From contig CAKQHO010000004.1 of the NCBI GenBank assembly GCA_934234185.1, positions 15,576-79,575 on the forward strand: a DNA stretch of 64,000 bases, in the 5' to 3' direction. A program made the translations under genes and the position numbers. The first letter of the stretch is position 1. Each line of letters starts with the position of its first letter. Below the pieces are notes generated by a model, which had not been told where the DNA came from, searched no databases, and worked only from the letters and a program-made list of their open reading frames with translations. The stretch comes from an uncultured Psychrobacillus sp. Its GTDB lineage: Bacteria; Bacillota; Bacilli; Bacillales_A; Planococcaceae. Positions 1 through 64,000 of the stretch are shown in pieces.

Positions 1-1
1 A

Positions 2-661
2 AGTAAAAAGAAAGGCCCTATTATTGATCTTGCCTGTGGCACTGGCAGGCTGACAATCCCATTAGCGCTAGAAGGTCATCAGATGATTGGGGTGGACATT
101 CATGCTGGAATGCTAAACCGTGCAAGAGAAAAGGCAAAAAACTTATCTGTAGAATGGTTCGAGCAGGATTGCACTACTTTAGACTTGCCGGTCAAAAGCC
201 CATTCATTTATATGGTCGGAAATTCTTTTCAGCACTTCCATACGAATATTTCTCAAAACCAGGTATTATCCTCGGTATGGAGACATTTGGAGGAGGATGG
301 GATTTTTATCTTTGGAATACAATTCCCTCAAGCGGAAGAGCTCTTGCAGCCACCAGTTGAGGAATATTGGAAAACCTATTTTGATCAGTCACAAATGAAA
401 GAAATAGATGTCTATACCATTAGTGAATATGATTCTCTTCGACAAATTCAGCATTATACTACGATTAGAAGAGCCAAACATTCTCAAGAGGAAGGCAGAA
501 CACATATTAGTCTACGTTATACATATCCAAAGGAAATGGAGAGGCTATTAGAATCCAACTCCTTTGAAATTGTAGGAGCATATGGGGATTGGAAGGGAAC
601 GCCAATTAGTAAAAATAGCCTTGAAATGGTTTATATTTGTCGAAAAAAGGTAAGTAAATAG
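2..661 (+). CDS. class I SAM-dependent methyltransferase (5' end outside window)
   Basis: Frame is open from the window edge. It has the SAM-binding motif I 'IIDLACGTGRLT' followed by 'GVDIHAGML' and 'YMVGNSFQH', typical of Rossmann-fold methyltransferases. Confidence 0.7.
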   Translation, partial: SKKKGPIIDLACGTGRLTIPLALEGHQMIGVDIHAGMLNRAREKAKNLSVEWFEQDCTTLDLPVKSPFIYMVGNSFQHFHTNISQNQVLSSVWRHLEEDGIFIFGIQFPQAEELLQPPVEEYWKTYFDQSQMKEIDVYTISEYDSLRQIQHYTTIRRAKHSQEEGRTHISLRYTYPKEMERLLESNSFEIVGAYGDWKGTPISKNSLEMVYICRKKVSK

Positions 662-775
662 TAAGAGTCCCTTGAACGATGGTATTACATCGTTCTTGGG
701 ACCTATTTTGTGTAATCAAAGAGGAATGGTTATAAGAAAAAGAATAAGAAAATAATAGCCAGAGGAAAATGAACA

Positions 776-2080
776 ATGAATTTAGAAAATAGATTGGCTC
801 AGTGGGTAACATATTATGAAGAAAGCGGCTATTTAAACGGCTCGTTATTGATAGCCTCTAACGAAAAAATTTATATAAACAAAGGCATTGGTATGGCGAA
901 TTGGGAGCATATGGTTCCAAATAAACCAACGACAAAATTTCGCATCGGATCCCTTACGAAGGCTTTTACATCATTTGCTATATTTCAACTGCACGAAGAA
1001 AAGAAATTAAATATACATGATTGCATAGGCAAGTATATCCGTAACTATCCACAAGATAACAAAATTACTATTTATCATTGCTTAACAAATACGTCAGGAA
1101 TACCTAATTTCACAAGCTTTGATGATTTTTGGTTCAAATCCATGAGACTCCCTTCTACATTGGAGGAGCTTATAGATTCATTTAAAAATATGGAACTGGA
1201 ATTTGAGCCTGGAAGTAGATTTGAATATTCTAATTCAGGCTACATTGTTTTAACTGCAATCATCGAGTCTGTTTCTAATATGTCCTATGCGGAGTACATT
1301 AAGGAAAAAATATGCCTTCCCTTAGGAATGAAAAATACAGGCTGCGATGATGGCGTTCATGTCATTCCAAATTTGGCTTCGGGCTATTCATTCTGGGAAA
1401 AACCAATACATGCAGCCTACACAGATTTAACATTTCCGTTAGGGGCATATGGATTATATTCTACAACGGAGGATTTACTTATTTGGGATAAGGCTTTAAA
1501 TTCACCTCAACTTCTAAGTGATGAACTGAAAAAGCTCATGGTTGCTCCAAATCATAGCTCATATGCATGTGGCTGGATGGTCTCTGACATGTTTGGAAGA
1601 AAAGCGATGCATCATTTTGGCGATATTAGTGGCTATTGTAGTGATCTTGTGAGGTTCACAGAGGATAACTTAACAATCATCTTCCTTAGCAACATGAGCA
1701 TTACTCCTGTAACTCATTTAACACGTGAAATTGCGAAGGTGATGTTCAAGGAAGATTTATCCGTTTGTTTTCCGTTTACCCCAATCGATTTTACAGACAT
1801 AGAGAGTAAAGTAGGAAACTATTTCGTAAAAGGAGAACAATATCCTAAGTTTCATATTAGTATGAAGAATGCCGAATTATTTTTGACTGTTCCTAAATTG
1901 TACGGTATTGTATATAAATTTAAACTGGTTCCCGTCAAACACGATTCGTTGACTACCATGTTTGTAACTGAAATGATTGATGAGCAGCTTACATTTTACT
2001 ATTCACTTTTAGGGGAATTAGAGTATGTTGAATATAAAGACTTCTATGGACAAAGGCATATTGTAAATAAAAAATTCTAA
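776..2080 (+). CDS. serine hydrolase, beta-lactamase/PBP4* family
   Basis: 434-aa ORF with SxxK motif 'SLTKAF' and YxN-type motif 'YSNSGY'. AGGAAAA-type RBS region upstream. Confidence 0.75.
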   Translation: MNLENRLAQWVTYYEESGYLNGSLLIASNEKIYINKGIGMANWEHMVPNKPTTKFRIGSLTKAFTSFAIFQLHEEKKLNIHDCIGKYIRNYPQDNKITIYHCLTNTSGIPNFTSFDDFWFKSMRLPSTLEELIDSFKNMELEFEPGSRFEYSNSGYIVLTAIIESVSNMSYAEYIKEKICLPLGMKNTGCDDGVHVIPNLASGYSFWEKPIHAAYTDLTFPLGAYGLYSTTEDLLIWDKALNSPQLLSDELKKLMVAPNHSSYACGWMVSDMFGRKAMHHFGDISGYCSDLVRFTEDNLTIIFLSNMSITPVTHLTREIAKVMFKEDLSVCFPFTPIDFTDIESKVGNYFVKGEQYPKFHISMKNAELFLTVPKLYGIVYKFKLVPVKHDSLTTMFVTEMIDEQLTFYYSLLGELEYVEYKDFYGQRHIVNKKF

Positions 2081-2254
2081 GAAATGCGTATGCACCTATT
2101 TCTGCCCCGACAAGCAGATGGGGGACGACGAGGAGGCAGCCCCTCAGTCACACAGCTGGCTTTCATTTAAAGAGCTGGAGCTAGACAATAGTTAATTAGA
2201 TTATATATTTTTTTATTATGTAAAACAGAGCTGAATCAAAAGTCGTCTTTTGGC

Positions 2255-3826
2255 TCAGCTCTTTTGGATCGGGCCTTGGATTCTGTATGTAATCGTAAGA
2301 AACGGAACACCAAAAATCCACATTCGATGCAAAGCAGACAAATGTTTAGGACTTGTTTCTTTCACTTCGAATCGCTCATGAATCGGTAGCTTAAAGAGAT
2401 TTTTTCCTAAAGCAAGATAGATTCCCGCATCACTATCCACGGTAGCTTGACTAGTCAGCGTTAGCTTTCTCTTACTCTGCCTTAATTCTAATACACCAAT
2501 CATGGAGCTCCATGGCAGAGGTAGCGCGATATTCATATAAGTTTTTTCACTAGTGTGGTGAAAGGAATAAAGCGCGACAAATATGACTTCTTCCTTTATT
2601 TTCCGAACCCATGCTCTTGTCTTTTCTCTGCCATCTACGATACTCACGATATTCCCGGTCATTTCTAATTCTTCCTGGCTTAAAGGAAGGTTCAGCTGTT
2701 GAACTCTTTTACTAAAAAGATGATAAACAGCAGCTAGAGGCTTGAACCAGGAGTGCCAGCGAACACTTGCGAAAAGTCGGTAGTTATTGGTATTCTCGTA
2801 GAAATCACTAATTGTAGGCGCAAGCTTTTTTCTATCAATATATATGCTCATATTATCCACTAACCCGCTATATAGCTCGCTTGTTTTATTGCCCTCTAGT
2901 ATCCTTTCACCGATAGACCATTTACCTCGAATGCTACTAATGGGAAAGCTGTAACCTTCTCTAGAAGCAGGAGTCCACAACCACCACCCGATTAAGCCTC
3001 CTAGACCAAAAATGACACAGTTAAAAAATCCATGAAATCTCAGCATAAAATCGATACCAACACCGAAATAACCAAATACAGTTCCTAAGGCGTACAGTAA
3101 AGAGAAGAGAATGGTCACCCCGATTGCTATGAAAGAAAGCATCACAAAAGCCTTTGCCCAACTGTTTGTGAAATTAGTGCTCCAACAAATTGCAATCAGG
3201 CCGTATATACCCACCACATACATTAGAACAGACAGCAGCTCGAGCCAAGGAGAGAAGGTAATACCGAGAGCAACGATAAGTGGTGCAATTAAAAGAATGG
3301 TAGTGATTACACGATAGCCTTTTGGTTTGGCAATTCGACCAAGTAAGCCAACAAAAATAGGCAATAGAAAGGAGGAGTAATGAAAATGAATTGCAGTTAA
3401 CCAAGTGAGAATAGGGGAAAAGCCAGTATCTATCTCGGTGATATGGGCAAAAAACCATATTCCCCCGATAGCTAAGTAAATCATCCCCATATCGATTGAA
3501 AACTCCTCCAGGCGAGAGAACCCTCTAGATAAAAATCTTCGCAAGCCCTTCCCTGCAACAGCAATTGTAAAACACAAATAAATCGCAGCCAGCAGCCAGT
3601 CCATATTTGTTTCCTCTAGGATTTGTAGGAAGAAAACAGATAAATACGCCGGAACACTAAATAGAAAATAACGAACGCTCTTTTTTCTCCAAATTAAGTG
3701 AAGGGCTATAGGGACAAATACAAGCTGAGCAATGGTTAGCATTAAATAATACCAAGGATGTACGCTTAAAGCTGCACTAGCAATAAATAAAAGAGAGAGC
3801 AACAAGAGGCTATGATTAAATTTCAT
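2255..3826 (-). CDS. polytopic membrane protein, YndJ-like
   Basis: Long ORF with many hydrophobic helices plus a soluble C-terminal domain. I prefer the internal ATG at 3826, preceded by AAAGGAGAG, over the ORF-track start at 3865. Family assignment is from recollection of the DoxX/DUF4166/YndJ gene trio. Confidence 0.5.
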   Translation of the reverse strand: MKFNHSLLLLSLLFIASAALSVHPWYYLMLTIAQLVFVPIALHLIWRKKSVRYFLFSVPAYLSVFFLQILEETNMDWLLAAIYLCFTIAVAGKGLRRFLSRGFSRLEEFSIDMGMIYLAIGGIWFFAHITEIDTGFSPILTWLTAIHFHYSSFLLPIFVGLLGRIAKPKGYRVITTILLIAPLIVALGITFSPWLELLSVLMYVVGIYGLIAICWSTNFTNSWAKAFVMLSFIAIGVTILFSLLYALGTVFGYFGVGIDFMLRFHGFFNCVIFGLGGLIGWWLWTPASREGYSFPISSIRGKWSIGERILEGNKTSELYSGLVDNMSIYIDRKKLAPTISDFYENTNNYRLFASVRWHSWFKPLAAVYHLFSKRVQQLNLPLSQEELEMTGNIVSIVDGREKTRAWVRKIKEEVIFVALYSFHHTSEKTYMNIALPLPWSSMIGVLELRQSKRKLTLTSQATVDSDAGIYLALGKNLFKLPIHERFEVKETSPKHLSALHRMWIFGVPFLTITYRIQGPIQKS

Positions 3827-4418
3827 TTGCCTGAAACTCTCCTTTATATTCAAATAATTTCCCAAAAAGAGGATTAGTAATGAGAACGTGAATGGAATAT
3901 ACTTCTCGTTTCTCTACATATGCCTCCTTAACGAGGACGTTTCCCCTAAGCATTTTAGGCAGAGGGATCTCTAATGTTCCTAGCAAAAATCGCTGAGCAT
4001 CTGATTGAATATGCATTTCTCCATCCTCTGTCACCCTGAAGAGTAAATCAGAGTAAAAGAGGCTAGGATCCCCTAAATAATCCTTTACAATGCCTTTCTT
4101 TGAATCTAAGCTCATCAAGGCATGAAAGTATCTCGTTTTATTTGGAAAGAAGAAGGAGCGTTCCCAATAGACCTGACGTTCCTCGTGAGGTCCAAGGACA
4201 TTCGTATTAATAATCTGGAAGGGAATATTCTTTCCTTGCTCGGGAAATAAAAATTTCCATCGGGTTCCTAAGGAAAAGAGTGGTCTTAGAAATGCAGGTC
4301 TGCCTCCTATATAGGCCATCGTACCCTGTCCTTTAAATACGGGACCTGCATACCTCTGCTGAAGCTTAGGATGCAACTGTTCAAAAGCTTCTCCTAGAAT
4401 TTCACGATAAATAGACAT
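3816..4418 (-). CDS. DUF4166-like protein
   Basis: 200-aa ORF translationally coupled to the genes on both sides. Family name is from memory of this conserved three-gene cluster. Confidence 0.4.
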   Translation of the reverse strand: MSIYREILGEAFEQLHPKLQQRYAGPVFKGQGTMAYIGGRPAFLRPLFSLGTRWKFLFPEQGKNIPFQIINTNVLGPHEERQVYWERSFFFPNKTRYFHALMSLDSKKGIVKDYLGDPSLFYSDLLFRVTEDGEMHIQSDAQRFLLGTLEIPLPKMLRGNVLVKEAYVEKREVYSIHVLITNPLFGKLFEYKGEFQANEI

Positions 4419-4430
4419 AATGGTAACTCC

Positions 4431-5327
4431 TTATCTCGTTCTTTTACAGCTCTTCGCTGTTGGTATATCATTGCTAATCCAAAATCCAGCGATAGATAGG
4501 ATAAACAAAGCAAGATTAAACGTAAAGGGATTGAACGGGTGTGTTAATATACCCGGATCAGCAAGGATTGCTGATAGAGTCAATAAAGGAAAAAGAATTA
4601 GTTGAAGTCCAAATAGTTTTTTCTTCCTTCGATAAAACAGCCATACTAGGCCAAATAATATTTCAAGGGCTCCTATTGTGTGCAGCATGGATGTACCCAT
4701 TGAAAAGGGAGATAATGCAGTTAGCATGCGTAGCTCCTCTGGATGAGTCCATACTATTTTGGGAATTAGACCTTGGTATACCCAGATGATAAAAAATAGA
4801 ATAGTAATCATCCAATACAAAAAGAATCGAGTATATTGTGCTCTTGGGGATTCTTTTTTTTCAAGCCATCTTTTTAGGACATCGAAGCTAAGTGCTGTGC
4901 CCCAGCCCATTCCGGGACGAAAAAGATACTTGTCTACTAGTCTTCCAAATGCTCCAAAGTTCGATTGATAATCATACTGGGTTAAAAACTGTATGCTATC
5001 CTCTTTAGGTATGTACTTCCAATAGCCTTTTCCTTCTCGGATAGGGGAGAGTCTTTGAGTTGTTCCGAAATGCAAGGAGCTTGTCCTGGAATGGTCCTTT
5101 GCATGAAATGACCCTACACTTTTTCCCCAGCCAGCAATACTATAGCCAGGAATTATGTTTGTCTTATATTCAAATAACTGAGGCTCGTTATCTATTTTAG
5201 GCAAATAGTTGATAGAAGAAAATCGTACATCCCACTGCTCATGTAAGGAAGGGGTTTGGGTTGCTTCCCAGAGCTCTTCCATAGGCGCTTCAATGTTAAT
5301 TTCTACATAAATAGGCTTTGTTTTCAT
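4431..5327 (-). CDS. SRPBCC-domain / DoxX-like membrane fusion protein
   Basis: Soluble N-terminal half followed by about four C-terminal TM helices ('FFLYWMITILFFIIWVYQGLIPK...'). First gene of a three-gene minus-strand operon. Confidence 0.45.
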   Translation of the reverse strand: MKTKPIYVEINIEAPMEELWEATQTPSLHEQWDVRFSSINYLPKIDNEPQLFEYKTNIIPGYSIAGWGKSVGSFHAKDHSRTSSLHFGTTQRLSPIREGKGYWKYIPKEDSIQFLTQYDYQSNFGAFGRLVDKYLFRPGMGWGTALSFDVLKRWLEKKESPRAQYTRFFLYWMITILFFIIWVYQGLIPKIVWTHPEELRMLTALSPFSMGTSMLHTIGALEILFGLVWLFYRRKKKLFGLQLILFPLLTLSAILADPGILTHPFNPFTFNLALFILSIAGFWISNDIPTAKSCKRTR

Positions 5328-5418
5328 ACCGTCACCTCTTCTTTAGCTTATCATAATTTAAAGGAAAATTACTCTCTATGAAGAATAGAGTAATAGGGAT
5401 AGAAAGGGGTTCTATAGA

Positions 5419-6447
5419 ATGATTTCTCACAAATTACATAATCGATTTTCTGCACTTGAACAGCATGTATTCGAAACCTCCCAATCTCTTTTTAGTACGG
5501 GAGCGGCGGTGATAGTTATACATAATGATGAAATCGTTACGGAAAGGTATTGGGGAAAGCAGTCTACTAATTTAGACGCTAGAGAGGTTCAAGAGGATAC
5601 GCAATTTCATGTTGCATCCGTAAGAAAAAGCTATATCGGATATGCGGTCGCATATGCTGTTTATCATGGCTATGTGGAATCAATTGATGACGAGGTAACA
5701 AAGTATTTCACTGACTTGAATACAGAATTATATAAGGATACGACCGTCCGCCATCTTTTAACACATTCCCATGGCTTAAAAGAGGTAGATGGAGAAATAA
5801 TACGAGAGTTTGCACCGGGAACAAGCTGGGCTTATAGGCAGATTAATATTAAGCTACTTACGGAATTGGTCAAAAAGACAACAGGGAAAAGCGTGGCAAA
5901 GATAATTAGGGAAGAGGTTTTTAAACCTTTAGGCTTCACCCAAAGTGGATGGTACACAGAACCAAACGAAAAACTAGCAGAGGTTATTAAGGAGGATGGA
6001 GAATCGAATTGGTTTCCCTCTACAAGTACAGAAGGTGATCAAGTGAATATGTATGTCTCTGCAAGGGAGTTGGCTTTATGGGGGTATATCTATTTAAAGG
6101 AAGGTAACATAAACGGGAAGCAACTCGTGAATAAAGATATTATAGAATTAGCTAAATCACTACAAAGTCCCTCCACTATAGATAAGGATCTCCCACAGCA
6201 TGGCTTCCTTTGGTTTGTAAAGGACCTTCCGGCTAAGAAAAATGAAATTGGTTCATTAGTTCCTAAAGAATCCTTCCAAATATTAGGGTTTACAGGTCCT
6301 GCAGTGCTGGTCATACCGGAGGAGAATATCGTAGCTGTTCGTATGCTTAATAGCTTTGGCTCGCCAAAGAACTTTGACTTTTTAGGCAGTATTCGTAGCT
6401 TTGGTGATACAGTAATGAAATGTTTAGAGGGGAAGCAAGGTAATTGA
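5419..6447 (+). CDS. serine hydrolase, beta-lactamase family
   Basis: 342 aa with SxxK motif 'SVRKSY' and a 'HLLTHSHG' region typical of class C beta-lactamase-related esterases. Confidence 0.7.
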   Translation: MISHKLHNRFSALEQHVFETSQSLFSTGAAVIVIHNDEIVTERYWGKQSTNLDAREVQEDTQFHVASVRKSYIGYAVAYAVYHGYVESIDDEVTKYFTDLNTELYKDTTVRHLLTHSHGLKEVDGEIIREFAPGTSWAYRQINIKLLTELVKKTTGKSVAKIIREEVFKPLGFTQSGWYTEPNEKLAEVIKEDGESNWFPSTSTEGDQVNMYVSARELALWGYIYLKEGNINGKQLVNKDIIELAKSLQSPSTIDKDLPQHGFLWFVKDLPAKKNEIGSLVPKESFQILGFTGPAVLVIPEENIVAVRMLNSFGSPKNFDFLGSIRSFGDTVMKCLEGKQGN

Positions 6448-6669
6448 TATCCAGCTAGTTAAATAAAATAGTATGGAATACCGATCAAGGCATAGAGGAA
6501 TGAATCCGGCAGATGATGGTTTTCAGCAGCTGAAAAAATTTAAAAGGTGTAATAAAAAATTTGCTAAAGGATTGATTAGAGGTAATAGAGTTTGCTGTGC
6601 TTCAGTCAAGCAATCACCAAACAGCTATACTAACTATTTTCATCCATTGGAGAAAAAATAACACTAGGG

Positions 6670-6696
6670 AGGGGTGTCCAGTTATTGGCCACCCCT
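6670..6696. terminator. hairpin terminator downstream of the anti-sigma/sigma operon
   Basis: AGGGGTG ... CACCCCT stem immediately after the stop of the minus-strand gene at 6703, with T-rich tracts on both sides. Confidence 0.5.
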
Positions 6697-6702
6697 TCAC
6701 TT

Positions 6703-7776
6703 TTACTGTGCCATGTAATCTTCTCTTTTAATGGGATCGAAGGAGCTCTCTAGCCAAACAGCCCATGCAGTAAAACTCCCGTTTAATGTAAAATACACTT
6801 CTTGTATTTCAGGGTATTTCCAGATAACTTCTACTAATTGTTGAAAAATAATGCCGCTTTCATTAGAAGTCATCGAGCCATAAAGGGATCGTAAATCTGC
6901 AAACTCTATCACTGCCACTCCTTTTTCATTAATAGCTATGCCATTCAACATATTTGCAAATCCAAAGGAGGAAAGCTCTCCACTTAGTAACTCGTTAATC
7001 TCTTTCTCAAGCTCAGGAATTCTCTCTCCATGCTGCTCAAGGTCAAAGAACATTCCAGCAGTGTGAGTATAATCTATTTGATTTCTTACTGTTTCGTCTA
7101 GGATTACCTTTGGTTTTATTCTTTGATCCTTAATATGTGAAATGAGCCACTTGTCATCTTCCTTTTGAAATTGAAGATGAATATTGAATGCATCGTTTTC
7201 TTTTGTAATAGCATGAAAAACTAATTGATATACTTCGCTTCCCTTATCTGTAAAGCCATAGTTGATTAGCTCGGAATATACAACGTTACTTACATAACTC
7301 CATTCATTTTCTTCAAATCGATAGCCATCCGGAAATTCTACATACAAGTTGCGGTGAGAATCCCAATCTACAATAGTATTGGAAATAAAGTTATCTTCCA
7401 CACCGTAGCAGTTAAAGCAAAGGAAGTAACGTTGACTAAATCGCTCTAGCTCTATTTTCAGCTTCTCCGCTTCTTCATCTTGTATTAATGAGACTATTTC
7501 CTCCTCCTCGCGTTCTTCTTCAGGTTCAGTTATTACCGTTGGAGGAGCAGGGTCAGGAGTGGACGTGCTGGGTGATTTCTCGGTTGGTGTAATAATGGAT
7601 AGAGTTAAAATAGCAGCTATACTTACTATCATTAAAGCTACACTTGGAATTAGAAAGCGGAAGGTCTTTTTCTCCTCTTTACTAGTGATTTCTTGAATCA
7701 TCCGTTTTTTCGTATCCTTTGTAAAAAGAGACTTGTTGCCAAGGAATTGTTCTACTTCTTTCTTTATATCATTCAT
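6703..7776 (-). CDS. membrane-anchored anti-sigma factor candidate with GerMN-like C-terminal domain
   Basis: Overlaps the stop of the upstream ECF sigma gene by 8 nt. Has a single TM ('FRFLIPSVALMIVSIAAILTLSII') after a short cytoplasmic N-terminus, then an acidic linker. Confidence 0.5.
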   Translation of the reverse strand: MNDIKKEVEQFLGNKSLFTKDTKKRMIQEITSKEEKKTFRFLIPSVALMIVSIAAILTLSIITPTEKSPSTSTPDPAPPTVITEPEEEREEEEIVSLIQDEEAEKLKIELERFSQRYFLCFNCYGVEDNFISNTIVDWDSHRNLYVEFPDGYRFEENEWSYVSNVVYSELINYGFTDKGSEVYQLVFHAITKENDAFNIHLQFQKEDDKWLISHIKDQRIKPKVILDETVRNQIDYTHTAGMFFDLEQHGERIPELEKEINELLSGELSSFGFANMLNGIAINEKGVAVIEFADLRSLYGSMTSNESGIIFQQLVEVIWKYPEIQEVYFTLNGSFTAWAVWLESSFDPIKREDYMAQ

Positions 7777-8329
7777 AATTGGCAGCCTCCCATTCTATGG
7801 AATTTAGTCGTTTCTTTAAGAGGTTTCTTGCTCGGAATAGTCTTGTTTTAATAGTGTTTTCACTCATATTTAAGAGATCGCTAATCTCTGTTACTGACAT
7901 TTCTTCATAATAATAAAGTAATAAAACCTCTCGATATTTAATAGCTAAAGAAAGAATTTCTTTCATAAGATTACTTTTCTCATCGACATCTAGCATGGCA
8001 TGCTCAGGCGTTTTGTTTGTCGTCAGCCGTTCGAGGAAGACATGAGTAAAATTAGATTTTCTATTCTTCCAGCTCCTCAAATGATCATGGCAGCGATTAA
8101 TGGTCATTTTGCAAAGATACGTCTTTAGGGAGGAACGCTGTGCAAATTGCTCGGAGCTCCTGTAGTATTTCCAAAAAACCTCTTGGACGATATCCTCTGC
8201 AGAGCCCAAGTCCTTTACATATAGATAGGCAAGACGAAGCAAATACTCACCATAGTCATCCATTATTTGTTCCAACAAAATTACTGATTTGGTTGGCTTA
8301 CTCAATTTGAACTCTCCCTTCCACGTCAC
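7769..8329 (-). CDS. ECF-type RNA polymerase sigma-70 family factor
   Basis: Region 2 ('LLRLAYLYVKDLGSAEDIVQEVFWKYY') and region 4 HTH ('MSVTEISDLLNMSENTIKTRLFRAR') are recognisable. Confidence 0.8.
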   Translation of the reverse strand: MTWKGEFKLSKPTKSVILLEQIMDDYGEYLLRLAYLYVKDLGSAEDIVQEVFWKYYRSSEQFAQRSSLKTYLCKMTINRCHDHLRSWKNRKSNFTHVFLERLTTNKTPEHAMLDVDEKSNLMKEILSLAIKYREVLLLYYYEEMSVTEISDLLNMSENTIKTRLFRARNLLKKRLNSIEWEAANYE

Positions 8330-8414
8330 ACAATAGACGTAAGCAAGTTTTGTTTCGTTTCATTTTTAAGAGTAGAGGGAGAATATTTTAATGAGAAGTT
8401 ATGAGGAGAAGGCA

Positions 8415-9152
8415 GTCGGGCGATAGAGAGACGTGATCAATCGAAAAGAGGGGGTTATCAATCGAAAATGAGGGTCTATCGATCGAAAAAGGGAGGGAAT
8501 CGAGCGATAATGAAGGGAATCAATCGAAAGCGAGAGACCGAAGAGAATCGAGCGATTAGAGCCAGTAATCGAGCGGAAGTGAAGCGCTATCAATCGAAAA
8601 GAGGGGATTATCAATCGAAAATGAGGGTCTATCGATCGAAAATGGGAGGTTATCGAGCGATTAATGAAGGGAATCAATTGGATAGCGAGAGAACGAAGAG
8701 AATCGAGCGATAATAGCCAGTAATCGAGCGATAAGAGTCAGTAATCGAGCGGAAGTAAAGTGCAATCAATCGAAACCGAGGGTCTATCAATCGAAAAGAG
8801 GAGGTTATCGAGCGATTCTGATAGGGTATCAATCGAAAAGAGACCCATCGATGCGCTATCGATCGAAAAGAGCCAGTAATCGAGCGGAAGTGAAGTGTTA
8901 TCAATCGAAAAATGAGTCCTATCGATCGAAAAGAGGAGGTTATCGATCGATTAATGAAGGGAATCAATCGGATAGCGAGAGACCAATGAGGATCAATCGA
9001 TAATAGCCAGTAATCGAGCGGAAGCGAAGTGTTATCAATCGAAATCGAGGTCCTATCAATCGAAAAGGCGAGGTTATCGAGCGATTAATGAAGGGAATCA
9101 ATCGAAAGCGAGAGACCGATGGGTATCGAGCGATTCTGATAGGTATCAATCA
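8415..9152. repeat. ~740-bp array of degenerate ~21-22-bp modules (cores TCAATCGAAAAG / TCGATCGAAAA / TCGAGCGAT) with higher-order periodicity
   Basis: 'cgattaatgaagggaatcaat' recurs near 8655, 8945 and 9078, with a variant near 8505. The sequence between them is made of TCRAKCGA-type modules. The three minus-strand ORFs here translate to repetitive FRSI/FRLI strings. Confidence 0.85.
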
Positions 9153-9255
9153 TTGTAATCTTCTCCTTGAACATTCTACTTAATCGAGCTTATTTGCTTT
9201 TGAATGAAAAAAGCACCTAGAAGTTTCCTTCTAGATACTTGGTTAGTAACATCGC

Positions 9256-10032
9256 TTATTTTCCTTTGAACACAGGCTTACGCTTTTCAGAGAATGCATT
9301 CAATGCTTCTACTCGGTCCTCTGTTGGAATGGTGATTTCATAAGCTTTTCTTTCAATATGTAGGCCAGTTTGTAAATCCACATTCATCCCATGCTTCACT
9401 GCAAACTTTGCTTGCTGTAAAGCAATTGGTCCGTTAGCAAGTATTAGAGCTGCGAAGCTTTCTGTTTCTGCTTTCAAATTTTCACGGCTTGCAACTTTGG
9501 TTACTAGTCCATAGGAAAGCGCTTCCTCAGCTTTTAATCTTCTAGCGGTAAGTATTAGTTCTAGTGCTTTTGCTTCTCCTATTAGTCTAGGAAGTCTTTG
9601 TGTCCCTCCGGCTCCTGGGATAATCGCAAGGCTAGTTTCTGTTAAACCCATTAGGATATCATCTGCAGCAATACGGAAATCACACGCTAAAGCAAGCTCA
9701 GTCCCTCCACCAAACGCGTAGCCATTTAGCATCGCAATTGTAGGCTGAGGTAAATTTTCTATTTTAGAGAAGACCTCTCCTATTTTAAAAATATTTCTCT
9801 TTACTCGTTGCTCGGTCAATGTTTTTCTTTCCTTTAAATCTGCCCCGACACTAAAGGATTTTTCTCCGGAGCCAGTATAAATTACTAAGCGGATATCTGG
9901 ATTAATACGAATAGATTCAGTGATTTCCTCTAACTCTTTTAGCATTTCATAGTTAAAAGCATTTAGAGCATTTGGTCTGTTTAATGTCACGTATGCAATA
10001 TTCCCCTGCTGCTCATATCTAATTGTCTCCAC
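9256..10032 (-). CDS. enoyl-CoA hydratase/isomerase (crotonase family)
   Basis: 258 aa with 'FSVGADLKE', 'GYAFGGGTELALACDFRIA' and 'GLTETSLAIIPGAGGTQRLPRLIG' oxyanion-hole motifs. Confidence 0.85.
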   Translation of the reverse strand: METIRYEQQGNIAYVTLNRPNALNAFNYEMLKELEEITESIRINPDIRLVIYTGSGEKSFSVGADLKERKTLTEQRVKRNIFKIGEVFSKIENLPQPTIAMLNGYAFGGGTELALACDFRIAADDILMGLTETSLAIIPGAGGTQRLPRLIGEAKALELILTARRLKAEEALSYGLVTKVASRENLKAETESFAALILANGPIALQQAKFAVKHGMNVDLQTGLHIERKAYEITIPTEDRVEALNAFSEKRKPVFKGK

Positions 10033-10170
10033 AATTGATCCCCCTTGCTAATTTTATATTACTACCTTATCATTTTATGATAATTCTGTCATCAAATGTA
10101 AAAAGAGGTCGATTTTCATTTTTCAGTTTGGTACAATTATAATATTAAAAAGTAGATTAGAGGTCCAAAT

Positions 10171-11400
10171 ATGGAAATTTTTATTGCTCGACAGCCGATT
10201 TTCACCAAAGTTGAATCTATTTTTGGCTTTGAGCTACTCTATAGAAACAATGAAAATAATACCTTCCCTAAAATAGATGGCGACACTGCTACCTTAGACG
10301 TACTAACCCATTCCTTTTTAACTATAGGAATAAATGAGCTTGCAGGAGACAAGCTTTGCTTTATAAATTTTACAGAAAACCTTCTGGAGAGGGAGGTTTT
10401 AAAAAAACTTCCACCTAACAGAATTGTAGTAGAAATTCTTGAAGATATTATCATTACACCAGCCCTTCTTGACAAAATCCGTCGAATAAAGGCACTTGGT
10501 TTCTTAATAGCATTGGATGATTTCGTATTTACGCAAAAAGCGGAAAATTATGCGGAGCTTTTCAAACTTGTAAATTTTATTAAAGTAGATTTTCTAGCAA
10601 CCCCCTTGAAGGAAAGACGAGAACTAGAATACATTGTAAAGAAAGAATATCCTCATATTGTTTTACTTGCTGAAAAAGTAGAGACTCGCATTCAGTTTTA
10701 TGAAGCGAAAACTTCCGGCTATAGTCTCTTTCAAGGTTATTTTTTCGCAAAGCCAGAGATTGTAAAGGCTGCAGAAATTCCTCATAATTTGATGAGCTAT
10801 GTGCGTCTGATTACTATGCTTCGTGATGATAGTGTAAATATTGATGACGTGGCTGTGGAAATCGAGCGGGATGTCTCTCTTACGTATAAAGTGTTGAAAA
10901 TGATTAACTCGCCAGCTGTACGGACCAAATCGAAGGTCCGATCCATAAAACATGGAGTTCTGTTACTTGGTTTAGAGGAGTTAAATCATTGGCTACATGT
11001 TTTATTATTAAGAGAATCGCGGGCAAATAAAGAAAATGATGCTATTTTAGAGGCTTCTCTATTTAGAGCGAAATTTTGTGAACTACTAGCTAAGAGAAAC
11101 CGTAAATCAAACTCCTCTGAATATTTTTTAATGGGAATGTTTTCTTTGATTGATACGTTGCTACAACGTAGTATTCATCAATTAGTAAAAGAGTTACCAT
11201 TATCAGATGAGGTTGCTGCTACACTTTCCGGTGATTCGACAGAAATGACTGCTTATTTACAGCTGGCAGTTGCTTATGATGAGGTGCGATGGGATGCTAT
11301 GATAGAGGGTGCTTCCGCATTGGAAATAGACTTTTCTATTTTAAATAGCTATTATACAGTGGCTCGCAAATGGTCTTCAGATATTATTTCGGAATTATAA
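10171..11400 (+). CDS. EAL-domain + HDOD-domain protein (c-di-GMP phosphodiesterase-like)
   Basis: N-terminal 'ARQPIF...FGFELLYR' and 'VVEILED' EAL signatures. C-terminal 'VLKMINSPAVRTKSKVRSIKHGVLLLG' is an HDOD signature. Its 409-aa length matches B. subtilis YuxH/PdeH-type proteins. Confidence 0.7.
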   Translation: MEIFIARQPIFTKVESIFGFELLYRNNENNTFPKIDGDTATLDVLTHSFLTIGINELAGDKLCFINFTENLLEREVLKKLPPNRIVVEILEDIIITPALLDKIRRIKALGFLIALDDFVFTQKAENYAELFKLVNFIKVDFLATPLKERRELEYIVKKEYPHIVLLAEKVETRIQFYEAKTSGYSLFQGYFFAKPEIVKAAEIPHNLMSYVRLITMLRDDSVNIDDVAVEIERDVSLTYKVLKMINSPAVRTKSKVRSIKHGVLLLGLEELNHWLHVLLLRESRANKENDAILEASLFRAKFCELLAKRNRKSNSSEYFLMGMFSLIDTLLQRSIHQLVKELPLSDEVAATLSGDSTEMTAYLQLAVAYDEVRWDAMIEGASALEIDFSILNSYYTVARKWSSDIISEL

Positions 11401-11485
11401 CCTTATAAAAAGATAAGAAATTTAATAAACCTTGATACCATGAACCTCGTTTGAGGGCACTGAAAAAGTCCATTAATATTTGCAG

Positions 11486-11522
11486 CGAGTATGTGAGAGA
11501 GTTTTTTACATGCTCGTTTTTT
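11486..11522 (+). terminator. rho-independent terminator after the EAL/HDOD gene
   Basis: CGAGTATGT ... ACATGCTCG stem followed by TTTTTT. Confidence 0.65.
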
Positions 11523-11651
11523 ATATCGTTGATTTACATACGGCGGACGCTTGTCGGGGCAGGAATAGTCGCTTGCGACTTTTATAATAGAAAAGTTTAA
11601 CTGGAGATAATTATTAAATTTCCCAACTAACGAGGTACTTTAGTTGAAGGT

Positions 11652-11677
11652 GGACCATCTTTTGATGGTCCTTTTTT
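11652..11677 (+). terminator. orphan rho-independent terminator in an intergenic region
   Basis: GGACCATC-TTTT-GATGGTCC perfect stem followed by TTTTTT. There is no annotated ORF immediately upstream. Confidence 0.6.
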
Positions 11678-11786
11678 ATGGATTTTTTTTATTTCTATTC
11701 CAATAATTGTATCTTGGTGGTGATTGCATTTTTTTATAAAAGGAGTACAATAATAAGAACAAACGTTCTGAAGGGAGGTGAGATAT

Positions 11787-12137
11787 ATGCCATTAATTCC
11801 AGAGGAAGCAATGCCTTATTTTGAAAATATGATCTATCTCCCTATGGTCATGACTATATTAGAAAAAGACCGTGGTATTTTTGAAAAAGCTCCTTTCAAG
11901 CTGAAAAAACCGTACATAAACCTAGTAGAAGAAGCAGTAAAGCTTGTACAAAAGGAATTAAAGGAAACGCACTTATATATGAACAGGCACAGTATGAAGG
12001 TTTTACGCGGAGAGGGAGATGATATGTTCACCGAATATGTATTTTTTCATGGTGGGTATGAAGAACATCGTCGCTATTTAAATGTTAGGCTCCGCAACCG
12101 TGTGGAAGAGTTGTTAAGTGTTTATTTAACCAACTAG
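11787..12137 (+). CDS. conserved hypothetical protein
   Basis: ATG at 11787 lies 6 nt after GAAGGGAGGTG. 116-aa ORF converging on comK. Confidence 0.5.
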   Translation: MPLIPEEAMPYFENMIYLPMVMTILEKDRGIFEKAPFKLKKPYINLVEEAVKLVQKELKETHLYMNRHSMKVLRGEGDDMFTEYVFFHGGYEEHRRYLNVRLRNRVEELLSVYLTN

Positions 12138-12676
12138 TGAATGGGAAACTTTCGGTGATGACGATTTCTTGTAGTGACAAATTGCGTGTTTAATAAGTTA
12201 CTCATACGCTTCAAGAAATGGTTATTCAACATATTTGCATATGCAACCTGGCGGCTTATTGTATTTTGAGAGACAGATACCTGTATAGACTCTCCATGGG
12301 GTAAAGTAATCATACATCCATGCTCAGAGGGATAGTAGGCATCAATAGCATTCATGGAAAACCAAACATTTAAATCAGATTTTGGGGAAAGTGTTGGAAC
12401 AAAAACGCAAGGGTAACCATAATCATGGGCAATGACGATTGGAAGCTTCAGATAATTTCCAATGATTTCTTTAGATAATTGTACACTATGGGAAAAGGAA
12501 GAACCGTAAAAAGCACAGGAATGACGGATAATGTCATAAGGCTTTCGACCCACGATAAATGATTCGCCAGAGAAATTAATAACCTTTGTAAAAATTTTGT
12601 TATTTACAGTCTTTGGTTCCAATACAGCGGTTTCAAAAGTAACAAGAAAGGATTTATTTTCCACTATTTTTGACAA
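12134..12676 (-). CDS. comK: competence transcription factor ComK
   Basis: 'RHSCAFYGSSFSHS' and 'PIVIAHDYGYPCVFVPTLSPKS' parallel B. subtilis ComK 'RSCRFFGSSYAGRK' and 'PIMV...FPTLS'. AT-rich upstream region. Confidence 0.8.
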   Translation of the reverse strand: MSKIVENKSFLVTFETAVLEPKTVNNKIFTKVINFSGESFIVGRKPYDIIRHSCAFYGSSFSHSVQLSKEIIGNYLKLPIVIAHDYGYPCVFVPTLSPKSDLNVWFSMNAIDAYYPSEHGCMITLPHGESIQVSVSQNTISRQVAYANMLNNHFLKRMSNLLNTQFVTTRNRHHRKFPIH

Positions 12677-12846
12677 AAATATTCACTCCTTAGTAAATTT
12701 ATAAATTAATTATAGTTAAATTTGGAAAAAAATCAAGTCAATTTATTTATTTTTTAGAAAGTTCCATATTTACTATATAATCTAAATTTTCTTAAAATCA
12801 TTGCAACATACTCTTAGCTTTTATATAATGTAAAAAAGGCATCGGG

Positions 12847-13086
12847 GTGATGGAAATGGACAAACAATATTCATATACAGATTTTATGAAGGCAATAGGA
12901 CAGACTGGGAAAGAAAGCTCTGCAGAAAAATTGTTAAATGAAATATATCTAGATATGTTTTTGAACATCGTCCACCGAGAACAACGTAGTAGTCGATTAA
13001 TGAAATTAATCGACGAGGCATTAGATCGTAAGGACAAGGATGCATTTGCTCATTATACCAACGTGTTAATTCAATTAAAGAGCTAA
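12847..13086 (+). CDS. IDEAL-domain protein
   Basis: C-terminal 'LMKLIDEALDRKDKDAFAHYTNVL' contains the eponymous IDEAL motif. Confidence 0.65.
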   Translation: MMEMDKQYSYTDFMKAIGQTGKESSAEKLLNEIYLDMFLNIVHREQRSSRLMKLIDEALDRKDKDAFAHYTNVLIQLKS

Positions 13087-13088
13087 TT

Positions 13089-13116
13089 AGCCGCTTATTA
13101 AGAGCGGCTTTTTTTC
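13089..13116 (+). terminator. rho-independent terminator
   Basis: AGCCGCT ... AGCGGCT stem followed by a T-run. Confidence 0.7.
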
Positions 13117-13205
13117 TAAAAACTAAATGTAATTAATTGGATAATTTATTTTGCAATTTACAAATAATTACTGACAGGAAATCATTTGGGAGAAGGAGAG
13201 ATCAA

Positions 13206-14786
13206 GTGAAGTACTGGATTAATATTACTTTTGTAGCCATGGTATGTATGCTGCCGATGGTAGTACATGCGGAAGAAAAATGGGTTATTGAAACGTTGGA
13301 GCATCATATAGTTTATTCAGCGCCGGATAAGGGCTCGACTGTTCTGTCAGAGGGGGCGGGAAAACAAACATATGAAGCAACTGATATAAAGGAAGGTTTT
13401 TATCAGATATCTGTCAACGGTACAGCTGGATACATACATAACAAAGAGGCTACCAGTAAGTTTGAAAAACATATAAAATCCTTTGAGGTTTTAGAGGAAA
13501 CAATCCCTTATTATGTTGTCCACAAAGGAGAATACATACAAAGAGGAACGCTATCAAAAGGAATTGTTTTATCTAGAACCAATTCGATGGCTGACTATCA
13601 TATTATAGAGGACGGGAAAGGGGTATTTTATGTGCCTATAAAGGGGACAAGCCCTACCTCTAAAACTCCTATTGCAGTGCAACAAAGGAAGGCTAAATAC
13701 CCGATGAAGCTGAGCAACCCAAAAGAGATTGTAGTGTATGACAAAAATGATAGAAAGATAGGTACGCTAAAAGCTAATTCTTCTATTAATCTACTAGGTC
13801 TTAACAAAGGAAAAGGTGTTATCTCATTTTTAGGAAAAGACGGTCGCATTCCAATGGCAGAGCTTGTCCACAGCAATTTACTTCAGCCTAAAAAGGTATT
13901 AAAGCATGATGAGCTATCATACTTCCTGCAGGTGATTGCAGCTTTGTATCCTAGTTTTACGAAGCTGGAGGTTATAGGGAAGTCAGTAGAAGGCAAAGAA
14001 TTACATGCTCTTAGAGTAGGGAATGGTAAAAGAGAGGTTTTAATCGATGGTGCCATGCATGCGAGAGAGCATATGACCTCTAATCTCCTGGCTGAAATGA
14101 TTGACACCTATACATTCCATTATGAAAAACAGACAAACTACAGCGGCTATAATGTACGAAATGTATTAAATCAAACCTCCATCTGGTTTGTTCCAATGAT
14201 GAATCCAGATGGGGTAACGCTTGTCCAAAGTGGACCAAAATCATTAAAGTTTGGAAGTCTAGCTACTCAAATTAATGGGGGAACAAACTTTAATAGATGG
14301 AAGGCTAACATACGTGGAGTAGATTTAAATGATAACTTCGCATCTGCTTGGGAAAAAATTCGTGGAGGAAGCAATAAGCCTGCGTATATGGCATATAAGG
14401 GCTTTCGCGTATTTAGTGAACCTGAGGCTCGGGCATTAAGAGACTTTGTAAAAAAGCATAACTTTAAGACATACATTTCTTATCACTCCTCGGGACAGGT
14501 GATGTATTGGTTTAACTATCAGGATTCTACAAGACTAAAAAGAGACAGAGGGTTAGCGTCGAAGCTATCCAATATTACTGGCTACCGTGTAATGCCACCT
14601 CAAAATTTACCGGGCTCTGGATCTTCTGCTGATTGGTTCATTCAAGAGACAAAAAATCCTGGGATCACCTTAGAAATTTCTCCGGCAGTTGGCGAAAAGC
14701 CGGTGCCTTTATTCAGATGGGATGCTGTATGGCAACAAAACAAGTCTATTGGCTTATTCCTATCAAAGGAAGCTACGACAAGATAA
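13206..14786 (+). CDS. secreted M14-family zinc carboxypeptidase (gamma-D-glutamyl-diamino-acid peptidase-like) with N-terminal SH3-like repeats
   Basis: GTG at 13206 follows GGAGAAGGAGAG. Signal peptide 'VKYWINITFVAMVCMLPMVVHA'. Zinc motif 'HAREHMTS' and later 'SYHSSGQ'. Confidence 0.75.
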   Translation: MKYWINITFVAMVCMLPMVVHAEEKWVIETLEHHIVYSAPDKGSTVLSEGAGKQTYEATDIKEGFYQISVNGTAGYIHNKEATSKFEKHIKSFEVLEETIPYYVVHKGEYIQRGTLSKGIVLSRTNSMADYHIIEDGKGVFYVPIKGTSPTSKTPIAVQQRKAKYPMKLSNPKEIVVYDKNDRKIGTLKANSSINLLGLNKGKGVISFLGKDGRIPMAELVHSNLLQPKKVLKHDELSYFLQVIAALYPSFTKLEVIGKSVEGKELHALRVGNGKREVLIDGAMHAREHMTSNLLAEMIDTYTFHYEKQTNYSGYNVRNVLNQTSIWFVPMMNPDGVTLVQSGPKSLKFGSLATQINGGTNFNRWKANIRGVDLNDNFASAWEKIRGGSNKPAYMAYKGFRVFSEPEARALRDFVKKHNFKTYISYHSSGQVMYWFNYQDSTRLKRDRGLASKLSNITGYRVMPPQNLPGSGSSADWFIQETKNPGITLEISPAVGEKPVPLFRWDAVWQQNKSIGLFLSKEATTR

Positions 14787-14798
14787 ACTCATAGGAAT

Positions 14799-14831
14799 GA
14801 CCACAGTTGACCTGATACTGTGGTCTTTTTA
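14799..14831 (+). terminator. rho-independent terminator
   Basis: GACCACAG ... CTGTGGTC stem followed by TTTTT. Confidence 0.7.
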
Positions 14832-14904
14832 TATGAAAAAATAAAAGTAAAGAGCATTAATTGTGTGTAAATTAGGGAAAAGATAGGTAAGTCGGTTGAA
14901 TGAA

Positions 14905-15000
14905 AACTATGTGCAAGTAATGGAACCTCAACCGCAAGCGCTAAATAACGGTGAAGTAAGTACAAGTATAGTTAATCACCACGCAAGTAAGGCATTACTG
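14905..15000 (-). repeat. solo copy (inverted) of the TACTTGCG-module repeat family
   Basis: Contains gtgcaagtaatgg, accgcaagcgc and cacgcaagtaagg. These are reverse complements of the (T/A)TACTTGCG(G/A)T modules seen at 33.45-34.1 kb. Confidence 0.6.
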
Positions 15001-15064
15001 GAAACAAACAGGTATCGTATGTTTATTTATTTCTATCCCTTTATATAAATTTAGAATATTTTTT

Positions 15065-15079
15065 CGAAACATACGTTCG
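15065..15079. promoter_or_regulatory. LexA (Cheo) box candidate upstream of uvrB
   Basis: cgaaacatacgttcg; the reverse complement is CGAACGTATGTTTCG. One half-site is a perfect CGAAC and the other is imperfect relative to CGAAC-N4-GTTCG. It lies ~65 nt upstream of the uvrB start. Confidence 0.5.
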
Positions 15080-15143
15080 TTTTAGTCGTTTTCAAAAAGG
15101 GAATATGCTACACTAAAAATATTCAAATATGGGAGGCAAACAT

Positions 15144-17126
15144 ATGGATCAACAATTCGATTTGCAGGCTCCGTATAAACCGGCAGGAGATCAAATAGAC
15201 GCTATCAAACAGCTCGTAGCAGGAGTGAAGGAAGGCAAAAAACATCAAACCTTACTCGGTGCTACAGGTACAGGAAAGACCTTTACTGTGTCAAACGTAA
15301 TTCAACAAATAAATAAGCCTACACTTGTAATGGCTCACAATAAAACACTTGCTGGACAGCTATACAGCGAGTTTAAAGAATTTTTCCCTAATAACGCAGT
15401 AGAGTATTTTGTCAGCTACTATGATTATTATCAACCGGAGGCTTATGTTCCACAGACGGATACATATATAGAAAAGGACTCTAGTGTGAATGAAGAAATA
15501 GATAAGCTTCGACACTCAGCGACTTCTTCCTTATTCGAGCGAAAGGATGTAATTATTATTGCATCCGTATCCTGTATCTATGGCTTAGGGAATCCAGAGG
15601 AATACAGAGAAATGCTCGTATCCCTGCGTACAGGAATGGAAATTGAGCGCAATCAATTACTTCGAAAACTAGTGGACATCCAATATGAACGCAACGACAT
15701 AAATTTTACTCGTGGTACCTTTCGTGTTAGGGGAGATGTAGTAGAAATATTTCCTGCATCAAGAGACGAGAGATGTCTGAGGGTAGAATTTTTTGGTGAT
15801 GAAATAGACCGAATTCGAGAAGTGGATGCTTTAACAGGAGAGATATTGGGAGAAAGAGATCATGTTGCTATTTTTCCGGCTTCCCACTTCGTAACAAGAG
15901 AAGATAAGATGAAAATTGCGATTCAAAACATTGAAAAAGAGCTTGAGGAGCAGCTAGCTTATTTACGCAGTGAGGATAAGCTGTTAGAGGCACAGCGTTT
16001 AGAGCAAAGAACGAGATATGATCTAGAGATGATGGAGGAAATGGGCTTCTGCTCTGGTATTGAAAACTATTCTCGCCACTTAACGTTAAGAGAGGCAGGG
16101 GCTACTCCGTATACCCTAATAGACTATTTTCCAAAGGACTTCCTTCTTATCGTAGATGAAAGCCACGTTTCATTACCACAGGTAAGAGGAATGTATAATG
16201 GTGACCAGGCAAGAAAGTCTGTGTTAGTAAATCATGGCTTCCGTTTGCCATCAGCACTTGATAACCGTCCATTAACGTTTGCGGAATTTGAGAGCCATAT
16301 TGACCAAGCGATTTATGTGTCAGCTACTCCAGGTCCATACGAGCTGGATCATACTCCAGAAATGGTAGAACAAATCATTCGACCAACAGGGCTATTGGAT
16401 CCTGTTATTACAGTGAAGCCGAGAGAAGGACAAATTGATGATTTAATTAATGAAATATATGAGAGAACGAAAAAAGATGAAAGAGTATTGATTACTACAC
16501 TGACGAAAAAAATGTCAGAGGATTTAGCGGATTACTTAAAAGAAATCGGCATCAAGGTTCAGTACTTACATTCAGAGATCAAAACATTAGAACGAATTGA
16601 AATTATTAGAGAGCTTCGGTTAGGCACGTATGATGTGCTTATTGGAATTAACCTTCTAAGGGAAGGGTTAGATATACCAGAAGTATCGTTAGTAGCAATA
16701 TTAGACGCCGATAAAGAAGGATTCTTACGTTCAGAGCGATCCTTGATTCAAACTATTGGACGTGCAGCCCGTAACTCGAACGGTGAAGTAATTATGTATG
16801 CGGATAAAATAACAGATTCTATGCGTAAAGCAATTGATGAGACAAAGCGCCGTCGTACCATTCAAATAGAATATAACGAAAAGCATGGCATTACACCGAA
16901 GACTATTCAGAAAAAGGTTGGAGAGGCTATCCGTGCTACGAAGGTTGCAGAAGAAGAGGGTACTTATGCTCAACAATTAACAAACGGTAAAGTCTTAACA
17001 AAAGAAGAAAAGGGTAAACTACTAGCAAACCTAGAAAAAGAAATGAAGGATGCAGCAAAGGCGCTTAACTTTGAGCGGGCAGCCGAACTACGGGATGCAA
17101 TACTGGAACTCAAGCTGGAAGGGTGA
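15144..17126 (+). CDS. uvrB: excinuclease ABC subunit B
   Basis: '[14 protein letters not shown]', Walker A '[10 protein letters not shown]', helicase motifs, and a C-terminal UVR domain '[11 protein letters not shown]'. ATG at 15144 follows GGGAGG. Confidence 0.97.
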
Positions 17127-19999
17127 GGTTTTTGAAAAACCAAGAGATTAGAATAGAGGGCGCACGTGCCCATAATTTAAAAAATGTTAGCTTGACTATA
17201 CCAAGAGATAAGCTTGTCGTAATGACAGGCTTATCTGGTTCTGGAAAGTCTTCTTTAGCGTTTGATACCATCTATGCTGAAGGACAAAGAAGATATGTAG
17301 AATCGTTGTCAGCGTATGCTAGGCAATTTTTAGGGCAAATGGATAAGCCAGATGTAGATGTTATTGAGGGATTATCTCCTGCCATTTCAATTGATCAAAA
17401 AACAACAAGTAAAAATCCACGATCTACAGTGGCAACGGTAACAGAAATCTATGATTACCTACGTCTTTTATATGCTAGAGTTGGAAAACCAATATGTCCA
17501 AAGCATGGCATCGAGATTTCCTCTCAAACCATTGAGCAGATGGTAGACCGTCTAAGTGAATTTCCGGAAAGAACGAGAATGCAAGTACTGGCTCCCATTG
17601 TATCGGGAAGAAAAGGTTCACATATTAAACTATTAGAGGATATGAAAAAGCAAGGCTACGTTCGCGTTCGTGTTGATGGTGAGCTTATAGATTTAGATGA
17701 TGATATTAATCTTGATAAAAATAAAAAGCATAATATTGAAGTGGTTATCGATCGAGTGGTAATGAAGGAGGGAGTGGCAGCTAGACTTAGTGACTCCCTA
17801 GAATCTGCACTGCGCTTAGGAGATGGCAGGGTACTAATTGATGTTATGGAGCATGAGGAACTTTTATTTAGTGAAAACCATGCATGTCCGATATGTGGGT
17901 TTTCTATTGGTGAGCTTGAACCACGTATGTTCTCCTTCAATAGTCCCTTTGGGGCTTGTCCGGATTGTGATGGGTTAGGAACTAAACAGGAGGTAGACCC
18001 TGATTTGGTAGTCCCAGATAAAAGGCTGACGCTCGAGGAGGGGGCAATTGTTCCCTGGCAGCCTACTAGCTCACAATATTATCCAAGTCTATTAGCAGCT
18101 ATTTGTAAGCATTATGGAATTCCGATGGACGTGCCGGTAGAAAATCTTCCAGCAGACCAATGGAATAAAATAATGTACGGCTCAGGAGACGATAAAATTC
18201 GATTCCGCTATAAAAATGAATACGGACAAGTAAGAGATAATTTAATATATTTTGAAGGTGTTCTTGGTAATATTGAACGTCGTTTCAAGGAAACCTCCTC
18301 GGAATGGACAAGAGAGCAAATGGAAAAATATATGGGTATGCACAAATGTCCAACGTGTAAAGGTTATCGCTTAAAGGAAGAGACGATGGCAGTAAAGGTT
18401 GAATCCATGCACATTGGTCAAATAACCGAATTTTCTATTGTAGAAGCATATAACTTTTTCAAGGAACTACAAATGTCTGAGAAGGATATGCAAATCGCTA
18501 AGCTTATTTTAAGAGAAATTAATGAACGACTGGGCTTCTTAGATAATGTTGGCCTTGATTATTTAACGTTGAACCGAGCATCTGGTACGTTATCAGGGGG
18601 AGAGGCACAGCGTATCCGGCTAGCAACCCAAATAGGTTCTCGATTATCAGGAGTACTCTATATTTTGGATGAGCCATCTATTGGATTGCATCAACGAGAC
18701 AATGATCGCTTGATTGATACACTCAAAAATATGAGAGATATCGGAAATACATTAATTGTCGTAGAGCATGATGAAGATACGATGATGGCTGCAGATTATC
18801 TCGTTGATATTGGACCAGGAGCAGGAATTCATGGAGGTCAGGTTGTTGCAGCTGGCACACCTGAGGAAGTGATGAAAAATTCGAATTCGTTGACTGGACA
18901 ATATTTAAGTGGGGAGAAATTTATCCCACTGCCTCTGGAAAGAAGAAAGCCAGACGGCAGATATATCAAGATAAAGGGTGCTACGGAAAATAATCTGAAA
19001 AACGTAACGGTGGAAATTCCATTAGGAGTATTCACTGCTGTAACAGGTGTTTCAGGATCTGGAAAAAGTACCTTGGTAAATGAAATTCTTTATAAAACCC
19101 TTGCTCATAAAATCAATCGAGCGAAGACAAAGCCGGGAGCAAACAAAGGGGTAGAAGGAATTGAAGAGCTAGATAAGGTAATAGACATCGACCAATCACC
19201 AATTGGTCGTACGCCTAGATCCAACCCTGCAACCTATACAGGTGTATTCGATGATATCCGTGATTTGTTTTCCAATACAAATGAAGCAAAGGTTCGAGGA
19301 TATAAAAAAGGAAGATTCAGCTTTAATGTAAAAGGAGGACGCTGTGAGGCATGTCGTGGAGATGGAATTATAAAAATTGAAATGCATTTCCTACCTGATG
19401 TGTATGTGCCTTGCGAGGTTTGTCATGGTAAACGCTACAATCGAGAAACTCTAGAAGTTCAATACAGAGGTAAAAATATTGCCGATGTACTGGAAATGAC
19501 AATTGAAGATGGCCTAGCCTTTTTCGAAAACCATCCTAAAATCAGTCGAAAGATCCAAACTATTTACGATGTCGGACTAGGATATATGAAACTAGGTCAA
19601 CCAGCTACCACGCTTTCTGGCGGAGAAGCCCAACGAGTTAAGCTGGCATCTGAGCTACACAAACGTTCTAATGGTAAATCATTTTATATTTTAGATGAGC
19701 CGACAACGGGACTTCATGTCGATGACATAGCGAGACTGCTTGAGGTTTTACAGCGTCTAGTAGAAAATGGTGACACAGTGCTCGTTATTGAGCATAACCT
19801 AGATGTTATAAAGACTGCAGACTATTTGATTGACTTAGGTCCAGAGGGTGGAGACAGAGGCGGTACGATCGTTGGTGTCGGAACACCAGAGGATATAGCT
19901 GCAAACAAAAAATCCTATACTGGGAAATATTTAAAAACTGTTTTGGATAGAGATCGGAAGCGAATGAAACAGGTTGTGTCTGAAGCTGCCTCTAAATAA
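17123..19999 (+). CDS. uvrA: excinuclease ABC subunit A
   Basis: 'GARAHNLKN', two ABC ATPase modules ('[14 protein letters not shown]', '[11 protein letters not shown]', 'LSGGEAQR' twice) and zinc-finger cysteines. Overlaps the uvrB stop. Confidence 0.97.
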
Positions 20000-20092
20000 A
20001 TTCGTATATGAAACCTTTTACACGATGAATCGTATTAGATAGAGGGAAAGCAGTTTGCATTATACTTTCAATTTAGGAGGAGGTCTTTCATT

Positions 20093-21223
20093 ATGCAAGA
20101 AGAACGTAAAAGAATACTGGACATGGTTGAAAACGGGACCATTACTGCCCAAGAGGCACTAGAACTATTAGAGGCACTTGGTAAAACAACTACGACAGCA
20201 ACTCCAACAGTGAATGAAGAAATGCATCAAGAACAGAAAACATATGGTAAATCATCGTCCAAACAACAAAATCCTGACTTTGTGGAGGAAATTAAGCGTG
20301 ATTTTACCGTTATAGGTGAAAGATTCATGCAGTTCATGCAAGGGACTGTCGATAAACTAAAGGATTTTGAATTTGATGTAAAAATTACAGATCCGATTGT
20401 ATTTGAAGAGAAGTTTGTAAAAGAAGATGCAGAATTCGAGGATATTAGCATTAATATTGCGAATGGTAAGGTGGAAATAATACCTACTGACGAATCTCAT
20501 ACTTCTGCAGTTGTAAAGGCTAAATGCTACCGAGGAGCTAATGAAACAGAAGCAAAAGCTCGTTTCCACGAGGAATTTATTTTTACAACGGAAGCAAACA
20601 AGCTTCGTGTGTATAGCGATATGAAAACTATCTCAGCGCATGTAGTTTTATTTGTTCCAAAAAAATCATACAATCATATTTCTGCTCGATTATTTAATGG
20701 AGATTTCACAGCGAAAAATCTTGAACTTAATACGTTAAAGGTTAGAACGACGAATGGTAAAGTAGATTTGGATGAACTTACTTTTAAACGTGCAGACATT
20801 GAAACAGGTAATGGAACAGTTCAAGTGCAACGAGTGAAAGGTGATTCTATCGAGGTAGAAACGATGAACGGTCGAATCTATGTAGACGGAAAGCTAAAAG
20901 AAATTGAAGGATCATCTGTAAGTGGTCAAGTAATACTCACCACCAAAGATAAAGATGCTCGCAAAATCGAAGGAACTGCAGTGGCAGGAACTGTAGAGCT
21001 ATATGTTCCAAAAAACGTTTCGATTAAGGGAGAAGTTACTACACAATTAGGTAAAATCGACGTGCAACTAGCGGATGTTACGAAGTGGAATGAAACCGAG
21101 CAACTGCTATATAGAAAAATAGGTTTTACTAAAATAACGGATTCTGAAGCAGACCCTTTAAGAGTATATGGCGATGCGAAAACAGGCTCTGTACTAGTAC
21201 GTTATACAATTGAAGGTGAATAA
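20093..21223 (+). CDS. DUF4097-type beta-strand repeat protein, YvlB-like
   Basis: N-terminal 'RKRILDMVENGTITAQEALELLEALGK' followed by repetitive 'NG.V' beta-strand units. Its position after uvrA matches B. subtilis yvlB. Confidence 0.6.
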   Translation: MQEERKRILDMVENGTITAQEALELLEALGKTTTTATPTVNEEMHQEQKTYGKSSSKQQNPDFVEEIKRDFTVIGERFMQFMQGTVDKLKDFEFDVKITDPIVFEEKFVKEDAEFEDISINIANGKVEIIPTDESHTSAVVKAKCYRGANETEAKARFHEEFIFTTEANKLRVYSDMKTISAHVVLFVPKKSYNHISARLFNGDFTAKNLELNTLKVRTTNGKVDLDELTFKRADIETGNGTVQVQRVKGDSIEVETMNGRIYVDGKLKEIEGSSVSGQVILTTKDKDARKIEGTAVAGTVELYVPKNVSIKGEVTTQLGKIDVQLADVTKWNETEQLLYRKIGFTKITDSEADPLRVYGDAKTGSVLVRYTIEGE

Positions 21224-21232
21224 TAAGGAAAG

Positions 21233-21256
21233 CGGCTCTTTGAGTCGTTTTTTTTT
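21233..21256 (+). terminator. rho-independent terminator
   Basis: CGGCTC-TTT-GAGTCG stem followed by T9. Confidence 0.6.
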
Positions 21257-21309
21257 ATGTTATAAATTGAACATCTGATTTTGGTTAGAAAGAGAATACA
21301 TACAATCAC

Positions 21310-21412
21310 TAGTTACATACGTGCAATTTTCTAGAGGTTACTTGCGATATACATAGCTTTACTTACGCTTCATTCTCGAATACTCGTGATAGAGGTCCTT
21401 ACTAGCATGCAA
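21310..21412 (+). repeat. degenerate solo copy of the TACTTGCG-module repeat family
   Basis: catacgtgcaatt, ggttacttgcgatat, ctttacttacgcttc, gaatactcgtgatag and ccttactagcatgc are spaced at ~20-22-nt intervals. Confidence 0.5.
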
Positions 21413-21577
21413 CGGTTCAATTAGTTGCCCAAAGTGTAAACTTTCTTTCATAATTATAGAAATGAAACCAGACTGTTCATAATTATCAAGATCAAAAGTA
21501 AAATGGATACTTATTATCCTCTCTATCATGATAAAATAAGGAATAGTAAAAAGAGGTTAGGAAGGAGCTGGATAACG

Positions 21578-22507
21578 ATGCCTCATGTAACAACAAAGGA
21601 TGTAAAAGAAAAGTTTAACCTTACCCTTGTAAGTGGAGAAGAAGGGATAGGCAGACATATTGCGGTCAGTGATATTTCCAGACCAGGGATAGAAATAGCA
21701 GGCTACTTTATCCATTACGCTTCAGACAGAATACAGCTTCTTGGGAAAACAGAGCTTTCCTTTTTTGAGATGCTACCTCATAAGGAAAAAAGTGAGCGAA
21801 TGATGAAGCTTTGTGCACAGGATACACCAGTTATTATTGTCGCTCATGGCATGGAGGTACCGGAAGAATTAATCGAAGCATCTCATAGAAAGTCAGTTCC
21901 AGTATTGACCACTTCAATGCCGACAACTAGGTTCTCTAGCTTGCTCACCAATTTTTTAGAGAGTCAATTGGCACCAACTACTGCACTGCATGGGGTGTTG
22001 GTAGATATATATGGAGTTGGCGTATTGATTACAGGAAAAAGTGGAGTCGGGAAAAGTGAGACGGCGCTAGAGCTTGTAAAAAGAGGCCATCGACTTGTAG
22101 CAGATGATTGCGTAGAAATTCGCCAAGAGGCAGAAGATACGCTTGTCGGTAGTGCGCCTAAACTCATCGAGCATCTTTTAGAAATTAGAGGTTTAGGTAT
22201 AATAGATATAATGACACTATTTGGTGCTAGTGCTATTCGAAGCTATAAACGAATTACCCTAGTAATTGAGCTAGAGCTTTGGGATGAGAAGAAGACGTAT
22301 GATCGACTTGGACTTGAAGAAGACAAGATGGTCATTATTGACACTGCCGTAACTAAATTAACGTTACCAGTAAGACCAGGTCGAAATATTGCCGTAATCA
22401 TAGAGGTTGCAGCAATGAACCATCGACTAAAGAGAATGGGTGTTAATGCAGCAGAGGACTTTGCGAAGCGTCTAGATGATGTAATAAGTCAAAATGGAGA
22501 GTTTTAA
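21578..22507 (+). CDS. hprK: HPr kinase/phosphorylase
   Basis: '[39 protein letters not shown]'. ATG at 21578 follows GGAAGGAG, and the ORF-track N-terminal extension is rejected. Confidence 0.95.
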
Positions 22508-22529
22508 GCAGGACTGAAGGGAGCATTTT

Positions 22530-23345
22530 ATGAATACTTTATTAGCAATTAATCCAGTAGCTTTTTCCTTGGGTTCAATCGAAGTTCGATGGTATGGAAT
22601 TATCATTGCATTCGGAATAATATTGGCTTATATAGTCGGTCAACGGGAAATGGTGAAGCGTGGGTTTCATCAAGAGTTTTTAACTGATTTACTTATTTGG
22701 GCTGTTCCGATTGCGATTATAAGTGCCCGCATATACTATGTTATCTTTAAATGGGACTCTTATATGGAAAATCCCGAAAAAATTATTCAAATCTGGAATG
22801 GTGGGATTGCCATTCATGGAGCATTAATCGGATCTTTCCTCACAGGATACTTTTTTTCAAAAAAGAGGAAGACATCCTTTTGGAAGCTGACAGATATATT
22901 AGCTCCGAGTATTTTAATAGGTCAAATAATAGGTCGATGGGGCAACTTTATGAACCAAGAAGCTCATGGTGGTGAGGTGACGAGAAGCTTTCTAGAAAAT
23001 TTAATGCTACCTAACTGGATTATAGAACAGATGTACATAGATGGGGCATATTATCACCCAACTTTTTTATATGAATCCCTTTGGAATCTAGTGGGGGTAA
23101 TTATTTTACTTCTGCTTCGCAAGGTTAATCTACGACGCGGGGAGTCTTTCTTGTTTTACTTAGTTTGGTATTCGTTTGGACGGTTCTTTATTGAAGGGCT
23201 ACGTACAGATAGCTTATATATGATTGAAAGCTTAGAGCTTAGAACGGCGCAGGTTGTGTCTGTGGTTACGATTATTGTTGCAATTGCAATTTTTGTGTAT
23301 AGAAGAAAAACAATGAAGCCAGTTGTTCGTTATCAAGATAAGTAA
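22530..23345 (+). CDS. lgt: prolipoprotein diacylglyceryl transferase
   Basis: '[14 protein letters not shown]' and '[11 protein letters not shown]' signatures in a polytopic membrane protein. Confidence 0.95.
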
Positions 23346-23351
23346 AAAAGG

Positions 23352-24302
23352 ATGGGAAGAGAGATGGGGATTTTAAAGAGAGGGCTTGCTGCTGGGTTAC
23401 AAACAACTTGGACGCTAAGTAAAGTAATATTTCCTATTACATTACTAGTGGTCATTCTACAATATACACCCGTACTTCCTTGGATTATTCAGCTTATTGA
23501 ACCGTTTATGGGGTTATTAGGACTTCGTGGAGAAGCGGCAATACCTTTAGTATTAGGGAATGCTTTAAACCTATATGCCGGGATAGCAGGAATTCTTTCG
23601 TTAGAGCTTACGGTAAAAGAGGTATTTATTTTGGCGACGATGCTATCCTTCTCGCACAATATTTTTATTGAAACAAGTGTAGCATTACGAGTAGGAGTAA
23701 AGCTTTGGGTAGTGCTAGTAGTTCGCTTTGGGCTGGCAATTCTTTCGGCCGTTGTCATTAATCTTGTATGGCAAGGTGGAGGAGAAATAGCGAAATATGG
23801 TATTGTTTCTGCCTCCCAGCAGGTGCCGGACGGTTGGTTAGAGATTGGGCTGCTTGGTCTTCAAAAAGCAACCTTTGGAGTGCTGCAATTAGCACTGATT
23901 GTCATTCCTTTAATGATTATCATTCAGTATTTAAGAGATAAAAATTATATGCAAAGGTTCTCGGAAAAACTTGCTCCATTTACTAGGCTCATCGGAGTCC
24001 AACCGAATGCTTCCTCTACATTAGTAGCAGGATTAGTAATTGGTTTAGCGTTTGGAGCAGGGGTAATGATACAGGCTGTTCAAGAGGAAGGAGTTAGTAA
24101 AAAGGATGCTACGCTGGTCTTTATTTTCTTAGTCGCCTGTCATGCAGTAGTCGAGGATACCCTTATATTTATCCCTTTAGGAATACCAGTACTACCATTA
24201 CTAACCATACGTATTGTGACGGCTTTTATATTAACGATTTTTGTCGCATTCCTATGGAAAAAGGCAGAACAACGTAAACAAGAGGAAGTGTTAACATCAT
24301 GA
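23352..24302 (+). CDS. nucleoside-recognition-domain membrane protein, YvoD-like
   Basis: Polytopic membrane ORF sitting between lgt and ppaX, as yvoD does in B. subtilis. An alternative start is at 23364. Confidence 0.6.
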   Translation: MGREMGILKRGLAAGLQTTWTLSKVIFPITLLVVILQYTPVLPWIIQLIEPFMGLLGLRGEAAIPLVLGNALNLYAGIAGILSLELTVKEVFILATMLSFSHNIFIETSVALRVGVKLWVVLVVRFGLAILSAVVINLVWQGGGEIAKYGIVSASQQVPDGWLEIGLLGLQKATFGVLQLALIVIPLMIIIQYLRDKNYMQRFSEKLAPFTRLIGVQPNASSTLVAGLVIGLAFGAGVMIQAVQEEGVSKKDATLVFIFLVACHAVVEDTLIFIPLGIPVLPLLTIRIVTAFILTIFVAFLWKKAEQRKQEEVLTS

Positions 24303-24946
24303 GATATAAAGCGCTATTGTTCGATTTAGATGGAACCTTATTAAATACAAACGAGCTAATTATTGAATCTTTTTTACATATTTTAGGAGAAAAATTTCCT
24401 GGGAAATATGATAGAGAAGCAGTATTGCCGTTTTTGGGACCTTCCTTGAAGGAAACATTCGACAGCATAGACCCTACTATGACAGAGATGCTGATGGCTT
24501 CCTATCGTGAGTGGAATGTGAGGAATCACGATGCAATGGTTACACCATTTGATGGGGTTGTCGAAACGTTACAGAAGCTGAAGGAACAGGGGTATAAAAT
24601 AGCGATTGTTTCGACGAAAAGACGAGAAATGATTGAAAAGGGCCTAGGGTTAATAAACTGCGAAAAACTATTTGATACAATAGTGGGGCTTGAGGATATT
24701 ACCAATACTAAGCCAGATCCTGAACCGATTCTTTTGGCTTTAAAGCAATTAGATGTAAAACCTAAGGATGCATTGATGATTGGAGACAATTATCATGATA
24801 TCGTTGGCGGACAGCGAGCTGGTACTGATACGGCTGCGGTAGCGTGGTCCATAAAGGGAGAGGCGTTCTTAGCGACCTTCAACCCAACCTATATGCTCCA
24901 GCATATTAGTGAAGTTATTGATATTGCAGCGGGACAGCCAGTATGA
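24299..24946 (+). CDS. ppaX: pyrophosphatase PpaX (HAD superfamily)
   Basis: HAD motif I 'LLFDLDGTL', then 'VSTK' and 'GDNYHDI'. Conserved position after lgt-yvoD. Confidence 0.85.
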   Translation: MRYKALLFDLDGTLLNTNELIIESFLHILGEKFPGKYDREAVLPFLGPSLKETFDSIDPTMTEMLMASYREWNVRNHDAMVTPFDGVVETLQKLKEQGYKIAIVSTKRREMIEKGLGLINCEKLFDTIVGLEDITNTKPDPEPILLALKQLDVKPKDALMIGDNYHDIVGGQRAGTDTAAVAWSIKGEAFLATFNPTYMLQHISEVIDIAAGQPV

Positions 24947-25458
24947 GAAGGACGGAGAGATATCCGGTGAAGGGTGCAAATTCTCTTTGGCATGTGTATG
25001 ATACTGTTCCTTTTTGGAAGGTAATGAAAAATTTTATATTTATTCAAGCCGCAAGATATTCTCCGTTCTTAAGCTGGAAGAATTTCTTCTATAAAACCTT
25101 TTTAAAAATGGAGGTAGGAAAGGAAAGCTCATTTGCCTTAATGGTGATGATGGATGTAATGTTTCCTGAGCGAATAAAAGTCGGGTCAAACACCATTATT
25201 GGTTATAATACGACTATTCTGGCTCATGAATATTTGATCGATGAGTACCGGATTGGTGATGTTATTATAGGTGATAGGGTGATGATTGGAGCAAATTCCA
25301 CCATTCTTCCAGGAGTGACTATTGGAGACGATGCCATCATCTCTGCTGCAACACTGGTCAATGCAGATGTTCCGGAAGGTGCTTTTGTCGGAGGAAACCC
25401 GATGAGAATTATTTATACGAAAGAAGAAATGCAAAAACGAAATAAGAAGCAACATTAG
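24943..25458 (+). CDS. hexapeptide-repeat O-acetyltransferase, YvoF-like
   Basis: Left-handed beta-helix repeats ('IGDRVMIGANSTILPGVTIGDDAIISAATLV'). Synteny with yvoF. Confidence 0.75.
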   Translation: MRRTERYPVKGANSLWHVYDTVPFWKVMKNFIFIQAARYSPFLSWKNFFYKTFLKMEVGKESSFALMVMMDVMFPERIKVGSNTIIGYNTTILAHEYLIDEYRIGDVIIGDRVMIGANSTILPGVTIGDDAIISAATLVNADVPEGAFVGGNPMRIIYTKEEMQKRNKKQH

Positions 25459-25462
25459 AAAA

Positions 25463-25487
25463 CTGAGGGAAAATCCTCAGTTTTTTT
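25463..25487 (+). terminator. rho-independent terminator
   Basis: CTGAGGGA-AAA-TCCTCAG stem followed by T7. Confidence 0.8.
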
Positions 25488-25586
25488 ATTTGCCAATTAA
25501 AAGGAAAATATCTATAAAATTGGATTATGAACTAGCAAGGTCGAAGCTTTATTTATAGTCGTGCATCTTACCTAAAAATGGATTTA

Positions 25587-25615
25587 TTGACGAATAGAAA
25601 TAAATGCGATAAAAT
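25587..25615 (+). promoter_or_regulatory. sigma-A type promoter of the his operon
   Basis: TTGACG, 17-nt spacer, TAAAAT, about 65 nt upstream of hisZ. Confidence 0.5.
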
Positions 25616-25678
25616 TTAAATAATTTATTATATTAGTTCTCTAATTCTCTAGTGTATGAAAGTAGATGAGGTGATTGG

Positions 25679-26857
25679 GTGAGTAAGGTTCAGATGTTTG
25701 AAAAGCCGTTAGGAATGAGGGACTCATTTCCAAGGGTGAATGAACAAAAGGAATATGTTCGGTCAGCAGCAAGAAGCTTTTTACGAGAAAAGGGCTATGA
25801 TTTTATTAAAACTCCTTCTGTTGAATATTTTGAAACGATTGGGAAATTGTCCGCAATTGAGGAAGCTTCCCTATTTAAATTAGTTGATAACCAAGGTGAA
25901 ATGCTTGTCTTACGACCAGATATGACAACTCCAATAGCGAGAATAGCAGCATCGAAGCTCTTAAAGGAAAAGAATCCACTTCGATTAGCCTATTATGCAA
26001 ATGTATTTCGCGCTCAGCAAAGAGAAGGGGGGAGGCCGGCAGAGTTTGAGCAGCTTGGACTCGAGTTAATCGGAGATTTTAGTGCTTACGGAGATAGCGA
26101 GGTCATTTATACAGCAATTGAACTGCTAAAGGCCATAGGGCTAGAAAAATTTCATATCACTATCGGACATGCTGGTCTTTTAGAGGCCTTTTTACGTAAT
26201 AATACACAAACAGTAGAAGAGGCACGCCAACTCAGACAGCTATTAGTAGAAAAGAACTTTGTTGGTTACTCCCAAAGAGTAGAGGAATTACAATTACAAG
26301 ATGAATCGAAAGAAAATCTAAATAGATTAGTAGAGGACACGATTGATACGGGCTCATTAGAAGGCTTTCGACAATATCTCACGGAGGAACAGCAATATTT
26401 AATGGACCAGATCGAACAGCTTCAGCAGCTATTAGCTGTACAGGTGAATGATGTTGACCTCCTGTCCTTTGATCTCTCCTTAGCCAGCCATATGAGCTAC
26501 TATACCGGAATGCTATTCGAAATCTATGCAGAGGGCAGCGGCTTTCCTATTGGTAACGGGGGTAGATACGATGAGCTCTTTCAACAGTTTGGCGTAGAGG
26601 TTGGAGCTACTGGCTTTGGTTTAAGGGTTGATCGATTAATCGAAGTATTAGACAGTCAGTTGAATGTGGAGAAAAATACATTGCTATTATTTGATGAAGC
26701 CTCGTTTATGAAGGCGAACGTGCTGGCAGAAGCAAGAAGGGCTAATGGAGAACGGGTTACTCTTCAATTCCTAGAAAGTATATACGATGTAGAGGCTTTT
26801 AAGCAGAGCTTTCATGAAGTAATAATGGTAGCAGAAGGTGGTTCTTCCGATGAATGA
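25679..26857 (+). CDS. hisZ: ATP phosphoribosyltransferase regulatory subunit
   Basis: 'FEKPLGMRD' N-terminus and class II aaRS-like core ('[11 protein letters not shown]', 'GGRYDELF'). Immediately precedes a short-form hisG. Confidence 0.9.
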
Positions 26858-27488
26858 GTTAACAATTGCAATGCCAAAGGGACGAATTTTTGAGGAGGCA
26901 TACAAGCTTTTTATTGCTGCAGGCTTTCAGCTCCCTACTGAAATAAGTGACTCTCGTAAACTAATAGTAGAGGCACCGGATGAAAGAATTCGCTTCATTT
27001 TAGCTAAGCCGATGGATGTCCCCGTATATGTCGAGCATGGGGTAGCGGATATCGGAATAGCAGGAAAGGATGTCTTGCTAGAGCAACATAGAGATGTCCA
27101 CGAGCTTTTAGATCTCGAAATAAGTAATTGCTATATTGCGACAGCAGGGCTACCTGGGTCGGCAATGAATGAGATTGCGCCACGAGTAGCGACGAAATAT
27201 CCTGCCATAGCGACAAATTTTTATAAAGAAAAGGGAGAGCAGGTAGAAATTATCGAGCTAAATGGCTCCATAGAGCTTGCTCCGATGATCGGTCTTGCAG
27301 ATAGAATCGTGGATATTGTGTCGACAGGGCAGACGCTTAAGGAGAATGGCTTAGTTGAATATGAGCGGATTGTAGATATTTCTTCTAGGCTAATAGTGAA
27401 CCCGGCAAGTTATCGTGTGAAGAGCAAAAGAATAAGAGAATTTGTTAGTCAGTTAAAGCTGGAACTAAAAGGTAGGAGAAGCATATGA
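26850..27488 (+). CDS. hisG: ATP phosphoribosyltransferase (short form)
   Basis: 'LTIAMPKGR', '[21 protein letters not shown]', '[14 protein letters not shown]'. Its ATG overlaps the hisZ stop. Confidence 0.93.
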
Positions 27489-28768
27489 AGATAGAAAAGC
27501 TTACATCCAATATTTCATTACAGCGCTCGGTAGAGGAAATCAATACACAACAGCTAGAAACTGTTCGTCTCGTCCTTCAAGAAGTGAAAGAAAAAGGGGA
27601 TGCAGCTCTAAAAGATTTCACAGAAAAGTGGGATGGAGTGAGGTTATCGAATCTTCGAGTGACGAAAGAGGAGATAGAAGAAGCGTATAATTCCTTCGAC
27701 TCTCAGCTCATAAAGGACTTAATGGAAGCTGCAGAAAATATTAAGGCATTTCATATGAAGCAGGCTCGTGACCAAATAGATTTCCCACTCAACAAAAGCT
27801 CGTATATCCAATATAGAGTAACACCCCTAGATGCAGTGGGGCTTTATGTTCCAGGAGGAACGGCTGCCTATCCCTCTTCTGTCCTCATGAATGCAATTCC
27901 TGCTAAAGTAGCCGGGGTAAATCGTGTAGTTATTGTTTCTCCACCTGATAAGAGCGGAAAACTACCAGCCTCTGTTTTAGTTGCAGCAAAAATAGCAGGG
28001 GTAGAGGAAATTTATAAAGTAGGTGGTGCTCAGGCAATTGCAGCATTGGCATATGGGACAGAGACTATTCTAGCCGTGGATAAAATAACTGGTCCTGGGA
28101 ATAGCTTTGTGGCATTGGCGAAAAGAGAGGTATTTGGTCAGGTTGCGATAGATATGATTGCAGGACCAAGTGAAATTGCCATACTTGCTGACGACACGGC
28201 ATTTGCAGATGAGGTAGCCGCAGACTTATTGGCACAGGCAGAGCATGATCGCTTTGCGAGCTCTGTGTTAATTACCACTAGTGAGCCGTTAGCAAAGGCT
28301 GTTGCGCAAGAGGTCGAGAGACAGTTGAAGGAGCTTCCACGAGAAGAGATAGCACGGGCTTCAATAGAAAATTATGGACGAATTTATGTCGCTGAAACAA
28401 TAGAGCAGGCAATACATGCGGTAAATGAAATAGCTCCGGAGCATCTAGAAATTATGACGGATAATCCCGAAGATATTGCAAGGCATATTCGCCATGCAGG
28501 TGCTATATTTTTAGGCAGATTTAGCAGTGAACCAGTCGGAGATTATTTTGCAGGAACGAACCATGTACTACCAACAAGCAGTACGGCTCGTTTTTCAAGT
28601 GGATTAAGTGTGGATGACTTTGTCAAAAAGACAAGTATCGTCTACTACTCAGAGGAAATGTGGCAGGAGCAATATCCAAAAATCGCACGCTTGGCTCGTC
28701 TGGAGCAGCTAGAGGGACATGCGCGTTCGGTGGAATCACGTAGCTGGAATAAGGAGGAGTCACGTTGA
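27485..28768 (+). CDS. hisD: histidinol dehydrogenase
   Basis: '[17 protein letters not shown]', 'AGPSEI', 'QAEHD', '[13 protein letters not shown]'. Confidence 0.95.
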
Positions 28769-29358
28769 ATAAACGAATAGCTAAAATTGATCGGATGACT
28801 AATGAAACAAAGGTATGGGTAGAAATTGACCTAGATGGCGAGGGAAAAGCTGATATCGATACAGGCGTTCCCTTTATGGACCATATGCTAGATTTATTTA
28901 CCAAGCATGGTTTATTCAACGCAACCATTAAAGCAAACGGTGATACTCATATCGATGATCACCATACAACGGAGGATATAGGAATCGTATTAGGGCAAGC
29001 AGTGAAGGAAGCGTTAGGAGATAAAAAGAGCATCAAACGATATGGCAATGCCTTTGTTCCAATGGATGATGCTCTTGCTCAGGTGGTAATTGACATTTCC
29101 AATCGTCCACATTTAGAATTTCGCGCTCAACTCCCTGCTCAAAAGGTAGGGAACTTTGATACAGAGCTAGTGCATGAGTTCTTATGGAAATTTGCTTTGG
29201 AGGCACGAATGAATGTACATGTCATCGTTCACTATGGAGCCAACACCCACCATATCATAGAGGCAATCTTCAAGGCACTTGCTCGAGCAATAGACGATGC
29301 AATTACGGTAGACCCAAGGGTGAAGGGTGTGCCATCTACGAAGGGCTTACTTACGTAA
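28765..29358 (+). CDS. hisB: imidazoleglycerol-phosphate dehydratase
   Basis: 'TNETKV...IDTGVPFMDHML', 'DDHHTTEDIGI', 'GANTHHIIEAIFKALARA'. Confidence 0.95.
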   Translation: MNKRIAKIDRMTNETKVWVEIDLDGEGKADIDTGVPFMDHMLDLFTKHGLFNATIKANGDTHIDDHHTTEDIGIVLGQAVKEALGDKKSIKRYGNAFVPMDDALAQVVIDISNRPHLEFRAQLPAQKVGNFDTELVHEFLWKFALEARMNVHVIVHYGANTHHIIEAIFKALARAIDDAITVDPRVKGVPSTKGLLT

Positions 29359-29378
29359 CAAGAAAGGGGACAGAGGTG

Positions 29379-30128
29379 ATGTCCATACAGTTATATCCAG
29401 CAATAGATATGAAGGGCGGTAAATGTGTCCGTCTTTATCAGGGAGACTATGAGCAAGAAACAATATATGGCGATTCCCCCTTTGATATGGCTAGAAAGTT
29501 TGCAAGCGAGGGTGCCGAGTGGATTCATCTCGTAGATTTGGATGGAGCAAAAGACGGAGAGAAAATCCATGGAAATGAAGTGCTTCGTATTGCCAGAGAG
29601 CTTCCTGTTCACGTGCAGGTCGGAGGGGGCATCCGCTCGAAGGAAGACGTGGATTACTATTTAACCAACGGAGTGGACCGGGTTATTATAGGTAGCTTAG
29701 CGATTTCTCAGCCAGAGCTTGTTGCAGAGCTATTAGAAGAGTACAGTGGAGAGCAAATTGTCATCGGACTTGATGCAAAGGACGGCATGGTGGCCACTCA
29801 TGGCTGGTTAGAAACCTCCAGTAAATCAGCCGTTGAAGTAGGAAAGTATTTTGCTTCGAAAGGTGCGAAACATATTATTTTTACTGATATTGCTACAGAC
29901 GGAACATTACAAGGACCAAACCTTGCTGCCAACAAGGAGCTGGCAGAGGAAACAGGATTATCCGTTATCGTATCCGGAGGAATCAGCTCACTAGAGGACA
30001 TCGAGGAAGTGGCAAGACTATCGGAATCGACAACAATCAGTGGAGCTATAACTGGTAAAGCTTTATATAATAATCGTTTTACACTATTAGAAGCATTAGT
30101 AAGGGTAAAAGCACTTGAAAGGAAGTAG
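29379..30128 (+). CDS. hisA: ProFAR isomerase (HisA)
   Basis: 'LYPAIDMKGGKCVRLYQGDY', 'VGGGIRS', 'TDIATDGTLQGPN', 'VSGGISSLEDI'. ATG at 29379. The longer ORF-track start overlaps hisB in another frame. Confidence 0.9.
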   Translation: MSIQLYPAIDMKGGKCVRLYQGDYEQETIYGDSPFDMARKFASEGAEWIHLVDLDGAKDGEKIHGNEVLRIARELPVHVQVGGGIRSKEDVDYYLTNGVDRVIIGSLAISQPELVAELLEEYSGEQIVIGLDAKDGMVATHGWLETSSKSAVEVGKYFASKGAKHIIFTDIATDGTLQGPNLAANKELAEETGLSVIVSGGISSLEDIEEVARLSESTTISGAITGKALYNNRFTLLEALVRVKALERK

Positions 30129-30131
30129 GAA

Positions 30132-30761
30132 ATGATGACCAAATTACAATTCGACGAGAAGGGCCTTATACCGGCTATTGTGCAGCATGCCATTACAAGA
30201 GAGGTTTTAACCCTTGCTTATATGAATGAAGAGGCATATCAAAAGACAGTAGAAACTAGAGAAGCCTGGTTTTATAGTAGAAGCAGACAGGAGCTTTGGC
30301 ATAAGGGAGAAACCTCTGGTAATACACAACGAGTGTTAGCGATTAAAGCGGATTGTGATTCGGATGCTATAGTATTAGAGGTATTGCCAGCGGGACCAGC
30401 TTGCCACACAGGAGAAGAAGGCTGCTTTTTTAATCAATTGGAGAAATTTGAGGAGAGCCTTGGCTATAATGTCATCACTTCCTTAATTCAAACGATCGCC
30501 AGCAGGAAGAAAGAAATGCCGGACGGGGCATATACTACCTACTTATTTAATGAAGGGGTAGATAAAATTTGTAAAAAGGTTGGAGAAGAGTCTGCAGAGG
30601 TTATCATTGCATCGAAAAATAATGATGCAGAGGAGCTTAAATGGGAAGCTGCAGATCTTCTTTACCACCTATTAGTGCTGCTGGAAAATCAGCAGGTTAA
30701 CTTTTATGAATTACTAGAGGTTCTCCAAAAAAGACATGAAACCAAATCCAATAAAAAATAA
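30132..30761 (+). CDS. hisI: bifunctional phosphoribosyl-AMP cyclohydrolase / phosphoribosyl-ATP pyrophosphatase
   Basis: 'LIPAIVQH', 'YSRSRQELWHKGETSGN', 'DCDSDAIVLEV...GPACHTGEEGCF', then a HisE-like C-terminal half. Confidence 0.92.
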   Translation: MMTKLQFDEKGLIPAIVQHAITREVLTLAYMNEEAYQKTVETREAWFYSRSRQELWHKGETSGNTQRVLAIKADCDSDAIVLEVLPAGPACHTGEEGCFFNQLEKFEESLGYNVITSLIQTIASRKKEMPDGAYTTYLFNEGVDKICKKVGEESAEVIIASKNNDAEELKWEAADLLYHLLVLLENQQVNFYELLEVLQKRHETKSNKK

Positions 30762-30791
30762 TAGTTTGTGATATACTGAAGAGTATACTAA

Positions 30792-30825
30792 TAAGGGACG
30801 TTGCCAAACGTTCCTTATTATTTTT
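30792..30825 (+). terminator. rho-independent terminator of the his operon
   Basis: TAAGGGACGTT-GCCA-AACGTTCCTTA stem followed by a T-rich tract. Confidence 0.75.
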
Positions 30826-30837
30826 CGGAGGAATATC

Positions 30838-32364
30838 TTGAATAAGAAAAAAACAAAAGACAACAAGCAAAATATCATATCGTTCTTGCCGACAGGCGAG
30901 TACTACTATAAAAAAGCATTAGATGAGCTTCAAAAGGATGAATATGAAAAAGCTCATAAGTATTTGAAGAGAGCTTCTGATCTAAGTCCAGATGATCCAT
31001 TGATTTTACTTCAGTATGCGATACTGCAAATGGAATCAGAAAAATATGATTTTGCTCATGAATTACTTAGAAGTGCCCATGCACTAGATCCGAATGAGGG
31101 AGAGACTATGTTCTTTCTGGCAGAAGTAAATGCACATCTCGGAAACTTTATGGATGCTAATAAATTCGCAAAAATGTATATAGAGAAAGATATAAATGGA
31201 GAATATAGCGAAGAAGCAATGGAGATTATAGATTTCACGGAGCAGGAGGATATCGTCTCCCTTCAGCTTGATACACCATCAAGCGATGCACTTTTCCTCC
31301 AAGAAAAGGCGCGAAGAATGATGGAGCAGGGGAAGTTTCCAGAGGCTATCGAGCTTTTAGAGAATCTAATCACCGACCATCCAGACTTTTGGGCAGCCTT
31401 TAATAATCTTGCGCTAGCTTATTTTTATGTAGGCGAGGAAGAGCAAGCAAAGGCCCTTTTACATCAGGTGCTCCGAGAAAATAAGGGAAACATCCACGCA
31501 CTATGTAATCTGGCGGTAATTCATTACTATGAAAAGAATACAGAGGAGCTCGAGGAAATTACAGAGTTTCTTACAAAGATTAATCCGTACTTTATCGAGC
31601 ATCGCTACAAGCTTGGTGCAACATTTGCTTTAATTGGGAAGTACGAGCAGGCATTTAAGTGGCTAAGAAGCCTCCAGCGTAAAGGATTTGAAGCAGACCC
31701 TGGTTTCTATTTTTGGCTATCTCATTCAGCCTATTTTGCTGGGCATGAGGACATAGCGAGAAATGCTTGGAACCAGCTGCTAAAGATAGACCCAGAGAAG
31801 GCGGGCTTTGAGCCATGGCTGCCTCATATGAAGGATATGGCAGAAAAAGAGCCAGAGGAACATAAGGAATTTATTTTAGAGAAAATCCAAGATAAGCATG
31901 TGAGTGAACGAATCTTTGGTTTCTACCTATTAGGAAAGTCAAAGCATCGACAAGAGATTATCGCACATCCTAAATGGATTGTAGTAGACGAGCTGACCAC
32001 TATGGAAAAGCTATTCCTCGCTAATTCATTAGGACATAAGTTCGATGAGAAGGAACCGGCAGAAAAGGCATTTCTTCGAGCAATCGCCGCTACTGATCTA
32101 CTTTACCACGAACACAAGCCATTAGATCAATCTGCTACTTATTTATTTCAAATGTGGTTTGTTTTAATTGAACGTGCTTTAACAAAGGGCTATCCGTTTA
32201 AAAACCCTAAGGCGCTTGCTGCTGCAACGGAATATATGTTTGTTTCGTCGCGCACAAAGAATGCAACAAAGAAGCAATTTGCAGAGAAGTATGGAATAAC
32301 CACATCTACACTGACGAAGTATGTAAATGAGCTTATCCAATTTTTACCGTTATTCGACAACTAG
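30838..32364 (+). CDS. TPR-repeat protein (YvcD-like position)
   Basis: 508-aa ORF with a TTG start. Repeated TPR-like helices ('YEKAHKYLKRASDLSPDDP', 'FPEAIELLENLITDHPDFWAAFNNLALAYF'). Confidence 0.6.
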   Translation: MNKKKTKDNKQNIISFLPTGEYYYKKALDELQKDEYEKAHKYLKRASDLSPDDPLILLQYAILQMESEKYDFAHELLRSAHALDPNEGETMFFLAEVNAHLGNFMDANKFAKMYIEKDINGEYSEEAMEIIDFTEQEDIVSLQLDTPSSDALFLQEKARRMMEQGKFPEAIELLENLITDHPDFWAAFNNLALAYFYVGEEEQAKALLHQVLRENKGNIHALCNLAVIHYYEKNTEELEEITEFLTKINPYFIEHRYKLGATFALIGKYEQAFKWLRSLQRKGFEADPGFYFWLSHSAYFAGHEDIARNAWNQLLKIDPEKAGFEPWLPHMKDMAEKEPEEHKEFILEKIQDKHVSERIFGFYLLGKSKHRQEIIAHPKWIVVDELTTMEKLFLANSLGHKFDEKEPAEKAFLRAIAATDLLYHEHKPLDQSATYLFQMWFVLIERALTKGYPFKNPKALAAATEYMFVSSRTKNATKKQFAEKYGITTSTLTKYVNELIQFLPLFDN

Positions 32365-32421
32365 GCAAATATGTTGATGAACGATTAAAAATTAGTTAGA
32401 TTGTAGATATGTGTTATGTAG

Positions 32422-33375
<954 letters not shown>

Positions 33376-33383
33376 TTTATAGG

Positions 33384-33414
33384 CTGTGGGAGCTTTAGGC
33401 TCCTGCAGTTTTTT
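33384..33414 (+). terminator. rho-independent terminator of trxB
   Basis: CTGTGGGAGC-TTTAG-GCTCCTGCAG stem followed by T6. Confidence 0.8.
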
Positions 33415-33446
33415 CTTGCATGTGATTTTTACTTTACATTTGATTT

Positions 33447-34110
33447 GGATTTATTTTACAAATATATTTAATCGATTAACGATTACTACCAATACGTGCG
33501 GTTTAGGACTGGTTACTTGCGATTGATGGGGGAATACTTGCGGTAGGATAGCGGTTACTTGCGGTTAGTGTAGAAATACGTGCGAAAGTGGTATTTCCTT
33601 CGATTGGTATAGCTGATAACTGGATTTATTTTACAGATTAATATTTATTATTAGGAGATAACTACCAATAAGTGCGGTTGAGGACTGTTTAGTTGCGATT
33701 GATGGGAGAATACTTGCGGTTGTGCGGAGTTTACTTGCGGTTAGGGCAGAAATAAGTGCGAAAGCGACATTTCCTTCAATTGGCGCAGCTGATAATTGGA
33801 TTTATTTTACAGATTAATATGACATTTTAGGAGACGACTACCAATACGTGCGGTTGAGGACTGGTTACTTGCGATTGATGAGCGAATACTTGCGGTTGTT
33901 CGGAGTTTACTTGCGGTTAGGGCAGAAATACGTGCGAAAGTGGTATTTCCTGCGATTGGCGTAGCTGCTAACTGGATTTATTTTACAGATTAATATTACA
34001 TATTAGGAGATAACTGCCAATACTAGCGGTTTGATATTGGTTACTTGCGGTTGTGCGGAGTTTACTTCGGGTTAAAGCAGAAATACTTTCGAAGACGGAC
34101 TTTCTTAGAT
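33447..34110 (+). repeat. 176-bp tandem repeat, ~3.7 copies, each unit built of ~22-bp TACTTGCG/TACGTGCG modules plus an AT-rich segment
   Basis: 'ggatttattttaca' recurs at 33447, 33622, 33798 and 33974 (periods 175/176/176). Inside each unit are accaatacgtgcggtt, ggttacttgcgattg, gaatacttgcggt, agtttacttgcggtt and aaatacgtgcgaaag. Confidence 0.9.
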
Positions 34111-34352
34111 GAAAAGAAAGTACTTTACTGAGTGAAATATTTTATTCATTATATTTTAACCTCCTCTTAATTTCCATGTAACTGTCCTGACATATAGAAA
34201 GTGTATAGTAAGGTATATAAATTGACCCCCTTTTTATATAGGTAAAATTTTGGACAGGCTGTTTCTTGGATAATAATCCTGAAGCAGCCTCTTTTTGTGC
34301 ATTTTATTGTATAATAAGTAGTAAGAATAGAGGAAAGTTGGAGTGACAATTC

Positions 34353-34850
34353 GTGCAAAGAATCGCTAATCTGCTTATATGTAAGGATAACCAAGTTCTT
34401 TTATTGAAAAAGCCGAGAAGAAATTGGTACGTTGCCCCAGGTGGAAAGATGGAGGAAGGCGAATCCATATTGATATCTGCTGTTCGGGAATTTACGGAGG
34501 AAACAAATGCAGTACCCATAGATCCACATCTTAAAGGAATTTACACAATGGTAATTGAAGAGAATGGTCTAAAAAAAGACGAGTGGATGTTGTTTACATT
34601 TGTCGCAAAGGATATAGAAGGTACCCCTTATGAAGAAAATAGAGAAGGTGTCCTAGAGTGGCATCCGGTAGAGGCGCTAGAACATTTACCGATGGCAGAA
34701 GGAGATCGGACGAATTTAATGTTTGCTGCAAAGGAATTAGGTATGCAGTATGGCACGTTTGTCTATACACCAGAATTTGATTTGATCAAGGAAACGATAC
34801 AACGATCATGGGAAGGAGAACTGAAAAGTGGAGACTCTGCAAAAGCTTGA
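34353..34850 (+). CDS. NUDIX hydrolase (YvcI-like)
   Basis: Nudix box '[23 protein letters not shown]'. GTG start. Synteny with yvcI upstream of rapZ. Confidence 0.85.
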
Positions 34851-35712
34851 TACGGAGGTTGTCATTATTACTGGCATGTCTGGAGCTGGCAAAACCGTTG
34901 CAATCCAGAGCTTTGAAGATTTAGGGTATTATTGTATTGATAATTTGCCTCCAGAGCTTTTGAGTACCTTTATCAAGCTCATGATTGATTCAAATAAACA
35001 ACCGAGAAATATTGCTGCTGTGATGGATTTACGAGGGGGAGAAATGTTCCATTCCTTAGTGGATTCCATTAACCAGCTACAAGAGGAGAGTACGGTGACT
35101 CCTAAAGTGTTATTCTTAGATGCGCAGGACGAGGTGCTCGTAAGAAGATACAAGGAAACAAGACGATCCCATCCACTAGCCAATTCCGGGCGTCCGTTAG
35201 ATGGTATTAAGAAAGAAAGAGAGCTGCTTTCCGAGTTAAAGGGAAGAGCCCAGGTTATTTATAATACCTCTCAGATAAAGCCACGCGAGCTACGAGAAAA
35301 AATCCAAGAGGAATTTATGACACAAGGGAAAAAAGTATTTACCGTAAATGTCATGTCGTTTGGATTTAAGCATGGTATTCCGATTGATGCTGATCTTGTA
35401 TTTGATGTGCGGTTTTTACCAAACCCTTTCTATATTGAGGAGCTTAAACTGAAATCAGGCCTTGACGAAGAAGTTTCCGGCTATGTATTAAAATGGGCAG
35501 ATACGAAAACGCTGATTGAAAAGCTGACAGATTTATTCCAGTTTATGATTCCCCAATATAAACGGGAAGGAAAAACCCAACTAGTCATTGCATTTGGCTG
35601 CACAGGTGGTCAACATCGCTCTGTCACGTTAGCAGAGTATTTTGGCAAGCTATTAAAGGAAGATGATCAGACTGTCATCACGCATAGAGATGTCACGATC
35701 AGGAAGGAATAA
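34828..35712 (+). CDS. rapZ: RNase adapter protein RapZ (YvcJ)
   Basis: Walker A 'GMSGAGKT' and C-terminal '[10 protein letters not shown]'. Confidence 0.92.
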
Positions 35713-35716
35713 CTAG

Positions 35717-36715
35717 ATGCATCGTTCAAATAAGCGTAAAAAAATAGTCATCATTGGCGGTGGTACTGGCTTATCTACTTTACTTCGTGGATTAAAAAAG
35801 CTACCTCTCGATATTACCGCAATCGTCACAGTAGCTGATGACGGTGGTAGCTCTGGCCGCTTACGTGATGATTATGAAATCCCGCCACCTGGCGATGTCC
35901 GAAACGTGCTTGCTGCGCTTTCTGATGTAGAGCCACTGGTTGAGGAAATGTTTCAGTTTCGTTTTACACACTCAGCTGAGCTAGAGGGACATACGCTAGG
36001 GAATCTAATGATTACTGCACTGACCTCTATCACAGGAGATTTTGCACATGCTATTACAGAAATGAGCAAGGTGCTCAAAATTCATGGTAAGGTATTGCCG
36101 GCAGCCAATCAGCTAGTTACATTGAATGCACAATATGAGGATAAAACAATCATTAGTGGGGAATCTAAAATACCTACCTACGGCAAGAAGATTGAAAAGG
36201 TTTTTATTACACCAGAGGATGTTAAGCCATTACCGGAAACAATTGCCAGCATTCGTCAAGCCGATATAATCGCAATCGGTCCTGGAAGCCTATATACTAG
36301 TATATTGCCAAATCTATTAGTAGAAGATATCAGACGAGCTGTTATGCAATCGAATGCCAAAAAGGTGTACATCTGCAATCTGATGACACAGGCTGGAGAA
36401 ACAAATAATTACACAGCATGCGATCATGTGGAAGCATTGATTCAGCATGTTGGTCAAAATTTCCTTGATAGCATTCTGATAAGCAATGAAGAGGTTCCGG
36501 AGAACGTGCAGTTTTTATATAAACAGGAAAAAGCATCTCCTGTAAGAATTGATATAGAGAAATTAGAAACGCTTCAAATAGAAATTGTGAAAAAAGACAT
36601 TTCTGTGGTTTACAATGGAGCAGTTCGCCATGATGCTACAAAGGTTGCAAATTGGCTAATGGAATACGCAAATACACAGGCAGACACGAATCCTAAAGAA
36701 GGCAATCTCGTGTAA
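35717..36715 (+). CDS. yvcK: gluconeogenesis factor YvcK (UPF0052 / CofD-like)
   Basis: 'IGGGTGLSTLLRGLK', 'VTVADDGGSSGRLR', 'GPGSLYTSILPNLL'. Confidence 0.9.
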   Translation: MHRSNKRKKIVIIGGGTGLSTLLRGLKKLPLDITAIVTVADDGGSSGRLRDDYEIPPPGDVRNVLAALSDVEPLVEEMFQFRFTHSAELEGHTLGNLMITALTSITGDFAHAITEMSKVLKIHGKVLPAANQLVTLNAQYEDKTIISGESKIPTYGKKIEKVFITPEDVKPLPETIASIRQADIIAIGPGSLYTSILPNLLVEDIRRAVMQSNAKKVYICNLMTQAGETNNYTACDHVEALIQHVGQNFLDSILISNEEVPENVQFLYKQEKASPVRIDIEKLETLQIEIVKKDISVVYNGAVRHDATKVANWLMEYANTQADTNPKEGNLV

Positions 36716-36742
36716 TGCCCAGGAGAAAGGGGGAAACGGATC

Positions 36743-37684
36743 ATGTCGTTTGCTTCTGAGACAAAAAAAGAAATGACACAGGAGGAATCTAAGCCCTGCT
36801 GTGCTAAGTCTGAGCTTTCTGCATTAATTCGGATGAATGGTTCCTTATCTTTTAGCAATAAAATGCTAAGTTTAGACGTTCAAACAGAGAATGCTGCTAT
36901 CGCAAGAAGATTATATACATTGATTAAAACTATTTATAAATATGACGTTGAGCTGCTTGTTCGTAAAAAAATGCGTTTAAAGAAAAACAACGTATACATC
37001 TGTCGTATAAGAGATGGAGCCAAGCACTTACTGGAAGACCTACTGATTTTAAAAGAAGGCTTTGAATTTGAATATTCCATTGCTCCAGAGCTCATCAAGA
37101 AAAATTGCTGTAAGCGTGCATATCTGAGAGGTGCCTTTTTAGCAGGAGGCTCAGTGAACAACCCAGAAACCTCTTCCTACCATTTAGAGATATACTCCCT
37201 TTATAAAACGCACAGTGATGCATTGGTAGATGTGATGAATAAATTCGAATTAAATGCAAAGACCATTGAACGTAAAAAGGGTTTTGTGGCATATTTAAAG
37301 GAAGCAGAGAAAATATCCGATTTTTTAAGTATTGCTGGTGCTCACCAAGCTCTGTTAAAATTCGAGGATGTTCGTATTATACGAGATATGCGAAATAGCG
37401 TAAACCGATTGGTCAATTGTGAAACAGCCAATCTGAACAAGACCATTAGTGCTGCTATTCGCCAAGTAGAAAATATACGATTTATCGAAAATACAATCGG
37501 CTTGGACCAGCTTCCAGAAAAATTAAAGGAAATTGCTCGCTTACGTGTAGAATACCAAGATGTTACACTAAAAGAACTAGGTGATATGGTATCTACGGGT
37601 ACCGTAAGTAAATCGGGTGTCAACCATCGTCTAAGAAAATTAGATGAAATTGCAGATGCTCTACGCAGAGGAGAAACCATTTAG
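36743..37684 (+). CDS. whiA: sporulation/cell-division regulator WhiA
   Basis: '[17 protein letters not shown]', LAGLIDADG-like middle domain, and C-terminal HTH '[12 protein letters not shown]'. Confidence 0.92.
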
Positions 37685-37704
37685 AGAAAGAGGCTGATAG
37701 GATA

Positions 37705-37962
37705 ATGATGGAGCAACAGGTGGAGGTAAAATTACAATCAGGTTTACAAGCAAGACAAGCTGCACTTTTCGTTCAAGAGGCTAACCGCTATATTGCGGAC
37801 GTTTTCCTTGAAAAAGACGATAAAAAAGTAAACGCCAAAAGTATTATGGGTATTATGAGCCTAGCAATCGGCAAAGGCGCAACCATAACCCTAAGCGCAG
37901 AAGGCTCCGACGAGGATGAAGCAGTAGAAGCCCTGGCAAAATTCATTACAAATAAAGACTAA
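37705..37962 (+). CDS. crh: HPr-like catabolite repression protein Crh
   Basis: Near-collinear with B. subtilis Crh ('VEVKLQSGLQARQAALFVQEANR...KKVNAKSIMGIMSL'). Gln replaces the HPr His15 position, and Ser46 is retained. Confidence 0.9.
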   Translation: MMEQQVEVKLQSGLQARQAALFVQEANRYIADVFLEKDDKKVNAKSIMGIMSLAIGKGATITLSAEGSDEDEAVEALAKFITNKD

Positions 37963-37967
37963 TTCTT

Positions 37968-38000
37968 AGCTGTCCCTTCCATAGAGGACAGCTTTTTTCT
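37968..38000 (+). terminator. rho-independent terminator of crh
   Basis: AGCTGTCC ... GGACAGCT stem followed by T6. Confidence 0.8.
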
Positions 38001-38081
38001 TTTTAAGGCATGCTTCGTTAGTTCGTGCTCCTAAATTGTATGGTTTCTTAGGCTAAGACAAGATCAATCTTAAAAACAAAT

Positions 38082-38108
38082 AAAAAACCCAAGAGATTTC
38101 TCTCTTGG
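38082..38108 (-). terminator. rho-independent terminator of clpP
   Basis: CCAAGAGA-TTTC-TCTCTTGG stem with an A6 run on the plus strand (T6 on the minus strand), just after the clpP stop. Confidence 0.8.
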
Positions 38109-38121
38109 ATTCATTCAACTA

Positions 38122-38715
38122 TTATTTTTTTATATCATTGCGTTCCAAAATTTTATCAATTAGACCGTATTCTTTCGCACGCTCTGCAGTCATGAAGTTA
38201 TCGCGGTCTGTGTCTCTCGAAACGATTTCGATTGGTTGACCAGTGCTTTCTGCCATGATGTGGTTTAATTTGTCACGTAGGAACAAGATGCGTTTTGCAG
38301 CGATCTCGATTTCTGTTGCTTGCCCTTGTGCTCCGCCAAGTGGTTGATGAATCATAACCTCTGCGTTAGGAAGTGCGTAGCGTTTTCCTTTTGCTCCAGC
38401 AGTTAGAAGGAATGCACCCATGGATGCAGCCATACCGATACAAATTGTTTGTACATCTGGCTTGATGAATTGCATAGTGTCATAGATTGCCATACCAGCA
38501 GTTATACTTCCGCCAGGGCTGTTGATGTAGATAGAGATATCCTTTTCTGGATCCTCTGCTTCTAGGAATAATAATTGAGCAACGATAGAGTTAGCCACGT
38601 TGTCATCAATTGCGCTTCCTAGCATGATAATACGATCTTTTAATAATCGTGAGTAGATGTCGTAGGCACGTTCTCCACGATTTGTTTGTTCAATAACTGT
38701 AGGTATTAAATTCAT
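38122..38715 (-). CDS. clpP: ATP-dependent Clp protease proteolytic subunit
   Basis: '[34 protein letters not shown]', catalytic '[11 protein letters not shown]', 'MIHQPLGG'. Confidence 0.98.
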
Positions 38716-38794
38716 CCTGTTTTGCCTCCTTAAAGGTGGTTATAGATTTGCTTGCTAAGTTATTCCTTAGCTGTAACTTTATCATACACATAAT

Positions 38795-38811
38795 GGTCAA
38801 GGAAGGTCAAA
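38795..38811. promoter_or_regulatory. CtsR operator upstream of clpP
   Basis: GGTCAAGGAAGGTCAAA matches the tandem heptad consensus (A/G)GTCAAA-NAN-(A/G)GTCAAA. It lies 80-96 nt upstream of the clpP start. Confidence 0.8.
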
Positions 38812-38832
38812 TATTAAGCTTGAAAAAGTCCC

Positions 38833-38861
38833 TTGAATTAATTTCTATACATTTGTATAAT
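38833..38861 (+). promoter_or_regulatory. strong sigma-A promoter, presumably the native tRNA-Arg promoter, now separated from the intact tRNA
   Basis: TTGAAT, 17-nt spacer, consensus TATAAT. It ends 13 nt before the 26-nt tRNA 5' fragment at attL. Confidence 0.65.
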
Positions 38862-38871
38862 AGTAAAGTCT

Positions 38872-38900
38872 CTTGCCCCTGTAGTTTAATGGATATGACG
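38872..38900 (+). repeat. attL core: 29-bp direct repeat containing the first 26 nt of tRNA-Arg (truncated copy)
   Basis: cttgcccctgtagtttaatggatatgacg is identical to 60952-60980. The sequences diverge immediately on both sides. Confidence 0.9.
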
Positions 38901-38936
38901 CGGCAAGATTGCGATGGGCAATCGCTATAAAACCGG

Positions 38937-39036
38937 TCGTACTGCGATAGCGCAGCGATACCTACGTAGTATTCTTTCGCTTAAAATACTACGTAAGAAT
39001 ATGACGTAACCTCCAATACCTCCGTTGATTCGCGTA
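38937..39036. repeat. left-arm repeat cluster (candidate arm-type recombinase/RDF binding sites)
   Basis: tcgtactgcgatagcgca (38937-38954) and atactacgtaagaatatgacgtaa (38986-39009) recur at 60801-60818 and 60777-60800. There is an internal palindrome, tacgtagtatt (38963-38973) / aatactacgta (38985-38995). aatacctccgttgattcgcgta (39015-39036) is inverted relative to 60870-60890. Confidence 0.75.
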
Positions 39037-40029
39037 ATAACGAATTGGACGGGGGTTTTTATATTGTCACGAAAATCAATACAGAAGTCGTTGGTAAACG
39101 AAATCAATAGGGCGGTAGGAAGAGAAGATAAGGTGAGTGCCGTTTCCTTTGTGGATGCCATTGATACGTTTATTAATAACGGAGAAATAAAAGGACTCTC
39201 TGAACGTACATTATTCACTTATAACCACGAATTAAAACGTCTAAACTTGCATTTTATTAAAAACGGTGTAGACACGTCGGACATACTTAATATTCGGGAG
39301 TCACATTACGAACAGTTTGTAACTGATTTGCTTAAAGCAGGGTACGCGAGAACTACGATAGGTATGCGTCTTCAGACGGCCAAGATTCTTGGGAACTTTT
39401 GTGTCCGTAAGGGTTATATACCTAAGAATTACGCGGCGGAGGTGCCATCATTAAAGGTGAGAAAAAAGGTTGGCGATACTTTTACAAAGTCGCAACTTAA
39501 GCGTATCTTGGCTTCTCCTGATGTTACTACCTTTGAAGGTTTACGTGACTTAACGATGATGTTGGTATTTTCTGATACAGGCATTCGGTTGAGCGAATTG
39601 CAAGCCATCAAAATTAAAGATATTGTATTCTCTGACAATGCTTTAAATGTTCAACGTACAAAGAACGGCTATGCCCGGCGTATTCCACTTACAAAGCGTT
39701 TAGGAGACGTTTTAAGGCTCTATCTACAAGTCAGAGGTGTGGAAGATGCAAATGACTTACTCTTTGTTAAATCGGATAATACGGGCATTTCTCAAGTGAC
39801 TATACAGTTTCAGATACGTGAACATGGACGTAGAAGCGGTGTTATTAAACAAGTCCAATGTAGCCCTCACGTATTCCGTAGAACATTTGCTAAGTTTAAG
39901 ATACAGGCAGGGGTAGACATATTTACTTTACAAGCACTAATGGGTCACAGTGACATAGGAGAGTTGCGTAATTACGTCGCTGTTTATTCTACTGATTTAG
40001 ATGCCGCGATAGAAAAGGGGATAGATTAA
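39025..40029 (+). CDS. tyrosine recombinase / integrase (Int1)
   Basis: Catalytic signature 'TGIRLSE' (Arg), 'HVFRRTFA' (HxxR), 'LMGHSD' (His), 'RNYVAVY' (Tyr). Adjacent to attL. The true start is uncertain; GTG at 39133 follows AGGAAGAG. Confidence 0.88.
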   Translation: MIRVITNWTGVFILSRKSIQKSLVNEINRAVGREDKVSAVSFVDAIDTFINNGEIKGLSERTLFTYNHELKRLNLHFIKNGVDTSDILNIRESHYEQFVTDLLKAGYARTTIGMRLQTAKILGNFCVRKGYIPKNYAAEVPSLKVRKKVGDTFTKSQLKRILASPDVTTFEGLRDLTMMLVFSDTGIRLSELQAIKIKDIVFSDNALNVQRTKNGYARRIPLTKRLGDVLRLYLQVRGVEDANDLLFVKSDNTGISQVTIQFQIREHGRRSGVIKQVQCSPHVFRRTFAKFKIQAGVDIFTLQALMGHSDIGELRNYVAVYSTDLDAAIEKGID

Positions 40030-40111
40030 TTTAGATTCAAAATAAAAGAAAATTTTAAAATGAGCTTGGATATAATTTTTCAAGCTCATTTTTATATGCT
40101 TTTATAGGAGC

Positions 40112-40348
40112 TCACTTTTTCAAATTTTTTATTATATCTTCATTCCACATTAAAAATTGCCAGGTGCGTTTAGCGTATCCTCCATATCCATTATCTTTTT
40201 GGCTTATTTCAGCAAATTGCTTGCCTAATTCTGTTAAAACCCACTTACCTGGTTCGCCGTTGATGTAACCATTTTCTTTCAATAACAAGTTTACCTCTCT
40301 TGATGTAATACCTAAAACTGTTCCAAGCATCTTGGCAGACATATTCAT
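40112..40348 (-). CDS. small DNA-binding-like protein (regulator or excisionase candidate)
   Basis: ATG at 40348 follows AGAGGAGGG. HTH-like 'SAKMLGTVLGITSREVNLLLKE'. AT-rich patch, second gene of a two-gene minus-strand operon. Confidence 0.5.
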   Translation of the reverse strand: MNMSAKMLGTVLGITSREVNLLLKENGYINGEPGKWVLTELGKQFAEISQKDNGYGGYAKRTWQFLMWNEDIIKNLKK

Positions 40349-40410
40349 GTATTTCCCTCCTCTTCTAAATTTGCAGTACTCAAGCTTCAATTTAAAATAG
40401 CTGATTTCTC

Positions 40411-40644
40411 TTATTCTACGATAAAAATATCCTCGACTGCATACTTCTTAGGGCGTTCCTTTTCGATACTGATTTGATTTAAGACGGAGAGAATGGAAAC
40501 GATATTTCCTAAACTGATTGATTTGCTACTGCCATTCACCATGTCTCTTATAGTTCCTGGACGGATCTTCGATTCTACTGCTAATTTGTTAATCGTTATA
40601 TCGAGTTCTTTTAGCGTATGTCCTAAAGTGAATTTAACTTCCAT
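40411..40644 (-). CDS. XRE-family HTH regulator
   Basis: ATG at 40644 follows AGGGAGG. 'LKELDITINKLAVESKIRPGTIRDMVNGSSKSISLGNI' has the Cro/C1-type HTH pattern. Confidence 0.65.
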   Translation of the reverse strand: MEVKFTLGHTLKELDITINKLAVESKIRPGTIRDMVNGSSKSISLGNIVSILSVLNQISIEKERPKKYAVEDIFIVE

Positions 40645-40917
40645 CCCCGTTACCTCCCTATTTATTTCCATTATAGCGTATGGACAAGCTAAATAAATAT
40701 GACGAAAATTGTAATACTTTTAAAGTAGTACGAATAAAGTACGATATAAACAATTCCAGATGACGGTCCTGTTCGATTTCTACGTTGGAATCGGATTAGG
40801 TAACGGTTAATACTTACCTATACAACGCCTGCAACACGATTTTTCTACTTCCAGTTAGGCGCAACTCTTACTACGTAAGATAACCGTCTGTGGCGATAAC
40901 TTTAAGGAGGGGTATCG

Positions 40918-42279
40918 ATGTTATTCGAGGTGATAACGACTTCACTTATGGGAGGGATAGCGCTAAATGCGTTTGTGAAAAGGAAGGGATTAGTTACGAA
41001 TGATTCGGGGAAAATTCAGCGGATCATTTCACTTAGCGGATTAAACGTTCGCGATGGGAAAGACGTACTCACTACGCAACTTATACGTAAAAAGCAATAC
41101 GAGTGGGGCTGGGAGTATTCTTATCGCATCCCGTTAGGGCGTAGCTACGAGGACTATCTCGCTAAACAGCGCGTCCTCGAGGATGGACTAAACAATCGAC
41201 GCCAGCGGATAACATTTGCGGACTTGAAGGCGTTGCAGCTAGACGGCAATATCATCGAGAATTTAAAAAACTTATGGACTAATAAGTTGACTGAACGGAA
41301 GGAAATCGAGATTATATTCGATGGATTGCTTAAAATACGCGTCTATAACGAGCCATTACCTTCGGAGGTGCCGTATGTACCTGGCGCTAATTGGAGCGTA
41401 CCTATTGGCGTTACTCGCGATAGGAATACGTTTAAATTCCACGACTTCGAGCGTATTCCTCATGTGGTCTTAGGTGGCGCTACTAGATACGGTAAATCAA
41501 ACTTTATCAATACGATGATTACGAGCTTGCTGCAGAGTAATCCCGATCATTTACGTTTACATCTTATCGATTTAAAGGGCGGTGTAGAGTTATGCGATTA
41601 CGAGAACATACAACAGACGGTATCTATTGCTTACGAGCCGGAAGAAGCCTTAAATACTCTACGCACTGCCTACGAGGAAATGAGGGAGTTACAGATGCGT
41701 TTACGTGTACTAGGGAAGAAGAACGTCCAGGAGGCAGGTATTAAGGAACGCCATTTCGTGATTATCGACGAAGTTGGCGAACTAAATCCGAGTGAAGCGG
41801 TAACTCGTGAGGAAAAATCTCTTAAACTTGAATGTCAGACGTTAATGAGTCAGATTGCTAGATTAGGCGCAGGATTAGGCTTCAGACAGATTCTTGCTAC
41901 GCAATATCCGACTGGCGATTGTATACCGCGTCAGTGTAAGCAAAATAGCGATGCGAAGATAGCTTTTCGAGTACAATCGGCTACTGCGTCAAGGGTCGTA
42001 TTAGACGAAAGTGGTGCCGAGTTATTGCCGCAAATTAAAGGTCGTGCTATCTATCAAACGGCTGATAAGCGAGAGATACTGCAAACGCCTCTTATTACTA
42101 CCGAGATTATTCAAGGAACGATTAGGCCTTACATCGCAGAGAAGGAGGCTAAGGCGATTGATAAAGAAATCACTAGACCAACGCGACGAGAAGATACTGC
42201 TGGCGCTCAAAAAGTGGGACTTTCTAACGCGGGACCAGTTACAGACGTACTTCAAGTTAGGTTCGATACGGAATACTAA
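40918..42279 (+). CDS. FtsK/SpoIIIE-family DNA-translocase / coupling-protein-like ATPase
   Basis: N-terminal TM ('LFEVITTSLMGGIALNAFV'), Walker A 'GGATRYGKSN', Walker B 'HFVIIDEVGEL', 'ILATQYP' (the FtsK ATQRP-like motif). Strong RBS AAGGAGGGG. Confidence 0.85.
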   Translation: MLFEVITTSLMGGIALNAFVKRKGLVTNDSGKIQRIISLSGLNVRDGKDVLTTQLIRKKQYEWGWEYSYRIPLGRSYEDYLAKQRVLEDGLNNRRQRITFADLKALQLDGNIIENLKNLWTNKLTERKEIEIIFDGLLKIRVYNEPLPSEVPYVPGANWSVPIGVTRDRNTFKFHDFERIPHVVLGGATRYGKSNFINTMITSLLQSNPDHLRLHLIDLKGGVELCDYENIQQTVSIAYEPEEALNTLRTAYEEMRELQMRLRVLGKKNVQEAGIKERHFVIIDEVGELNPSEAVTREEKSLKLECQTLMSQIARLGAGLGFRQILATQYPTGDCIPRQCKQNSDAKIAFRVQSATASRVVLDESGAELLPQIKGRAIYQTADKREILQTPLITTEIIQGTIRPYIAEKEAKAIDKEITRPTRREDTAGAQKVGLSNAGPVTDVLQVRFDTEY

Positions 42280-42760
42280 TAGAGTCCTAAAGGAGCTATC
42301 ACCGTATCTTTTATCGATTCGAGACGGCTATCAGACGATTTATTATCTAAATAACGAGGGTAGAGCTTATGTCGATTGCTCTAAAATCCGCAAGAAAGCA
42401 TCCAACGTAAAACATACCGTCATGCGTAACCAGTTCTGGCTACATAACGGCTGTCCTCCCGACTGGAAGAACGAAGTTAAAGTCACGGATGGGAAGGTTA
42501 AAGCGGTAGTAGATGCGATGTTTACGAAGAGTTTGCAAACGCATTTCCTCGAAGTGGACCACGCACAGATCATGCGAGAGAATAGGGCGAAGATAGGGCG
42601 ATTTAAGGAGTTTTACGAGCGAGGTCTTATCGAAAAGACGCTTGGACACTTTCCAATCGTTGTGTGGCTTACCACAACGGAACATAGGCGTAGACAATTG
42701 GAGGAAGCGTCGAAGGTCTTGCCGCGCTTTAGAGTATACACGTTAGAGGATTTACGATAA
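42158..42760 (+). CDS. replication-relaxation family protein (relaxase/replication-initiator-like)
   Basis: N-terminal 'RDEKILLALKKWDFLTRDQLQTYF' is a winged-helix pattern typical of that family. The TTG start at 42158, 9 nt after GAAGGAGG, is inferred. The ORF-track start at 42011 would add 49 aa inside the FtsK-like gene. Confidence 0.6.
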   Translation: MIKKSLDQRDEKILLALKKWDFLTRDQLQTYFKLGSIRNTNRVLKELSPYLLSIRDGYQTIYYLNNEGRAYVDCSKIRKKASNVKHTVMRNQFWLHNGCPPDWKNEVKVTDGKVKAVVDAMFTKSLQTHFLEVDHAQIMRENRAKIGRFKEFYERGLIEKTLGHFPIVVWLTTTEHRRRQLEEASKVLPRFRVYTLEDLR

Positions 42761-42775
42761 AAGGGAGGAAATCGA

Positions 42776-43300
42776 ATGTTTAACCGTAAGCATAAAATCG
42801 AGGTCGTACCGGAATCCGAATATACGGACTTCAGCCATCGCGTACCAGGTGACGCATATGCAACGAGAAAGACGGTCGCAATAGCGGCTACGGTGCCTGC
42901 AGCGGTAAGTATCGGATTATTAGCGCATAGGCTGTCGGAAGGAAACGCAAGTGCCGAGCAAGCCATAACGGCTTCAGCGCCAATAGTCGAGCAGGCTCCG
43001 ATTTTCGCTCCGCAGTATGCTCCGATACAGACGTCTAATTACGATATGATACCGACGGGATTTGTCGCTGATAAGTCGTTGGAGATGTTAGCTAACGTAC
43101 TGGATCCTGTTATTCAGATACTCGTAGCGATTAGCTTTCCGATTGCTAGCGTAATCATGATAGGCGCGTGTTTCTTCTTTATGTTCGGCAATAGCGAGAA
43201 GGCATGGTCGATGATTATGAACGCAGGACTCGGCTATGTTTTAATTCAACTATCGCCTCTATTCCTCGATATTCTGCGCAAAGTAGGCGAAGCGGTATGA
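42776..43300 (+). CDS. small membrane protein with VirB2/TrbC-like topology
   Basis: N-terminal hydrophobic segment ('VAIAATVPAAVSIGLLA') plus two C-terminal TM helices ('VIQILVAISFPIASVIMIGACFFFMFG', 'MIMNAGLGYVLIQLSPLF'). Strong RBS. The family assignment is speculative. Confidence 0.4.
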   Translation: MFNRKHKIEVVPESEYTDFSHRVPGDAYATRKTVAIAATVPAAVSIGLLAHRLSEGNASAEQAITASAPIVEQAPIFAPQYAPIQTSNYDMIPTGFVADKSLEMLANVLDPVIQILVAISFPIASVIMIGACFFFMFGNSEKAWSMIMNAGLGYVLIQLSPLFLDILRKVGEAV

Positions 43301-43397
43301 CGATTAGCTAACGAAAAGTTAATGAAGCCCTAACGGACAGTAATTTTTGCGGTGTATTAGTTTTAGTATATTGCTAGAATTTGAATTAAAGGGAGGG

Positions 43398-44369
43398 ATG
43401 ATTGTGGTACGAAAAAAATCTGTATTTACAGTGACAGATGATTTATCAGATGTATTTAATAATCTAACTATCAAGTCAGATGTAACTGTACTAAAGGCAT
43501 TAGAAATAATTCTTAAACAAATGAAAACAACTGGCAATCGTGAAAGGACTCTCTATGATTATGACAAACAAATAAACCATTTCGTTAGGATTACAGGAGT
43601 GGTAAATATCTCTGATATAACAGTTTTTCACATTTACGATTGGATTGAGAGTATGGAAGTAAGTAATGTAACTAAGTTGACCCGTTTGAAGTGTCTTAAA
43701 GCTTTCTTGAATAGATGCTTTAAACTTGGTTGGTTATCTATTCAATTTTGGAATGACATAAAAATTAAAGTTGATAGCCCGATAAAAGAGGGAGCGACAG
43801 AACAAAATGTTCAAACTTTATTAAGACATTTGGATTTTAATGATTTTTTTCAATTACGCGATGCTACAGCTATTTTGACTATGTATCAGACTGGTATTAG
43901 AATTGGTACATTATCGAAAATCACAGAGGGACACATTGACTTAGAGGAAAATGTATTACGAATACCTGGTTCAATAGTAAAAAATCATGAAGAGTTAATA
44001 CTGCCCTTTGACGATGTCTTAGCTCGTTTATTTACGGTACTATTTAAACAAAATGCCATTGTCAGAAAGAATGCAAACAGAAGTAATCAATTGGTATTTA
44101 TAACGAGAAGTGGCGGCTCTAGTCAAAATACAGCGATGAAGAATAACATAATTAGTAAACGTATTGCTCAATACGCTAAAAAATTCAATATAGAAAACGT
44201 TAATCCGCACGCTTTAAGACGTGGATTTGCAATAAATTTGCGAAAAAAGGGTGCTAATATATCACTAATTTCTAATGCATTGGGACATAGTGATTTATCG
44301 GTAACCACACGTTATTTACATTACGATAAATTAGAAATCGCAGAAGAATTACGCAATTTTCTCAAATAA
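43398..44369 (+). CDS. second tyrosine recombinase / integrase (Int2)
   Basis: 'TGIRIGTLSKI' (Arg), 'HALRRGFA' (HxxR), 'LGHSDLSVTTRYLHY' (His, Tyr). Lies in an AT-rich patch. The start is ATG 43398 or GTG 43404, after AAGGGAGGG. Confidence 0.85.
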   Translation: MIVVRKKSVFTVTDDLSDVFNNLTIKSDVTVLKALEIILKQMKTTGNRERTLYDYDKQINHFVRITGVVNISDITVFHIYDWIESMEVSNVTKLTRLKCLKAFLNRCFKLGWLSIQFWNDIKIKVDSPIKEGATEQNVQTLLRHLDFNDFFQLRDATAILTMYQTGIRIGTLSKITEGHIDLEENVLRIPGSIVKNHEELILPFDDVLARLFTVLFKQNAIVRKNANRSNQLVFITRSGGSSQNTAMKNNIISKRIAQYAKKFNIENVNPHALRRGFAINLRKKGANISLISNALGHSDLSVTTRYLHYDKLEIAEELRNFLK

Positions 44370-44410
44370 ATGACGCCTTTCCGAGAAACTTTCGGCCAGG
44401 CGTCTTTTTT
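44365..44410. terminator. bidirectional terminator between int2 and the repressor gene
   Basis: GACGCCT ... AGGCGTC stem flanked by AAATAAA on one side and T6 on the other. Confidence 0.7.
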
Positions 44411-44623
44411 CTATTTACTTTCATTTTTTGAATAGAAAATAATATCTTGCACATTACAATCTAACGCCTCGCAAAGTTTTTGAAGAGTATCAAACTCAAT
44501 TCCATTATTTCTTCCATTAATGATCTTTGATATTCCATTTCTGTGTAGACCCGTCTTTTCTGCAAGGGTACTTATAGTGAATCCTTTCATTTTCATTGTT
44601 TCTTTTAATTTAATAACTATCAT
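44411..44623 (-). CDS. XRE-family repressor (CI-like)
   Basis: 70 aa. 'FTISTLAEKTGLHRNGISKIINGRNNGIEFDTLQKLCEAL' has the HTH_3 pattern. It is divergent from the operator-containing region. Confidence 0.8.
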   Translation of the reverse strand: MIVIKLKETMKMKGFTISTLAEKTGLHRNGISKIINGRNNGIEFDTLQKLCEALDCNVQDIIFYSKNESK

Positions 44624-44666
44624 TTTATGACCTCCTAGTAGATTCTGCTATAAATTATACTATTAG

Positions 44667-44767
44667 CACACTATAGTGTGAATGTAATTTTAAAAAACTT
44701 TTAAAATACTGTTGACTTTGCACACTATAGTGGTTATTATTGGATTAAGAGGTAAACACTATAGTGG
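44667..44767. promoter_or_regulatory. genetic switch: three CACACTATAGTG operators and a rightward sigma-A promoter
   Basis: O1 is cacactatagtgtg (44667-44680), a perfect 14-bp palindrome. O2 is cacactatagtgg (44721-44733) and O3 is aacactatagtgg (44755-44767). The promoter is TTGACT (44712-44717), 17-nt spacer, TATTAT (44735-44740), with O2 inside the spacer. Confidence 0.75.
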
Positions 44768-44797
44768 TTACTAAGATGTGTAAGAAGGGAGATAGAA

Positions 44798-44932
44798 ATG
44801 AGGGTGATACGAAAATTAGATAATTATTTTCTCGGGACTGGCGAAGCAAGTGTAACAGATCGCATTTGGTTTTATGGAACATATTTAACAGTAATTACAA
44901 TAACAATCGGAATAGGAGAGAGTTTAATATGA
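44798..44932 (+). CDS. 44-aa hydrophobic peptide, first gene of the rightward operon
   Basis: Not in the ORF track (under 60 aa). ATG follows AAGAAGGGAG. Sequence 'MRVIRKLDNYFLGTGEASVTDRIWFYGTYLTVITITIGIGESLI' has one predicted TM. Its stop overlaps the next ATG (ATGA). Confidence 0.45.
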   Translation: MRVIRKLDNYFLGTGEASVTDRIWFYGTYLTVITITIGIGESLI

Positions 44933-45213
44933 AAAACAATAGAGTTACACAATTAGTATTCGATGTAGATGGAAGCGTAATGTCGGTATGTGAAACGATC
45001 ACTCTTGCGGTAGGCATTAAAGCGGATATTTACACGGCGCCAGGTGCTACTAAGCCTCGCGAAATTGTTTTGACTATTGGTGACGATAGTATCGAAATGA
45101 CATACTCGGAAGAGCTTGCGGAAATGCTTGATAAATTACATGAGGTTAGTGCATTAGAACTACTGACGGCTTGCTATCGTACTCTATGGCAGTCTAAGGC
45201 GAAGATAGCGTAA
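44929..45213 (+). CDS. hypothetical protein
   Basis: ATG at 44929 is coupled to the upstream peptide. 94 aa with no recognisable motif. Confidence 0.55.
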   Translation: MKNNRVTQLVFDVDGSVMSVCETITLAVGIKADIYTAPGATKPREIVLTIGDDSIEMTYSEELAEMLDKLHEVSALELLTACYRTLWQSKAKIA

Positions 45214-45578
45214 TGGAAAGTCACGATAGCTATGCGACCCAACTATTCGACCTGTACGAAAGTACAAAAGCCACTAGCCAACGTCTAGTCCGAGAACTAT
45301 CGAAGTACGACCGTAATCTAAGTGCTTTCTATCACGATGTTGAAACGAAGGACATAGCACCTGCGGATGCGCCCGAGTACATGAAGGCTCTGCAAAACAT
45401 TCTTTTGAAGCGCCGAGCAATCAAGCAGGAAATGCACCAGATAGACATAATCGAAAGAAGCCTTCGCACTAGCATAGACGCGTTAGAAACGAAGCGTTAT
45501 AAGGCTTTCAGACGAATCGAAAAGTATAATCGTTCGTTAATCTTGCCAATAACGATAAGTGATGTGCTACACGATTAA
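45213..45578 (+). CDS. hypothetical coiled-coil protein
   Basis: 121 aa. TAATG overlap with the upstream gene. Confidence 0.6.
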   Translation: MESHDSYATQLFDLYESTKATSQRLVRELSKYDRNLSAFYHDVETKDIAPADAPEYMKALQNILLKRRAIKQEMHQIDIIERSLRTSIDALETKRYKAFRRIEKYNRSLILPITISDVLHD

Positions 45579-45596
45579 AAACGGAAGGGTGAGTAG

Positions 45597-45743
45597 ATGG
45601 ATGAATTAATTAAGTTAGCCGAGGAACTGAGCCGTAAAATACGAGACAATGGAAAGCAGATTGATAACCCGGCGATGGTTATGTCGGTGCTGAACGAACT
45701 GGAATTTTTCATCGAGAACATCAGCTCTGACGATAACGAATGA
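45597..45743 (+). CDS. 48-aa hypothetical protein
   Basis: Not in the ORF track. ATG follows GGAAGGGTGAG. 'MDELIKLAEELSRKIRDNGKQIDNPAMVMSVLNELEFFIENISSDDNE'. Confidence 0.45.
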   Translation: MDELIKLAEELSRKIRDNGKQIDNPAMVMSVLNELEFFIENISSDDNE

Positions 45744-45776
45744 TTGACGATAACCTTAAAGGAGGTGAGGAACGAA

Positions 45777-45932
45777 GTGAAGCGTGAGCCCAAGGAGGAA
45801 CTTATCGAACATCGCGGCTGGGTGTCAATCGAGCCTGCAGGAACGAAAAGGAATAAACAAAGGATGGCCGCTTTAATCGCCCAACTAGATAGAATCGCTG
45901 ACCTTGCCGAAGGAAAGCGAAAAGCTAACTGA
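45777..45932 (+). CDS. 51-aa hypothetical basic protein
   Basis: GTG at 45777 lies 6 nt after AAAGGAGGTGAGG. Confidence 0.45.
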   Translation: MKREPKEELIEHRGWVSIEPAGTKRNKQRMAALIAQLDRIADLAEGKRKAN

Positions 45933-46040
45933 TTACGTATTTATTATCGTACACTTGCGAGCAAACTCTCTGACATCTGCGTTAGTGTACACTCAATGCG
46001 ACTCTTTAAGCCGATGGGAATCGAAAAAGTTTCATATAAA

Positions 46041-46198
46041 ATACTCGCGCCAACGAGTATGAATACGGTGTGACTGCGCCAACAGTAACGCCAATCGAAA
46101 TTACGCCAATAGTTTCGATGAACTTAATATAGTAACTTGCGCCAACAGGTTACGAACGAAGAGGGATGTCGCGCCAACGATGTTCCTCTTTTTTGTTG
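46041..46198 (+). ncRNA. candidate structured RNA (or ssDNA element): five hairpins with invariant CGCCAA hexaloop, the last one terminator-like
   Basis: H1 46041-46060 ATACTCG[CGCCAA]CGAGTAT. H2 46071-46088 TGACTG[CGCCAA]CAGTAA. H3 46094-46119 ATCGAAATTA[CGCCAA]TAGTTTCGAT. H4 46133-46152 TAACTTG[CGCCAA]CAGGTTA. H5 46160-46189 AGAGGGATGTCG[CGCCAA]CGATGTTCCTCT followed by TTTTTTGTT. The stems differ in sequence but stay complementary, and the G-T wobbles work only on the plus strand. Confidence 0.45.
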
Positions 46199-46206
46199 CA
46201 CTTAGT

Positions 46207-46221
46207 GGGGGTAGCGTCCCC
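46207..46221 (+). other. GC-clamped hairpin with TAGCGT loop (ssoA CS-6-like)
   Basis: GGGG[G]-TAGCGT-CCCC sits immediately downstream of the CGCCAA hairpin array. TAGCGT equals the CS-6 hexanucleotide described for ssoA-type single-strand origins, as I recall it. Confidence 0.3.
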
Positions 46222-46492
46222 TTCTATAGTAGAGCGGAAAAAGTCAATGTAGCAATTTAAAGTGTTCAAGTAGCAGTATGAAGTAGAAGGTTAAAAATAC
46301 TGTGCGAAACAGATTACGACTGTATATAAGACTATATAACGTAATCAATGATGCAATTTCGTTATGTCTACCGTCTATACGAAATAGGATGTCTTTTAAA
46401 TTTACCCTACATCTTAGTTTATCAGACGCCTATAAGGTTGGGAAATGCCGTACAAAGCTATTGAAACGTATCTAGCTAAATTGAGGAGGTAA

Positions 46493-46585
46493 CTCCGCAC
46501 TAGCGATTCTCAAACGATATAACTAGTAGGGGAAGTTCTCCGAAAAGCTCCGCACTAGCGATTTTCAAACGTTAATACTAGTATA
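46493..46585 (+). repeat. two ~38-bp direct repeats, 55 bp apart (iteron-like)
   Basis: ctccgcactagcgattctcaaacgatataactagta (46493-) and ctccgcactagcgattttcaaacgttaatactagta (46548-). Each contains an ACTAG...CTAGT inverted pair. Confidence 0.75.
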
Positions 46586-46773
46586 GGCTAATTTCTTTCT
46601 AGCATATATACGAGAGCAATCGGACAAGGTTTCACTTTTTCAATAATATTACGATTCAATCAAGACGGATGCCATAATTTAACCATTTAGCTGCCTATAT
46701 AGGTGAGGAAAAAGGGGTTGCGTTTTTTATTTACTTATCTAGTCTTAAATTTATTTCAAAAGTAGGTGATTCG

Positions 46774-47001
46774 ATGAAGTTGACCGCAAAGGATCTAGAG
46801 GATATTCGTAATTACTATGCTATCAGTCAGTCGCAACTGGCGGAGAAGCTTGGCATATCACAGTCTTACGTAGCACATATGGAGCGCAATGCTAGACCTA
46901 TTCCAGCGTACGTAGCGGACAAGCTAGAGATAACGCCTGAACGTTTAGAAGCAATTAGGAGCGCAGCTTATGAACGAGAAAAGTTTATTAACGAAAAGTA
47001 A
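46774..47001 (+). CDS. XRE-family HTH protein
   Basis: 'AISQSQLAEKLGISQSYVAHMERNARPIP' has the HTH_3 pattern. RBS AGTAGGTGA. Confidence 0.7.
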   Translation: MKLTAKDLEDIRNYYAISQSQLAEKLGISQSYVAHMERNARPIPAYVADKLEITPERLEAIRSAAYEREKFINEK

Positions 47002-47020
47002 TCGTAAAGGTGGTCGTAAT

Positions 47021-47206
47021 ATGGCAATGAAACGAATTAAGTCGTTATGGCTTGCAAGAGCGTTAATAGCGAAGGGATATAACGTTGTAGATACCGACAA
47101 AGAGGGCGAAGATATCGTATGGTACTTTAACGACTCGACCGAGTTTAATCGTACAGTAGGCGAGCTAATAGACGCTAATAAACGAGATAAAGGTTATCCA
47201 CGTTAG
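47021..47206 (+). CDS. small phage-associated protein (DUF5659-like)
   Basis: ATG at 47021 lies 6 nt after AAAGGTGG. 'LWLARALIAKGYNVVDTDKEGEDIVWYFNDSTEFNRTVGELI' resembles the DUF5659 pattern as I remember it. Confidence 0.4.
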   Translation: MAMKRIKSLWLARALIAKGYNVVDTDKEGEDIVWYFNDSTEFNRTVGELIDANKRDKGYPR

Positions 47207-47446
47207 AAATTAATTATCTACGACCGATCCGACAAGCTTTGCTTGGAGGTATGTTTTGAACTAATAACGCCACTAACTAAAACATAGCTCCACAATAAAA
47301 TTGTGTCGCATATGCGTTAAAAATAAACGCTATTTTTATTTAAGGGAGACACGCTACAAACCGCGGTATATCAACGTTTCTAAAAATTTTTGCGACTTTT
47401 TTTTCGCAGAATAAGTTATGATTTCGAAAATTAGGAGGCGGTAATA

Positions 47447-48652
47447 TTGACGGAAATAACAGTAGTAGATGCGGTAATGGGAAGCGGTAAGACGGAGTGG
47501 GCGATTCGATATATGAACGAAGCAAGTCCAACGGAGCATTTTATCTATATAACGCCATTCCTTGCGGAAGTAGAGCGTGTTAAGAAGAGCGTCACAGGGC
47601 GTACTTTCGTAGAGCCTACCATTTATAATGGGACGTCTAAACTCGAGGATTTGAAGCGTCTGATAGCGTCTGACAGGGACATCGTAAGTACACACGCATT
47701 ATTCGCTCGTGCTGACGAAGAAGTAATCGACTTATTGGAGCAATCGGGCTATACGCTGATACTTGACGAGGTGATGGACGTAGTAGACAGCGTTGCGATA
47801 AAGAATACGGATATAAGACGTCTACAATCTAACGGAGACATACTCATCGACAAAGAAACAAAGCGCGTTAAATGGACCGGGGATCCTGACGATAACAGTC
47901 GCTACCGAGACATACGAGAACTTGCACAAGCGGGCAATTTATACGTATTCCGTACATCGTTCATGGTATGGGCGTTTCCGCCAGCAGTATTTAAGGCGTT
48001 CCCGAAAGCTTATGTATTAACGTATCTATTTAAATGCCAGATGCAGCGATATTACTTCGATATGTTCGGCTTCGAATACGCATATAAGAGCGTTGCTATG
48101 GTAGAAGGCGATTATAGGTTGATAGATTACGATGTAAAGCGCGAGAGACGAGAAGAACTGTATAACTTAATCGAAGTCTACGAAGGCAGATTGAACGATA
48201 TAGGAAACGGCAAGTTTGCACTAAGCCAAGCGAAGCTAAAGAAGTGTGACGGTGGATTCCTCGATTCAATAAGGAATAATACGGCAAACTTTTTCCGCCA
48301 TTACGCTAATGCGAAGAAAGCGGACGCATATCTATCTACGCTAAAGGAAGTGCAGGGCCTAGTAACGCCAAGAGGCTTTAAGTCGTCGGTCATTGCGCAT
48401 AACATACGAGCTACTAACGAGTATTCGGACAGATGGGCGGTCGCATACCTGATTAACCGATTTATGAATAAGGACAAAATGGCGTTTTTCCAAGATAACG
48501 GTGTATCGGTAGACGAGGACCTATATGCAATATCGGAATTATTACAGTGGATTTGGCGCTCGAGAATCAGACGAGGGGAGCCAATCAAAGCGTATATTCC
48601 TGCGGAGCGAATGAGGGGACTACTAAAAAGATGGGCTAATTACGAAATCTAA
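47447..48652 (+). CDS. P-loop NTPase, SF2-helicase-like
   Basis: TTG start after TTAGGAGGCGG. Walker A 'AVMGSGKTEWA', Walker B 'LILDEVMD', 'VSTHALF' (motif III-like), and 'QWIWRSRIRRGEPI' (motif VI / arginine-finger-like). Confidence 0.55.
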   Translation: MTEITVVDAVMGSGKTEWAIRYMNEASPTEHFIYITPFLAEVERVKKSVTGRTFVEPTIYNGTSKLEDLKRLIASDRDIVSTHALFARADEEVIDLLEQSGYTLILDEVMDVVDSVAIKNTDIRRLQSNGDILIDKETKRVKWTGDPDDNSRYRDIRELAQAGNLYVFRTSFMVWAFPPAVFKAFPKAYVLTYLFKCQMQRYYFDMFGFEYAYKSVAMVEGDYRLIDYDVKRERREELYNLIEVYEGRLNDIGNGKFALSQAKLKKCDGGFLDSIRNNTANFFRHYANAKKADAYLSTLKEVQGLVTPRGFKSSVIAHNIRATNEYSDRWAVAYLINRFMNKDKMAFFQDNGVSVDEDLYAISELLQWIWRSRIRRGEPIKAYIPAERMRGLLKRWANYEI

Positions 48653-48698
48653 GAGAAAAATAGGCAACAGCTAAAAAACTAAAAGGGGAATCAGCTAA

Positions 48699-49388
48699 AT
48701 GAAATCAACTCCTAACTATAGACTTCCAGGAACAGGCGCAATAGACTTCGCTAGACCGTACGTGAATAACGTCTCACGCGACGATGCTTCACCGATCATT
48801 ACCAAACTAATTGCCGGCGAGCTTCACGATGCTACTGACAAGCGAATTAAGCGGTGTGCATACTGTAATTTCTTCTTCCGAGATGCAACAAAGCCAAATA
48901 ACGCTAAAACGTGCTGCAAGCCGTGTAAAATCGCTAAAGATTCGTTAGAGCGCAGTATTAAAAATGCGGATAAAGAACTACTATCTCCAACGAAGAGGAA
49001 AACGTTAGTCGAAAAGTTTTACTATAGTCACTTAGAATATTCGTTTTGGATTGACGGAAAGGAAATGATAAAACATTCAAATCGCTACGAGTCGCCTAAC
49101 GAGGACATCGAGAAGATTGCCGCTGCTAAACAACGCGACGCACTACTCGGCGGTAAAAAGAAACGACCGCAAGTTATTCCGTATAATGGAGACGAGAAAA
49201 AACAGCAAAAAGTTTACGTCAAGTATCCGAAGTATGATCGTTCTAATTCAGAAGTAACCGTAAAGAAGGTGACATACGATATTGAAGCATACTTAATCGA
49301 GAAATACGGAGAAAGACGAATTAGAGAGGAACGCGTACGAGTCGGATTTATGAAAGCGAGGGCGAAAGGGTATGAGACGATAATTTAG
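48699..49388 (+). CDS. hypothetical protein with CxxC...CxxC zinc-ribbon
   Basis: 'KRCAYCNFFFRDATKPNNAKTCCKPCK', with a lysine-rich C-terminal half. Good RBS. Confidence 0.55.
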   Translation: MKSTPNYRLPGTGAIDFARPYVNNVSRDDASPIITKLIAGELHDATDKRIKRCAYCNFFFRDATKPNNAKTCCKPCKIAKDSLERSIKNADKELLSPTKRKTLVEKFYYSHLEYSFWIDGKEMIKHSNRYESPNEDIEKIAAAKQRDALLGGKKKRPQVIPYNGDEKKQQKVYVKYPKYDRSNSEVTVKKVTYDIEAYLIEKYGERRIREERVRVGFMKARAKGYETII

Positions 49389-49480
49389 CCGCAGTAAAGT
49401 TTGTTATATAGGGTAGGCGAGTTAAACGCCGTTATTATTTTTAAGTATCTACTGAATAAAATGAATGGAGGTGAAAGAAT

Positions 49481-49732
49481 ATGAAAGAGAATAGATTCAA
49501 GAAAATAAGATTGTGGAAAAATCTTACTGTTAGAGAAATTGCAGAAGCTTTGAATTTGTCAGTCGGTACAATAAGTGCAGTAGAAAATGGTCATAAGGAA
49601 GCCTCACCAGAGATTAGAGCAGCTTACGCTAGGACATTTCCTATTGACGAAAGCTACGTTTCTTTTTTGTCTAACTATCAAAAATTAGATGAAGAATACC
49701 ACAATAACATTATATGTCAAAAAAGAGCGTAA
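49481..49732 (+). CDS. XRE-family HTH protein
   Basis: 'LTVREIAEALNLSVGTISAVENGHKEASPEI'. AT-rich patch. RBS AATGGAGGTGA. Confidence 0.7.
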   Translation: MKENRFKKIRLWKNLTVREIAEALNLSVGTISAVENGHKEASPEIRAAYARTFPIDESYVSFLSNYQKLDEEYHNNIICQKRA

Positions 49733-49757
49733 GTCAAGCGGAAATGGATGTGGAATA

Positions 49758-50066
49758 ATGACAAATATAAAATGCGATAGTTGTAAAGAGAAATTCGAAA
49801 TCAAGCGTATTAATACGTTTCATCTAGGTAATGGAATCGAGAAGTCCTCGTTCTCTTGCCCGCATTGTACAGCAGAGTATGTGACGTGCTATACGGATAA
49901 ACAAATTCGCAAATTACAACTCGAAATTAAGCGATTACGCGCTAAATCGAAGAAATTTCGTGGAGAAGGGCGAGAGGAAATCGTCCAGCAAATCGAAGAT
50001 ATGTCCGAGCGTTGTAAAACGCTAATAAGAGAATTAACGATAAGCGTAACTGGAAGCCAGGTCTAA
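49758..50066 (+). CDS. zinc-ribbon + coiled-coil protein
   Basis: 'CDSCKEKF...FSCPHCTAEY' followed by a basic coiled coil. ATG at 49758 is preferred over the ORF-track start at 49689. Confidence 0.5.
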   Translation: MTNIKCDSCKEKFEIKRINTFHLGNGIEKSSFSCPHCTAEYVTCYTDKQIRKLQLEIKRLRAKSKKFRGEGREEIVQQIEDMSERCKTLIRELTISVTGSQV

Positions 50067-50085
50067 CGACAGATGGCTTTTTTTG
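50054..50085 (+). terminator. rho-independent terminator candidate
   Basis: AAGCCA ... TGGCTT stem with an inner TCT/AGA pairing, followed by T7. Confidence 0.5.
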
Positions 50086-50108
50086 TTGCCTAAAAAGGAG
50101 CGAATTAC

Positions 50109-50450
50109 ATGAACACGATCAATGAACTTATACGAGTGTTAGAGGAAATGTCGATTATGTGCTTTGTTTCTAACGCTGAACTAAAGGAAGCTGACACTAA
50201 AAAGCGCAAAGAGATAGCAAAAACTTACCTAACGAAAGCTAACGATTTAGAAGCGAAATTGAAATCATTAGAACTTAACGAAAAAGACAGTCAGCACATC
50301 GGACTATTGCGAGATGCCTTCAGAAATCTTTCGAAATTCTACTCGAATATATCGAAAGGCAGAACTGTCTTAGCTTATCAAAATGGACTGATGATGCAAA
50401 AGAAAGTGGCTGACTACTCGAAAAAGAAAGGTATAGGAAAGGGCGGTTAA
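50109..50450 (+). CDS. hypothetical helical protein
   Basis: 113 aa. RBS AAAAGGAG. Immediately precedes the tape-measure gene, with a 1-nt gap. Confidence 0.6.
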   Translation: MNTINELIRVLEEMSIMCFVSNAELKEADTKKRKEIAKTYLTKANDLEAKLKSLELNEKDSQHIGLLRDAFRNLSKFYSNISKGRTVLAYQNGLMMQKKVADYSKKKGIGKGG

Positions 50451-50451
50451 A

Positions 50452-52566
50452 ATGAGTCAAGACATAGTAGTAAAAGTTGGAGCCGACGTATCCGATTTAC
50501 AAAAGAATCTATCGTCGGCAGTTTCAAAGATTCAGAGTTTAGGAAGCGATTTGTCTGCGGTAGGCAGGAGTATGGCAACTACATTCGGAGGAGCGACATT
50601 AGCCATTGGTGGAGGTTTAACATATGCGATAAAACAAGCGGCAGACTTCGATAGTCAGATGCGTAAAGCAGGAGCTATCGCGGGAGCATCAGCAAAGGAA
50701 CTCGATGCAATGCGAGATGCGGCTCTCGATTTAGGGGCAAAAACTTCTGAATCTGCTAGCAGTGTCGCGGTGGCAATGACGGAGATGGCTGCGAAGGGGT
50801 TTAATGCAAACCAAACGATCGCCGCAATGCCGGGAATTATTGCAGCTGCAGAAGCGTCAGGTGAAGATTTGGCATTATCGGCTAATACTGTTTCCTCCGC
50901 ACTTAATATATGGGGCTTAGAGGCTTCTGAAGCGAGTCGAGTTGCTGATATTTTAACTGTGACCGCGAACGAATCAGCAGCAGGAATGCAAGATATGGCT
51001 CTGGCCCTGAAGTACGCTGGCGGGCCAGCAGCGGCGTTAGGAATTTCTCTAGAAGAGTTATCGGCTTCTATTGGCCTAATTGTTGATAGTGGGATTGACG
51101 GGTCTACGGCGGGTACTGCGCTTCGTGCGTCATTATTGGCGCTTAACAATCCGGCAAAAGCACAGGCAAAGATAATGGATAATCTAGGATTCTCAATGAT
51201 TGATGCAAAAGGTAACGCTAAAGGCTTATCAAAGATGATTGCAGACTTGGCGGAATCTACTGCGCACATGTCCGAAGCGGATAAAGTCGCTACGATTGCA
51301 AAACTAGTAGGCACCGAAGCGGTATCGGGCTTTTTAGCACTTATGAAGGCAGGTCCTGACGCTATCGACGCTAATACCGAAGCGCTTCGTAATAGTGAAG
51401 GCGCGGCAAAGGAAGCATCAGACGCAATGAAAAGCGGTATCGGCGGTGCCCTTGAAAATATGATAGGCGCTTTCGAAACTTTATCAATCAAGATTGGTGA
51501 CCAATTAATCCCGTACGTTAAAACTGCAGCGGAATGGCTTGCGGCACTTGCGGACAAGTTCTCAAATTTAAGCGAGGGTACACAAAAGTTCATAGCGGTA
51601 GGAACCGCGATGGTCGGCATTTTTACAGGAGTTATAGCGGGAATAGGCGTTCTAATGATGGCGGTGGGGTCGGTTATTACAGGGTTTACCGCATTTACCG
51701 GGTTACTAGGATCGCTAGCAGGGGCGCTAGGTATTACTGGCGGAGCAAGTGGACTGCTGGGAGCCGCTTTCGGTGTCTTAACTGGACCAATCGGAATTAT
51801 AACAGCAGCAATCGCAGGGATTATCGCGGTAGTCGTATTAGCCTATAAAAATATCGATTGGTTCCGAGAGGGAGTAAATAACGCATGGGCTAAGGTGAAA
51901 GAGGCGACAAGCAAGGCATTCGAAGCAGTAAAGAAAGTCATTTCTACGATTGTAAGTTCGGTAGTCTCGGCTACTAAGGCGCAGCTAGATAAGTTCGTAG
52001 CGTTTTGGGACGAGAATGGTAAGGCGATTATAGACATCGTTAAGTTTGCCTTCGACGACATCGTTATGAAGATAAAGCTGGCGTTGGGAATTATCAAAGG
52101 CGTATTCGAGATGGTGTGGCCTCTTATAAGTGCGACGGTAAGATACGCATGGGAAACAATCAAGCTAGTCGTATCCACCGCAATCAATATCGTACTTGGA
52201 GTTATTCAGACGTTCCTGAAACTAATGCAAGGCGATTGGAAGGGCGCTTGGAATACGATTAAAGAAATACTGATTGCGATATGGGACGATATAGGCGCTT
52301 TCCTGAAAGGTATCAGTCTCGAACAGACGGGTAAGGACATCATCAACGGACTAATCAAAGGTATCGCGTCGATGGGAGGAGCTATATTAGATGCCGCAAA
52401 AGGTCTAGCGAATAGTATTCCTGCTGCAGTTAAGTCAGCCTTAAAGATACATTCTCCTATTAAAAAGTCGAGTCCAAAAACAAAGCGCAAAGCAAACCGG
52501 TTAAAAGAACTCTTAGTAAGCGCAAAAGTAGATAGTATTTCAATTAAAGAGGTGTATTCTCGTTGA
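50452..52566 (+). CDS. phage tail tape-measure protein (TP901-family core)
   Basis: 'FDSQMRKAGAIAGASAKELDAMRDAALDLGAKT', 'VADILTVTANESAAGMQDMALALKYAGGPAAALGISLEELSASIGLIVDSGIDGSTAGTALRASLLALNNP', followed by a Gly/Ala-rich hydrophobic segment. This is the classic TMP core pattern. Confidence 0.85.
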   Translation: MSQDIVVKVGADVSDLQKNLSSAVSKIQSLGSDLSAVGRSMATTFGGATLAIGGGLTYAIKQAADFDSQMRKAGAIAGASAKELDAMRDAALDLGAKTSESASSVAVAMTEMAAKGFNANQTIAAMPGIIAAAEASGEDLALSANTVSSALNIWGLEASEASRVADILTVTANESAAGMQDMALALKYAGGPAAALGISLEELSASIGLIVDSGIDGSTAGTALRASLLALNNPAKAQAKIMDNLGFSMIDAKGNAKGLSKMIADLAESTAHMSEADKVATIAKLVGTEAVSGFLALMKAGPDAIDANTEALRNSEGAAKEASDAMKSGIGGALENMIGAFETLSIKIGDQLIPYVKTAAEWLAALADKFSNLSEGTQKFIAVGTAMVGIFTGVIAGIGVLMMAVGSVITGFTAFTGLLGSLAGALGITGGASGLLGAAFGVLTGPIGIITAAIAGIIAVVVLAYKNIDWFREGVNNAWAKVKEATSKAFEAVKKVISTIVSSVVSATKAQLDKFVAFWDENGKAIIDIVKFAFDDIVMKIKLALGIIKGVFEMVWPLISATVRYAWETIKLVVSTAINIVLGVIQTFLKLMQGDWKGAWNTIKEILIAIWDDIGAFLKGISLEQTGKDIINGLIKGIASMGGAILDAAKGLANSIPAAVKSALKIHSPIKKSSPKTKRKANRLKELLVSAKVDSISIKEVYSR

Positions 52567-53207
52567 CTTTAATTTTATGTTCAAATTTAAACGGCATGAT
52601 GGTAGGAATGTCCTCAGATACAAGACAAGTAATAAGTATAGGAAATATTTTAAGCATGAGGCATGTGGATTCAGAAGGGAAAATTAAGAGACTTTCTAAT
52701 TATGTAATTTTCGGGGGTGGGGGCAAGAATTATTACGTAGACAAAATTAGAGAGCATCTAGAAAAAGAACGGTTCGATTTCCTTGATGAATATTTACCGA
52801 CTGTCGAACTTTTAATTAAAGAGGTTATGAAGGAAAGAGAGAGCCATGAATTATTCCAGTTTATTTTAAATGGATTTAATTCAGATGGAACTACTGGAAT
52901 CATAACTTTTAACGCAGAATCAGACACACAAGCAGAATATAAAGTCTTAGAGTATGGATATTTCCTAGACGAGATAATTGCTCCGTCTGATGATGAACTA
53001 TCAGCAATAGAAGGTTTCCCGATTGAATTCCCGAGTGATATAAGCACTCTCCCACAAACGGTGGTAGAAAGATTTGCGACCATACAGAAAGCTTGTAATG
53101 AGAATGATCCTGAAACAGTTTCCAATAAGTGCGTTTACTCTGTCATCATGAGAGACCCAGTTACTCTAGAGTTCAAGATATATGAAGATACTATTACATT
53201 AACCTAA
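52563..53207 (+). CDS. candidate Ntn-hydrolase of the proteasome beta / HslV type
   Basis: TTG start overlaps the TMP stop. The N-terminus '(M)TLILCSNLNGMMVGMSSDTRQ...KIKRLSNYVIFGGGG' parallels HslV 'TTIVSVRRNGHVVIAGDGQ...KKVRRLYNDKVIAGFAGG', with Thr directly after the initiator. AT-rich patch. Confidence 0.35.
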   Translation: MTLILCSNLNGMMVGMSSDTRQVISIGNILSMRHVDSEGKIKRLSNYVIFGGGGKNYYVDKIREHLEKERFDFLDEYLPTVELLIKEVMKERESHELFQFILNGFNSDGTTGIITFNAESDTQAEYKVLEYGYFLDEIIAPSDDELSAIEGFPIEFPSDISTLPQTVVERFATIQKACNENDPETVSNKCVYSVIMRDPVTLEFKIYEDTITLT

Positions 53208-53221
53208 AAGGGGATAATTAA

Positions 53222-53620
53222 ATGAAAAAATCTACAGTAGAAGCAGAAAACACTAAAAAATTCACTATTGAAGGAGAAGCCCACGAGTTAAAACTTAATT
53301 GGGAATCGATGAAGCAATTAAACAAAATGTATGGAGATGGACAGTTCCAATTGATAGGCAGTGCATTAACGGGGGATTTAGAAACTTATAGTAGAATAAT
53401 TTACGCTGGTTTAATCCATACAAATAAAGATTATACAGTCTATCAAGTTGAAGATGCTATTAACGAAGCTTTCGAAAGTGGAAAAATCACACTTTCAGAG
53501 CTGTACGACACTATTTACACTGTATTACTAGATAATCCGTTCTATAAAGCTACAGTCGATAAGATGATCGGTAAGAGTTCGGAAGTAAAAGAGGCACTTG
53601 AAATGGTGCGAGGTAGATAA
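53222..53620 (+). CDS. phage tail assembly chaperone-like protein
   Basis: 'FTIEGEAHELKLNWESMKQLNKMYG...GSALTGDLETYSRIIYAGLIHT...TVYQVEDAI...LSELYDTIYTVLLDN' follows the pattern I associate with siphovirus gpG-type chaperones. Unusually, it lies downstream of the TMP. Confidence 0.45.
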   Translation: MKKSTVEAENTKKFTIEGEAHELKLNWESMKQLNKMYGDGQFQLIGSALTGDLETYSRIIYAGLIHTNKDYTVYQVEDAINEAFESGKITLSELYDTIYTVLLDNPFYKATVDKMIGKSSEVKEALEMVRGR

Positions 53621-53630
53621 AGAAAAGATG

Positions 53631-53665
53631 AAGCCCTTTGCGAGAAATCGCGGGGCTTTTCATTT
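53631..53665 (+). terminator. rho-independent terminator candidate closing the AT-rich insert
   Basis: AAGCCC...GCGA-GAAA-TCGC...GGGCTT interrupted stem with a GNRA loop, followed by TTTTCATTTTT. Confidence 0.5.
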
Positions 53666-53687
53666 TTATAAGACAAGGGGGAAGCGT

Positions 53688-54002
53688 ATGGGACGAAAAT
53701 TAGAAATAAGACAGGACTTGCAGCGCCACGGACCTGGTGCTTTCAGCGTTATCGTAAGTGTGACAGAAGGTGAAGTGGAGCTATCGAAAGAGTTTACGTA
53801 TTACAAGACAAATAAGATTTTTCCACTCTATAAGTCGCTTATAGCAACTTTACGGAACTATCGAGATGTAGATGTGATGCTTCATACGGATTTTCCGCGC
53901 TTATCTAGAGAGATTAAAAATATCGAGAAAGCAGAGCGTCCATTATCGATAATGCTTCTTGAATTGCTTACTGACAACAACATAAATATCGAAGTTAAAT
54001 AA
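53688..54002 (+). CDS. hypothetical protein
   Basis: ATG at 53688 follows AAGGGGGAAG. 104 aa. Confidence 0.55.
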   Translation: MGRKLEIRQDLQRHGPGAFSVIVSVTEGEVELSKEFTYYKTNKIFPLYKSLIATLRNYRDVDVMLHTDFPRLSREIKNIEKAERPLSIMLLELLTDNNINIEVK

Positions 54003-54026
54003 ACGCACACAGAAGGAGAATGACAA

Positions 54027-54140
54027 ATGATAAATGAAGAGTTAAGCAGACAAGCGGAGATGTTACTTGTAGAAATCAACCTTATAAACGAAGAAACTTC
54101 GGCAACTCTCGAGAGAATCGAGGCTTCGGCTTATGAGTAA
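54027..54140 (+). CDS. 37-aa hypothetical protein
   Basis: Not in the ORF track. ATG follows AGAAGGAGAA. Its stop overlaps the HNH gene start. Confidence 0.4.
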   Translation: MINEELSRQAEMLLVEINLINEETSATLERIEASAYE

Positions 54141-54651
54141 AAAGATATGTAGTATTTGTAATGAAATGAAGCCATTAGAAATATTCGAAAAGGACAACAG
54201 GAATAAAAGTAAGTTAGGGGCTAGGTGCCGTCCTTGTAAAAACAACATAGAAAGCAACGCTAAGTCGTATCATTCTTTTTGGAATCTCTCACTCAAAAAA
54301 GGGGTTCCGGTAGAAGTTGAAAAAGCGGATATAAAGATACTTTTTGAGGTTTTTGAGAATACGTGTATCTATTGTGGTAAAAGCGAAGAAGAGGCAGGCA
54401 CTATGCATCTGGAACATATTGTGCCAGTGGTTGCAGGAGGTCGCTCTCATATTTCTAATTTAGTAGTATCTTGTAAGGGATGCAATATGAAAAAAGGAAA
54501 AAAGAGTGTCTTAGAATTTTACCGCTCGCACCAACCGTTCGACGGGCGTCGCCTTGATTACATTTTTAAACACGTTGCTTATTTTTCGAATAGGGATCCC
54601 GAAGAAGTTGCTCGAGAATATTACGGTGCGGCTAAGAAGGAGGTTGGTTAA
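54133..54651 (+). CDS. HNH endonuclease with N-terminal zinc-ribbon
   Basis: 'CIYCGKSEEEAGTMHLEHIVPVVAGGRSHISNLVVSCKGCNMKKG' HNH core. N-terminal 'CSICNE...CRPCK'. Confidence 0.85.
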   Translation: MSKKICSICNEMKPLEIFEKDNRNKSKLGARCRPCKNNIESNAKSYHSFWNLSLKKGVPVEVEKADIKILFEVFENTCIYCGKSEEEAGTMHLEHIVPVVAGGRSHISNLVVSCKGCNMKKGKKSVLEFYRSHQPFDGRRLDYIFKHVAYFSNRDPEEVAREYYGAAKKEVG

Positions 54652-54800
54652 TGCGAAAAGTAGAACGAGGCGTCACTATCGTCGAAGTCGAAGGCGGCTT
54701 TCCGATGACCGTTTATAAGCTTCGGAAGATGTCGTTAGAAGCGATAAAACGATATGGACTGGAAAAGTACGTAAGGGTGAGTGATAAGGATGACGCATAA
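54651..54800 (+). CDS. 49-aa hypothetical protein
   Basis: Not in the ORF track. TAATG overlap with the HNH stop. RBS AAGAAGGAGG upstream. Confidence 0.45.
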   Translation: MRKVERGVTIVEVEGGFPMTVYKLRKMSLEAIKRYGLEKYVRVSDKDDA

Positions 54801-55161
54801 TCGGAAAATAACGAAGTATATCGAGAATCACTGCGCTAATTATGCCGGGGGCGGTCTTTGTCACCTTGCTACGTCGGAAAACGGCTCTCGACTATGCCCA
54901 TTCTTCTACGACTTGGGGCGTAAATGCAAATACGCAGAGCAATCCGTACTACCTGGCGATTATTCGATACTAGCGCTATACAATATGAACAACAAGGGAA
55001 CTACTTCTGCCGACTACTGCGAACGATGCAAAGAGCCATTTGAGCGGTCGAGTCCTCGCCAAATACGTTGTAAATCATGCACTGAAATCGTGCGTAGGAA
55101 TAATCGGAGATATTATAACGCTAACTACCGCAATAAGACGGTTAATAAAAGTACATTTTAG
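54790..55161 (+). CDS. cysteine-rich protein ('Cys-rich VLP'-like)
   Basis: 'HCANYAGGGLCHL...CPFFYDLGRKCKYAEQSVLPGD' contains the VLP motif. C-terminal zinc ribbon 'YCERCKEPF...IRCKSC'. Confidence 0.5.
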   Translation: MTHNRKITKYIENHCANYAGGGLCHLATSENGSRLCPFFYDLGRKCKYAEQSVLPGDYSILALYNMNNKGTTSADYCERCKEPFERSSPRQIRCKSCTEIVRRNNRRYYNANYRNKTVNKSTF

Positions 55162-55282
55162 AAGCTGAACAGCTCGTATTTGGCTAGTTTTAACGTATAT
55201 ATACGGGATAAAAAGAAGTCAGGTGTATTTCTAAGGGGATACGCTTATTTGTCGTCAAAATGTACTTGCGGGAGTGGTGACA

Positions 55283-55543
55283 ATGTACAAAGTGAAGATA
55301 AAAAGAACAAAGGAAGAGACGAAGCTGAACGTTAAAACTAGTGTCCCGGACGAAAAGCCGTTCATATTCAAGTCATTGAGTCCGACGATAACGCGTGAAC
55401 ATATACGACTGATACTTCCGAGGATGATTGATTGTGAACGGGACAAGCGTAATAGGAAAGCGTATCGGAAAGAGGAACTTACGAAACTACGTGAAGAGAA
55501 AGCAGCTAAGGCAGAGCGTTTTAAGGAGGTGCCGAATGAGTAA
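55283..55543 (+). CDS. hypothetical basic protein
   Basis: ATG at 55283 lies 5 nt after GGGAGTGG. 86 aa, Lys/Arg/Glu-rich. Confidence 0.5.
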   Translation: MYKVKIKRTKEETKLNVKTSVPDEKPFIFKSLSPTITREHIRLILPRMIDCERDKRNRKAYRKEELTKLREEKAAKAERFKEVPNE

Positions 55544-55670
55544 ATTTAAAAAACGAGATGAGCGCGACAGTAAGATGCGTAAAAAACGAGTAGTATCGGT
55601 CAATAAAAACGGTATTAAAGCCGAAGGTCAACGTCCATCAAAACCGGTATATACTCGCGAAAATGAATGA
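55536..55670 (+). CDS. 44-aa highly basic protein
   Basis: ATG follows AAGGAGGTGCCGA and overlaps the upstream stop. 'MSKFKKRDERDSKMRKKRVVSVNKNG...'. Confidence 0.45.
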   Translation: MSKFKKRDERDSKMRKKRVVSVNKNGIKAEGQRPSKPVYTRENE

Positions 55671-55687
55671 GAATGGGAGTATGATAA

Positions 55688-56089
55688 ATGCCTAGACAAC
55701 GACCGATTGAGCGATATGTGCCAAAGCCTGCTAGGCAAACGATAAGTAGGTTGCGGCGTTATGAATTAGAAGAACAATTTAAAGCGGCAGACAAAAAAAC
55801 TTACCTTGAAGGAGAGAAAATAATTATGAATAAATGGGCTGGAGTTAAAGAAATGGTGAAAAGTCAGGTACAAAAACATTTTAATACAGAGGAAGAATTA
55901 CAACAATTCCTAAAAGAAAACCCGCAGTATACGATAAATCAAAGATTCGGATTTTATACAAAGATGATAAATGTAGTGCTTTATGAAAGAGGTTACGCAT
56001 TTACAAAGCAAAACGAGATCGGCTACCGAGTGCCTACACGCTGGCTTACTGCGGAGGAAGTCGAAGAATACCTGAAGGAAACCGCTTAA
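55688..56089 (+). CDS. hypothetical protein (paralog A)
   Basis: 133 aa. The C-terminus 'VVLYERGYAFTKQNEIGYRVPTRWLTAEEVEEYLKE' resembles the C-terminus of the next gene. Confidence 0.6.
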   Translation: MPRQRPIERYVPKPARQTISRLRRYELEEQFKAADKKTYLEGEKIIMNKWAGVKEMVKSQVQKHFNTEEELQQFLKENPQYTINQRFGFYTKMINVVLYERGYAFTKQNEIGYRVPTRWLTAEEVEEYLKETA

Positions 56090-56093
56090 TAAC

Positions 56094-56405
56094 ATGATTA
56101 TCGAATATCACGAGTGCTGGCCTGTTCGTAAAATGGTCCGCAGGCAGGAGTATCGGTCGTTCTCTAATCGGGACGACCTTTCGTTATGCCTTCATACGTG
56201 CGACTACGATAACCATTGCGTGCTAGAAGAATCTGCGGAGGCTATAACGGTAATACTATACGACTATAGCTACGCATTGACTTCGCACGACCGATTCGGA
56301 GAGCGATATGTCATACGCTGGCTATCCGAAGAAGAGAGCGAGAGATACCTCGCGGATAATACGTATCATCCATATAAAAACGCAAGGAATGACGAAAATG
56401 ACTAA
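56094..56405 (+). CDS. hypothetical protein (paralog B)
   Basis: 103 aa. C-terminus 'VILYDYSYALTSHDRFGERYVIRWLSEEESERYLAD'. Confidence 0.55.
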   Translation: MIIEYHECWPVRKMVRRQEYRSFSNRDDLSLCLHTCDYDNHCVLEESAEAITVILYDYSYALTSHDRFGERYVIRWLSEEESERYLADNTYHPYKNARNDEND

Positions 56406-56568
56406 ATTAAACGTTTACTATAACGCAGTTACACACGCTATTAATATCGATCGTGGCTCGCAGATAACCGAAATAAAGATGCCGAAAGACGTTACTGCGA
56501 TAGAAGTTACAAGAATGATAACGTCAGAGGCGTTCAAGCCGACTATCGACGGAATTATACTAAAATAA
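56398..56568 (+). CDS. 56-aa hypothetical protein
   Basis: ATG at 56398 lies 9 nt after AAGGA and overlaps the upstream stop. Confidence 0.45.
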   Translation: MTKLNVYYNAVTHAINIDRGSQITEIKMPKDVTAIEVTRMITSEAFKPTIDGIILK

Positions 56569-56581
56569 CGGGGGAATAACG

Positions 56582-57157
56582 ATGACTAACTTACAAACAT
56601 TCGAGAAACAAATTAACGGAGACATTCAACGCTATAGAACTGCAGTAAACTTCGCTACTGGTACAGAGGAAGAGAAAGCGGCAAAGCAAGCGGAAGCATT
56701 CGCGGAACTAGAAAGCAAAGTAACCGCTACACGCGAGGATTACGAGCAATATCGTACTGGTGAGATTGAGCGCACTGAAAAAGAAAGACACTTGTTTAGG
56801 CATCCTGAATTAAAGCACCAAGATTCAAAAGTTGCGAAATCAATTGCGGATAAGTTCTACGTAGAATTGATCGCTGCAGAAGACGCGCAAGCACAGAACA
56901 ACGTATTAAGGGAGCTAGAAGATACGCTGAAATACTTCGAAGATGGCGCTAAATTCGCTTTCTACGAGCATATTCCGATGATTAACTCGCTATTAGTCGA
57001 TAAGGCAGCGTCTAAGGGCGCATTGCAAGCGGTAATTGCCGAGATGAAGGATTATGTGAATCCGTATGAAGTTTGGCATAAAGAAGCGCAAGAGCTACCG
57101 ACTGTTATCGGTGAGGACTTCGATACGATTAAGGCTGAACTTGAACAGGGGGAATAG
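56582..57157 (+). CDS. hypothetical acidic helical protein
   Basis: 191 aa. RBS GGGGGAA. Coiled-coil-like, so a scaffold-like function is possible but unsupported. Confidence 0.6.
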   Translation: MTNLQTFEKQINGDIQRYRTAVNFATGTEEEKAAKQAEAFAELESKVTATREDYEQYRTGEIERTEKERHLFRHPELKHQDSKVAKSIADKFYVELIAAEDAQAQNNVLRELEDTLKYFEDGAKFAFYEHIPMINSLLVDKAASKGALQAVIAEMKDYVNPYEVWHKEAQELPTVIGEDFDTIKAELEQGE

Positions 57158-57159
57158 TT

Positions 57160-57561
57160 ATGCGTCCTACCCGAAGATATAAGGAATATAGCGATAAATT
57201 CTCAACTGAAGAAGGTAAAACCCGGCGCAATGACATTCTTGCGTCGGAATACCCTCAATATACCCACGGCGGCGTTACATTAGACGCTAGTAAATTTCCC
57301 GTTGGCTATAACGATAGTGGGCATCTAATCGCAAGGAATATAAATACCGGAAAATATGAGCCGTATACGGAAACGATACCAGGGAAATTAACCTCAAAAT
57401 ACGATAATTTCGGTATATTGAACGAAGGATTTAATAACGATGGAGTGAACGATTTAGTATCGGGTCTAGCGGTAATAGAAGGTAGCGTGTATCTTCATAC
57501 TCTGCCGTCAAAACCAACGGAAGCATTTAGACGAGCTACTCCGAAAATACATTACGTATAA
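57160..57561 (+). CDS. hypothetical protein
   Basis: 133 aa. RBS AGGGGGAA. 2-nt gap from the upstream gene. Confidence 0.6.
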   Translation: MRPTRRYKEYSDKFSTEEGKTRRNDILASEYPQYTHGGVTLDASKFPVGYNDSGHLIARNINTGKYEPYTETIPGKLTSKYDNFGILNEGFNNDGVNDLVSGLAVIEGSVYLHTLPSKPTEAFRRATPKIHYV

Positions 57562-57578
57562 AATAGGGAGGAAACGCT

Positions 57579-57902
57579 ATGTACAAAGAATATCGCATCA
57601 AAGTCGAGAAGGATATTCACGGCAGAACTTCGGTTACTGGACGTCCGCAGATGCCAGGATTCCGCTATACAGTGACGGCTGAAACCGATACTAGTGTCGA
57701 GAAATTGACGTCAGTAACGAATAAGCCGCTATACGAGGCACTAGACGAGGCACTATCGATCCTGCTAATGTTACTGGCGCAACGTGACGAGCAGGCAATT
57801 GTTAAAGTCGTTCATTATACCGTACCTGTAAGCGATGGGCTTAAACGGATGCTAGCGGATAAGTACGCCAGCGAATCGCAATTCGTAAATCTGATACTAT
57901 AA
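57579..57902 (+). CDS. hypothetical protein
   Basis: 107 aa. RBS TAGGGAGGAAA. Last gene of the long rightward operon. Confidence 0.6.
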   Translation: MYKEYRIKVEKDIHGRTSVTGRPQMPGFRYTVTAETDTSVEKLTSVTNKPLYEALDEALSILLMLLAQRDEQAIVKVVHYTVPVSDGLKRMLADKYASESQFVNLIL

Positions 57903-58152
57903 ACGGCGCTCTACTTCTTAAACGGAGGTAGGGCGTCTCTTTTTTTGCTGATTTTCGGTGATAATAACTAATATATGTAATTACGTAGAGATACGTAGAA
58001 TAGAGCGCTAGAGTCCGATTGACTTGCAACGGTAAAACACGGTCAAACTCCGATTGAAAATAGCGCAATGACGTATGCATTTTAACGTAGATATAACATT
58101 AAATAAATACGCGCTTGCACAGTCGAAACATTGCACGCATAGGACACGTTCA

Positions 58153-58824
58153 TTATAGCGGTATATTATATAGAAGAAACTCCGTTTTACTGATGTCCGA
58201 TAATGCCGAATTTTGCACGATTTTCGCTATATTTTAACGGGCATAACTGTGCACTTTTCGTGTTAGATTACGTTATATTTTTTGCAATTTTAACTCGTCA
58301 AAACACGTCAAATCCATCGGAGTACATCGGAGTAAATAACGATAATTTCATGCAAGTTGGCGCAAGTTTTATCGTACATTATCAGACTATAACCGCAAGT
58401 TTACTAAAATGACGTAATTAGCTTCGTTTATATAGAAGGAATGCGGATTCTACGGTTTAGTACGCTTTAGTTTATGGTTGCGATTTCTTGCGATTTATCA
58501 GGCGACTTGCTGCCGCGTGCGAGAGTCCAAACGCTTTAAACGTGTCCATCGGTTCGATTATCGTACTAGGTCGATGTAAACTAACGAAATATTATCGCAG
58601 TATATAGAAGAAAGCCGTAAATGGCGTTTTACATACGTTGTCACTATGAGCATATCGCAGGGTTCAATCAGGCGATCCGTTCACCAGGCGATGCCTTCGA
58701 AAAACCGAGGGGTCGCATAACGTTATTATCGAATAGCTATATAGAAGAAACTGCGTAATTATGATGCGACTATTTGCGACTCTACTCGGAACTAGCGCAA
58801 TTATCGAAGGTTATATAGAAGGAA
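58153..58824 (+). repeat. iteron field: five TATATAGAAGRAA boxes, four of them preceded by ATTATMG
   Basis: Boxes lie at 58167-58179, 58429-58441, 58601-58613, 58738-58750 and 58812-58824. ATTATAG/ATTATCG lies 3-7 nt upstream of boxes 1, 3, 4 and 5. The region also holds CAGGCGA three times (58499, 58669, 58685) and TTGCGATTT twice in tandem (58478, 58488). Confidence 0.8.
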
Positions 58825-58920
58825 AGCGAAATAATCAGTTCCGAATAGTTCCGATTTACAAGGTGAGAGGGTCTGGCGTGCGTGTCTCCGATTACTTTGC
58901 GTAATCATAACTGTTAAGTA

Positions 58921-58949
58921 TTGACTACGATATGCCAACGTGATAAGAT
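58921..58949 (+). promoter_or_regulatory. sigma-A promoter candidate of the serine recombinase, bracketed by CGTAATCAWAA repeats
   Basis: TTGACT, 17-nt spacer, TAAGAT, with TG at -15/-14. CGTAATCATAA at 58900-58910, CGTAATCAAAA at 58961-58971, CGTAATCATAA at 58974-58984. Confidence 0.5.
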
Positions 58950-58998
58950 AGCCTTATAAACGTAATCAAAACTCGTAATCATAAATGGAGGCTATCGA

Positions 58999-59562
58999 AT
59001 GACACGATACGGCTACGCAAGGGTAAGCGGAACGTCACAGGACTTAACAGAACAGATTGCGAGATTACAAGACGCAGGATGCACCGAGATATTAAGCGAG
59101 AAGCATACCGGTACTAAGAAGGAAAGACCGGAGTTCCAACGTGTGCTATCGCTATTGCAAGAAGGAGATACGTTAGTAGTTACGAAGCTAGACCGCTTTG
59201 CTCGTTCGGCAGAGGATGGCATAACGATTATCAAGGCGCTTATAAGACGCGGTGTAAGCGTTCATATACTGAATATGGGCGTAGTAGAGGACACGCAGAT
59301 AGGTCGCTTGCTTCTTACGATAATGGCAGGCTTCGCGGAGTTCGAACGAGATATGATCGTGGAGAGACTAGCGGAAGGAAAGGCGCAAGCAAAGCAGCGT
59401 GACGACTACCGAGAAGGTAGACCGAATAAGTTTTCGAAGAAGCAACTCGACCATGCTATGACGTTACTAGAGACGCATAGCTATACGGAAGTCGAGCGCA
59501 TGACAGGCATAAGTAAAGCGACACTGACGAGACACAAACGAAAGATCAAAGCGAAGACATGA
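58999..59562 (+). CDS. small serine recombinase (resolvase/invertase family)
   Basis: '[12 protein letters not shown]' (catalytic Ser), '[12 protein letters not shown]', and C-terminal HTH '[14 protein letters not shown]'. 187 aa. Confidence 0.9.
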
Positions 59563-59664
59563 TCGAATGTGGTCGTGTCTTTTTTTATACGGGGGGGCTT
59601 GCGAAAATCAAACCGCGCTGTCCTGGTGGCTGAAATTTACGAGCAAAAAATTTTCACTTGGGGG

Positions 59665-60636
59665 TCAATCTGAATTTAGTTCTTTCTCCTTTTGTAGTAT
59701 TAACCTTTCTAATTTTGTCCAGCTTTCTTTAAACATTGAAGGATCTTCATTGAAAAATTTAACCTCCACTTTTGAATCATCTTCTTCTTTTTTGAAATCT
59801 GTTTCCAGAAGACCATTTAATATACCTAAAGTAATATCAACGTTAGATATAGGGCTGCCAGTAAACAAATCTAGGGAAGTAAAGAGAAAATGTTTTTTGT
59901 TAAAATCATCGAGGTGATTAAATTTAAACTCTTCACAGTATTTAGTTAGTATTTTGTAATACGTATAAACTGTTAACTCAATATTCTGCTTAGTGTTCGA
60001 TTGTTTATCGATTGGTTGGTTGTCGTAAAACAGCTCGTTATCTGACTGTAGCAAAAAGAAATTTTCTATGCTCATATTGCAGTGGACAAATTTTGAGAGA
60101 GATCCATAGGTTTCTTTATAAAAAATTAACAAGCCAGTTTCTTTCGCCATTTCCTCTACTGATGGGATAACTTTATATTGCTTGTTGGTTTGGTCAGTAT
60201 ATAGTTGCTTGCAGTCATTTATTATTTGATGACGTTTGTCCCAAAGTTTTGTATTAACTAAGTATTTTACTGGTCGAGAGTTTACTAAAGCGTATAGTAA
60301 TTGAGCTTGGTCTCTTACTCTTTCTCTAAGGTAGTATTCAAATGAATTAGTCTTTGAAAGATACTCAATTCTAATGAAAATTTCTACAATTTTCCTGGAA
60401 ATTATCTTTGCATCGTGAACGTGGTTATGCTCTATTAATGTAAAGTATGAATGCATACTTTTATATGCATTTAAAAGCAATAAATTTAATACCCTGTTTT
60501 TAGGGTTCGATTCTTCGAATACCATTTCTTTTGATATCTCTGTGCTTATTTTCATAAGGTCTTCATAGGCATCTGAATAGATTTTTGGGTTATTTACTAA
60601 ATCCCTTAACATCTCTTTTAATTCCTTTTTATCCAT
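59665..60636 (-). CDS. hypothetical cargo protein, possibly DUF5677 / AbiV-like
   Basis: ATG at 60636 follows TAGGAGGT. An all-helical-looking, Lys/Asn-rich 323-aa protein in a very AT-rich patch. 'LLLLNAYKSMHSYFTLIEHNHVHDAKIISRKIVEIFIRIEYL' and 'YGSLSKFVHCN' resemble the DUF5677 pattern as I recall it. Confidence 0.3.
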   Translation of the reverse strand: MDKKELKEMLRDLVNNPKIYSDAYEDLMKISTEISKEMVFEESNPKNRVLNLLLLNAYKSMHSYFTLIEHNHVHDAKIISRKIVEIFIRIEYLSKTNSFEYYLRERVRDQAQLLYALVNSRPVKYLVNTKLWDKRHQIINDCKQLYTDQTNKQYKVIPSVEEMAKETGLLIFYKETYGSLSKFVHCNMSIENFFLLQSDNELFYDNQPIDKQSNTKQNIELTVYTYYKILTKYCEEFKFNHLDDFNKKHFLFTSLDLFTGSPISNVDITLGILNGLLETDFKKEEDDSKVEVKFFNEDPSMFKESWTKLERLILQKEKELNSD

Positions 60637-60776
60637 ATTGTAATACCTCCTATTCCATACCATAATATACCACTACTATATATGAAAAAGGATCTTATTT
60701 ATAGATTATTTTTAAAGATGCTAAACATAATTGGAAAAGATACCTTGCACAGAAAACACAAGCGTTAATCCTACAA

Positions 60777-60890
60777 ATACTACGTAAGAATATAACGTAA
60801 TCGTACTGCGATAGCGCATCGAAATATAAGCGATATTGCCTTAGCGATTAATCGTATGGTATACTAACCTACGTGAATCAACGGGGTATT
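60777..60890. repeat. right-arm repeat cluster (partners of the left-arm sites)
   Basis: atactacgtaagaatataacgtaa (60777-60800) and tcgtactgcgatagcgca (60801-60818) are direct copies of the left-arm motifs. tacgtgaatcaacggggtatt (60870-60890) is the inverted partner of 39015-39036. Confidence 0.75.
60836..60865 (+). promoter_or_regulatory. outward-facing promoter candidate inside the element, ~90 nt upstream of the intact tRNA-Arg
   Basis: TTGCCT, 18-nt spacer, TATACT, preceded by TGG (extended -10, TGnTATACT). Confidence 0.4.
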
Positions 60891-60951
60891 ACAAGGGGAT
60901 TTCGCATTAAATGCGGATAAAGCCAGTGATACCAACGGTTTGAGGCTTACG

Positions 60952-60980
60952 CTTGCCCCTGTAGTTTAATGGATATGACG
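60952..60980 (+). repeat. attR core: 29-bp direct repeat (start of the intact tRNA-Arg)
   Basis: Identical to 38872-38900. Confidence 0.9.
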
Positions 60981-61026
60981 TAAGATTCCGGTTCTTGAGA
61001 TGGGGGTTCGATTCCCTCCAGGGGCG
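60955..61026 (+). tRNA. tRNA-Arg (anticodon CCG)
   Basis: Manual cloverleaf. Acceptor GCCCCTG/CAGGGGC. D arm GTT(T)-AATGGATA-(T)GAC. Anticodon stem TAAGA/TCTTG with loop TTCCGGT. T arm GGGGG-TTCGATT-CCCTC. Discriminator G. CCA is not encoded (TCA follows). Confidence 0.85.
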
Positions 61027-61036
61027 TCACATAGAA

Positions 61037-61072
61037 AACACGTTAGCCAAATTGGTTAGCGTGTTTTTTTAT
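61037..61072 (+). terminator. rho-independent terminator of tRNA-Arg
   Basis: AACACGTTAGCCA ... TGGTTAGCGTGTT stem followed by T7. Confidence 0.8.
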
Positions 61073-61286
61073 TTTCAATCTGGATCATTCTGTGGAACCG
61101 TCTCCTCATAGAGAGGGCAGATAAGTTGCTGATGTTTTTATCCACCTTCCTATACTACCCAAACCTTGCCAATTTATATCCTCGTATATTTATTATATTG
61201 GTAAAATGATGCAGCTAGAACAAGAAATTTTACTGTTATAATTACTTAGTTAACAACTAGAATTGACAGATAAGGTGGTACATAAG

Positions 61287-63044
61287 GTGAAAAAAATAGT
61301 AACAATGCTTTTATCCATCCTGCTTGTACTTGGCCTTCTTCCTAAAGAAGAGGCCCTAGCCGCGTCTTTTACGGACGTGACAAACTACCAGGATGAGATC
61401 AATTATTTAGTTTCGAAAAAAGTAATTAATGGCTATCCAGATGGATCATTTAAGCCATTGAATAACCTAACTAGAATGCACGCAGTAACCATGATTTTGC
61501 GTGAGAAGGGAATCACAGATCTTACTGCTCCTGATCCAGGTTTTACGGACGTTAAGCCAGGTACTAAAGGATACGAAGAGGTAGCAAAGGCTGTGCAGCT
61601 TGGTTTTATTTCAGGTAAAAATGCTGCGAATGGCACGAAATATTTTGATCCACAAGGAACATTAACTAGAGGACAAATGGCAAAAATCCTTGTATTAGGA
61701 TATGGCCTTCCTATTAATAATAATTACTCTTTTACAGATGTGACAGCTGACAATGGGTTTAAAAGCCAAATCAGCACATTAGCAAGCCAAAATATTACAA
61801 CAGGCTATGAAGATGGCTCCTTTAAGCCAAACGGGAAAATTACTCGCCAGCATTTCGCTGTGTTCATGGCGCGATTATTAAATGAGAGCTTTAAACCAAA
61901 GCCAGCTCCGGCTTCTAAAAAAATGTATGCCCACTTTATTGACGTTGGACAAGGGGATTCCATTCTTCTTCAAACACCAAACAACAAAACAATGCTGATT
62001 GATGGCGGTACAAAGGCTGCTGGTTCGAAGGTAGTTAGCTTCTTAAAATCAAAGGGCATTACAAAGCTGGATTATGTAGTAGCTACTCATCCAGATGCAG
62101 ACCATATTGGTGGGTTGATTGAAGTACTGAAGAATTTTAAAGTGACAAACTTTATAGACCCTGGAAAAACGCATACTACTCAAACCTACCTTGAGTTAAT
62201 GAAGTTAGTCGATACAAAAGGAATTAATTATACTATTGCTACAACTGGCAGTAAGATTACTATAGATTCTTCTATAGGAGTCCAAGTGCTTCATGCAAAT
62301 AAAAATGCAAGTGATTCCAACGATGCCTCTATCGTACTAAAAGCTACTTATAATAAGGTATCCTTCTTATTAATGGGGGATGCTAGTACAGAGCTAGAAT
62401 CTACCATCATGGCTAAATATGACGTAAAGGCAACGGTATTGAAAGCTGGACATCATGGCTCAAATACAGGGAGCTCCGCTAAGTTCATAAGCAAAGTGAA
62501 TCCAGCTTCTACCATTTTAAGCTATGGGAAAGATAATTCCTATGGTCATCCACATAAAGAAGTGGTCACTAGATTAAAAAATGTAGGTTCTAAAATTTAT
62601 TCAACCGCTAATTCTGGAACTATTACGGTAATGACAAATGGAACAACACACACCGTGTCGGCGAAGGAATGGACAGGAACTGGAACAGGTTCAAGCACTG
62701 GATCAGGATCAGGCAGTACTACTACGCCTACTACTCCTACTACCTCTTCTAACGTCAAGATAGTTAGCAAGGATCTTAGCGCGGAAATAGTGGGAATAAA
62801 AAACAATGGTTCTACAAGCGTCAACCTGCAAGGCTGGAAGCTGGTATCAGTAGAAGGTAATCAATCATATACATTTGGCTCTTATACGCTTGGGGCTGGA
62901 AAAACAGTATATGTTACAAGTGGTCCTAACGCTAAAACTGGTACTAGCTACCTTAAATGGACCGGCTCGGCTATCTGGAACAACAGTGGAGATGCTGCAA
63001 AGCTTTACAATGCTAGTGGTAAGCTAGTAAGTGAAATGAAATAA
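61287..63044 (+). CDS. cell-surface protein: signal peptide + 3 SLH domains + ComEC-type MBL-fold hydrolase + lamin-tail domain
   Basis: GTG at 61287 follows TAAGGTGG. SLH repeats ('FTDV...INGYPDGSFKP', three times). 'HFIDVGQGDSILLQTPNNKTMLIDGG' and 'HPDADHIGG' MBL motifs. Thr/Ser/Gly linker. C-terminal 'NLQGWKLVS...GAGKTVYVTSG' is LTD-like. Confidence 0.75.
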   Translation: MKKIVTMLLSILLVLGLLPKEEALAASFTDVTNYQDEINYLVSKKVINGYPDGSFKPLNNLTRMHAVTMILREKGITDLTAPDPGFTDVKPGTKGYEEVAKAVQLGFISGKNAANGTKYFDPQGTLTRGQMAKILVLGYGLPINNNYSFTDVTADNGFKSQISTLASQNITTGYEDGSFKPNGKITRQHFAVFMARLLNESFKPKPAPASKKMYAHFIDVGQGDSILLQTPNNKTMLIDGGTKAAGSKVVSFLKSKGITKLDYVVATHPDADHIGGLIEVLKNFKVTNFIDPGKTHTTQTYLELMKLVDTKGINYTIATTGSKITIDSSIGVQVLHANKNASDSNDASIVLKATYNKVSFLLMGDASTELESTIMAKYDVKATVLKAGHHGSNTGSSAKFISKVNPASTILSYGKDNSYGHPHKEVVTRLKNVGSKIYSTANSGTITVMTNGTTHTVSAKEWTGTGTGSSTGSGSGSTTTPTTPTTSSNVKIVSKDLSAEIVGIKNNGSTSVNLQGWKLVSVEGNQSYTFGSYTLGAGKTVYVTSGPNAKTGTSYLKWTGSAIWNNSGDAAKLYNASGKLVSEMK

Positions 63045-63153
63045 TGACGTGGCTGTAGGTGAACATCCTGTTCGCTTGCAGCTTTTTTATTGCGAACGCT
63101 GCGCGTTACGATAATACTCTCACATAACCGCCAAGAGGCTGCTTTATTCCATA

Positions 63154-63196
63154 AAATAGACACCTATTGCCACAAAGCAATAGGTGTCTATTTTTA
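63154..63196. terminator. bidirectional terminator
   Basis: ATAGACACCTATTGC-CACAAA-GCAATAGGTGTCTAT perfect 15-bp stem flanked by A/T runs, between convergent genes. Confidence 0.85.
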
Positions 63197-64000
63197 GTTT
63201 CTATCATGATCTAAAACATGCTTTTTTGTAATCGAAAACGTTACAACGAAGTAGAGGGAATAAATTAATGCGATCACCGTTACAATGAGAACTGATATAG
63301 ACGTCATACTGAGCTGTTCTTCTAAACCGAGTAATTGGATAAATTGCTCTGAAATAATTGCAACGGGGAGAGCTAATAGAATCGGAACCATAATTGGGAA
63401 TGCAAAGAAGAGAAGAATTTGCTTTGCCAATGTCGCCGTTTGCATGGATTTCGATACTCCGATCCGATATAAAATACGATATTTTTTCTCATCATCGCTC
63501 GTTGTTGATAATGTCTTTAGTGCGAGAATCGCTAATGCTAGTAGTACAAAAACAAAGCCCATATACAACACACCGACGATTAAAATTGCTGAAAAGGCCA
63601 TGCTTTCAGCACGTTGATAGCTTTTAATCCGATAATCACTTGTCTCGATATTATAATTTTCCATAGGTATTTGATAAGTAAACTCCTGATGTAAAGCTAC
63701 TGTATCAAAATCCATTGAGGCTAAATCTACAGCATAAGCTGTTTGAGCAAGCTGCATGCCATCAACTACTTCATCCGGAACCACAATAACAAAATATACC
63801 CAAGCAAGTGCAGGCAAAATTCCTTTTACATGGCTTAGTTTATATGTCTTCCCATGATGAGAAATCGTTTGACTTGAAAAATCGTAGCTGTCAATTGGAC
63901 CCATATTCGAGTAGATAGCATATTCATGTTCCAATGTAATCGGCTCTTCGCCGATTGCCTGTAGCAGGATGTTTAAGTCGGATACACGCATATAGGTATC
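63194..64000 (-). CDS. FtsX-family (BceB-type) ABC transporter permease, C-terminal part; 5' end outside window
   Basis: The frame stays open to the window edge. An extracellular-domain-like segment is followed by TM helices ('AFSAILIVGVLYMGFVFVLLALAILALK', 'LLFFAFPIMVPILLALPVAII', 'VLIVTVIALIYSLYFVVTF'). Confidence 0.7.
   Translation of the reverse strand, partial: DTYMRVSDLNILLQAIGEEPITLEHEYAIYSNMGPIDSYDFSSQTISHHGKTYKLSHVKGILPALAWVYFVIVVPDEVVDGMQLAQTAYAVDLASMDFDTVALHQEFTYQIPMENYNIETSDYRIKSYQRAESMAFSAILIVGVLYMGFVFVLLALAILALKTLSTTSDDEKKYRILYRIGVSKSMQTATLAKQILLFFAFPIMVPILLALPVAIISEQFIQLLGLEEQLSMTSISVLIVTVIALIYSLYFVVTFSITKKHVLDHDRN

Follow-up and report, generated by a model that had tools for sequence, protein, structure and literature searches.

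A likely phage-derived element of about 22 kb in the 5' part of a tRNA-Arg gene of an uncultured Psychrobacillus

Between clpP and a tRNA-Arg(CCG) gene of an uncultured Psychrobacillus lies a segment of about 22 kb, which raises the question of what kind of element this is and how it came to occupy the 5' end of a tRNA gene that is nevertheless complete. We analysed a stretch of 64,000 nucleotides (the window) around this locus. The 29-mer CTTGCCCCTGTAGTTTAATGGATATGACG is present in exactly two copies in the 64-kb window (38872-38900 and 60952-60980, both on the plus strand), with no third copy found when three mismatches were allowed and zero chance matches expected from shuffles; thus, the exact direct repeat of the original prediction, bracketing 22,051 bp (38901-60951), was confirmed. 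ARAGORN made a single tRNA-Arg(CCG) call at 60954-61028 and Rfam RF00005 placed the gene at 60955-61026 (59 bits; gathering score 29). On this basis the repeat spans the first 26 nt of the tRNA and the 3 nt before it, as previously claimed. No tRNA fragments other than the tRNA-Arg repeat were found in the window. The intact gene stands at the right junction and the 5' stump at the left, with int1 directly inside the left junction. The proposal of a single integrase-bounded element within the 5' acceptor/D-arm portion of tRNA-Arg(CCG) is also supported. The boundaries are as follows:
38122-38715, minus strand: clpP, left of the element
38872-38900, plus strand: attL core, the left repeat copy (29 bp; tRNA nt 1-26 with the 3 nt before them)
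60952-60980, plus strand: attR core, right copy of the 29-bp repeat (repeat search)
60955-61026, plus strand: intact tRNA-Arg(CCG) (ARAGORN; Rfam, 59 bits)

The left flank is native: an unbroken alignment with Psychrobacillus (84% identity) runs through clpP, the region upstream of it and the stump to 38895, corresponding to tRNA nt ~21, and the tRNA adjoins clpP at the same place in Lederbergia, Sporosarcina, and Psychrobacillus. Base composition does not clearly mark the element as foreign (GC 0.32-0.48 within it and about 0.39 outside). An empty attB was looked for in close relatives, and a circular junction of the 22-kb element was also looked for; neither was found.

We consider it likely that a conserved element of ~22 kb, derived from a phage, was inserted by Int1 and occupies 38872-60980 as a single copy. 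The features next to the junctions that bear on this reading are:
38901-38936, plus strand: putative degenerate tRNA-remainder remnant (CGG, CAAGATT, GCGATGGGCAA; anchored alignment with L006, L010, and L009)
38937-39009, plus strand: P' arm with arm-type repeats TCGTACTGCGATAGCGCA, ATACTACGTAGG (inverted), and ATACTACGTAAG (repeat search)
39018-39060, plus strand: hairpin and U-run, the 3' strand of which is the int1 Shine-Dalgarno sequence (folding)
39064-40029, plus strand: int1, Xer-like tyrosine integrase of 321 aa (Pfam PF00589, 5.8e-29)
60775-60818, plus strand: P arm with arm-type repeats ATACTACGTAAG and TCGTACTGCGATAGCGCA, the motifs being those of the P' arm (repeat search)

The catalytic R-K-H-R-H-Y set of Int1 is complete (invariant columns R175, K200, H269, R272, H295, and Y304), and int1 starts 163 bp inside attL. 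The arm motif has four matches in the window, compared with 0.5 expected, three of which lie at the two element ends; arm motifs of 18 bp and 17 bp occur exactly once inside each end. In the suggested mechanism, Int1 would insert the element by site-specific recombination between an attP with arm-type sites ATACTACGTARG and TCGTACTGCGATAGCGCA on either side of the core and an attB in the D-arm of tRNA-Arg(CCG), the chromosomal gene beside clpP. The attP of the element would retain only the 5' piece of the tRNA (nt -3 to +26), with a decayed remnant behind it, and, because only this piece is carried, integration would leave the host promoter on a stump and rebuild the full tRNA at the far junction. 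There, the 5' third from the element (26 nt) would join the 3' two-thirds from the host (46 nt) ahead of the native terminator.

Comparison of related integrases using the same tRNA bears directly on this arrangement. Members 54-60% identical to Int1, found in Psychrobacillus, Sporosarcina, Lederbergia, and ~60-kb phage contigs, contain all of the tRNA beyond about nt 7-10 (3'-type); members 70-78% identical, including this element, carry only the 5' part (5'-type). Because the host tRNAs of L006, L008, L009, L010, L011, and L013 were inferred, their block edges are approximate. In the 3'-type the identity block begins at nt 7 in L008/L012, nt 9-10 in L011, and nt 9 at the right end of L099; in the 5'-type it reaches nt 20 in L010, nt 26 in the window, about nt 27 in L009, and nt 37 in L006. 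Since the two types overlap at nt 9-20/26, the crossover would lie within these nucleotides, in the D-arm, on the assumption that its position is conserved across integrases merely 54-78% identical. The 5'-type attP would then have been derived from a longer tRNA copy by internal deletion, with 38901-38936 as the decayed rest of that copy; L006, L010, and L009 retain 3' acceptor remnants of the CGGAGGGCA type in the anchored alignment.

The same remnant, which resembles a decayed anticodon arm and acceptor, could also speak for decay in place, i.e. a classical integration in which attP carried the tRNA 3' remainder and the tRNA was rebuilt at attL, where a later local deletion left the stump, the attR copy being already complete. 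More distant family members indeed have an intact tRNA at attL. However, the attR copy of a 3'-type relative lacks nt 1-8, so that a 3'-type ancestor would not yield a complete tRNA at attR, and the same stump design is found in the closest integrase relatives (70-78% identical). Moreover, the fragment in L006, which is the Psychrobacillus tRNA from -3 to +37, has phage genes on both sides, arguing that the stump belongs to attP rather than to decay after integration; 5'-type attP sequences in related phage contigs are likewise flanked by phage genes, and the L010 contig opens with P-arm sequence and runs across the core into the P' arm. The same attL is also present in a second sample (99.96% identity across 20.6 kb including attL) and in a 2.9-kb contig (100%). 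We therefore regard decay in place as very improbable, and a free attP with the 29-bp core followed by CGGCAAGATT would contradict it.

If the element brought only the 5' piece of the tRNA, the signals on either side of the gene become important:
38833-38861, plus strand: native tRNA-Arg promoter-like site TTGAAT-17-TATAAT (promoter scan, 10/12 matches)
60836-60865, plus strand: element promoter-like site TTGCCT-18-TG-n-TATACT (promoter scan)
61033-61069, plus strand: native intrinsic terminator after the tRNA (terminator scan)

The native promoter-like site now has only the 26-nt stump downstream of it, while the same TTGAAT-17-TATAAT motif precedes the intact tRNA in Psychrobacillus L096. 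Because the insertion is in the 5' third of the gene, the tRNA probably relies on an element-borne promoter. The candidate, in the P arm, lies 86 bp upstream of the right repeat and is directed toward the tRNA; the attP of L006 has the same motif in the same place, and L099 has a TTGCGT-18-TATACT site. The candidate is a 9/12 consensus match, of a kind no commoner here than in shuffled sequence; it would express the rebuilt tRNA. At the left end, the host promoter would drive the stump, and its transcript would meet the hairpin and U-run overlapping the int1 ribosome-binding site. This hairpin (-18.1 kcal/mol, z -2.5) is kept in design in eight of eight homologous leaders with differing stem sequences, and it probably stops or insulates transcripts begun at the tRNA promoter.

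Elements that target tRNA genes mostly carry the 3' remainder of the tRNA. The original prediction that a 5'-end D-arm core is rare was borne out by Islander, in which a 3' fragment marks 3,760 and a 5' fragment 159 of 3,919 islands; in the latter, as here, an island with an integrase gene lies between an intact tDNA and a displaced 5' fragment (PMC4383910). Crossover subsites in Islander are restricted to the anticodon loop, T-loop, and T/acceptor junction (PMC4383910) and, because the 26-nt fragment stops before the anticodon stem, the crossover proposed here would fall in none of them. In a study of Klebsiella pneumoniae, a 5'/D-loop site spanning the 5' acceptor half, D-stem, and D-loop lies upstream of arg2, and islands with a tyrosine integrase (clade I.d) occupy it upstream of an intact tRNA-Arg; this host is a gammaproteobacterium, and the study did not report an integrase family of both polarities nor, in the passages searched, promoter supply by the island (bioRxiv 10.1101/2020.11.02.365908). 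Because of these known 5'-fragment and D-loop islands, the configuration is rare but not unprecedented.

Islands associated with dusA reportedly rebuild the 5' end of dusA. Their integrases likewise target a conserved gene at its 5' end, but they belong to another family and the target encodes a protein (PMC4482086). In mycobacteriophages with tRNA-dependent lysogeny, close integrase relatives also vary in the extent of tRNA in attP, but the host tRNA is destroyed and substituted by a separate phage tRNA gene (PMC10865867); the present element has no tRNA gene of its own, and the tRNA is restored at the far junction.

To address what the element is, we consider its gene content:
40112-40671, minus strand: 92-aa ORF and HTH_3 regulator, divergent from the FtsK operon (profile searches)
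40918-42279, plus strand: FtsK/SpoIIIE-like gene (Pfam and PHROG)
42011-42760, plus strand: ORF of the Replic_Relax gene, homology from about residue 51 (Pfam and PHROG)
42776-43300, plus strand: 174-aa membrane protein gene, third gene of the cassette 40918-43300
43305-43397, plus strand: noncoding, upstream of int2, with arm-like ACGAAAAGTTAA and CCTAACGG (conserved in L009)
43398-44369, plus strand: int2, second tyrosine integrase, catalytic residues present (Pfam)
44411-44623, minus strand: CI-like HTH repressor (Pfam)
44668-44767, minus strand: three palindromic ACACTATAGTG operator-like sites after the CI-like repressor (within 44411-44780)
47447-49388, plus strand: YonV_C-family protein of 401 aa (phrog_2467) and 229-aa protein, conserved cargo
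50109-52566, plus strand: tape-measure-like 113-aa fragment ORF and 704-aa ORF (profile searches)
53222-53620, plus strand: tail-assembly-chaperone-like gene (Pfam PF12363, 1.7e-13; phrog_183)
54133-54651, plus strand: HNH endonuclease gene (profile match)
54781-55161, plus strand: Cys-rich protein gene (homolog comparison)
55274-57902, plus strand: run of small conserved ORFs (profiles and comparison with relatives)
57903-58998, no strand: noncoding 1.1 kb upstream of the resolvase gene with five dispersed TATATAGAAGRAA and three CGTAATCATAA repeats
58999-59562, plus strand: serine resolvase gene (Pfam PF00239, 1.2e-38; ortholog in L099)
59665-60663, minus strand: DUF5677 protein gene, variable end cargo (profile search)

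The earlier gene list stood for the FtsK-like, Replic_Relax, tape measure, tail chaperone, HNH, HTH repressor, and serine resolvase genes, all of which match Pfam or PHROG, but not for its iterons, which are five scattered TATATAGAAGRAA copies and res-like repeats upstream of the resolvase rather than a phased tandem array. Capsid, portal, large terminase, tail tube, and VirB4-type genes were not among the Pfam and PHROG matches, in agreement with the earlier statement, which recognised none of these virion genes and no T4SS genes.

The Pfam names FtsK_SpoIIIE and Replic_Relax could point to an integrative mobilizable element in which these proteins serve as coupling protein and relaxase and use a conjugative system encoded elsewhere, and the 174-aa membrane protein has a weak TrbC/VirB2-like match. 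This match scores 21 bits, short of the Pfam cut-off of 27.9, and VirB4, VirB6, and canonical relaxase families are without a match. The closest annotated relatives of the three-gene cassette are instead in Bacillus siphophages (Blastoid, Glittering, Leo2, 056SW001B, and others; 52-55% identity for Rep), which unlike the element are complete phages (48-53 kb) possessing full virion modules, and in two ~58-kb phage contigs (L115 and L118) it lies between the lysis genes and attP, just upstream of attP/int. The pair is, thus, not specifically conjugative, contrary to the first description, but part of a phage-type cassette, and a mobilizable element seems quite improbable.

A phage-derived element might also be an immobile remnant, a temperate phage of ~60 kb cut down by large deletions, with the repeats as relics and no excision, transfer or helper. 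Phage contigs of 58-61 kb have the integrase and FtsK cassette in common with the element, which itself lacks head, portal, terminase, most tail, lysis, and DnaB/primase genes; and the tape-measure gene is split and truncated, the 704-aa ORF spanning only about positions 200-730 of ~1,600-aa profiles. In addition, a small-terminase (TerS)-like gene carried by a Psychrobacillus relative is absent from this copy at about 56.35 kb, and this copy may, therefore, be immobile. On the other hand, the repeat is perfect and Int1 and Int2 keep their catalytic residues. Psychrobacillus and several metagenome contigs of 21.5-22.2 kb (21,455, 21,470, 21,651, 21,945, 22,080, and 22,224 bp) also share this reduced int1-to-resolvase gene order; the hosts and samples differ, protein identity is 45-80%, and the first integrase is swapped in L098. 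The recurring order, narrow sizes and swap argue for a propagating lineage rather than independent decay, and we regard a remnant as rather doubtful. Nor does the term mosaic suit this conserved two-integrase family.

The conserved element would still be mobile, as a satellite or reduced phage requiring a helper, and helper dependence is plausible. SaPI/PICI-type satellites similarly have an integrase, a CI-like repressor with operators, replication-type genes, a uniform small size, and no capsid, portal or large terminase, and one family member here has the TerS-like gene. The element differs from them in its size of about 22 kb, two integrases, serine resolvase, tape-measure, tail-chaperone or tailspike-like genes, and the missing TerS in this copy. 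The HNH and Cys-rich genes are conserved in all family members examined, while L099 has a YhjD-like gene in place of the DUF5677 gene.

The noncoding stretch 43305-43397 is a candidate remnant of a second attP; a right-end repeat matching its arm-like motifs was searched for and not found. We note that int2, adjoining this stretch, had been left out of the earlier gene list; it is conserved in all family members examined and 67-73% identical in L009, L096, and L098.

Two copies of the 29-mer CTTGCCCCTGTAGTTTAATGGATATGACG lie in the window, at 38872-38900 (attL) and 60952-60980 (attR); no other window copy with three or fewer mismatches exists, and the chance expectation is none. The only tRNA that ARAGORN calls in the window is tRNA-Arg(CCG), at 60954-61028 (Rfam position 60955-61026, 59 bits). 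From these coordinates it follows that the 29-mer consists of 3 nt upstream of the tRNA plus tRNA nt 1-26 and stops short of the anticodon stem; repeat search, ARAGORN, and Rfam thus agree with the original prediction, which had described exactly this repeat as bracketing 22,051 bp. The full tDNA and an end fragment in the same orientation form direct repeats at the two ends of the element. The displaced piece comes from the 5' end, and the intact tDNA is downstream of the island. Two further sequences, TCGTACTGCGATAGCGCA (38937 and 60801) and ATACTACGTAAGAATAT (38986 and 60777), have exactly two window copies each, one within either end of the element, and the 12-mer ATACTACGTARG has four window matches versus 0.5 expected, three of them at the two ends of the element. 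Because these motifs lie inside both ends, the attP obtained by fusing the right end with the left has a core flanked by arm-type repeats, the usual layout for integrases with arm-type sites. We regard the repeats as candidate integrase-binding sites on both sides of the reconstructed attP. The circular attP junction is predicted to read …GGCTTACG-CTTGCCCCTGTAGTTTAATGGATATGACG-CGGCAAGATT… and the empty attB …AGTAAAGTCT-CTTGCCCC…GACG-TAAGATTCCGG…. We also considered two elements in tandem at one att site and rejected this arrangement because a sensitive search of the window with the whole tRNA as query returned no third tRNA fragment. Separately, an arm-site-like sequence, TTACTACGTAAG, that differs from the int1 arm motif at one position precedes the FtsK-like gene, at 40868-40879.

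On the left side, clpP, its upstream region, and a promoter-like site continue directly into the 26-nt tRNA stump, and the clpP-to-stump stretch gives an 84% alignment with Psychrobacillus sp. FSL K6-1415 up to approximately tRNA nt 21. Intact tRNA-Arg(CCG) is found at the same clpP-adjoining position in Psychrobacillus, Sporosarcina siberiensis, and Lederbergia citri. Sequence comparison therefore identifies the left flank as the native upstream region of the tRNA. The orthologous clpP/tRNA-Arg loci of the three genera are each occupied by a related element, and no empty attB was found in a close relative; for the host itself, metagenome assemblies are the sole source, and the copies in them are occupied too. 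Exact-protein look-ups with ClpP and Crh led only to the same, already occupied locus, and the right-flank SLH protein had no record. In metagenome DNA, a search for the tRNA spanning the core boundary gave no match, and a looser D-arm pattern gave chance matches within coding sequence only. The genome-collection scan with int1 returned one locus, in Lederbergia, with the far junction outside the 10-kb flank, and megablast of the 22 kb against phage and plasmid collections gave no match.

Gene content of the element, in order along the window
39064-40029, int1, first tyrosine integrase
minus strand, 92-aa ORF and HTH regulator
FtsK-like protein, Replic_Relax protein, and 174-aa membrane protein
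43398-44369, int2, second intact tyrosine integrase
CI-like repressor with three palindromic ACACTATAGTG operator-like sites
small ORFs and HTH proteins
YonV_C-family protein
50109-52566, tape-measure gene, truncated and split
tail-chaperone-like gene
HNH protein and Cys-rich protein
small ORFs without assigned family
57903-58998, 1.1-kb noncoding region with dispersed repeats
serine resolvase
minus strand, DUF5677 gene

The gene for int1 starts 163 bp inside the attL repeat; the protein matches PF00589 (5.8e-29) and has all of the catalytic residues R-K-H-R-H-Y, which do not vary across a 30-sequence alignment that uses int1 numbering. Its homologs split into two groups, with 54-60% versus 70-78% identity to int1. 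In the 54-60% group, the intact tRNA is at the int-proximal junction in Lederbergia, Sporosarcina, and Psychrobacillus, and two of the ~60-kb phage contigs with int1 homologs (L008/L012; L011) hold a tRNA copy without the 5' acceptor strand, its first position being nt 7 in L008/L012 and nt 9-10 in L011. L099, a Logan contig with a Psychrobacillus-type element, terminates in GCCGAGCGCAAA-GTGTAATGGATAACACACAAGCCTCCGAA, and the displaced tRNA copy there therefore begins at nt 9. In the 70-78% group, only the tRNA 5' part is present, as in the window element. L006, a phage contig of 61 kb, has phage genes flanking the site to the left and right, and its fragment CTTGCCCTTGTAGTGTAATGGATAACACACAAGCCTCCG matches the Psychrobacillus tRNA exactly over -3 to +37; divergence from the tRNA sets in at approximately nt 27 in L009 and at nt 20 in L010. 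Past the break, L006 and L010 continue with CGGAGGGCA, which resembles the 3' acceptor strand, and the window continues with CAAGATT…GATGGGCAA. We infer that these remnants reflect internal deletions of an attP that formerly held a longer tRNA copy. A more distant homolog, L013 (48% identity), is also of the 5' type: there, tRNA nt 1-41 come after TTGTAA-17-TATAAT, and both are on the opposite strand to int.

[quoted passage not shown] If the position of crossover is conserved in the family, it would thus lie within nt 9-26, in the D stem-loop. Unintegrated attP forms exist for the related phages L006, L008, and L010; in the sample behind L010, such a form is suggested by the contig, which starts in P-arm sequence and crosses the core to reach the P' arm. 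We note that breaks of Logan contigs coincide with edges of the tRNA identity blocks (L010 1-60; L097 1-30; L099 last 30 nt).

In Islander, 3' fragments are recorded for 3,760 islands and 5' fragments for 159, and the crossover subsites named there are confined to the anticodon loop, the T loop, and the T/acceptor junction (PMC4383910). The core of the original prediction, an insertion in the 5'/D-arm part of the tRNA and an unusual one, is supported. A Klebsiella survey describes islands upstream of arg2 with a recombination site comprising the 5' acceptor half, D-stem, and D-loop, and terms the D-loop a novel sublocation (bioRxiv 10.1101/2020.11.02.365908); those islands resemble the window element, which also lies upstream of an intact tRNA-Arg gene. 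Some attB sites in a review of archaeal recombinases extend over the D-loop, and dusA is a further gene whose 5' end serves as an integration target (PMC4482086). Based on these cases, the 5'/D-loop configuration is rare but documented. What is new here is an example from the Bacillales, a conserved two-integrase carrier element, comparative evidence pointing to both polarities within one integrase family at one crossover region, and remnants that suggest how a 3'-to-5' switch arose.

Targeting of tRNA 3' ends is usually explained by the tRNA retaining its own promoter. In the 3'-type members, the tRNA is under its own promoter and receives its 3' part from the element. In the window, only the 26-nt stump and the P' arm remain behind the host promoter, as far as a hairpin at 39018-39060.

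Putative transcription signals around the two tRNA pieces
38833-38861, host promoter-like site TTGAAT-17-TATAAT, running into the stump
60836-60865, P-arm promoter-like site TTGCCT-18-TG-n-TATACT, with the intact tRNA 86 bp downstream
61033-61069, native terminator kept by the intact tRNA

The intact tRNA is probably expressed from the P-arm promoter-like site, although consensus matches of this kind are no commoner than in shuffled sequence. The same motif is present at the same place in the L006 attP, and the 3'-type L099 has a TTGCGT-18-TATACT site; therefore, the P-arm promoter may predate the 3'-to-5' switch. All eight int leaders that we folded singly (window 39018-39060, L005-L010, and the Psychrobacillus locus L096, each just upstream of int) form a hairpin whose 3' strand is the Shine-Dalgarno sequence of int, directly before the start codon. 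A U-run follows the hairpin in seven, and the stem sequences differ among loci. This hairpin and U-run directly upstream of int are supplied by the element and could both terminate transcription of the upstream tRNA and control the translation of int.

With respect to gene content, Pfam and PHROG searches returned no match to capsid, portal, terminase, tail tube, or T4SS families, within the sensitivity of these HMMs and with several ORFs matching nothing. The FtsK-like and replication-relaxation genes had been read as conjugation-type, but this part of the original prediction needs correction: the nearest annotated relatives of the pair form a three-gene cassette of Bacillus siphophages, and comparison indicates that the pair is phage-type. 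One phage contig of 58 kb is arranged as tail, lysis, FtsK-Rep-membrane protein, actin-like protein, int, DnaB, and primase, so that the window order FtsK-Rep-174-aa protein-int2-repressor follows the phage order; the window lacks the actin-like gene that parts the cassette from int in that contig. int2 is present with a conserved upstream noncoding region (window 43305-44369) in every family member compared (L009 2100-3181; L096 10001-10960; L098 5406-6365) and looks like an internal second integration module that is unused for the present insertion. We rejected int2 as a separately integrated nested element because a scan of viral contigs with a single int2 sequence gave no match and a search for a repeat pair bounding the int2 unit gave only chance 10-11-mers.

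The 704-aa tape-measure ORF spans only approximately positions 200-730 of profiles of ~1,600 residues, and this reduced form is conserved in relatives; the L099 ortholog of a 113-aa window ORF (~30% identical) matches the start of tape-measure profiles. Five dispersed TATATAGAAGRAA copies and three CGTAATCATAA repeats lie in 57903-58998, just upstream of the resolvase gene; res sites, promoters, or a replication origin are possible readings of them. Two 36-nt direct repeats (89% identical, 55 bp apart) lie at 46493-46583, in a noncoding stretch that precedes the HTH gene at 46774. For the 401-aa YonV_C-like protein, single-sequence AlphaFold gave a pLDDT of 38.6, and PDB sequence searches with four unassigned ORFs, together with PADLOC and NCBIfam, added only a weak PDC-S69 match.

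At the same locus, Psychrobacillus sp. FSL K6-1415 has the same gene order from the int1-like gene to the Cys-rich gene, and L099 is collinear onward to the resolvase. In L098, the first integrase is of a different family, only 24% identical to int1, and FtsK-Rep-membrane protein-int2-YonV_C-tape measure-HNH are kept. The contigs bearing the family are 21,470, 21,651, 21,945, and 22,224 bp long, and the window element measures 22,080 bp from repeat start to repeat start, i.e. approximately one third of the 58-65-kb phages that have the same integrase and FtsK cassette. L118 (IMG/VR, 21,455 bp) has the FtsK-Rep-membrane-protein cassette beside an int2-like gene; we did not count it as a full member, its other genes being phage-like (actin-like, DnaB-like). 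Because gene order and size are kept at 45-80% protein identity while the outer integrase is swapped, the family looks like a propagating element rather than the product of independent prophage decay.

The element shares with PICIs an integrase and a master repressor with operators, and it has no capsid, portal, or large terminase match. L099 encodes a 122-aa small-terminase-like protein (12565-12933; phrog_2538, 7e-19) between orthologs of the window ORFs 56094-56405 and 56308-56568, corresponding to ~56.35 kb in the window. Because this reduced family is conserved and a relative has a TerS-like gene, a satellite-like, helper-dependent life style is our best guess for the family, held with less than even confidence. 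The main alternative, for the window copy in particular, is an immobile remnant. In the window, tblastn with the L099 TerS-like protein gave no match, the HNH gene is present and no cos site was identified, none of the means by which PICIs redirect packaging (TerS, cos/pac site, capsid-size remodelling) was found in the window copy, and the tailspike-like gene of the Psychrobacillus-type member is absent from it. There is no match to VirB4, T4SS, or a canonical relaxase as in an ICE or IME, and a TrbC-like match is under the Pfam cut-off. ARAGORN finds no tRNA gene inside the element and the intact tRNA is at attR, which does not correspond to tRNA-dependent lysogeny, where the host tRNA stays broken and a tRNA encoded by the element replaces it.

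Combining these lines, we tentatively propose, as a possible but on the whole unlikely joint reading, that the attP of a D-loop family switched from the tRNA 3' remainder to the 5' end plus promoter by internal deletion, that tRNA expression would depend on the element when integrated, that int1 would lie behind the strong host tRNA promoter with a hairpin-gated RBS, and that the carrier would be an undescribed ~22-kb two-integrase satellite lineage. If so, expression of the host CGG-decoding tRNA would rely on an integrated element. The locus and its relatives form a natural series in which closely related integrases that appear to share one crossover region supply opposite tRNA halves; therefore, two questions are open to test, namely how 5'-type sites evolve and whether an element can take over transcription of a host tRNA. 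Island-finding software built around anticodon-loop, T-loop, or 3'-end subsites may place elements of this kind wrongly, and the ~22-kb two-integrase element may represent a new satellite-like lineage in Caryophanaceae and Bacillaceae.

Two repeats lie outside the element. A tandem array at 33446-34053 (176-bp period, 3.5 copies, 84% matches, internal 21-bp sub-repeats) lies between the thioredoxin-reductase-like and NUDIX genes. The direct repeat GGTCAAGGAAGGTCAAA upstream of clpP (38796-38812) is kept in Psychrobacillus and Sporosarcina; it resembles a CtsR operator and is ordinary host regulation.

Follow-up and report, generated by a model that had tools for sequence, protein, structure and literature searches.

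What might five adjacent hairpins that differ in every stem but share a single loop be doing in a non-coding gap of an integrated mobile element? The question is raised by the + strand at positions 46041–46198 of a 64,000-nucleotide stretch of Psychrobacillus DNA, the whole of which is called the window here. The hexamer CGCCAA occurs six times on this strand between 46048 and 46177, starting at 46048, 46077, 46089, 46104, 46140 and 46172. With 34 copies on the two strands of the entire 64-kb window, approximately 0.04 would be expected per strand in 160 nt. Five of the six copies form the hexaloop of a hairpin, and the five stems have no sequence in common. The hairpins are as follows.

46041–46060, + strand: H1, 7-bp stem, loop CGCCAA
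46073–46086, + strand: inner part of H2, 4-bp stem, loop CGCCAA
46067–46092, + strand: extended H2, 9 bp, with a 5-bp outer helix past a G·A mismatch (1 × 1 internal loop)
46094–46119, + strand: H3, 10-bp stem with one G·U pair, loop CGCCAA, closing pair A-U
46132–46153, + strand: H4, 8-bp stem with one G·U pair, loop CGCCAA
46158–46191, with a T-run to 46198, + strand: H5, 14-bp stem with four G·U pairs, loop CGCCAA, terminator

A first-pass annotation of this DNA had described five stem-loops with stems of 4–12 bp, all with the loop CGCCAA. The hairpins and loops stand as described, and the stems are somewhat longer, up to 14 bp. The sixth CGCCAA, reported as unpaired at 46089–46094, is present, but part of it is used in the 3′ arm of the H2 extension, which overlaps it. 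The single G-T pairs counted in H3 and H4 were found again, whereas H5 has four and not three, since the outermost pair has to be added to the three internal ones. A terminator scan predicts H5 to be an intrinsic terminator on the + strand, in keeping with its earlier description as terminator-like.

When the + strand was folded as RNA, the predicted structure consisted of exactly H1–H5, with a free energy of −56.7 kcal/mol and z = −3.83, and none of 200 shuffled sequences was equally stable. The − strand gave z = −0.10, and the + strand folded with DNA parameters gave z = −1.51 only. The five hairpins and their strand specificity are thus real, and the original observation is confirmed. Both strands of the whole window were also searched for stems of 4 bp or more capped by a CGSCAA or TTGSCG loop, and besides the array only H1 and H2 turned up again, as their mirror images. 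Within 44300–47500, the region scanned for terminators, none of the other terminator-like hairpins carries a CGCCAA loop.

The array had not been recognised as a known RNA family, and database searches agree. With Rfam 15, only tRNA scored above the gathering threshold in the window, and a search of 45800–46800 with E-values up to 10 gave cow-rumen-1 as the sole match, at 13.9 bits against a threshold of 53.4. Eleven related array-bearing loci yielded only tRNA, tmRNA and one group I intron. The array region had no blastn match in phage and plasmid collections, and a literature search on the loop sequence, YonV and PF27199 found nothing relevant.

The integrated mobile region begins past clpP (38122–38715) with a tyrosine integrase gene, followed by FtsK/SpoIIIE-like, Replic_Relax-like and TrbC-like genes in that order. 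The features that define the surroundings of the array are listed below.

43347–44369: second tyrosine integrase gene
44411–44623, − strand: Cro/C1-type HTH repressor-like gene, 70 aa (Pfam HTH_26, E = 2.6e-17)
44712–44740, + strand: predicted sigma-A promoter TTGACT-17-TATTAT (promoter scan, 10/12 matches)
44866–45932, + strand: four small early ORFs of 115 or 94, 121, 48, and 62 or 51 aa (ORF list)
47447–48652: gene for a 401-aa P-loop, SF2-like protein (YonV-like helicase; precomputed Pfam label PF27199, YonV_C)
60954–61028: tRNA-Arg(CCG), after the resolvase gene

The Cro/C1-type gene marks the immunity switch of the element and is context for the array rather than part of the RNA. A predicted − strand promoter at 44682–44654 diverges from the + strand promoter at 44712–44740. 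The four early ORFs are called identically on an identical metagenome contig, and the gene calls on that contig leave 45933–46773 (approximately 842 nt) empty, which bears out the coding-free gap of the first-pass annotation. The array is followed by approximately 580 nt of gap, an HTH gene, a 78-aa ORF and the gene for the 401-aa protein, which is approximately 40% identical to YonV of SPbeta/phi3T. Past this gene lie tape-measure-like, tail-chaperone-like, HNH, Cys-rich and resolvase genes. The downstream genes (HTH protein and small ORFs) had no toxin-family match in Pfam or PHROGs, and there was no ANTAR protein among the proteins scanned. The promoter scan predicted no promoter of the array's own and none between H5 and the next gene; nor was any − strand consensus promoter predicted in 46200–47500. 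Because H5 is a predicted terminator, no promoter is predicted before the next gene and the gap is empty, the array appears to be the 3′ untranslated end of the early rightward operon.

To compare this locus with its relatives, we used the YonV-like protein, which has thousands of relatives, mainly in Bacillales. Loci were fetched from reference genomes (80), viral contigs (4) and metagenomes (80), together with a dozen close relatives obtained by exact protein look-up; the fetched flanks span only about 6 kb, and individual loci are denoted by L numbers. Their common layout starts with an integrase gene adjoining a tRNA or tmRNA gene and a Cro/CI-type repressor gene on the opposite strand. 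It continues with one to four fast-evolving small ORFs, a non-coding gap of 400–900 nt, an HTH gene with further small ORFs and the YonV-like gene, and ends with structural-type genes 3′ of the latter. One relative has an SU10-type major capsid gene, related contigs of approximately 17 kb carry a capsid gene, and many contigs measure approximately 16–18 kb. The elements look like small temperate phages or capsid-encoding satellites.

The hairpin module is present in related elements of at least eight genera, and we collected 89 distinct hairpins with different stems from 92 loci. Hairpin and loop are thus conserved in homologous elements, a check that the first-pass annotation had proposed. 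Hairpins with the loop CG[C/G]CAA, referred to as the sense loop, occur on the + strand of the same gap in Lysinibacillus (L122 of Lysinibacillus sp. ZYM-1, L134 of L. odysseyi and L162 of L. sphaericus G25-62), Sporosarcina (L132 of Sporosarcina sp. A2) and Brevibacillus (L148). They were also found in Paenibacillus (L136), Evansella (L142) and Ornithinibacillus (L171), and in the uncultured contigs L200, L202, L206, L210, L219 and L291. Arrays lie downstream of a divergent promoter and past one to four early ORFs, in a gap of 400–900 nt before the helicase block. The centre-to-centre spacing of motif copies clusters at 24–39 bp. Under strict criteria, at least one motif hairpin was present in 43 of 92 loci and at least two in 21, a slightly different count giving 23 for the latter.

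In 87 loci, the 3 kb preceding the helicase gene contain 185 + strand copies of CGSCAA, of which 51 (27.6%) sit between arms of four or more paired bases; elsewhere the proportion is 3.0% for this strand and 2.8% for the opposite one, and pairing at individual positions was concordant. Among upstream hairpins with a C-NN-CAA loop and a stem of at least 5 bp, the middle dinucleotide was GC in 28, GG in 21 and UG in 4, with any other dinucleotide at most once. The consensus loop of the sense family is C[G/U][C/G]CAA, and almost all usage is of this form. Of 69 closing pairs, 43 are G-C and 17 are A-U. On the transcribed strand, the stems of all 89 hairpins contain 81 G·U and 9 A·C pairs; for the 60 sense-loop hairpins there are 373 Watson-Crick, 47 G·U and 6 A·C pairs. 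The + strand is therefore the folded strand, as had been deduced from the G-T pairs of the window alone. These results support the earlier proposal that selection acts on structure and on loop identity, as judged from sequence comparison.

The last hairpin of an array is commonly a terminator. A motif-bearing terminal hairpin is predicted as such in the window and in L122, L219, L292, L134, L162 and L125, and terminators with related loop variants were found in L132, L157, L123, L210 and L207, which extends the terminator prediction for H5 to further loci. The array is absent from L120, whose helicase is 77% identical, and SPbeta/phi3T and a Macrococcus plasmid with distant YonV homologues have no such hairpins. 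The module is thus accessory, some close relatives being without it. Arrays of different loci align at the loops only, both in an array alignment and in an nhmmer search of the downstream gap, which makes a classical covariation test on orthologous columns impossible. A metagenome scan for further helicase loci added one array only (L219). We also scanned viral contigs for the pattern GCGCCAAC...GCGCCAAC...CGCCAA, but almost all matches were coding tandem repeats with a period of 12 or 15; the two matches of low GC content, L038 and L071, are CGTTGGCGCAGC coding repeats and not hairpin arrays.

Genes that accompany the array were sought by co-occurrence. Homologues of the Cro/CI-type repressor are present in all 16 hairpin-bearing loci and in 25 of the 69 others; this was the sole gene to stand out, and the association is confounded by relatedness. 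A gene for a cold-shock-domain protein is present in only 5 of the 16 array loci. The FtsK protein of the window had tblastn matches in 4 of 80 genome loci (L120, L152, L157 and L169), none of which has a sense-loop array, and the FtsK gene and an array were found together only in L206 and L292. Within the fetched flanks, most array loci had no tblastn match to the Replic_Relax or FtsK proteins of the window.

A second class of array occupies the same position in the same orientation. Its + strand loops are UUGGCG, UUGCCG and UUGCAG, the exact reverse complements of three sense loops, and it was found in L137, L139, L153, L123, L157, L292, L207–209 and L296. The middle dinucleotide of the UUG-NN-G hairpins is GC in 15, CA in 7 and CC in 4, the exact complements of the sense set. 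Read on the + strand, the 29 complementary-loop hairpins have 188 Watson-Crick, 34 G·U and 3 A·C pairs, whereas the ratio of G·U to A·C expected from base composition is approximately 1; several of these hairpins are themselves + strand terminators (L157, L123, L292, L134 and L162). The G·U bias and the direction of the terminators indicate that these are not sense arrays read from the other strand. Furthermore, the closing pair is often U-A or U·G in the complementary class, as opposed to G-C or A-U in the sense class, so that the two classes are not simple mirror images and the complementary class has RNA-level preferences of its own.

The two classes are found in closely related elements. 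Helicases that are 76–82% identical accompany sense arrays in the window and L206, yet complementary arrays in L292, L157 and L207. Early proteins of sense loci (window and L206) likewise have homologues in complementary loci (L207, L157, L292 and L296), which argues against an early protein as a class-specific ligand. Most arrays are of a single class. Mixed arrays, as far as inspected, combine non-cognate loops, as in L134 and L162, where CGCCAA occurs with UUGCAG or UUGCCG; this would fit if pairing in cis is avoided. Only L132 and L219 have an array accompanied by a perfectly cognate hairpin, in both cases beyond the terminator, and that of L219 lies inside an ORF and is probably due to chance.

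The array is a conserved, unannotated structured element. Strand-specific folding, the use of G·U pairs, the position inside an operon and the terminators among terminal hairpins favour RNA over single-stranded DNA, and very probably it functions as RNA. It represents an undescribed family of a known kind, multi-hairpin RNAs that display a loop, and its pair of complementary loop alleles is unusual.

With less than even confidence, we put forward the tentative explanation that the array is an accessory, multivalent loop-display RNA that acts by loop–loop pairing. An invariant loop on variable stems points to the loop as the functional surface, recognition by base pairing is the simplest account that treats both loop classes as equivalent, and the scattered distribution of the array among relatives speaks for an accessory purpose, such as competition, exclusion or anti-defence, and not for a core switch. 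We infer transcription, loop pairing with another nucleic acid, the identity of the partner and a biological effect, as follows. Transcription from approximately 44712–44740 would run through the four small ORFs into the five tandem hairpins and end at H5, at once a motif hairpin and a terminator ahead of the helicase-gene block. The array would then be a plus-strand RNA, the non-coding 3′ tail of an immediate-early rightward operon in an integrated phage-like element of the YonV-helicase family. The stems would merely hold out the loops, the working part, and these would kiss an RNA with a complementary hexaloop UUG[G/C][C/A]G, such as sister elements carry at the same position. The likely effect would be titration of, or interference with, a target RNA, which might belong to the host or be an early transcript made by a related element or phage resident in the same cell. 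Kissing complexes in which hexaloops are fully paired exist elsewhere, as in TAR/TAR*.

The 64-kb window contains no complementary-loop hairpin, and related loci revealed no consistent target of the loops near start codons or in the helicase mRNA; the partner is accordingly hypothetical and would need to be supplied from outside, by the host, a phage or a different element. An antisense regulator of the kissing-loop type had been proposed earlier. The complementary-loop arrays at the same position in related elements lend weight to the general idea, but the partner suggested at 58356–58368 is not supported and lies at chance level: a 13-nt complement arose in 50 of 500 shuffles of the array, a second, unrelated 13-mer was found too, and the site is not a hairpin. 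It also counts against loop pairing that most known bacterial multi-hairpin loop motifs bind proteins. The complementary class could moreover stem from inversion of the loop by template switching between stem arms, and loop-inverted hairpins could persist merely as structural hairpins.

Short, exactly complementary loops on hairpins are familiar from CopA/CopT, RNA I/RNA II, the P4 CI RNA and P1 c4, and in P4 and P1 such RNAs lie in immunity regions and stop the expression of downstream genes. In the present case, by contrast, the partner is not in the same locus and no antisense promoter is predicted. Both strands of a cis-antisense pair fold, whereas the array maintains the fold of the + strand only (z = −0.10 on the other, with A·C pairs rare only on the +). 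Rfam models of C4 and related RNAs did not match the array. The iron-responsive elements in the 3′ untranslated region of the transferrin receptor mRNA resemble it in number and form, with five hairpins of different stems and one conserved hexaloop, but they are eukaryotic, protein-bound and have the loop CAGUGN; this is an analogy only, with no evolutionary relation to the CGCCAA array. Type III antitoxins of the ToxI kind consist of near-identical tandem repeats with a terminator and a gene for an endoribonuclease toxin, whereas the units of the array share the loop only. conAn2 of pLS20 and the zipper-type attenuator were considered and rejected because their architectures differ.

The hexaloops might instead be repeated sites bound by an RNA-binding protein, encoded by the element or by its host, which would either control termination at H5, and hence read-through into the helicase block, as at lambda N-boxB/nutR-tR1 or with ANTAR proteins, or be titrated by the array as in CsrB; we regard this, in its two forms together, as possible but doubtful. 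Hairpins recognised by proteins classically combine an unchanging loop with variable stems and a favoured closing pair, the loop is borne by the terminator hairpin itself in many loci, and a site at a terminator between cro-side early genes and the helicase block mirrors lambda nutR/tR1, where a rightward early transcript passes the cro-side genes, a hairpin loop is recognised and a terminator precedes replication-type genes. However, nutR has a single boxB hairpin with a short stem and a GNRA-like pentaloop, bound by the arginine-rich N protein, whereas the array has five hairpins with the hexaloop CGCCAA, and no N-like protein was identified at its locus. Nor does lambda share the loop on the terminator itself, the complementary-loop alleles or the existence of relatives without the array, this last being odd for a core antitermination device. 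In a lambda-type nut site, boxA precedes the boxB hairpin by a few bases. A boxA-like sequence, CTCTTTAA, was seen in the window alone, 39 nt before H1; the 4.6 kb upstream of 23 arrays contain one such match (0.22 per kb, background 0.15 per kb), and we rejected it as a conserved nut element. CsrB and RsmZ also combine several hairpins displaying one short loop motif with a 3′ terminator hairpin and a multivalent logic. Their motif is GGA, which is absent here, the loops being CGCCAA in the array and C[G/U][C/G]CAA or UUG[G/C][C/A]G in the family, and the array, which is carried by a mobile element, is not a stand-alone sRNA gene as far as the promoter prediction shows, having no predicted promoter of its own. 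The RNAs regulated by ANTAR proteins in Firmicutes have tandem hairpins with six-base loops beside an intrinsic terminator. The two hexaloops of an ANTAR substrate begin with A and have G as their fourth base, and its second hairpin overlaps the terminator as a competitor; in the array positions 1 and 4 are both C, and H5 is the terminator itself. The reverse-complementary loops weigh against a single protein ligand in any of these forms, since they occur in the same place with the same early proteins and one protein could not read both, and no gene family tracks the array save the DNA-binding repressor, whose association phylogeny confounds. The CsrB-like sponge of the first-pass annotation thus stands as a candidate, weakened by the complementary-loop arrays.

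It seems unlikely, if conceivable, that the conserved 6–8 bp (GCGCCAAC or GTTGGCGC) are a site for a protein that binds duplex DNA, iteron-like and in either orientation, and that the inverted repeats around them are separately selected as RNA hairpins for termination or transcript stability. The motif does occur in both orientations, most arrays keep to one orientation, as would be expected of a protein that binds direct repeats cooperatively, and the spacing of copies is clustered; the element encodes several HTH proteins, and Pfam identifies an FtsK/SpoIIIE-like protein in the window, which also contains four copies of GCGCCAAC. Relatives of this protein in Streptomyces, of the TraB type, bind 8-bp clt repeats. 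A duplex site would have no reason, however, to coincide every time with the very tip of a palindrome to which it is unrelated; the promoter region of the repressor itself lacks the motif, most array loci have no match to the FtsK-like gene of the window, and closing-pair preferences that differ with orientation imply RNA-level selection on the loop context. We consider it very unlikely that displacement of the plus strand lets the hairpins form in single-stranded DNA, where they would act as a single-strand origin, a loading site for primase or helicase, or a transfer signal. Plasmids do have hairpin-dependent priming signals, single-stranded DNA would be expected to fold with equal strand specificity, and the array lies upstream of an SF2-type helicase-like gene, with a Replic_Relax/FtsK module in the window. 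The ssoA origins and plasmid ssi signals likewise have strand-specific hairpins with conserved loop elements on mobile DNA. But the array is tandem, and five nicking or priming sites in a row would be unusual; its last hairpin is in many loci an intrinsic terminator whose T-run follows in the reading direction of the flanking genes; of all stem pairs, approximately 11% (sense) and 15% (complementary) are of the G·U type, which is typical of RNA; the RNA fold stands out and the DNA fold does not; and the Replic_Relax/FtsK module of the window is unmatched in the fetched flanks of most array loci. The array has no CS-6 signature beyond a chance TAGCGT: a TAGCGT loop adjoins it, centred at 46209–46214, but the ssoA hallmark TAGCG[T/A] is not enriched across loci (71/504 and 76/580 on the two strands), and this mark was rejected. 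The role in transfer or replication suggested by the first-pass annotation is accordingly disfavoured. Finally, the hairpins might be a passive structure, a tandem insulator or 3′-end stabiliser whose loop identity has no function. Such a role would suit the position of the array at an operon's 3′ end and the many terminators among terminal hairpins, and flips of the loop are apparently tolerated. We nevertheless hold this to be extremely unlikely, as the loop is kept across at least eight genera while every stem differs, no other hairpin of the window carries it, other terminator-like hairpins included, and the variable loop positions use just three complementary dinucleotide pairs.

Structured RNAs of temperate phages and phage-like elements of Gram-positive bacteria are poorly charted, and this array is compact, easily mutated and placed at a decision point between the early genes and the following genes, including the helicase gene. 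Complementary loop classes in elements that otherwise share early proteins are unusual. If the loops base-pair, they would be an example from nature of multivalent loop kissing whose specificity code is small and readable, and which could bear on competition between elements, superinfection or interference with host RNA, and might serve as a template for the design of orthogonal RNA–RNA recognition. If a protein reads them, they would be one half of a new RNA–protein recognition pair at a phage terminator.

The most specific form of such a code would consist of three cognate pairs, CGCCAA/UUGGCG, CGGCAA/UUGCCG and CUGCAA/UUGCAG, used by elements against each other or against the host. We judge it distinctly unlikely as a whole, and it may be put in two ways. 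Speculatively, elements in competition, or a satellite and its helper, might have early transcripts that kiss multivalently and bring about an RNA-based exclusion or incompatibility. Alternatively, arrays could serve anti-defence early on, by shielding the anticodon loops of tRNAs or by imitating them. UUGNNG is complementary to anticodon-loop positions 33–38 of tRNAs in which these end in C36-A37-A38, and CNNCAA reproduces these positions except that U33 is replaced by C; in the Lysinibacillus host of L162, for example, the tRNA-Gly(GCC) gene has the anticodon loop UUGCCAA. This likeness would account for the fixed and the variable loop positions, and may equally be a coincidence. The six-base loop of the hairpins differs from an anticodon loop.

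Only in L132, a related locus with a YonV-like gene, were clearly cognate loops found together within one locus. A hairpin at 5045-5070, with a 10-bp stem, carries the loop UUGGCG, which is perfectly complementary to three CGCCAA loops upstream. It lies directly 3′ of the second promoter-like repeat, approximately 30 nt ahead of the next ORF.

The non-coding gap 3′ of the array in the window contains two direct repeats:

46493-46528: 36-nt direct repeat, copy 1
46548-46583: 36-nt direct repeat, copy 2

Their consensus is CTCCGCACTAGCGATT[C/T]TCAAACG...TA..ACTAGTA. Similar units were located 3′ of the array or terminator in L132 (4844-4896 and 4994-5046) and in the related locus L127 (4963-4992). 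For the helicase-gene block, these repeats may act as an operator or as a promoter of non-consensus type. A different motif, TATATAGAAG[A/G]AA, is present in five copies (58167, 58429, 58601, 58738 and 58812) at 57.9-59.0 kb, a region of the window without ORFs that the first-pass annotation had called the iteron field. Related TATA..AG..GGAAAA strings occur 3′ of the array, at 46224 and 46695 in the gap of the window and at about 1585 in L219, another related locus. The motif could be a binding site present in several copies, or a promoter specific to the element.

On the minus strand, the first hairpin of the array, H1 (46060-46041), is followed by TTTATAT and was scored by the scan as terminator-like, so that leftward transcription, too, could be halted by the array. 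Promoter prediction gave no leftward promoter near H1 or the array. Directly 3′ of the terminator, a small hairpin (46203-46220) carries the loop TAGCGT (46209-46214), which matches the CS-6 loop found in ssoA origins exactly. TAGCGT-type loops showed no bias in strand or position across the loci, and the presence of this loop beside the array is therefore most likely due to chance.

In the window, FtsK/SpoIIIE-like, Replic_Relax-like and TrbC-like genes are flanked by two tyrosine integrases (39025-44369 overall):

39025-40029: first tyrosine integrase
43347-44369: second tyrosine integrase

The FtsK/SpoIIIE-like and Replic_Relax-like genes overlap, and the TrbC-like product is a small membrane protein. 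The order FtsK-Replic_Relax-TrbC-integrase was also found in L120 and L206; L157 and L292 contain the three-gene module, with no integrase seen beside it within the fetched stretch. This recurrence in relatives suggests that the module is a trait of one subfamily among these elements rather than a separate insertion. Two elements adjoin the same type of tRNA gene:

Window 60954-61028: tRNA-Arg(CCG), right edge of the element
L132 1736-1807: tRNA-Arg(CCG), adjoining the integrase

Other related elements neighbour tRNA-Leu, tRNA-Ser, a tRNA cluster or tmRNA.

Structural-type genes were found in the window's element and a relative:

Window 50452-52566: tape-measure-like gene, 704 aa
L210 9527-10615: SU10-type major capsid gene

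The window's element also has a tail-chaperone-like gene; none of its scanned ORFs matched a capsid family. These elements of roughly 17 kb may be complete small phages or satellites. In L206, which is closely related to the window's element, a group I intron (RF00028 in Rfam, score 70 bits) lies at 9251-9515, directly upstream of the tape-measure-like gene.

Follow-up and report, generated by a model that had tools for sequence, protein, structure and literature searches.

The analysed window, a 64-kb stretch of DNA from an uncultured Psychrobacillus sp., was annotated as containing an integrated, satellite-like element of ~16 kb, at ~43.3-59.6 kb. Genes are on the forward strand unless stated otherwise. 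As far as discernible, the left end of the element is formed by a tyrosine integrase gene (43347-44369; Pfam Phage_integrase, E = 3e-28), and a repeat search found no att direct repeats around the element. A Cro/CI-type HTH repressor is encoded on the reverse strand (44411-44623; HTH_26, E = 2.6e-17), divergent from the main forward operons, and shares 71% and 66% identity with its equivalents in the related elements L005 and L004. It is followed by two divergent promoter-like sites carrying short ACACTATAGTG repeats (44654-44740), a candidate genetic switch whose scan scores (11/12 and 10/12) and repeats (D10 and D15) are consensus matches only. A 401-aa P-loop NTPase of the YonV_C/phrog_2467 family (47447-48652; phrog_2467, E = 2e-64) carries a Walker A GSGKT and an LILDEV motif and is presumed to serve replication; PF27199 YonV_C is annotated on the identical copy of the gene in L001, and its single-sequence AlphaFold2 model was unusable (pLDDT 38.6). 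The element combines its own integrase with a divergent repressor switch and a presumed replication module. At the right end, a small serine recombinase of the resolvase/invertase type (58999-59562; phrog_125, E = 1e-57) probably belongs to the element, as L053, a related element, has a closely similar protein at its corresponding end; resolvase genes are also found in L005 and L092. No helper prophage is present in the window, where core chromosome (uvrBA, hprK, his, cofD) occupies 10-38 kb; this and the lack of att repeats count against a satellite.

The late operon contains a cassette of four genes, in the order 113-aa protein, tape measure protein (TMP), putative proteasome-like Thr hydrolase and tail assembly chaperone (TAC). 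The first three are tightly or translationally coupled, and the TAC gene begins 14 nt past the stop codon of the enzyme gene. The module formed by the last three (50452-53620) had been delineated in a sequence-only reading of this DNA, with exact coordinates and reading frames. The 113-aa helical protein (50109-50450) stops 1 nt ahead of the TMP start. Its profile, built from the window, L003, L004 and L005, also detects L053 (E = 1e-29) and has no match among the ORFs that precede the TMP genes of prophages L006 and L007; by profile comparison, it is a conserved upstream partner of the putative satellite TMPs. Directly past the TAC gene lies a terminator-like hairpin (53636-53655, forward strand; 8-bp stem, then a T-rich tail; consensus match only), followed by a conserved 104-aa protein with its own ribosome-binding site (53688-54002), which is 49% identical to the ORF downstream of the L002 TAC and has an L053 homologue seen by direct reading. 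The late operon also holds an HNH nuclease (54133-54651; HNH_5, E = 2.8e-13; 49% identity to counterparts in L005 and L002) and a copy of a helper-type head-decoration protein. The latter (57160-57561) resembles lambda gpD (HDPD) by transitive homology: it matches phrog_11771 (E = 2e-20) and shares 48% identity with the L006 ORF that separates the scaffold gene from the major capsid gene, and the HDPD profile matches 3/5 members of its family (best E = 7e-6), with the window protein alone reaching only E = 0.21. Just upstream, a 191-aa acidic helical protein (56582-57157) sits where a scaffold gene would be; it has no profile matches, does not resemble the scaffolds of L006 or L007, and is "scaffold-like" by position only. 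The final gene of the late operon encodes a 107-aa protein (57579-57902; 38% identity to an L003 ORF) and is followed by a strong terminator-like hairpin (57905-57937; 14-bp stem, a consensus match).

The late operon has no gene for a capsid, portal, large terminase, tail tube, baseplate or lysis protein. The sequence-only reading was off in two details: that no other virion gene is present conflicts with the gpD-like homologue, and that no other ORF is long enough for a portal, terminase or capsid protein is at odds with the 401-aa NTPase, whose length would suffice for a capsid protein or small terminase. The profile searches proposed at the time nevertheless gave no match to standard capsid, portal or terminase genes in the element (Pfam, PHROG, NCBIfam), nor did the NTPase match a terminase, portal or capsid model among Pfam, PHROG and NCBIfam-type profiles.

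The TMP (50452-52566; 704 aa) is a member of the TP901 family, as had been recognized from its sequence, with matches to Pfam PhageMin_Tail (E = 4e-44), TIGR01760 tape_meas_TP901 (E = 6e-74) and phrog_1533 (E = 4e-135) and a Gly/Ala-rich hydrophobic stretch at ~aa 385-470. Residues 1-671 are 67% identical to the 1205-aa TMP of prophage L006, and the core is 52% identical to the L007 TMP. Similarity to phage TMPs stops at aa 671, and their final ~100 or more residues are missing. In their place is a basic tail of ~35 aa (aa 671-704, ...HSPIKKSSPKTKRKANRLKELL...EV..; 52462-52563), which is conserved among elements with just 47-61% identity, is kept in 9/120 of the closest TMP homologues plus L002 and L090, and is absent from the phage TMPs compared. 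At the protein level, this satellite-type tail is, in the alignments, a conserved feature specific to these elements. The GC content is 0.44-0.53 across the TMP body but only 0.36-0.30 over 52400-52650, coinciding with the end of phage-TMP similarity and the C-terminal tail. The AT-rich switch previously noted by eye is thus borne out by measurement, but its attribution to a recent recombination is not, since the tail encoded there is conserved and co-occurs with the proteasome-like gene. When the tail was used prospectively as a predictor, the proteasome-like gene was present in 3/3 loci (L088, L091, L092); L053, a related element whose TMP ends as in phages, lacks the proteasome-like gene.

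The proteasome-like ORF (52563-53207; 214 aa) starts with the TTG of a TTGA sequence that overlaps the TMP stop by 4 nt, and is preceded at 8 nt by a ribosome-binding site, AAGAGGTG; the TTG start is supported because homologues likewise open with MTL, and it puts Thr at position 2. The protein is not matched by any model of Pfam, PHROG, NCBIfam or PADLOC. Its AlphaFold2 model (pLDDT 95.3) is predicted to have the proteasome-beta (Ntn) fold, consistent with the Ntn-hydrolase-like character that had been assigned to this overlapping ORF: Foldseek returned 982 PDB matches at E<=1e-3 (TM 0.55-0.69), the top ones all 20S proteasome beta subunits. In a 39-sequence family alignment, D19, K40, G54 and G104 show no variation, and conservation reaches at least 90% at each of T2, T20 and R21. 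D19 and K40 line up with the DTR motif and next lysine of the proteasome beta chain, and a Thr1/Asp17/Lys33/Gly47-like catalytic set is kept. Catalytic competence is a prediction from residue conservation and a modelled fold, which is a point against the satellite reading. The family is absent among 50,697 phage records, 72,556 plasmids and 80 IMG/VR TMP loci. The Firmicute clusters FC1-FC5 are likewise proteasome-beta-like, stand-alone proteins of ~200-230 aa without a propeptide and with Thr1/Asp17/Lys33/Gly47; the C-terminal domains of FC4 resemble phage tail proteins, according to the authors, and no function-suggesting genomic context was reported (Fuchs, Alva, Lupas, Bioinformatics 2021, PMC8665760). 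The window family, likened to these clusters by description, always accompanies a TMP gene in the satellite-like islands. In the literature searched, no paper connects proteasome homologues with tape measures or satellites.

The gpG-like TAC proposed to follow the enzyme gene (53222-53620) is confirmed by Phage_TAC_12 (E = 1.7e-13; 51.4 bits, cut-off 26.2) and shares 34-35% identity with its counterparts in prophages L006 and L007. Numerous stops interrupt the -1 frame downstream, indicating that it has no frameshifted T extension, which normally brings in the tube protein; this counts against the element being a functional satellite.

The TMP and enzyme genes are found together well beyond the window. 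In 10/10 distinct loci (the window, which equals L001, together with L002-L005 and L088-L092) from Psychrobacillus, Sporosarcina, Heyndrickxia and metagenomes, comprising at least three genera, the proteasome-like ORF comes immediately 3' of a TMP gene. L088 was compared by similarity alone, over 8 kb that end within its TMP, and L002 is a 3.4-kb contig on which only the cassette is visible. The linkage holds even for family members 22-24% identical to the window protein, and the 4-nt overlap is found in seven loci; this gene order is a conserved family trait and no accident. No recognisable TAC lies beside the pair in L005 and L091, indicating a looser linkage of the TAC than of the enzyme, another point against the satellite reading. 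No Pfam capsid, portal, terminase or lysis match occurs in the gene tables of L001-L005 and L089-L092. Repressors are found throughout, and integrases in the window/L001, L004 and L005, with those of L003 only beside or beyond an adjoining FtsK element. Replication modules vary (primase-polymerase/D5_N in L089, AEP-TOTE in L091 and L092, HTH_36 in L003-L005, YonV-like in the window). L003, L004, L005, L091 and L092 each have a small-terminase-like HTH_Tnp_1_2 gene, and L003 has a fragment resembling a helper scaffold protein. The cassette homologues contain no internal stops and show dN of 0.27-0.74 with saturated dS, a comparison across islands that had been suggested beforehand. With the recurrence in 10 loci, this upholds the argument from intact frames and tight coupling against decay.

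Prophages L006 and L007 have related TMPs in the canonical order TerS-TerL-portal-scaffold-decoration-MCP...tube-TAC-TMP-Dit. Compared with the canonical siphovirus module (TAC G/GT - TMP - Dit - Tal), the TMP core and the TAC are clear homologues, but the order is inverted, with the TAC after the TMP and without a T frameshift extension, the proteasome-like gene takes the place of Dit and Tal, and the final ~100 or more TMP residues are swapped for the ~35-aa basic tail. A precedent is provided by the Vibrio cholerae PLEs, whose tmp-tac(-bhuB) genes supply a TMP and TAC that supplant their helper counterparts in the virion, giving chimeric tails; PLEs without tmp lose 96-99.9% of transduction, and the hub protein BhuB, which partners the end of the TMP, is a third protein that PLEs replace (Mathur, Boyd et al., Nature 2026, PMC12987554). 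Like the PLEs, the window element would be a small integrative satellite with few virion genes and its own TMP and TAC. Unlike the PLEs, which use the myovirus ICP1 in a Gram-negative host, it resides in Bacillales with a presumed TP901/SPP1-like siphovirus helper; its TMP is 67% identical to a phage-type TMP (~20% to the helper TMP for PLEs) and has a family-specific, truncated basic tail, and its third gene encodes a predicted proteasome-fold Thr hydrolase instead of a baseplate hub. Gram-positive PICIs and SaPIs share the size of ~15 kb, integrase, divergent repressor switch, mosaic replication modules (with primases in the relatives), TerS-like gene (in the relatives), capsid-related accessory gene and lack of lysis genes. 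Classical PICIs, however, have no tail genes, whereas the window element has a TMP, a TAC, a gpD-like gene and a second (serine) recombinase, and lacks a recognisable primase-replicase or terS. This absence of a small terminase and primase also counts against a satellite. EPIP satellites of Mycolicibacterium, compared by description, are again small, with a tape measure gene as a notable feature, and form particles of altered tail length (Qian et al., bioRxiv 2025, PMC12822802); they differ in being ~11 kb, in Actinobacteria, with a terminase small subunit, adaptor and stopper, scaffold and serine integrase, and no proteasome-like gene is reported (PMC12822802).

It thus appears somewhat probable that ~43.3-59.6 kb is an integrative phage satellite, of a Bacillales lineage not yet described, that builds chimeric helper tails with its own TMP and TAC. 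Of the interpretations in the sequence-only reading, the satellite with its own TMP and TAC is favoured because the cassette recurs in at least 10 small elements or contigs, its ORFs are intact and the PLE precedent is published. During replication of an L006-type helper siphovirus, with an SPP1-like portal, lambda-E-like capsid, gpD-like decoration protein and TP901-type TMP, the satellite TMP and its chaperone would join the helper tail-assembly line. By analogy with the PLEs, the outcome would be chimeric tails on satellite particles, of ~105 nm (704 aa) under the rule of 1.5 Angstrom per residue, compared to ~180 nm for a 1205-aa helper TMP. The proteasome-like enzyme, produced in step with the TMP, probably acts on its basic tail, most likely binding or cleaving it as a processing step or checkpoint that may let the truncated TMP engage the helper tail tip; alternatively, it may remove the helper's own TMP.

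The C-terminal region of siphovirus TMPs is located in the tail-tip complex. A TMP lacking tip-region residues might therefore fail at tail nucleation and could be a poison, which is a further count against a satellite that builds tails. The truncated TMP, solubilized by its chaperone, would then be a decoy that co-assembles or competes with the helper TMP, chaperone and tube protein without nucleating tails, with the enzyme degrading helper tail components in defence or competition. Such a role, which the sequence-only reading had raised as a decoy or exclusion factor, is unlikely, if credible: it is consistent with the departure from phage TMPs exactly at aa 671, the missing T extension and the 67% identity to helper-type TMPs, which might allow mixed trimers. 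PLE11 Rta blocks the ICP1 TMP (PMC12987554), and the blocking of tail assembly is a documented theme in defence, with papers on Tai systems (PMC11364771) and on a prophage-encoded virion-assembly inhibitor (PMC10884400). Known satellites spread via helper tails, however, making a non-selective poison self-defeating, and PADLOC has no match for the TMP, enzyme or TAC. The location in a late operon with capsid-related and, in relatives, packaging genes fits particle building, and the dedicated chaperone and full-length TMP conservation, including the membrane-like segment, suggest that the TMP is used and not merely displayed.

That membrane-like segment, the long hydrophobic Gly/Ala stretch, could instead point to abortive infection, in which a latent membrane-active TMP toxin is held by the chaperone and/or tail until the protease frees it on phage sensing, killing the cell or blocking DNA entry. 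TMPs are intrinsically toxic according to the PLE paper (PMC12987554), and translational coupling joins a conserved, protease-like partner to a C-terminal peptide that is itself conserved. This is nonetheless improbable, as no PADLOC defence-system model matched, no sensor domain is evident, the genes lie beside a head-decoration homologue in a late operon and not in a stand-alone defence cassette, and a toxin would not need high similarity to the helper TMP over 671 residues. Least probable is a decaying prophage, its tail module scrambled by deletions and recombination amid unrelated cargo: the absence of tube, Dit, Tal, capsid, portal and terminase genes, the composition break within the TMP gene and one metagenomic copy, otherwise 100% identical, with a disrupted proteasome-like ORF are in its favour, but it is contradicted by the identical order and TMP truncation point across 10 loci, which span at least three genera plus several metagenomes, by intact frames, the conserved overlap and the dN and dS values, by a tail motif kept at the protein level, and by elements that have regulation and replication modules of their own and, in many cases, a TerS-like gene. 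For the satellite that we favour, the TMP/enzyme/TAC trio in related elements hints at a new route to hijack the tail of a helper phage.

The module at 50452-53620 that a sequence-only reading had singled out consists of three plus-strand reading frames lying exactly at the positions it gave, and its assignment of these to a TP901-type tape measure, a proteasome-like (Ntn) protein and a tail chaperone is borne out by profile matches and structure prediction. The first frame encodes a tape measure protein (TMP) of 704 amino acids (50452-52566), which matches PF10145 (E 4e-44, 151 bits, curated cut-off 33.2), TIGR01760 (E 6e-74, 249 bits, curated cut-off 28.8) and phrog_1533 (E 4e-135). Its top match among sequenced phages is in Geobacillus virus E2 (44% identity), and a Gly/Ala-rich hydrophobic block can be read from its translation at about residues 385-470. 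The gene is preceded by one for a 113-aa protein of no known family, and followed by the proteasome-like gene and then by the tail assembly chaperone (TAC) gene. At this locus, the TMP thus does not occupy its canonical position, flanked by TAC G/GT and Dit within a full tail module, and the non-canonical order that had been noted, with the TAC after the TMP and no Dit, is confirmed. The order is canonical in two true prophages with related TMPs, L006 (TMP of 1205 aa) and L007 from Niallia circulans (TMP of 770 aa), which run TerS, TerL, SPP1-type portal, DUF4355 scaffold, HDPD (lambda gpD-like) decoration and Phage_cap_E, and further on tube, TAC, TMP and Dit. A 321-aa antisense reading frame within the TMP gene (50655-51620, minus strand) is in all likelihood not a gene but a consequence of coding sequence rich in GC and Ala/Gly.

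The window TMP can be aligned with phage TMPs to residue 671 only, with 67% identity to that of L006 and 52% to that of L007. The C-terminal end of phage TMPs sits in the tail tip, and phage TMPs run on for about 100 or more residues past an I(H/N)SP motif (I(H/N)SPSR). The phage-type region beyond this motif is absent from the window TMP, which carries a 34-aa basic tail there instead, including the segment ...HSPIKKSSPKTKRKANRLKELL... The consensus of this tail among the island TMPs is P-I-E-K-S-S-P-K-T-K-x-R-A-x-K-L-x3-L...E-V; it is recognizable even in the TMP of the distant metagenomic locus L090, and a linker of about 46 residues before it is retained in some TMPs and deleted in others. 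Such a satellite-type tail is found in 9 of the 120 closest TMP homologues. Across the body of the TMP gene the GC fraction is 0.44-0.53, falling to 0.30-0.36 at 52.40-52.65 kb. The switch to AT-rich composition that had been seen by eye is therefore real, and it marks a real junction, since the tail is conserved and travels with the enzyme gene, and since a related element without that gene (L053) is the converse case. The idea of a recent scar does not stand, because the tail is conserved together with the enzyme; the junction is old and functional.

The proteasome-like protein (52563-53207, plus strand), identified by its predicted fold and conserved catalytic set, is encoded by a reading frame that starts at the TTG of a TTGA, overlapping the TMP stop codon by 4 nt, 8 nt 3' of the ribosome-binding site AAGAGGTG. 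The deposited gene call (P0001, 202 aa) takes an internal Met as its start, 12 codons late (52563-52601), and omits the first 12 residues, including a conserved Met-Thr-Leu with the putative catalytic threonine, which this late start hides. Homologues begin with MTL, supporting the long form, and the TTG with its strong ribosome-binding site is the better call. The enzyme has no match among the models of Pfam, PHROG, NCBIfam or PADLOC. A word-indexed protein search recovered only 3-5 homologues, and an exhaustive HMM search of representatives was needed to reveal a family of 69 clusters (50% identity) at E<=1e-3, with lengths of 160-290 aa, save one repeat protein of 3129 aa; most members align from residue 1. 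No member was found by tblastn in 50,697 phage records or 72,556 plasmids, and an alignment of two sequences gave no match in genome, viral and metagenome contigs.

In an alignment of 39 sequences, D19, K40, G54 and G104 are invariant, conservation reaches at least 90% at M1, T2, L3, T20, R21, P141, V186 and S187, and T2 is present in 38, with Ser in the remaining one. Searched against the PDB, the profile of the family matches dozens of proteasome beta subunits weakly but uniformly, and D19 and K40 line up with the DTR motif and next lysine of a proteasome beta6 chain. AlphaFold2, provided with the same alignment, predicts a confident model (pLDDT 95.3, pTM 0.91) of 12 strands and 4 helices in the order beta/alpha/beta/alpha/beta. 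Foldseek finds 982 PDB matches to this model at E<=1e-3, the best 50 of which are exclusively 20S beta subunits (TM 0.55-0.69, probability 1.00); the top viral match, with 14% identity, is to a phage protein annotated as proteasome-like. Fuchs et al. (2021) defined the proteasome-like family by a Thr1/Asp17/Lys33 triad with an oxyanion Gly47, and its fold by a beta-sheet core S1-S11 with two flanking helix pairs H1-H4 (PMC8665760). The model and its Foldseek matches show this fold, and the sequence supplies the Thr1/Asp17/Lys33/Gly47 set as a predicted catalytic set. Since the threonine directly follows the initiator Met, and methionine aminopeptidase removes the initiator Met to expose the next residue, this peptidase would expose the threonine with no need for a propeptide.

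Genomic contexts were gathered for relatives of the enzyme or the TMP, giving ten distinct loci out of the 69 enzyme clusters. These are from Sporosarcina sp. ITBMC105 (L004), Psychrobacillus sp. INOP01 (L005), Sporosarcina sp. ACRSL (L088, for which similarity was checked only within an 8-kb stretch), Heyndrickxia sp. MSNUG (L091) and metagenomes, the metagenomic loci being L001, L002 (a 3.4-kb contig with the cassette only), L003, L092, and L089 and L090, whose enzymes are only 22-24% identical to the window protein. In all ten, the enzyme gene is directly 3' of the TMP gene. The two overlap by 4 nt in seven loci and by 26 nt in L090, and abut in L089 (all loci but L088). L001 is a copy of the window element, 100% identical over 20 kb save for 182 bp (L001 9956-10137) that take the place of 36 bp (window 52739-52774) inside the enzyme gene; this replacement splits the reading frame and adds a nucleotidyltransferase-like N-terminus (faint PF01909 match), and may be an assembly artefact (a chimera) or a very recent disruption. 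The called genes of loci with gene tables have no Pfam match to capsid, portal, terminase or lysis families, and all of these loci have repressors. Integrases are found in the window element and L001, L004 and L005; in L003 they occur only beside or beyond an adjacent FtsK element. Replication modules are interchangeable among the loci (primase-polymerase/D5_N/DUF5906, AEP-TOTE, HTH_36 or YonV-like), and a small-terminase-like HTH_Tnp_1_2 gene is present in five of them (L003, L004, L005, L091 and L092).

The association was also tested prospectively, by picking loci on the TMP tail alone. A degenerate DNA pattern for the tail found one species-representative genome, that with L088, and L091 and L092 were reached via the proteins P0083 and P0036; the enzyme gene lies downstream in all three (HMM E 1e-70 to 1e-80). 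As controls, 80 IMG/VR loci were retrieved via an alignment of TMP C-termini, and all 80 are phage-type or lack the enzyme gene, which occurs in none. Among them is L053 (IMGVR_UViG_3300014613_000130, 4836-15150), a small relative that has in common with the window element a 116-aa gene upstream of the TMP and, from translations read directly, homologues of the 104-aa protein, HNH and Cys-rich protein as well as a serine recombinase that is closely similar. L053 has a TMP end of the phage type and no enzyme gene, with its TAC found about 3 kb downstream, making it a natural "minus enzyme" comparison. The enzyme co-occurs with the special TMP tail and would be produced along with the TMP, and it most likely acts on this tail. 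Checking homologues for stops revealed no internal stops in the TMP, enzyme and TAC genes compared, the L001 copy being the sole exception. Between loci, dN is 0.27-0.74 with synonymous sites saturated, and dN/dS is 0.14-0.20 where dS could be computed. Together with the conserved overlap, these intact frames and ratios argue against decay, which the sequence-only reading had listed among its possibilities.

The TAC (53222-53620, plus strand) matches Phage_TAC_12 (E 1.7e-13; 51.4 bits, cut-off 26.2). A TAC gene follows the TMP/enzyme pair in the window element, L002, L003, L004, L088 and L092, and none follows it in L005 or L091. A programmed -1 frameshift yielding a G-T fusion was considered and rejected, the -1 frame past the TAC being full of stops; the reading frame that comes next lies in +1, begins at an ATG with a ribosome-binding site of its own and, in L002, is set apart from the TAC by 95 nt.

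The element that harbors this cassette spans about 43.3-59.6 kb, and its coding is all on the plus strand, the repressor excepted. A tyrosine integrase (43347-44369) is followed by a Cro/CI-type repressor (44411-44623, minus strand) that faces promoter-like sites and short repeats, several HTH proteins recognized by Pfam, and a 401-aa P-loop protein of the YonV_C/phrog_2467 family (47447-48652). The late cassette, from the 113-aa protein to the TAC (50109-53620), is followed by the 104-aa protein of no known family (53688-54002), the HNH endonuclease (54133-54651), the Cys-rich protein (54781-55161), several small reading frames, a 191-aa acidic protein (56582-57157), a 133-aa head-decoration-like protein (57160-57561), a 107-aa protein (57579-57902) with a strong terminator-like hairpin next to it (57905-57937), and the small serine recombinase (58999-59562). 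Two of the small proteins (55688-56089 and 56094-56405) are adjacent, have a common C-terminal motif RWLT/SxEExExYL and both match one reading frame of L005; they look like tandem paralogues conserved in related elements. Two 36-nt direct repeats (46493-46583; 89% identical and spaced by 55 nt) are located about 190 nt 5' of an HTH gene at 46774, just past a strong terminator-like hairpin (46158-46191), and may serve as operators or iterons. Several imperfect direct repeats (TATATAGAAG... and CGTAATTA/CGTAATCAT...) are present in the non-coding DNA (58167-58987) that separates the serine recombinase from the terminator of the late operon; they may represent recombinase sites, an origin or a site for packaging.

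Profile annotation of all plus-strand reading frames of at least 150 aa at 43.3-59.6 kb reveals no capsid, portal, terminase, tube, baseplate or lysis family. The claim that the cassette is accompanied by no other virion genes thus holds for core virion families by profile, but not for the 133-aa protein. This protein has a phrog match and is 48% identical to the product of the L006 gene between the scaffold and major capsid genes; three of five members of its family match Pfam HDPD (best E 7e-6; window protein E 0.21). The homology to L006 and the family matches indicate that the element carries one capsid-accessory gene, and this gpD-like gene suggests an involvement with the capsid. The 191-aa protein shows no similarity to helper scaffolds, and the label "scaffold" would reflect its position only. 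A terminase role for the 401-aa P-loop protein is not supported; it has no sequence match in the PDB, and its single-sequence AlphaFold2 model (pLDDT 38.6) is unusable. The window element yielded no TerS-like gene, and by megablast its 15 kb have no match among 50,697 phage records.

The limits of the element are approximate, as there are no convincing flanking direct repeats that could be att sites, and the tRNA-Arg at 60954 has no partial copy near 43.3 kb. The DNA at 10-38 kb belongs to the core chromosome, with uvrB, uvrA and hprK as well as the his operon and cofD. Directly to the left lies a separate element (39025-43300) with an integrase (39025-40029), FtsK_SpoIIIE (40918-42279), Replic_Relax (42011-42760) and a 174-aa protein (42776-43300), resembling an integrative mobilizable element. 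The same integrase/FtsK/Replic_Relax module also adjoins the elements in L003, L004, L091 and L092 and the prophage L006, which may indicate that they share an insertion site, have accreted in tandem or are functionally linked. To the right, a DUF5677 gene (59665-60663, minus strand; E 1e-15) lies between the serine recombinase and the tRNA-Arg(CCG) (60954-61028); it also follows the element in L001 and could be cargo or a neighboring gene.

Based on the integrase, the switch, the mosaic replication module, the TerS-like gene in relatives, the capsid-accessory gene and the lack of lysis and core virion genes, the architecture is most likely that of a phage satellite. Satellites of this kind have precedents. 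The PLEs of V. cholerae put their own TMP, TAC and hub protein into chimeric tails of ICP1 parts, and a PLE without tmp loses 96-99.9% of transduction; putative tmp genes have been reported in other satellites (2026; PMC12987554). EPIP satellites of Mycolicibacterium likewise encode a TMP, and their tails are altered (PMC12822802). The window element is similarly small and integrative, encodes tmp and tac, and lacks capsid, portal, large terminase, tube, baseplate and lysis genes. It resembles the PICIs in its integrase and divergently transcribed repressor/regulator pair. Unlike the PICIs, it has the virion structural genes for TMP, TAC and a gpD-like protein, and a YonV-like P-loop NTPase in place of the primase-replicase (pri-rep), where its relatives have D5_N/primase-polymerase or AEP-TOTE modules.

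By analogy with the PLEs, the TMP and TAC of the element would build tails from the tube and tip proteins of a helper. With 1.5 Angstrom of tail per TMP residue, the 704-aa TMP would yield a tail of about 105 nm, compared to about 180 nm for the 1205-aa TMP of the presumed helper type. The enzyme would act on the tail of the satellite TMP, through processing, tethering or a checkpoint; alternatively, it would remove the helper TMP, in functional analogy to PLE11 Rta. We put forward, tentatively, the possibility that the threonine hydrolase is a dedicated satellite tail-assembly enzyme, which may either recognize the conserved basic tail of the truncated TMP and cleave or ligate it, allowing a TMP that lacks the usual tip-binding end to be fitted into helper tails, or selectively destroy the helper TMP. 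A TMP without the phage-type end and a TAC without the T extension would also fit a dominant-negative decoy, which these two features make a serious alternative, even if a rather unlikely one. That the cassette is an abortive-infection or toxin module is improbable, as this idea has little positive support and PADLOC gives no match. A decaying remnant is scarcely credible, being contradicted by the conserved cassette, the co-occurrence of tail and enzyme, and selection.

TMP- and TAC-bearing satellites are already known; what is new here is a Gram-positive lineage with a siphovirus-type TMP, and neither its proteasome-like partner nor the tail of the TMP seems to have been reported before. The literature searched holds no paper with both "proteasome" and "phage satellite", and none linking a tape measure to a proteasome homologue. 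For the Firmicute clusters FC1-FC5, whose representatives include WP_075525441.1 and of which FC4 has phage-tail-like C-terminal domains, a survey of proteasome homologues published in 2021 came upon no genomic context that was informative (PMC8665760). In the ten loci covered here, the enzyme family is strictly linked to a TMP gene, and for orphan proteasome homologues this linkage, with a co-occurring C-terminal peptide, provides a concrete substrate hypothesis. The absence of the enzyme gene from all 80 IMG/VR loci indicates that virus-calling pipelines likely overlook such islands.

The C-termini of the lambda (gpH to H*) and T5 (pb2) tape measures are trimmed by unidentified proteases, and a dedicated enzyme could shed light on this trimming. 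The locus defines a Gram-positive lineage that probably pursues tail piracy as the PLEs do, with an additional component that is sharply delimited and testable. If the role of the threonine hydrolase in satellite tail assembly is true, this would be the first function assigned to an orphan bacterial proteasome homologue of this kind and the first enzyme tied to tape-measure processing, and would add a new tail-piracy mechanism for Gram-positive bacteria.
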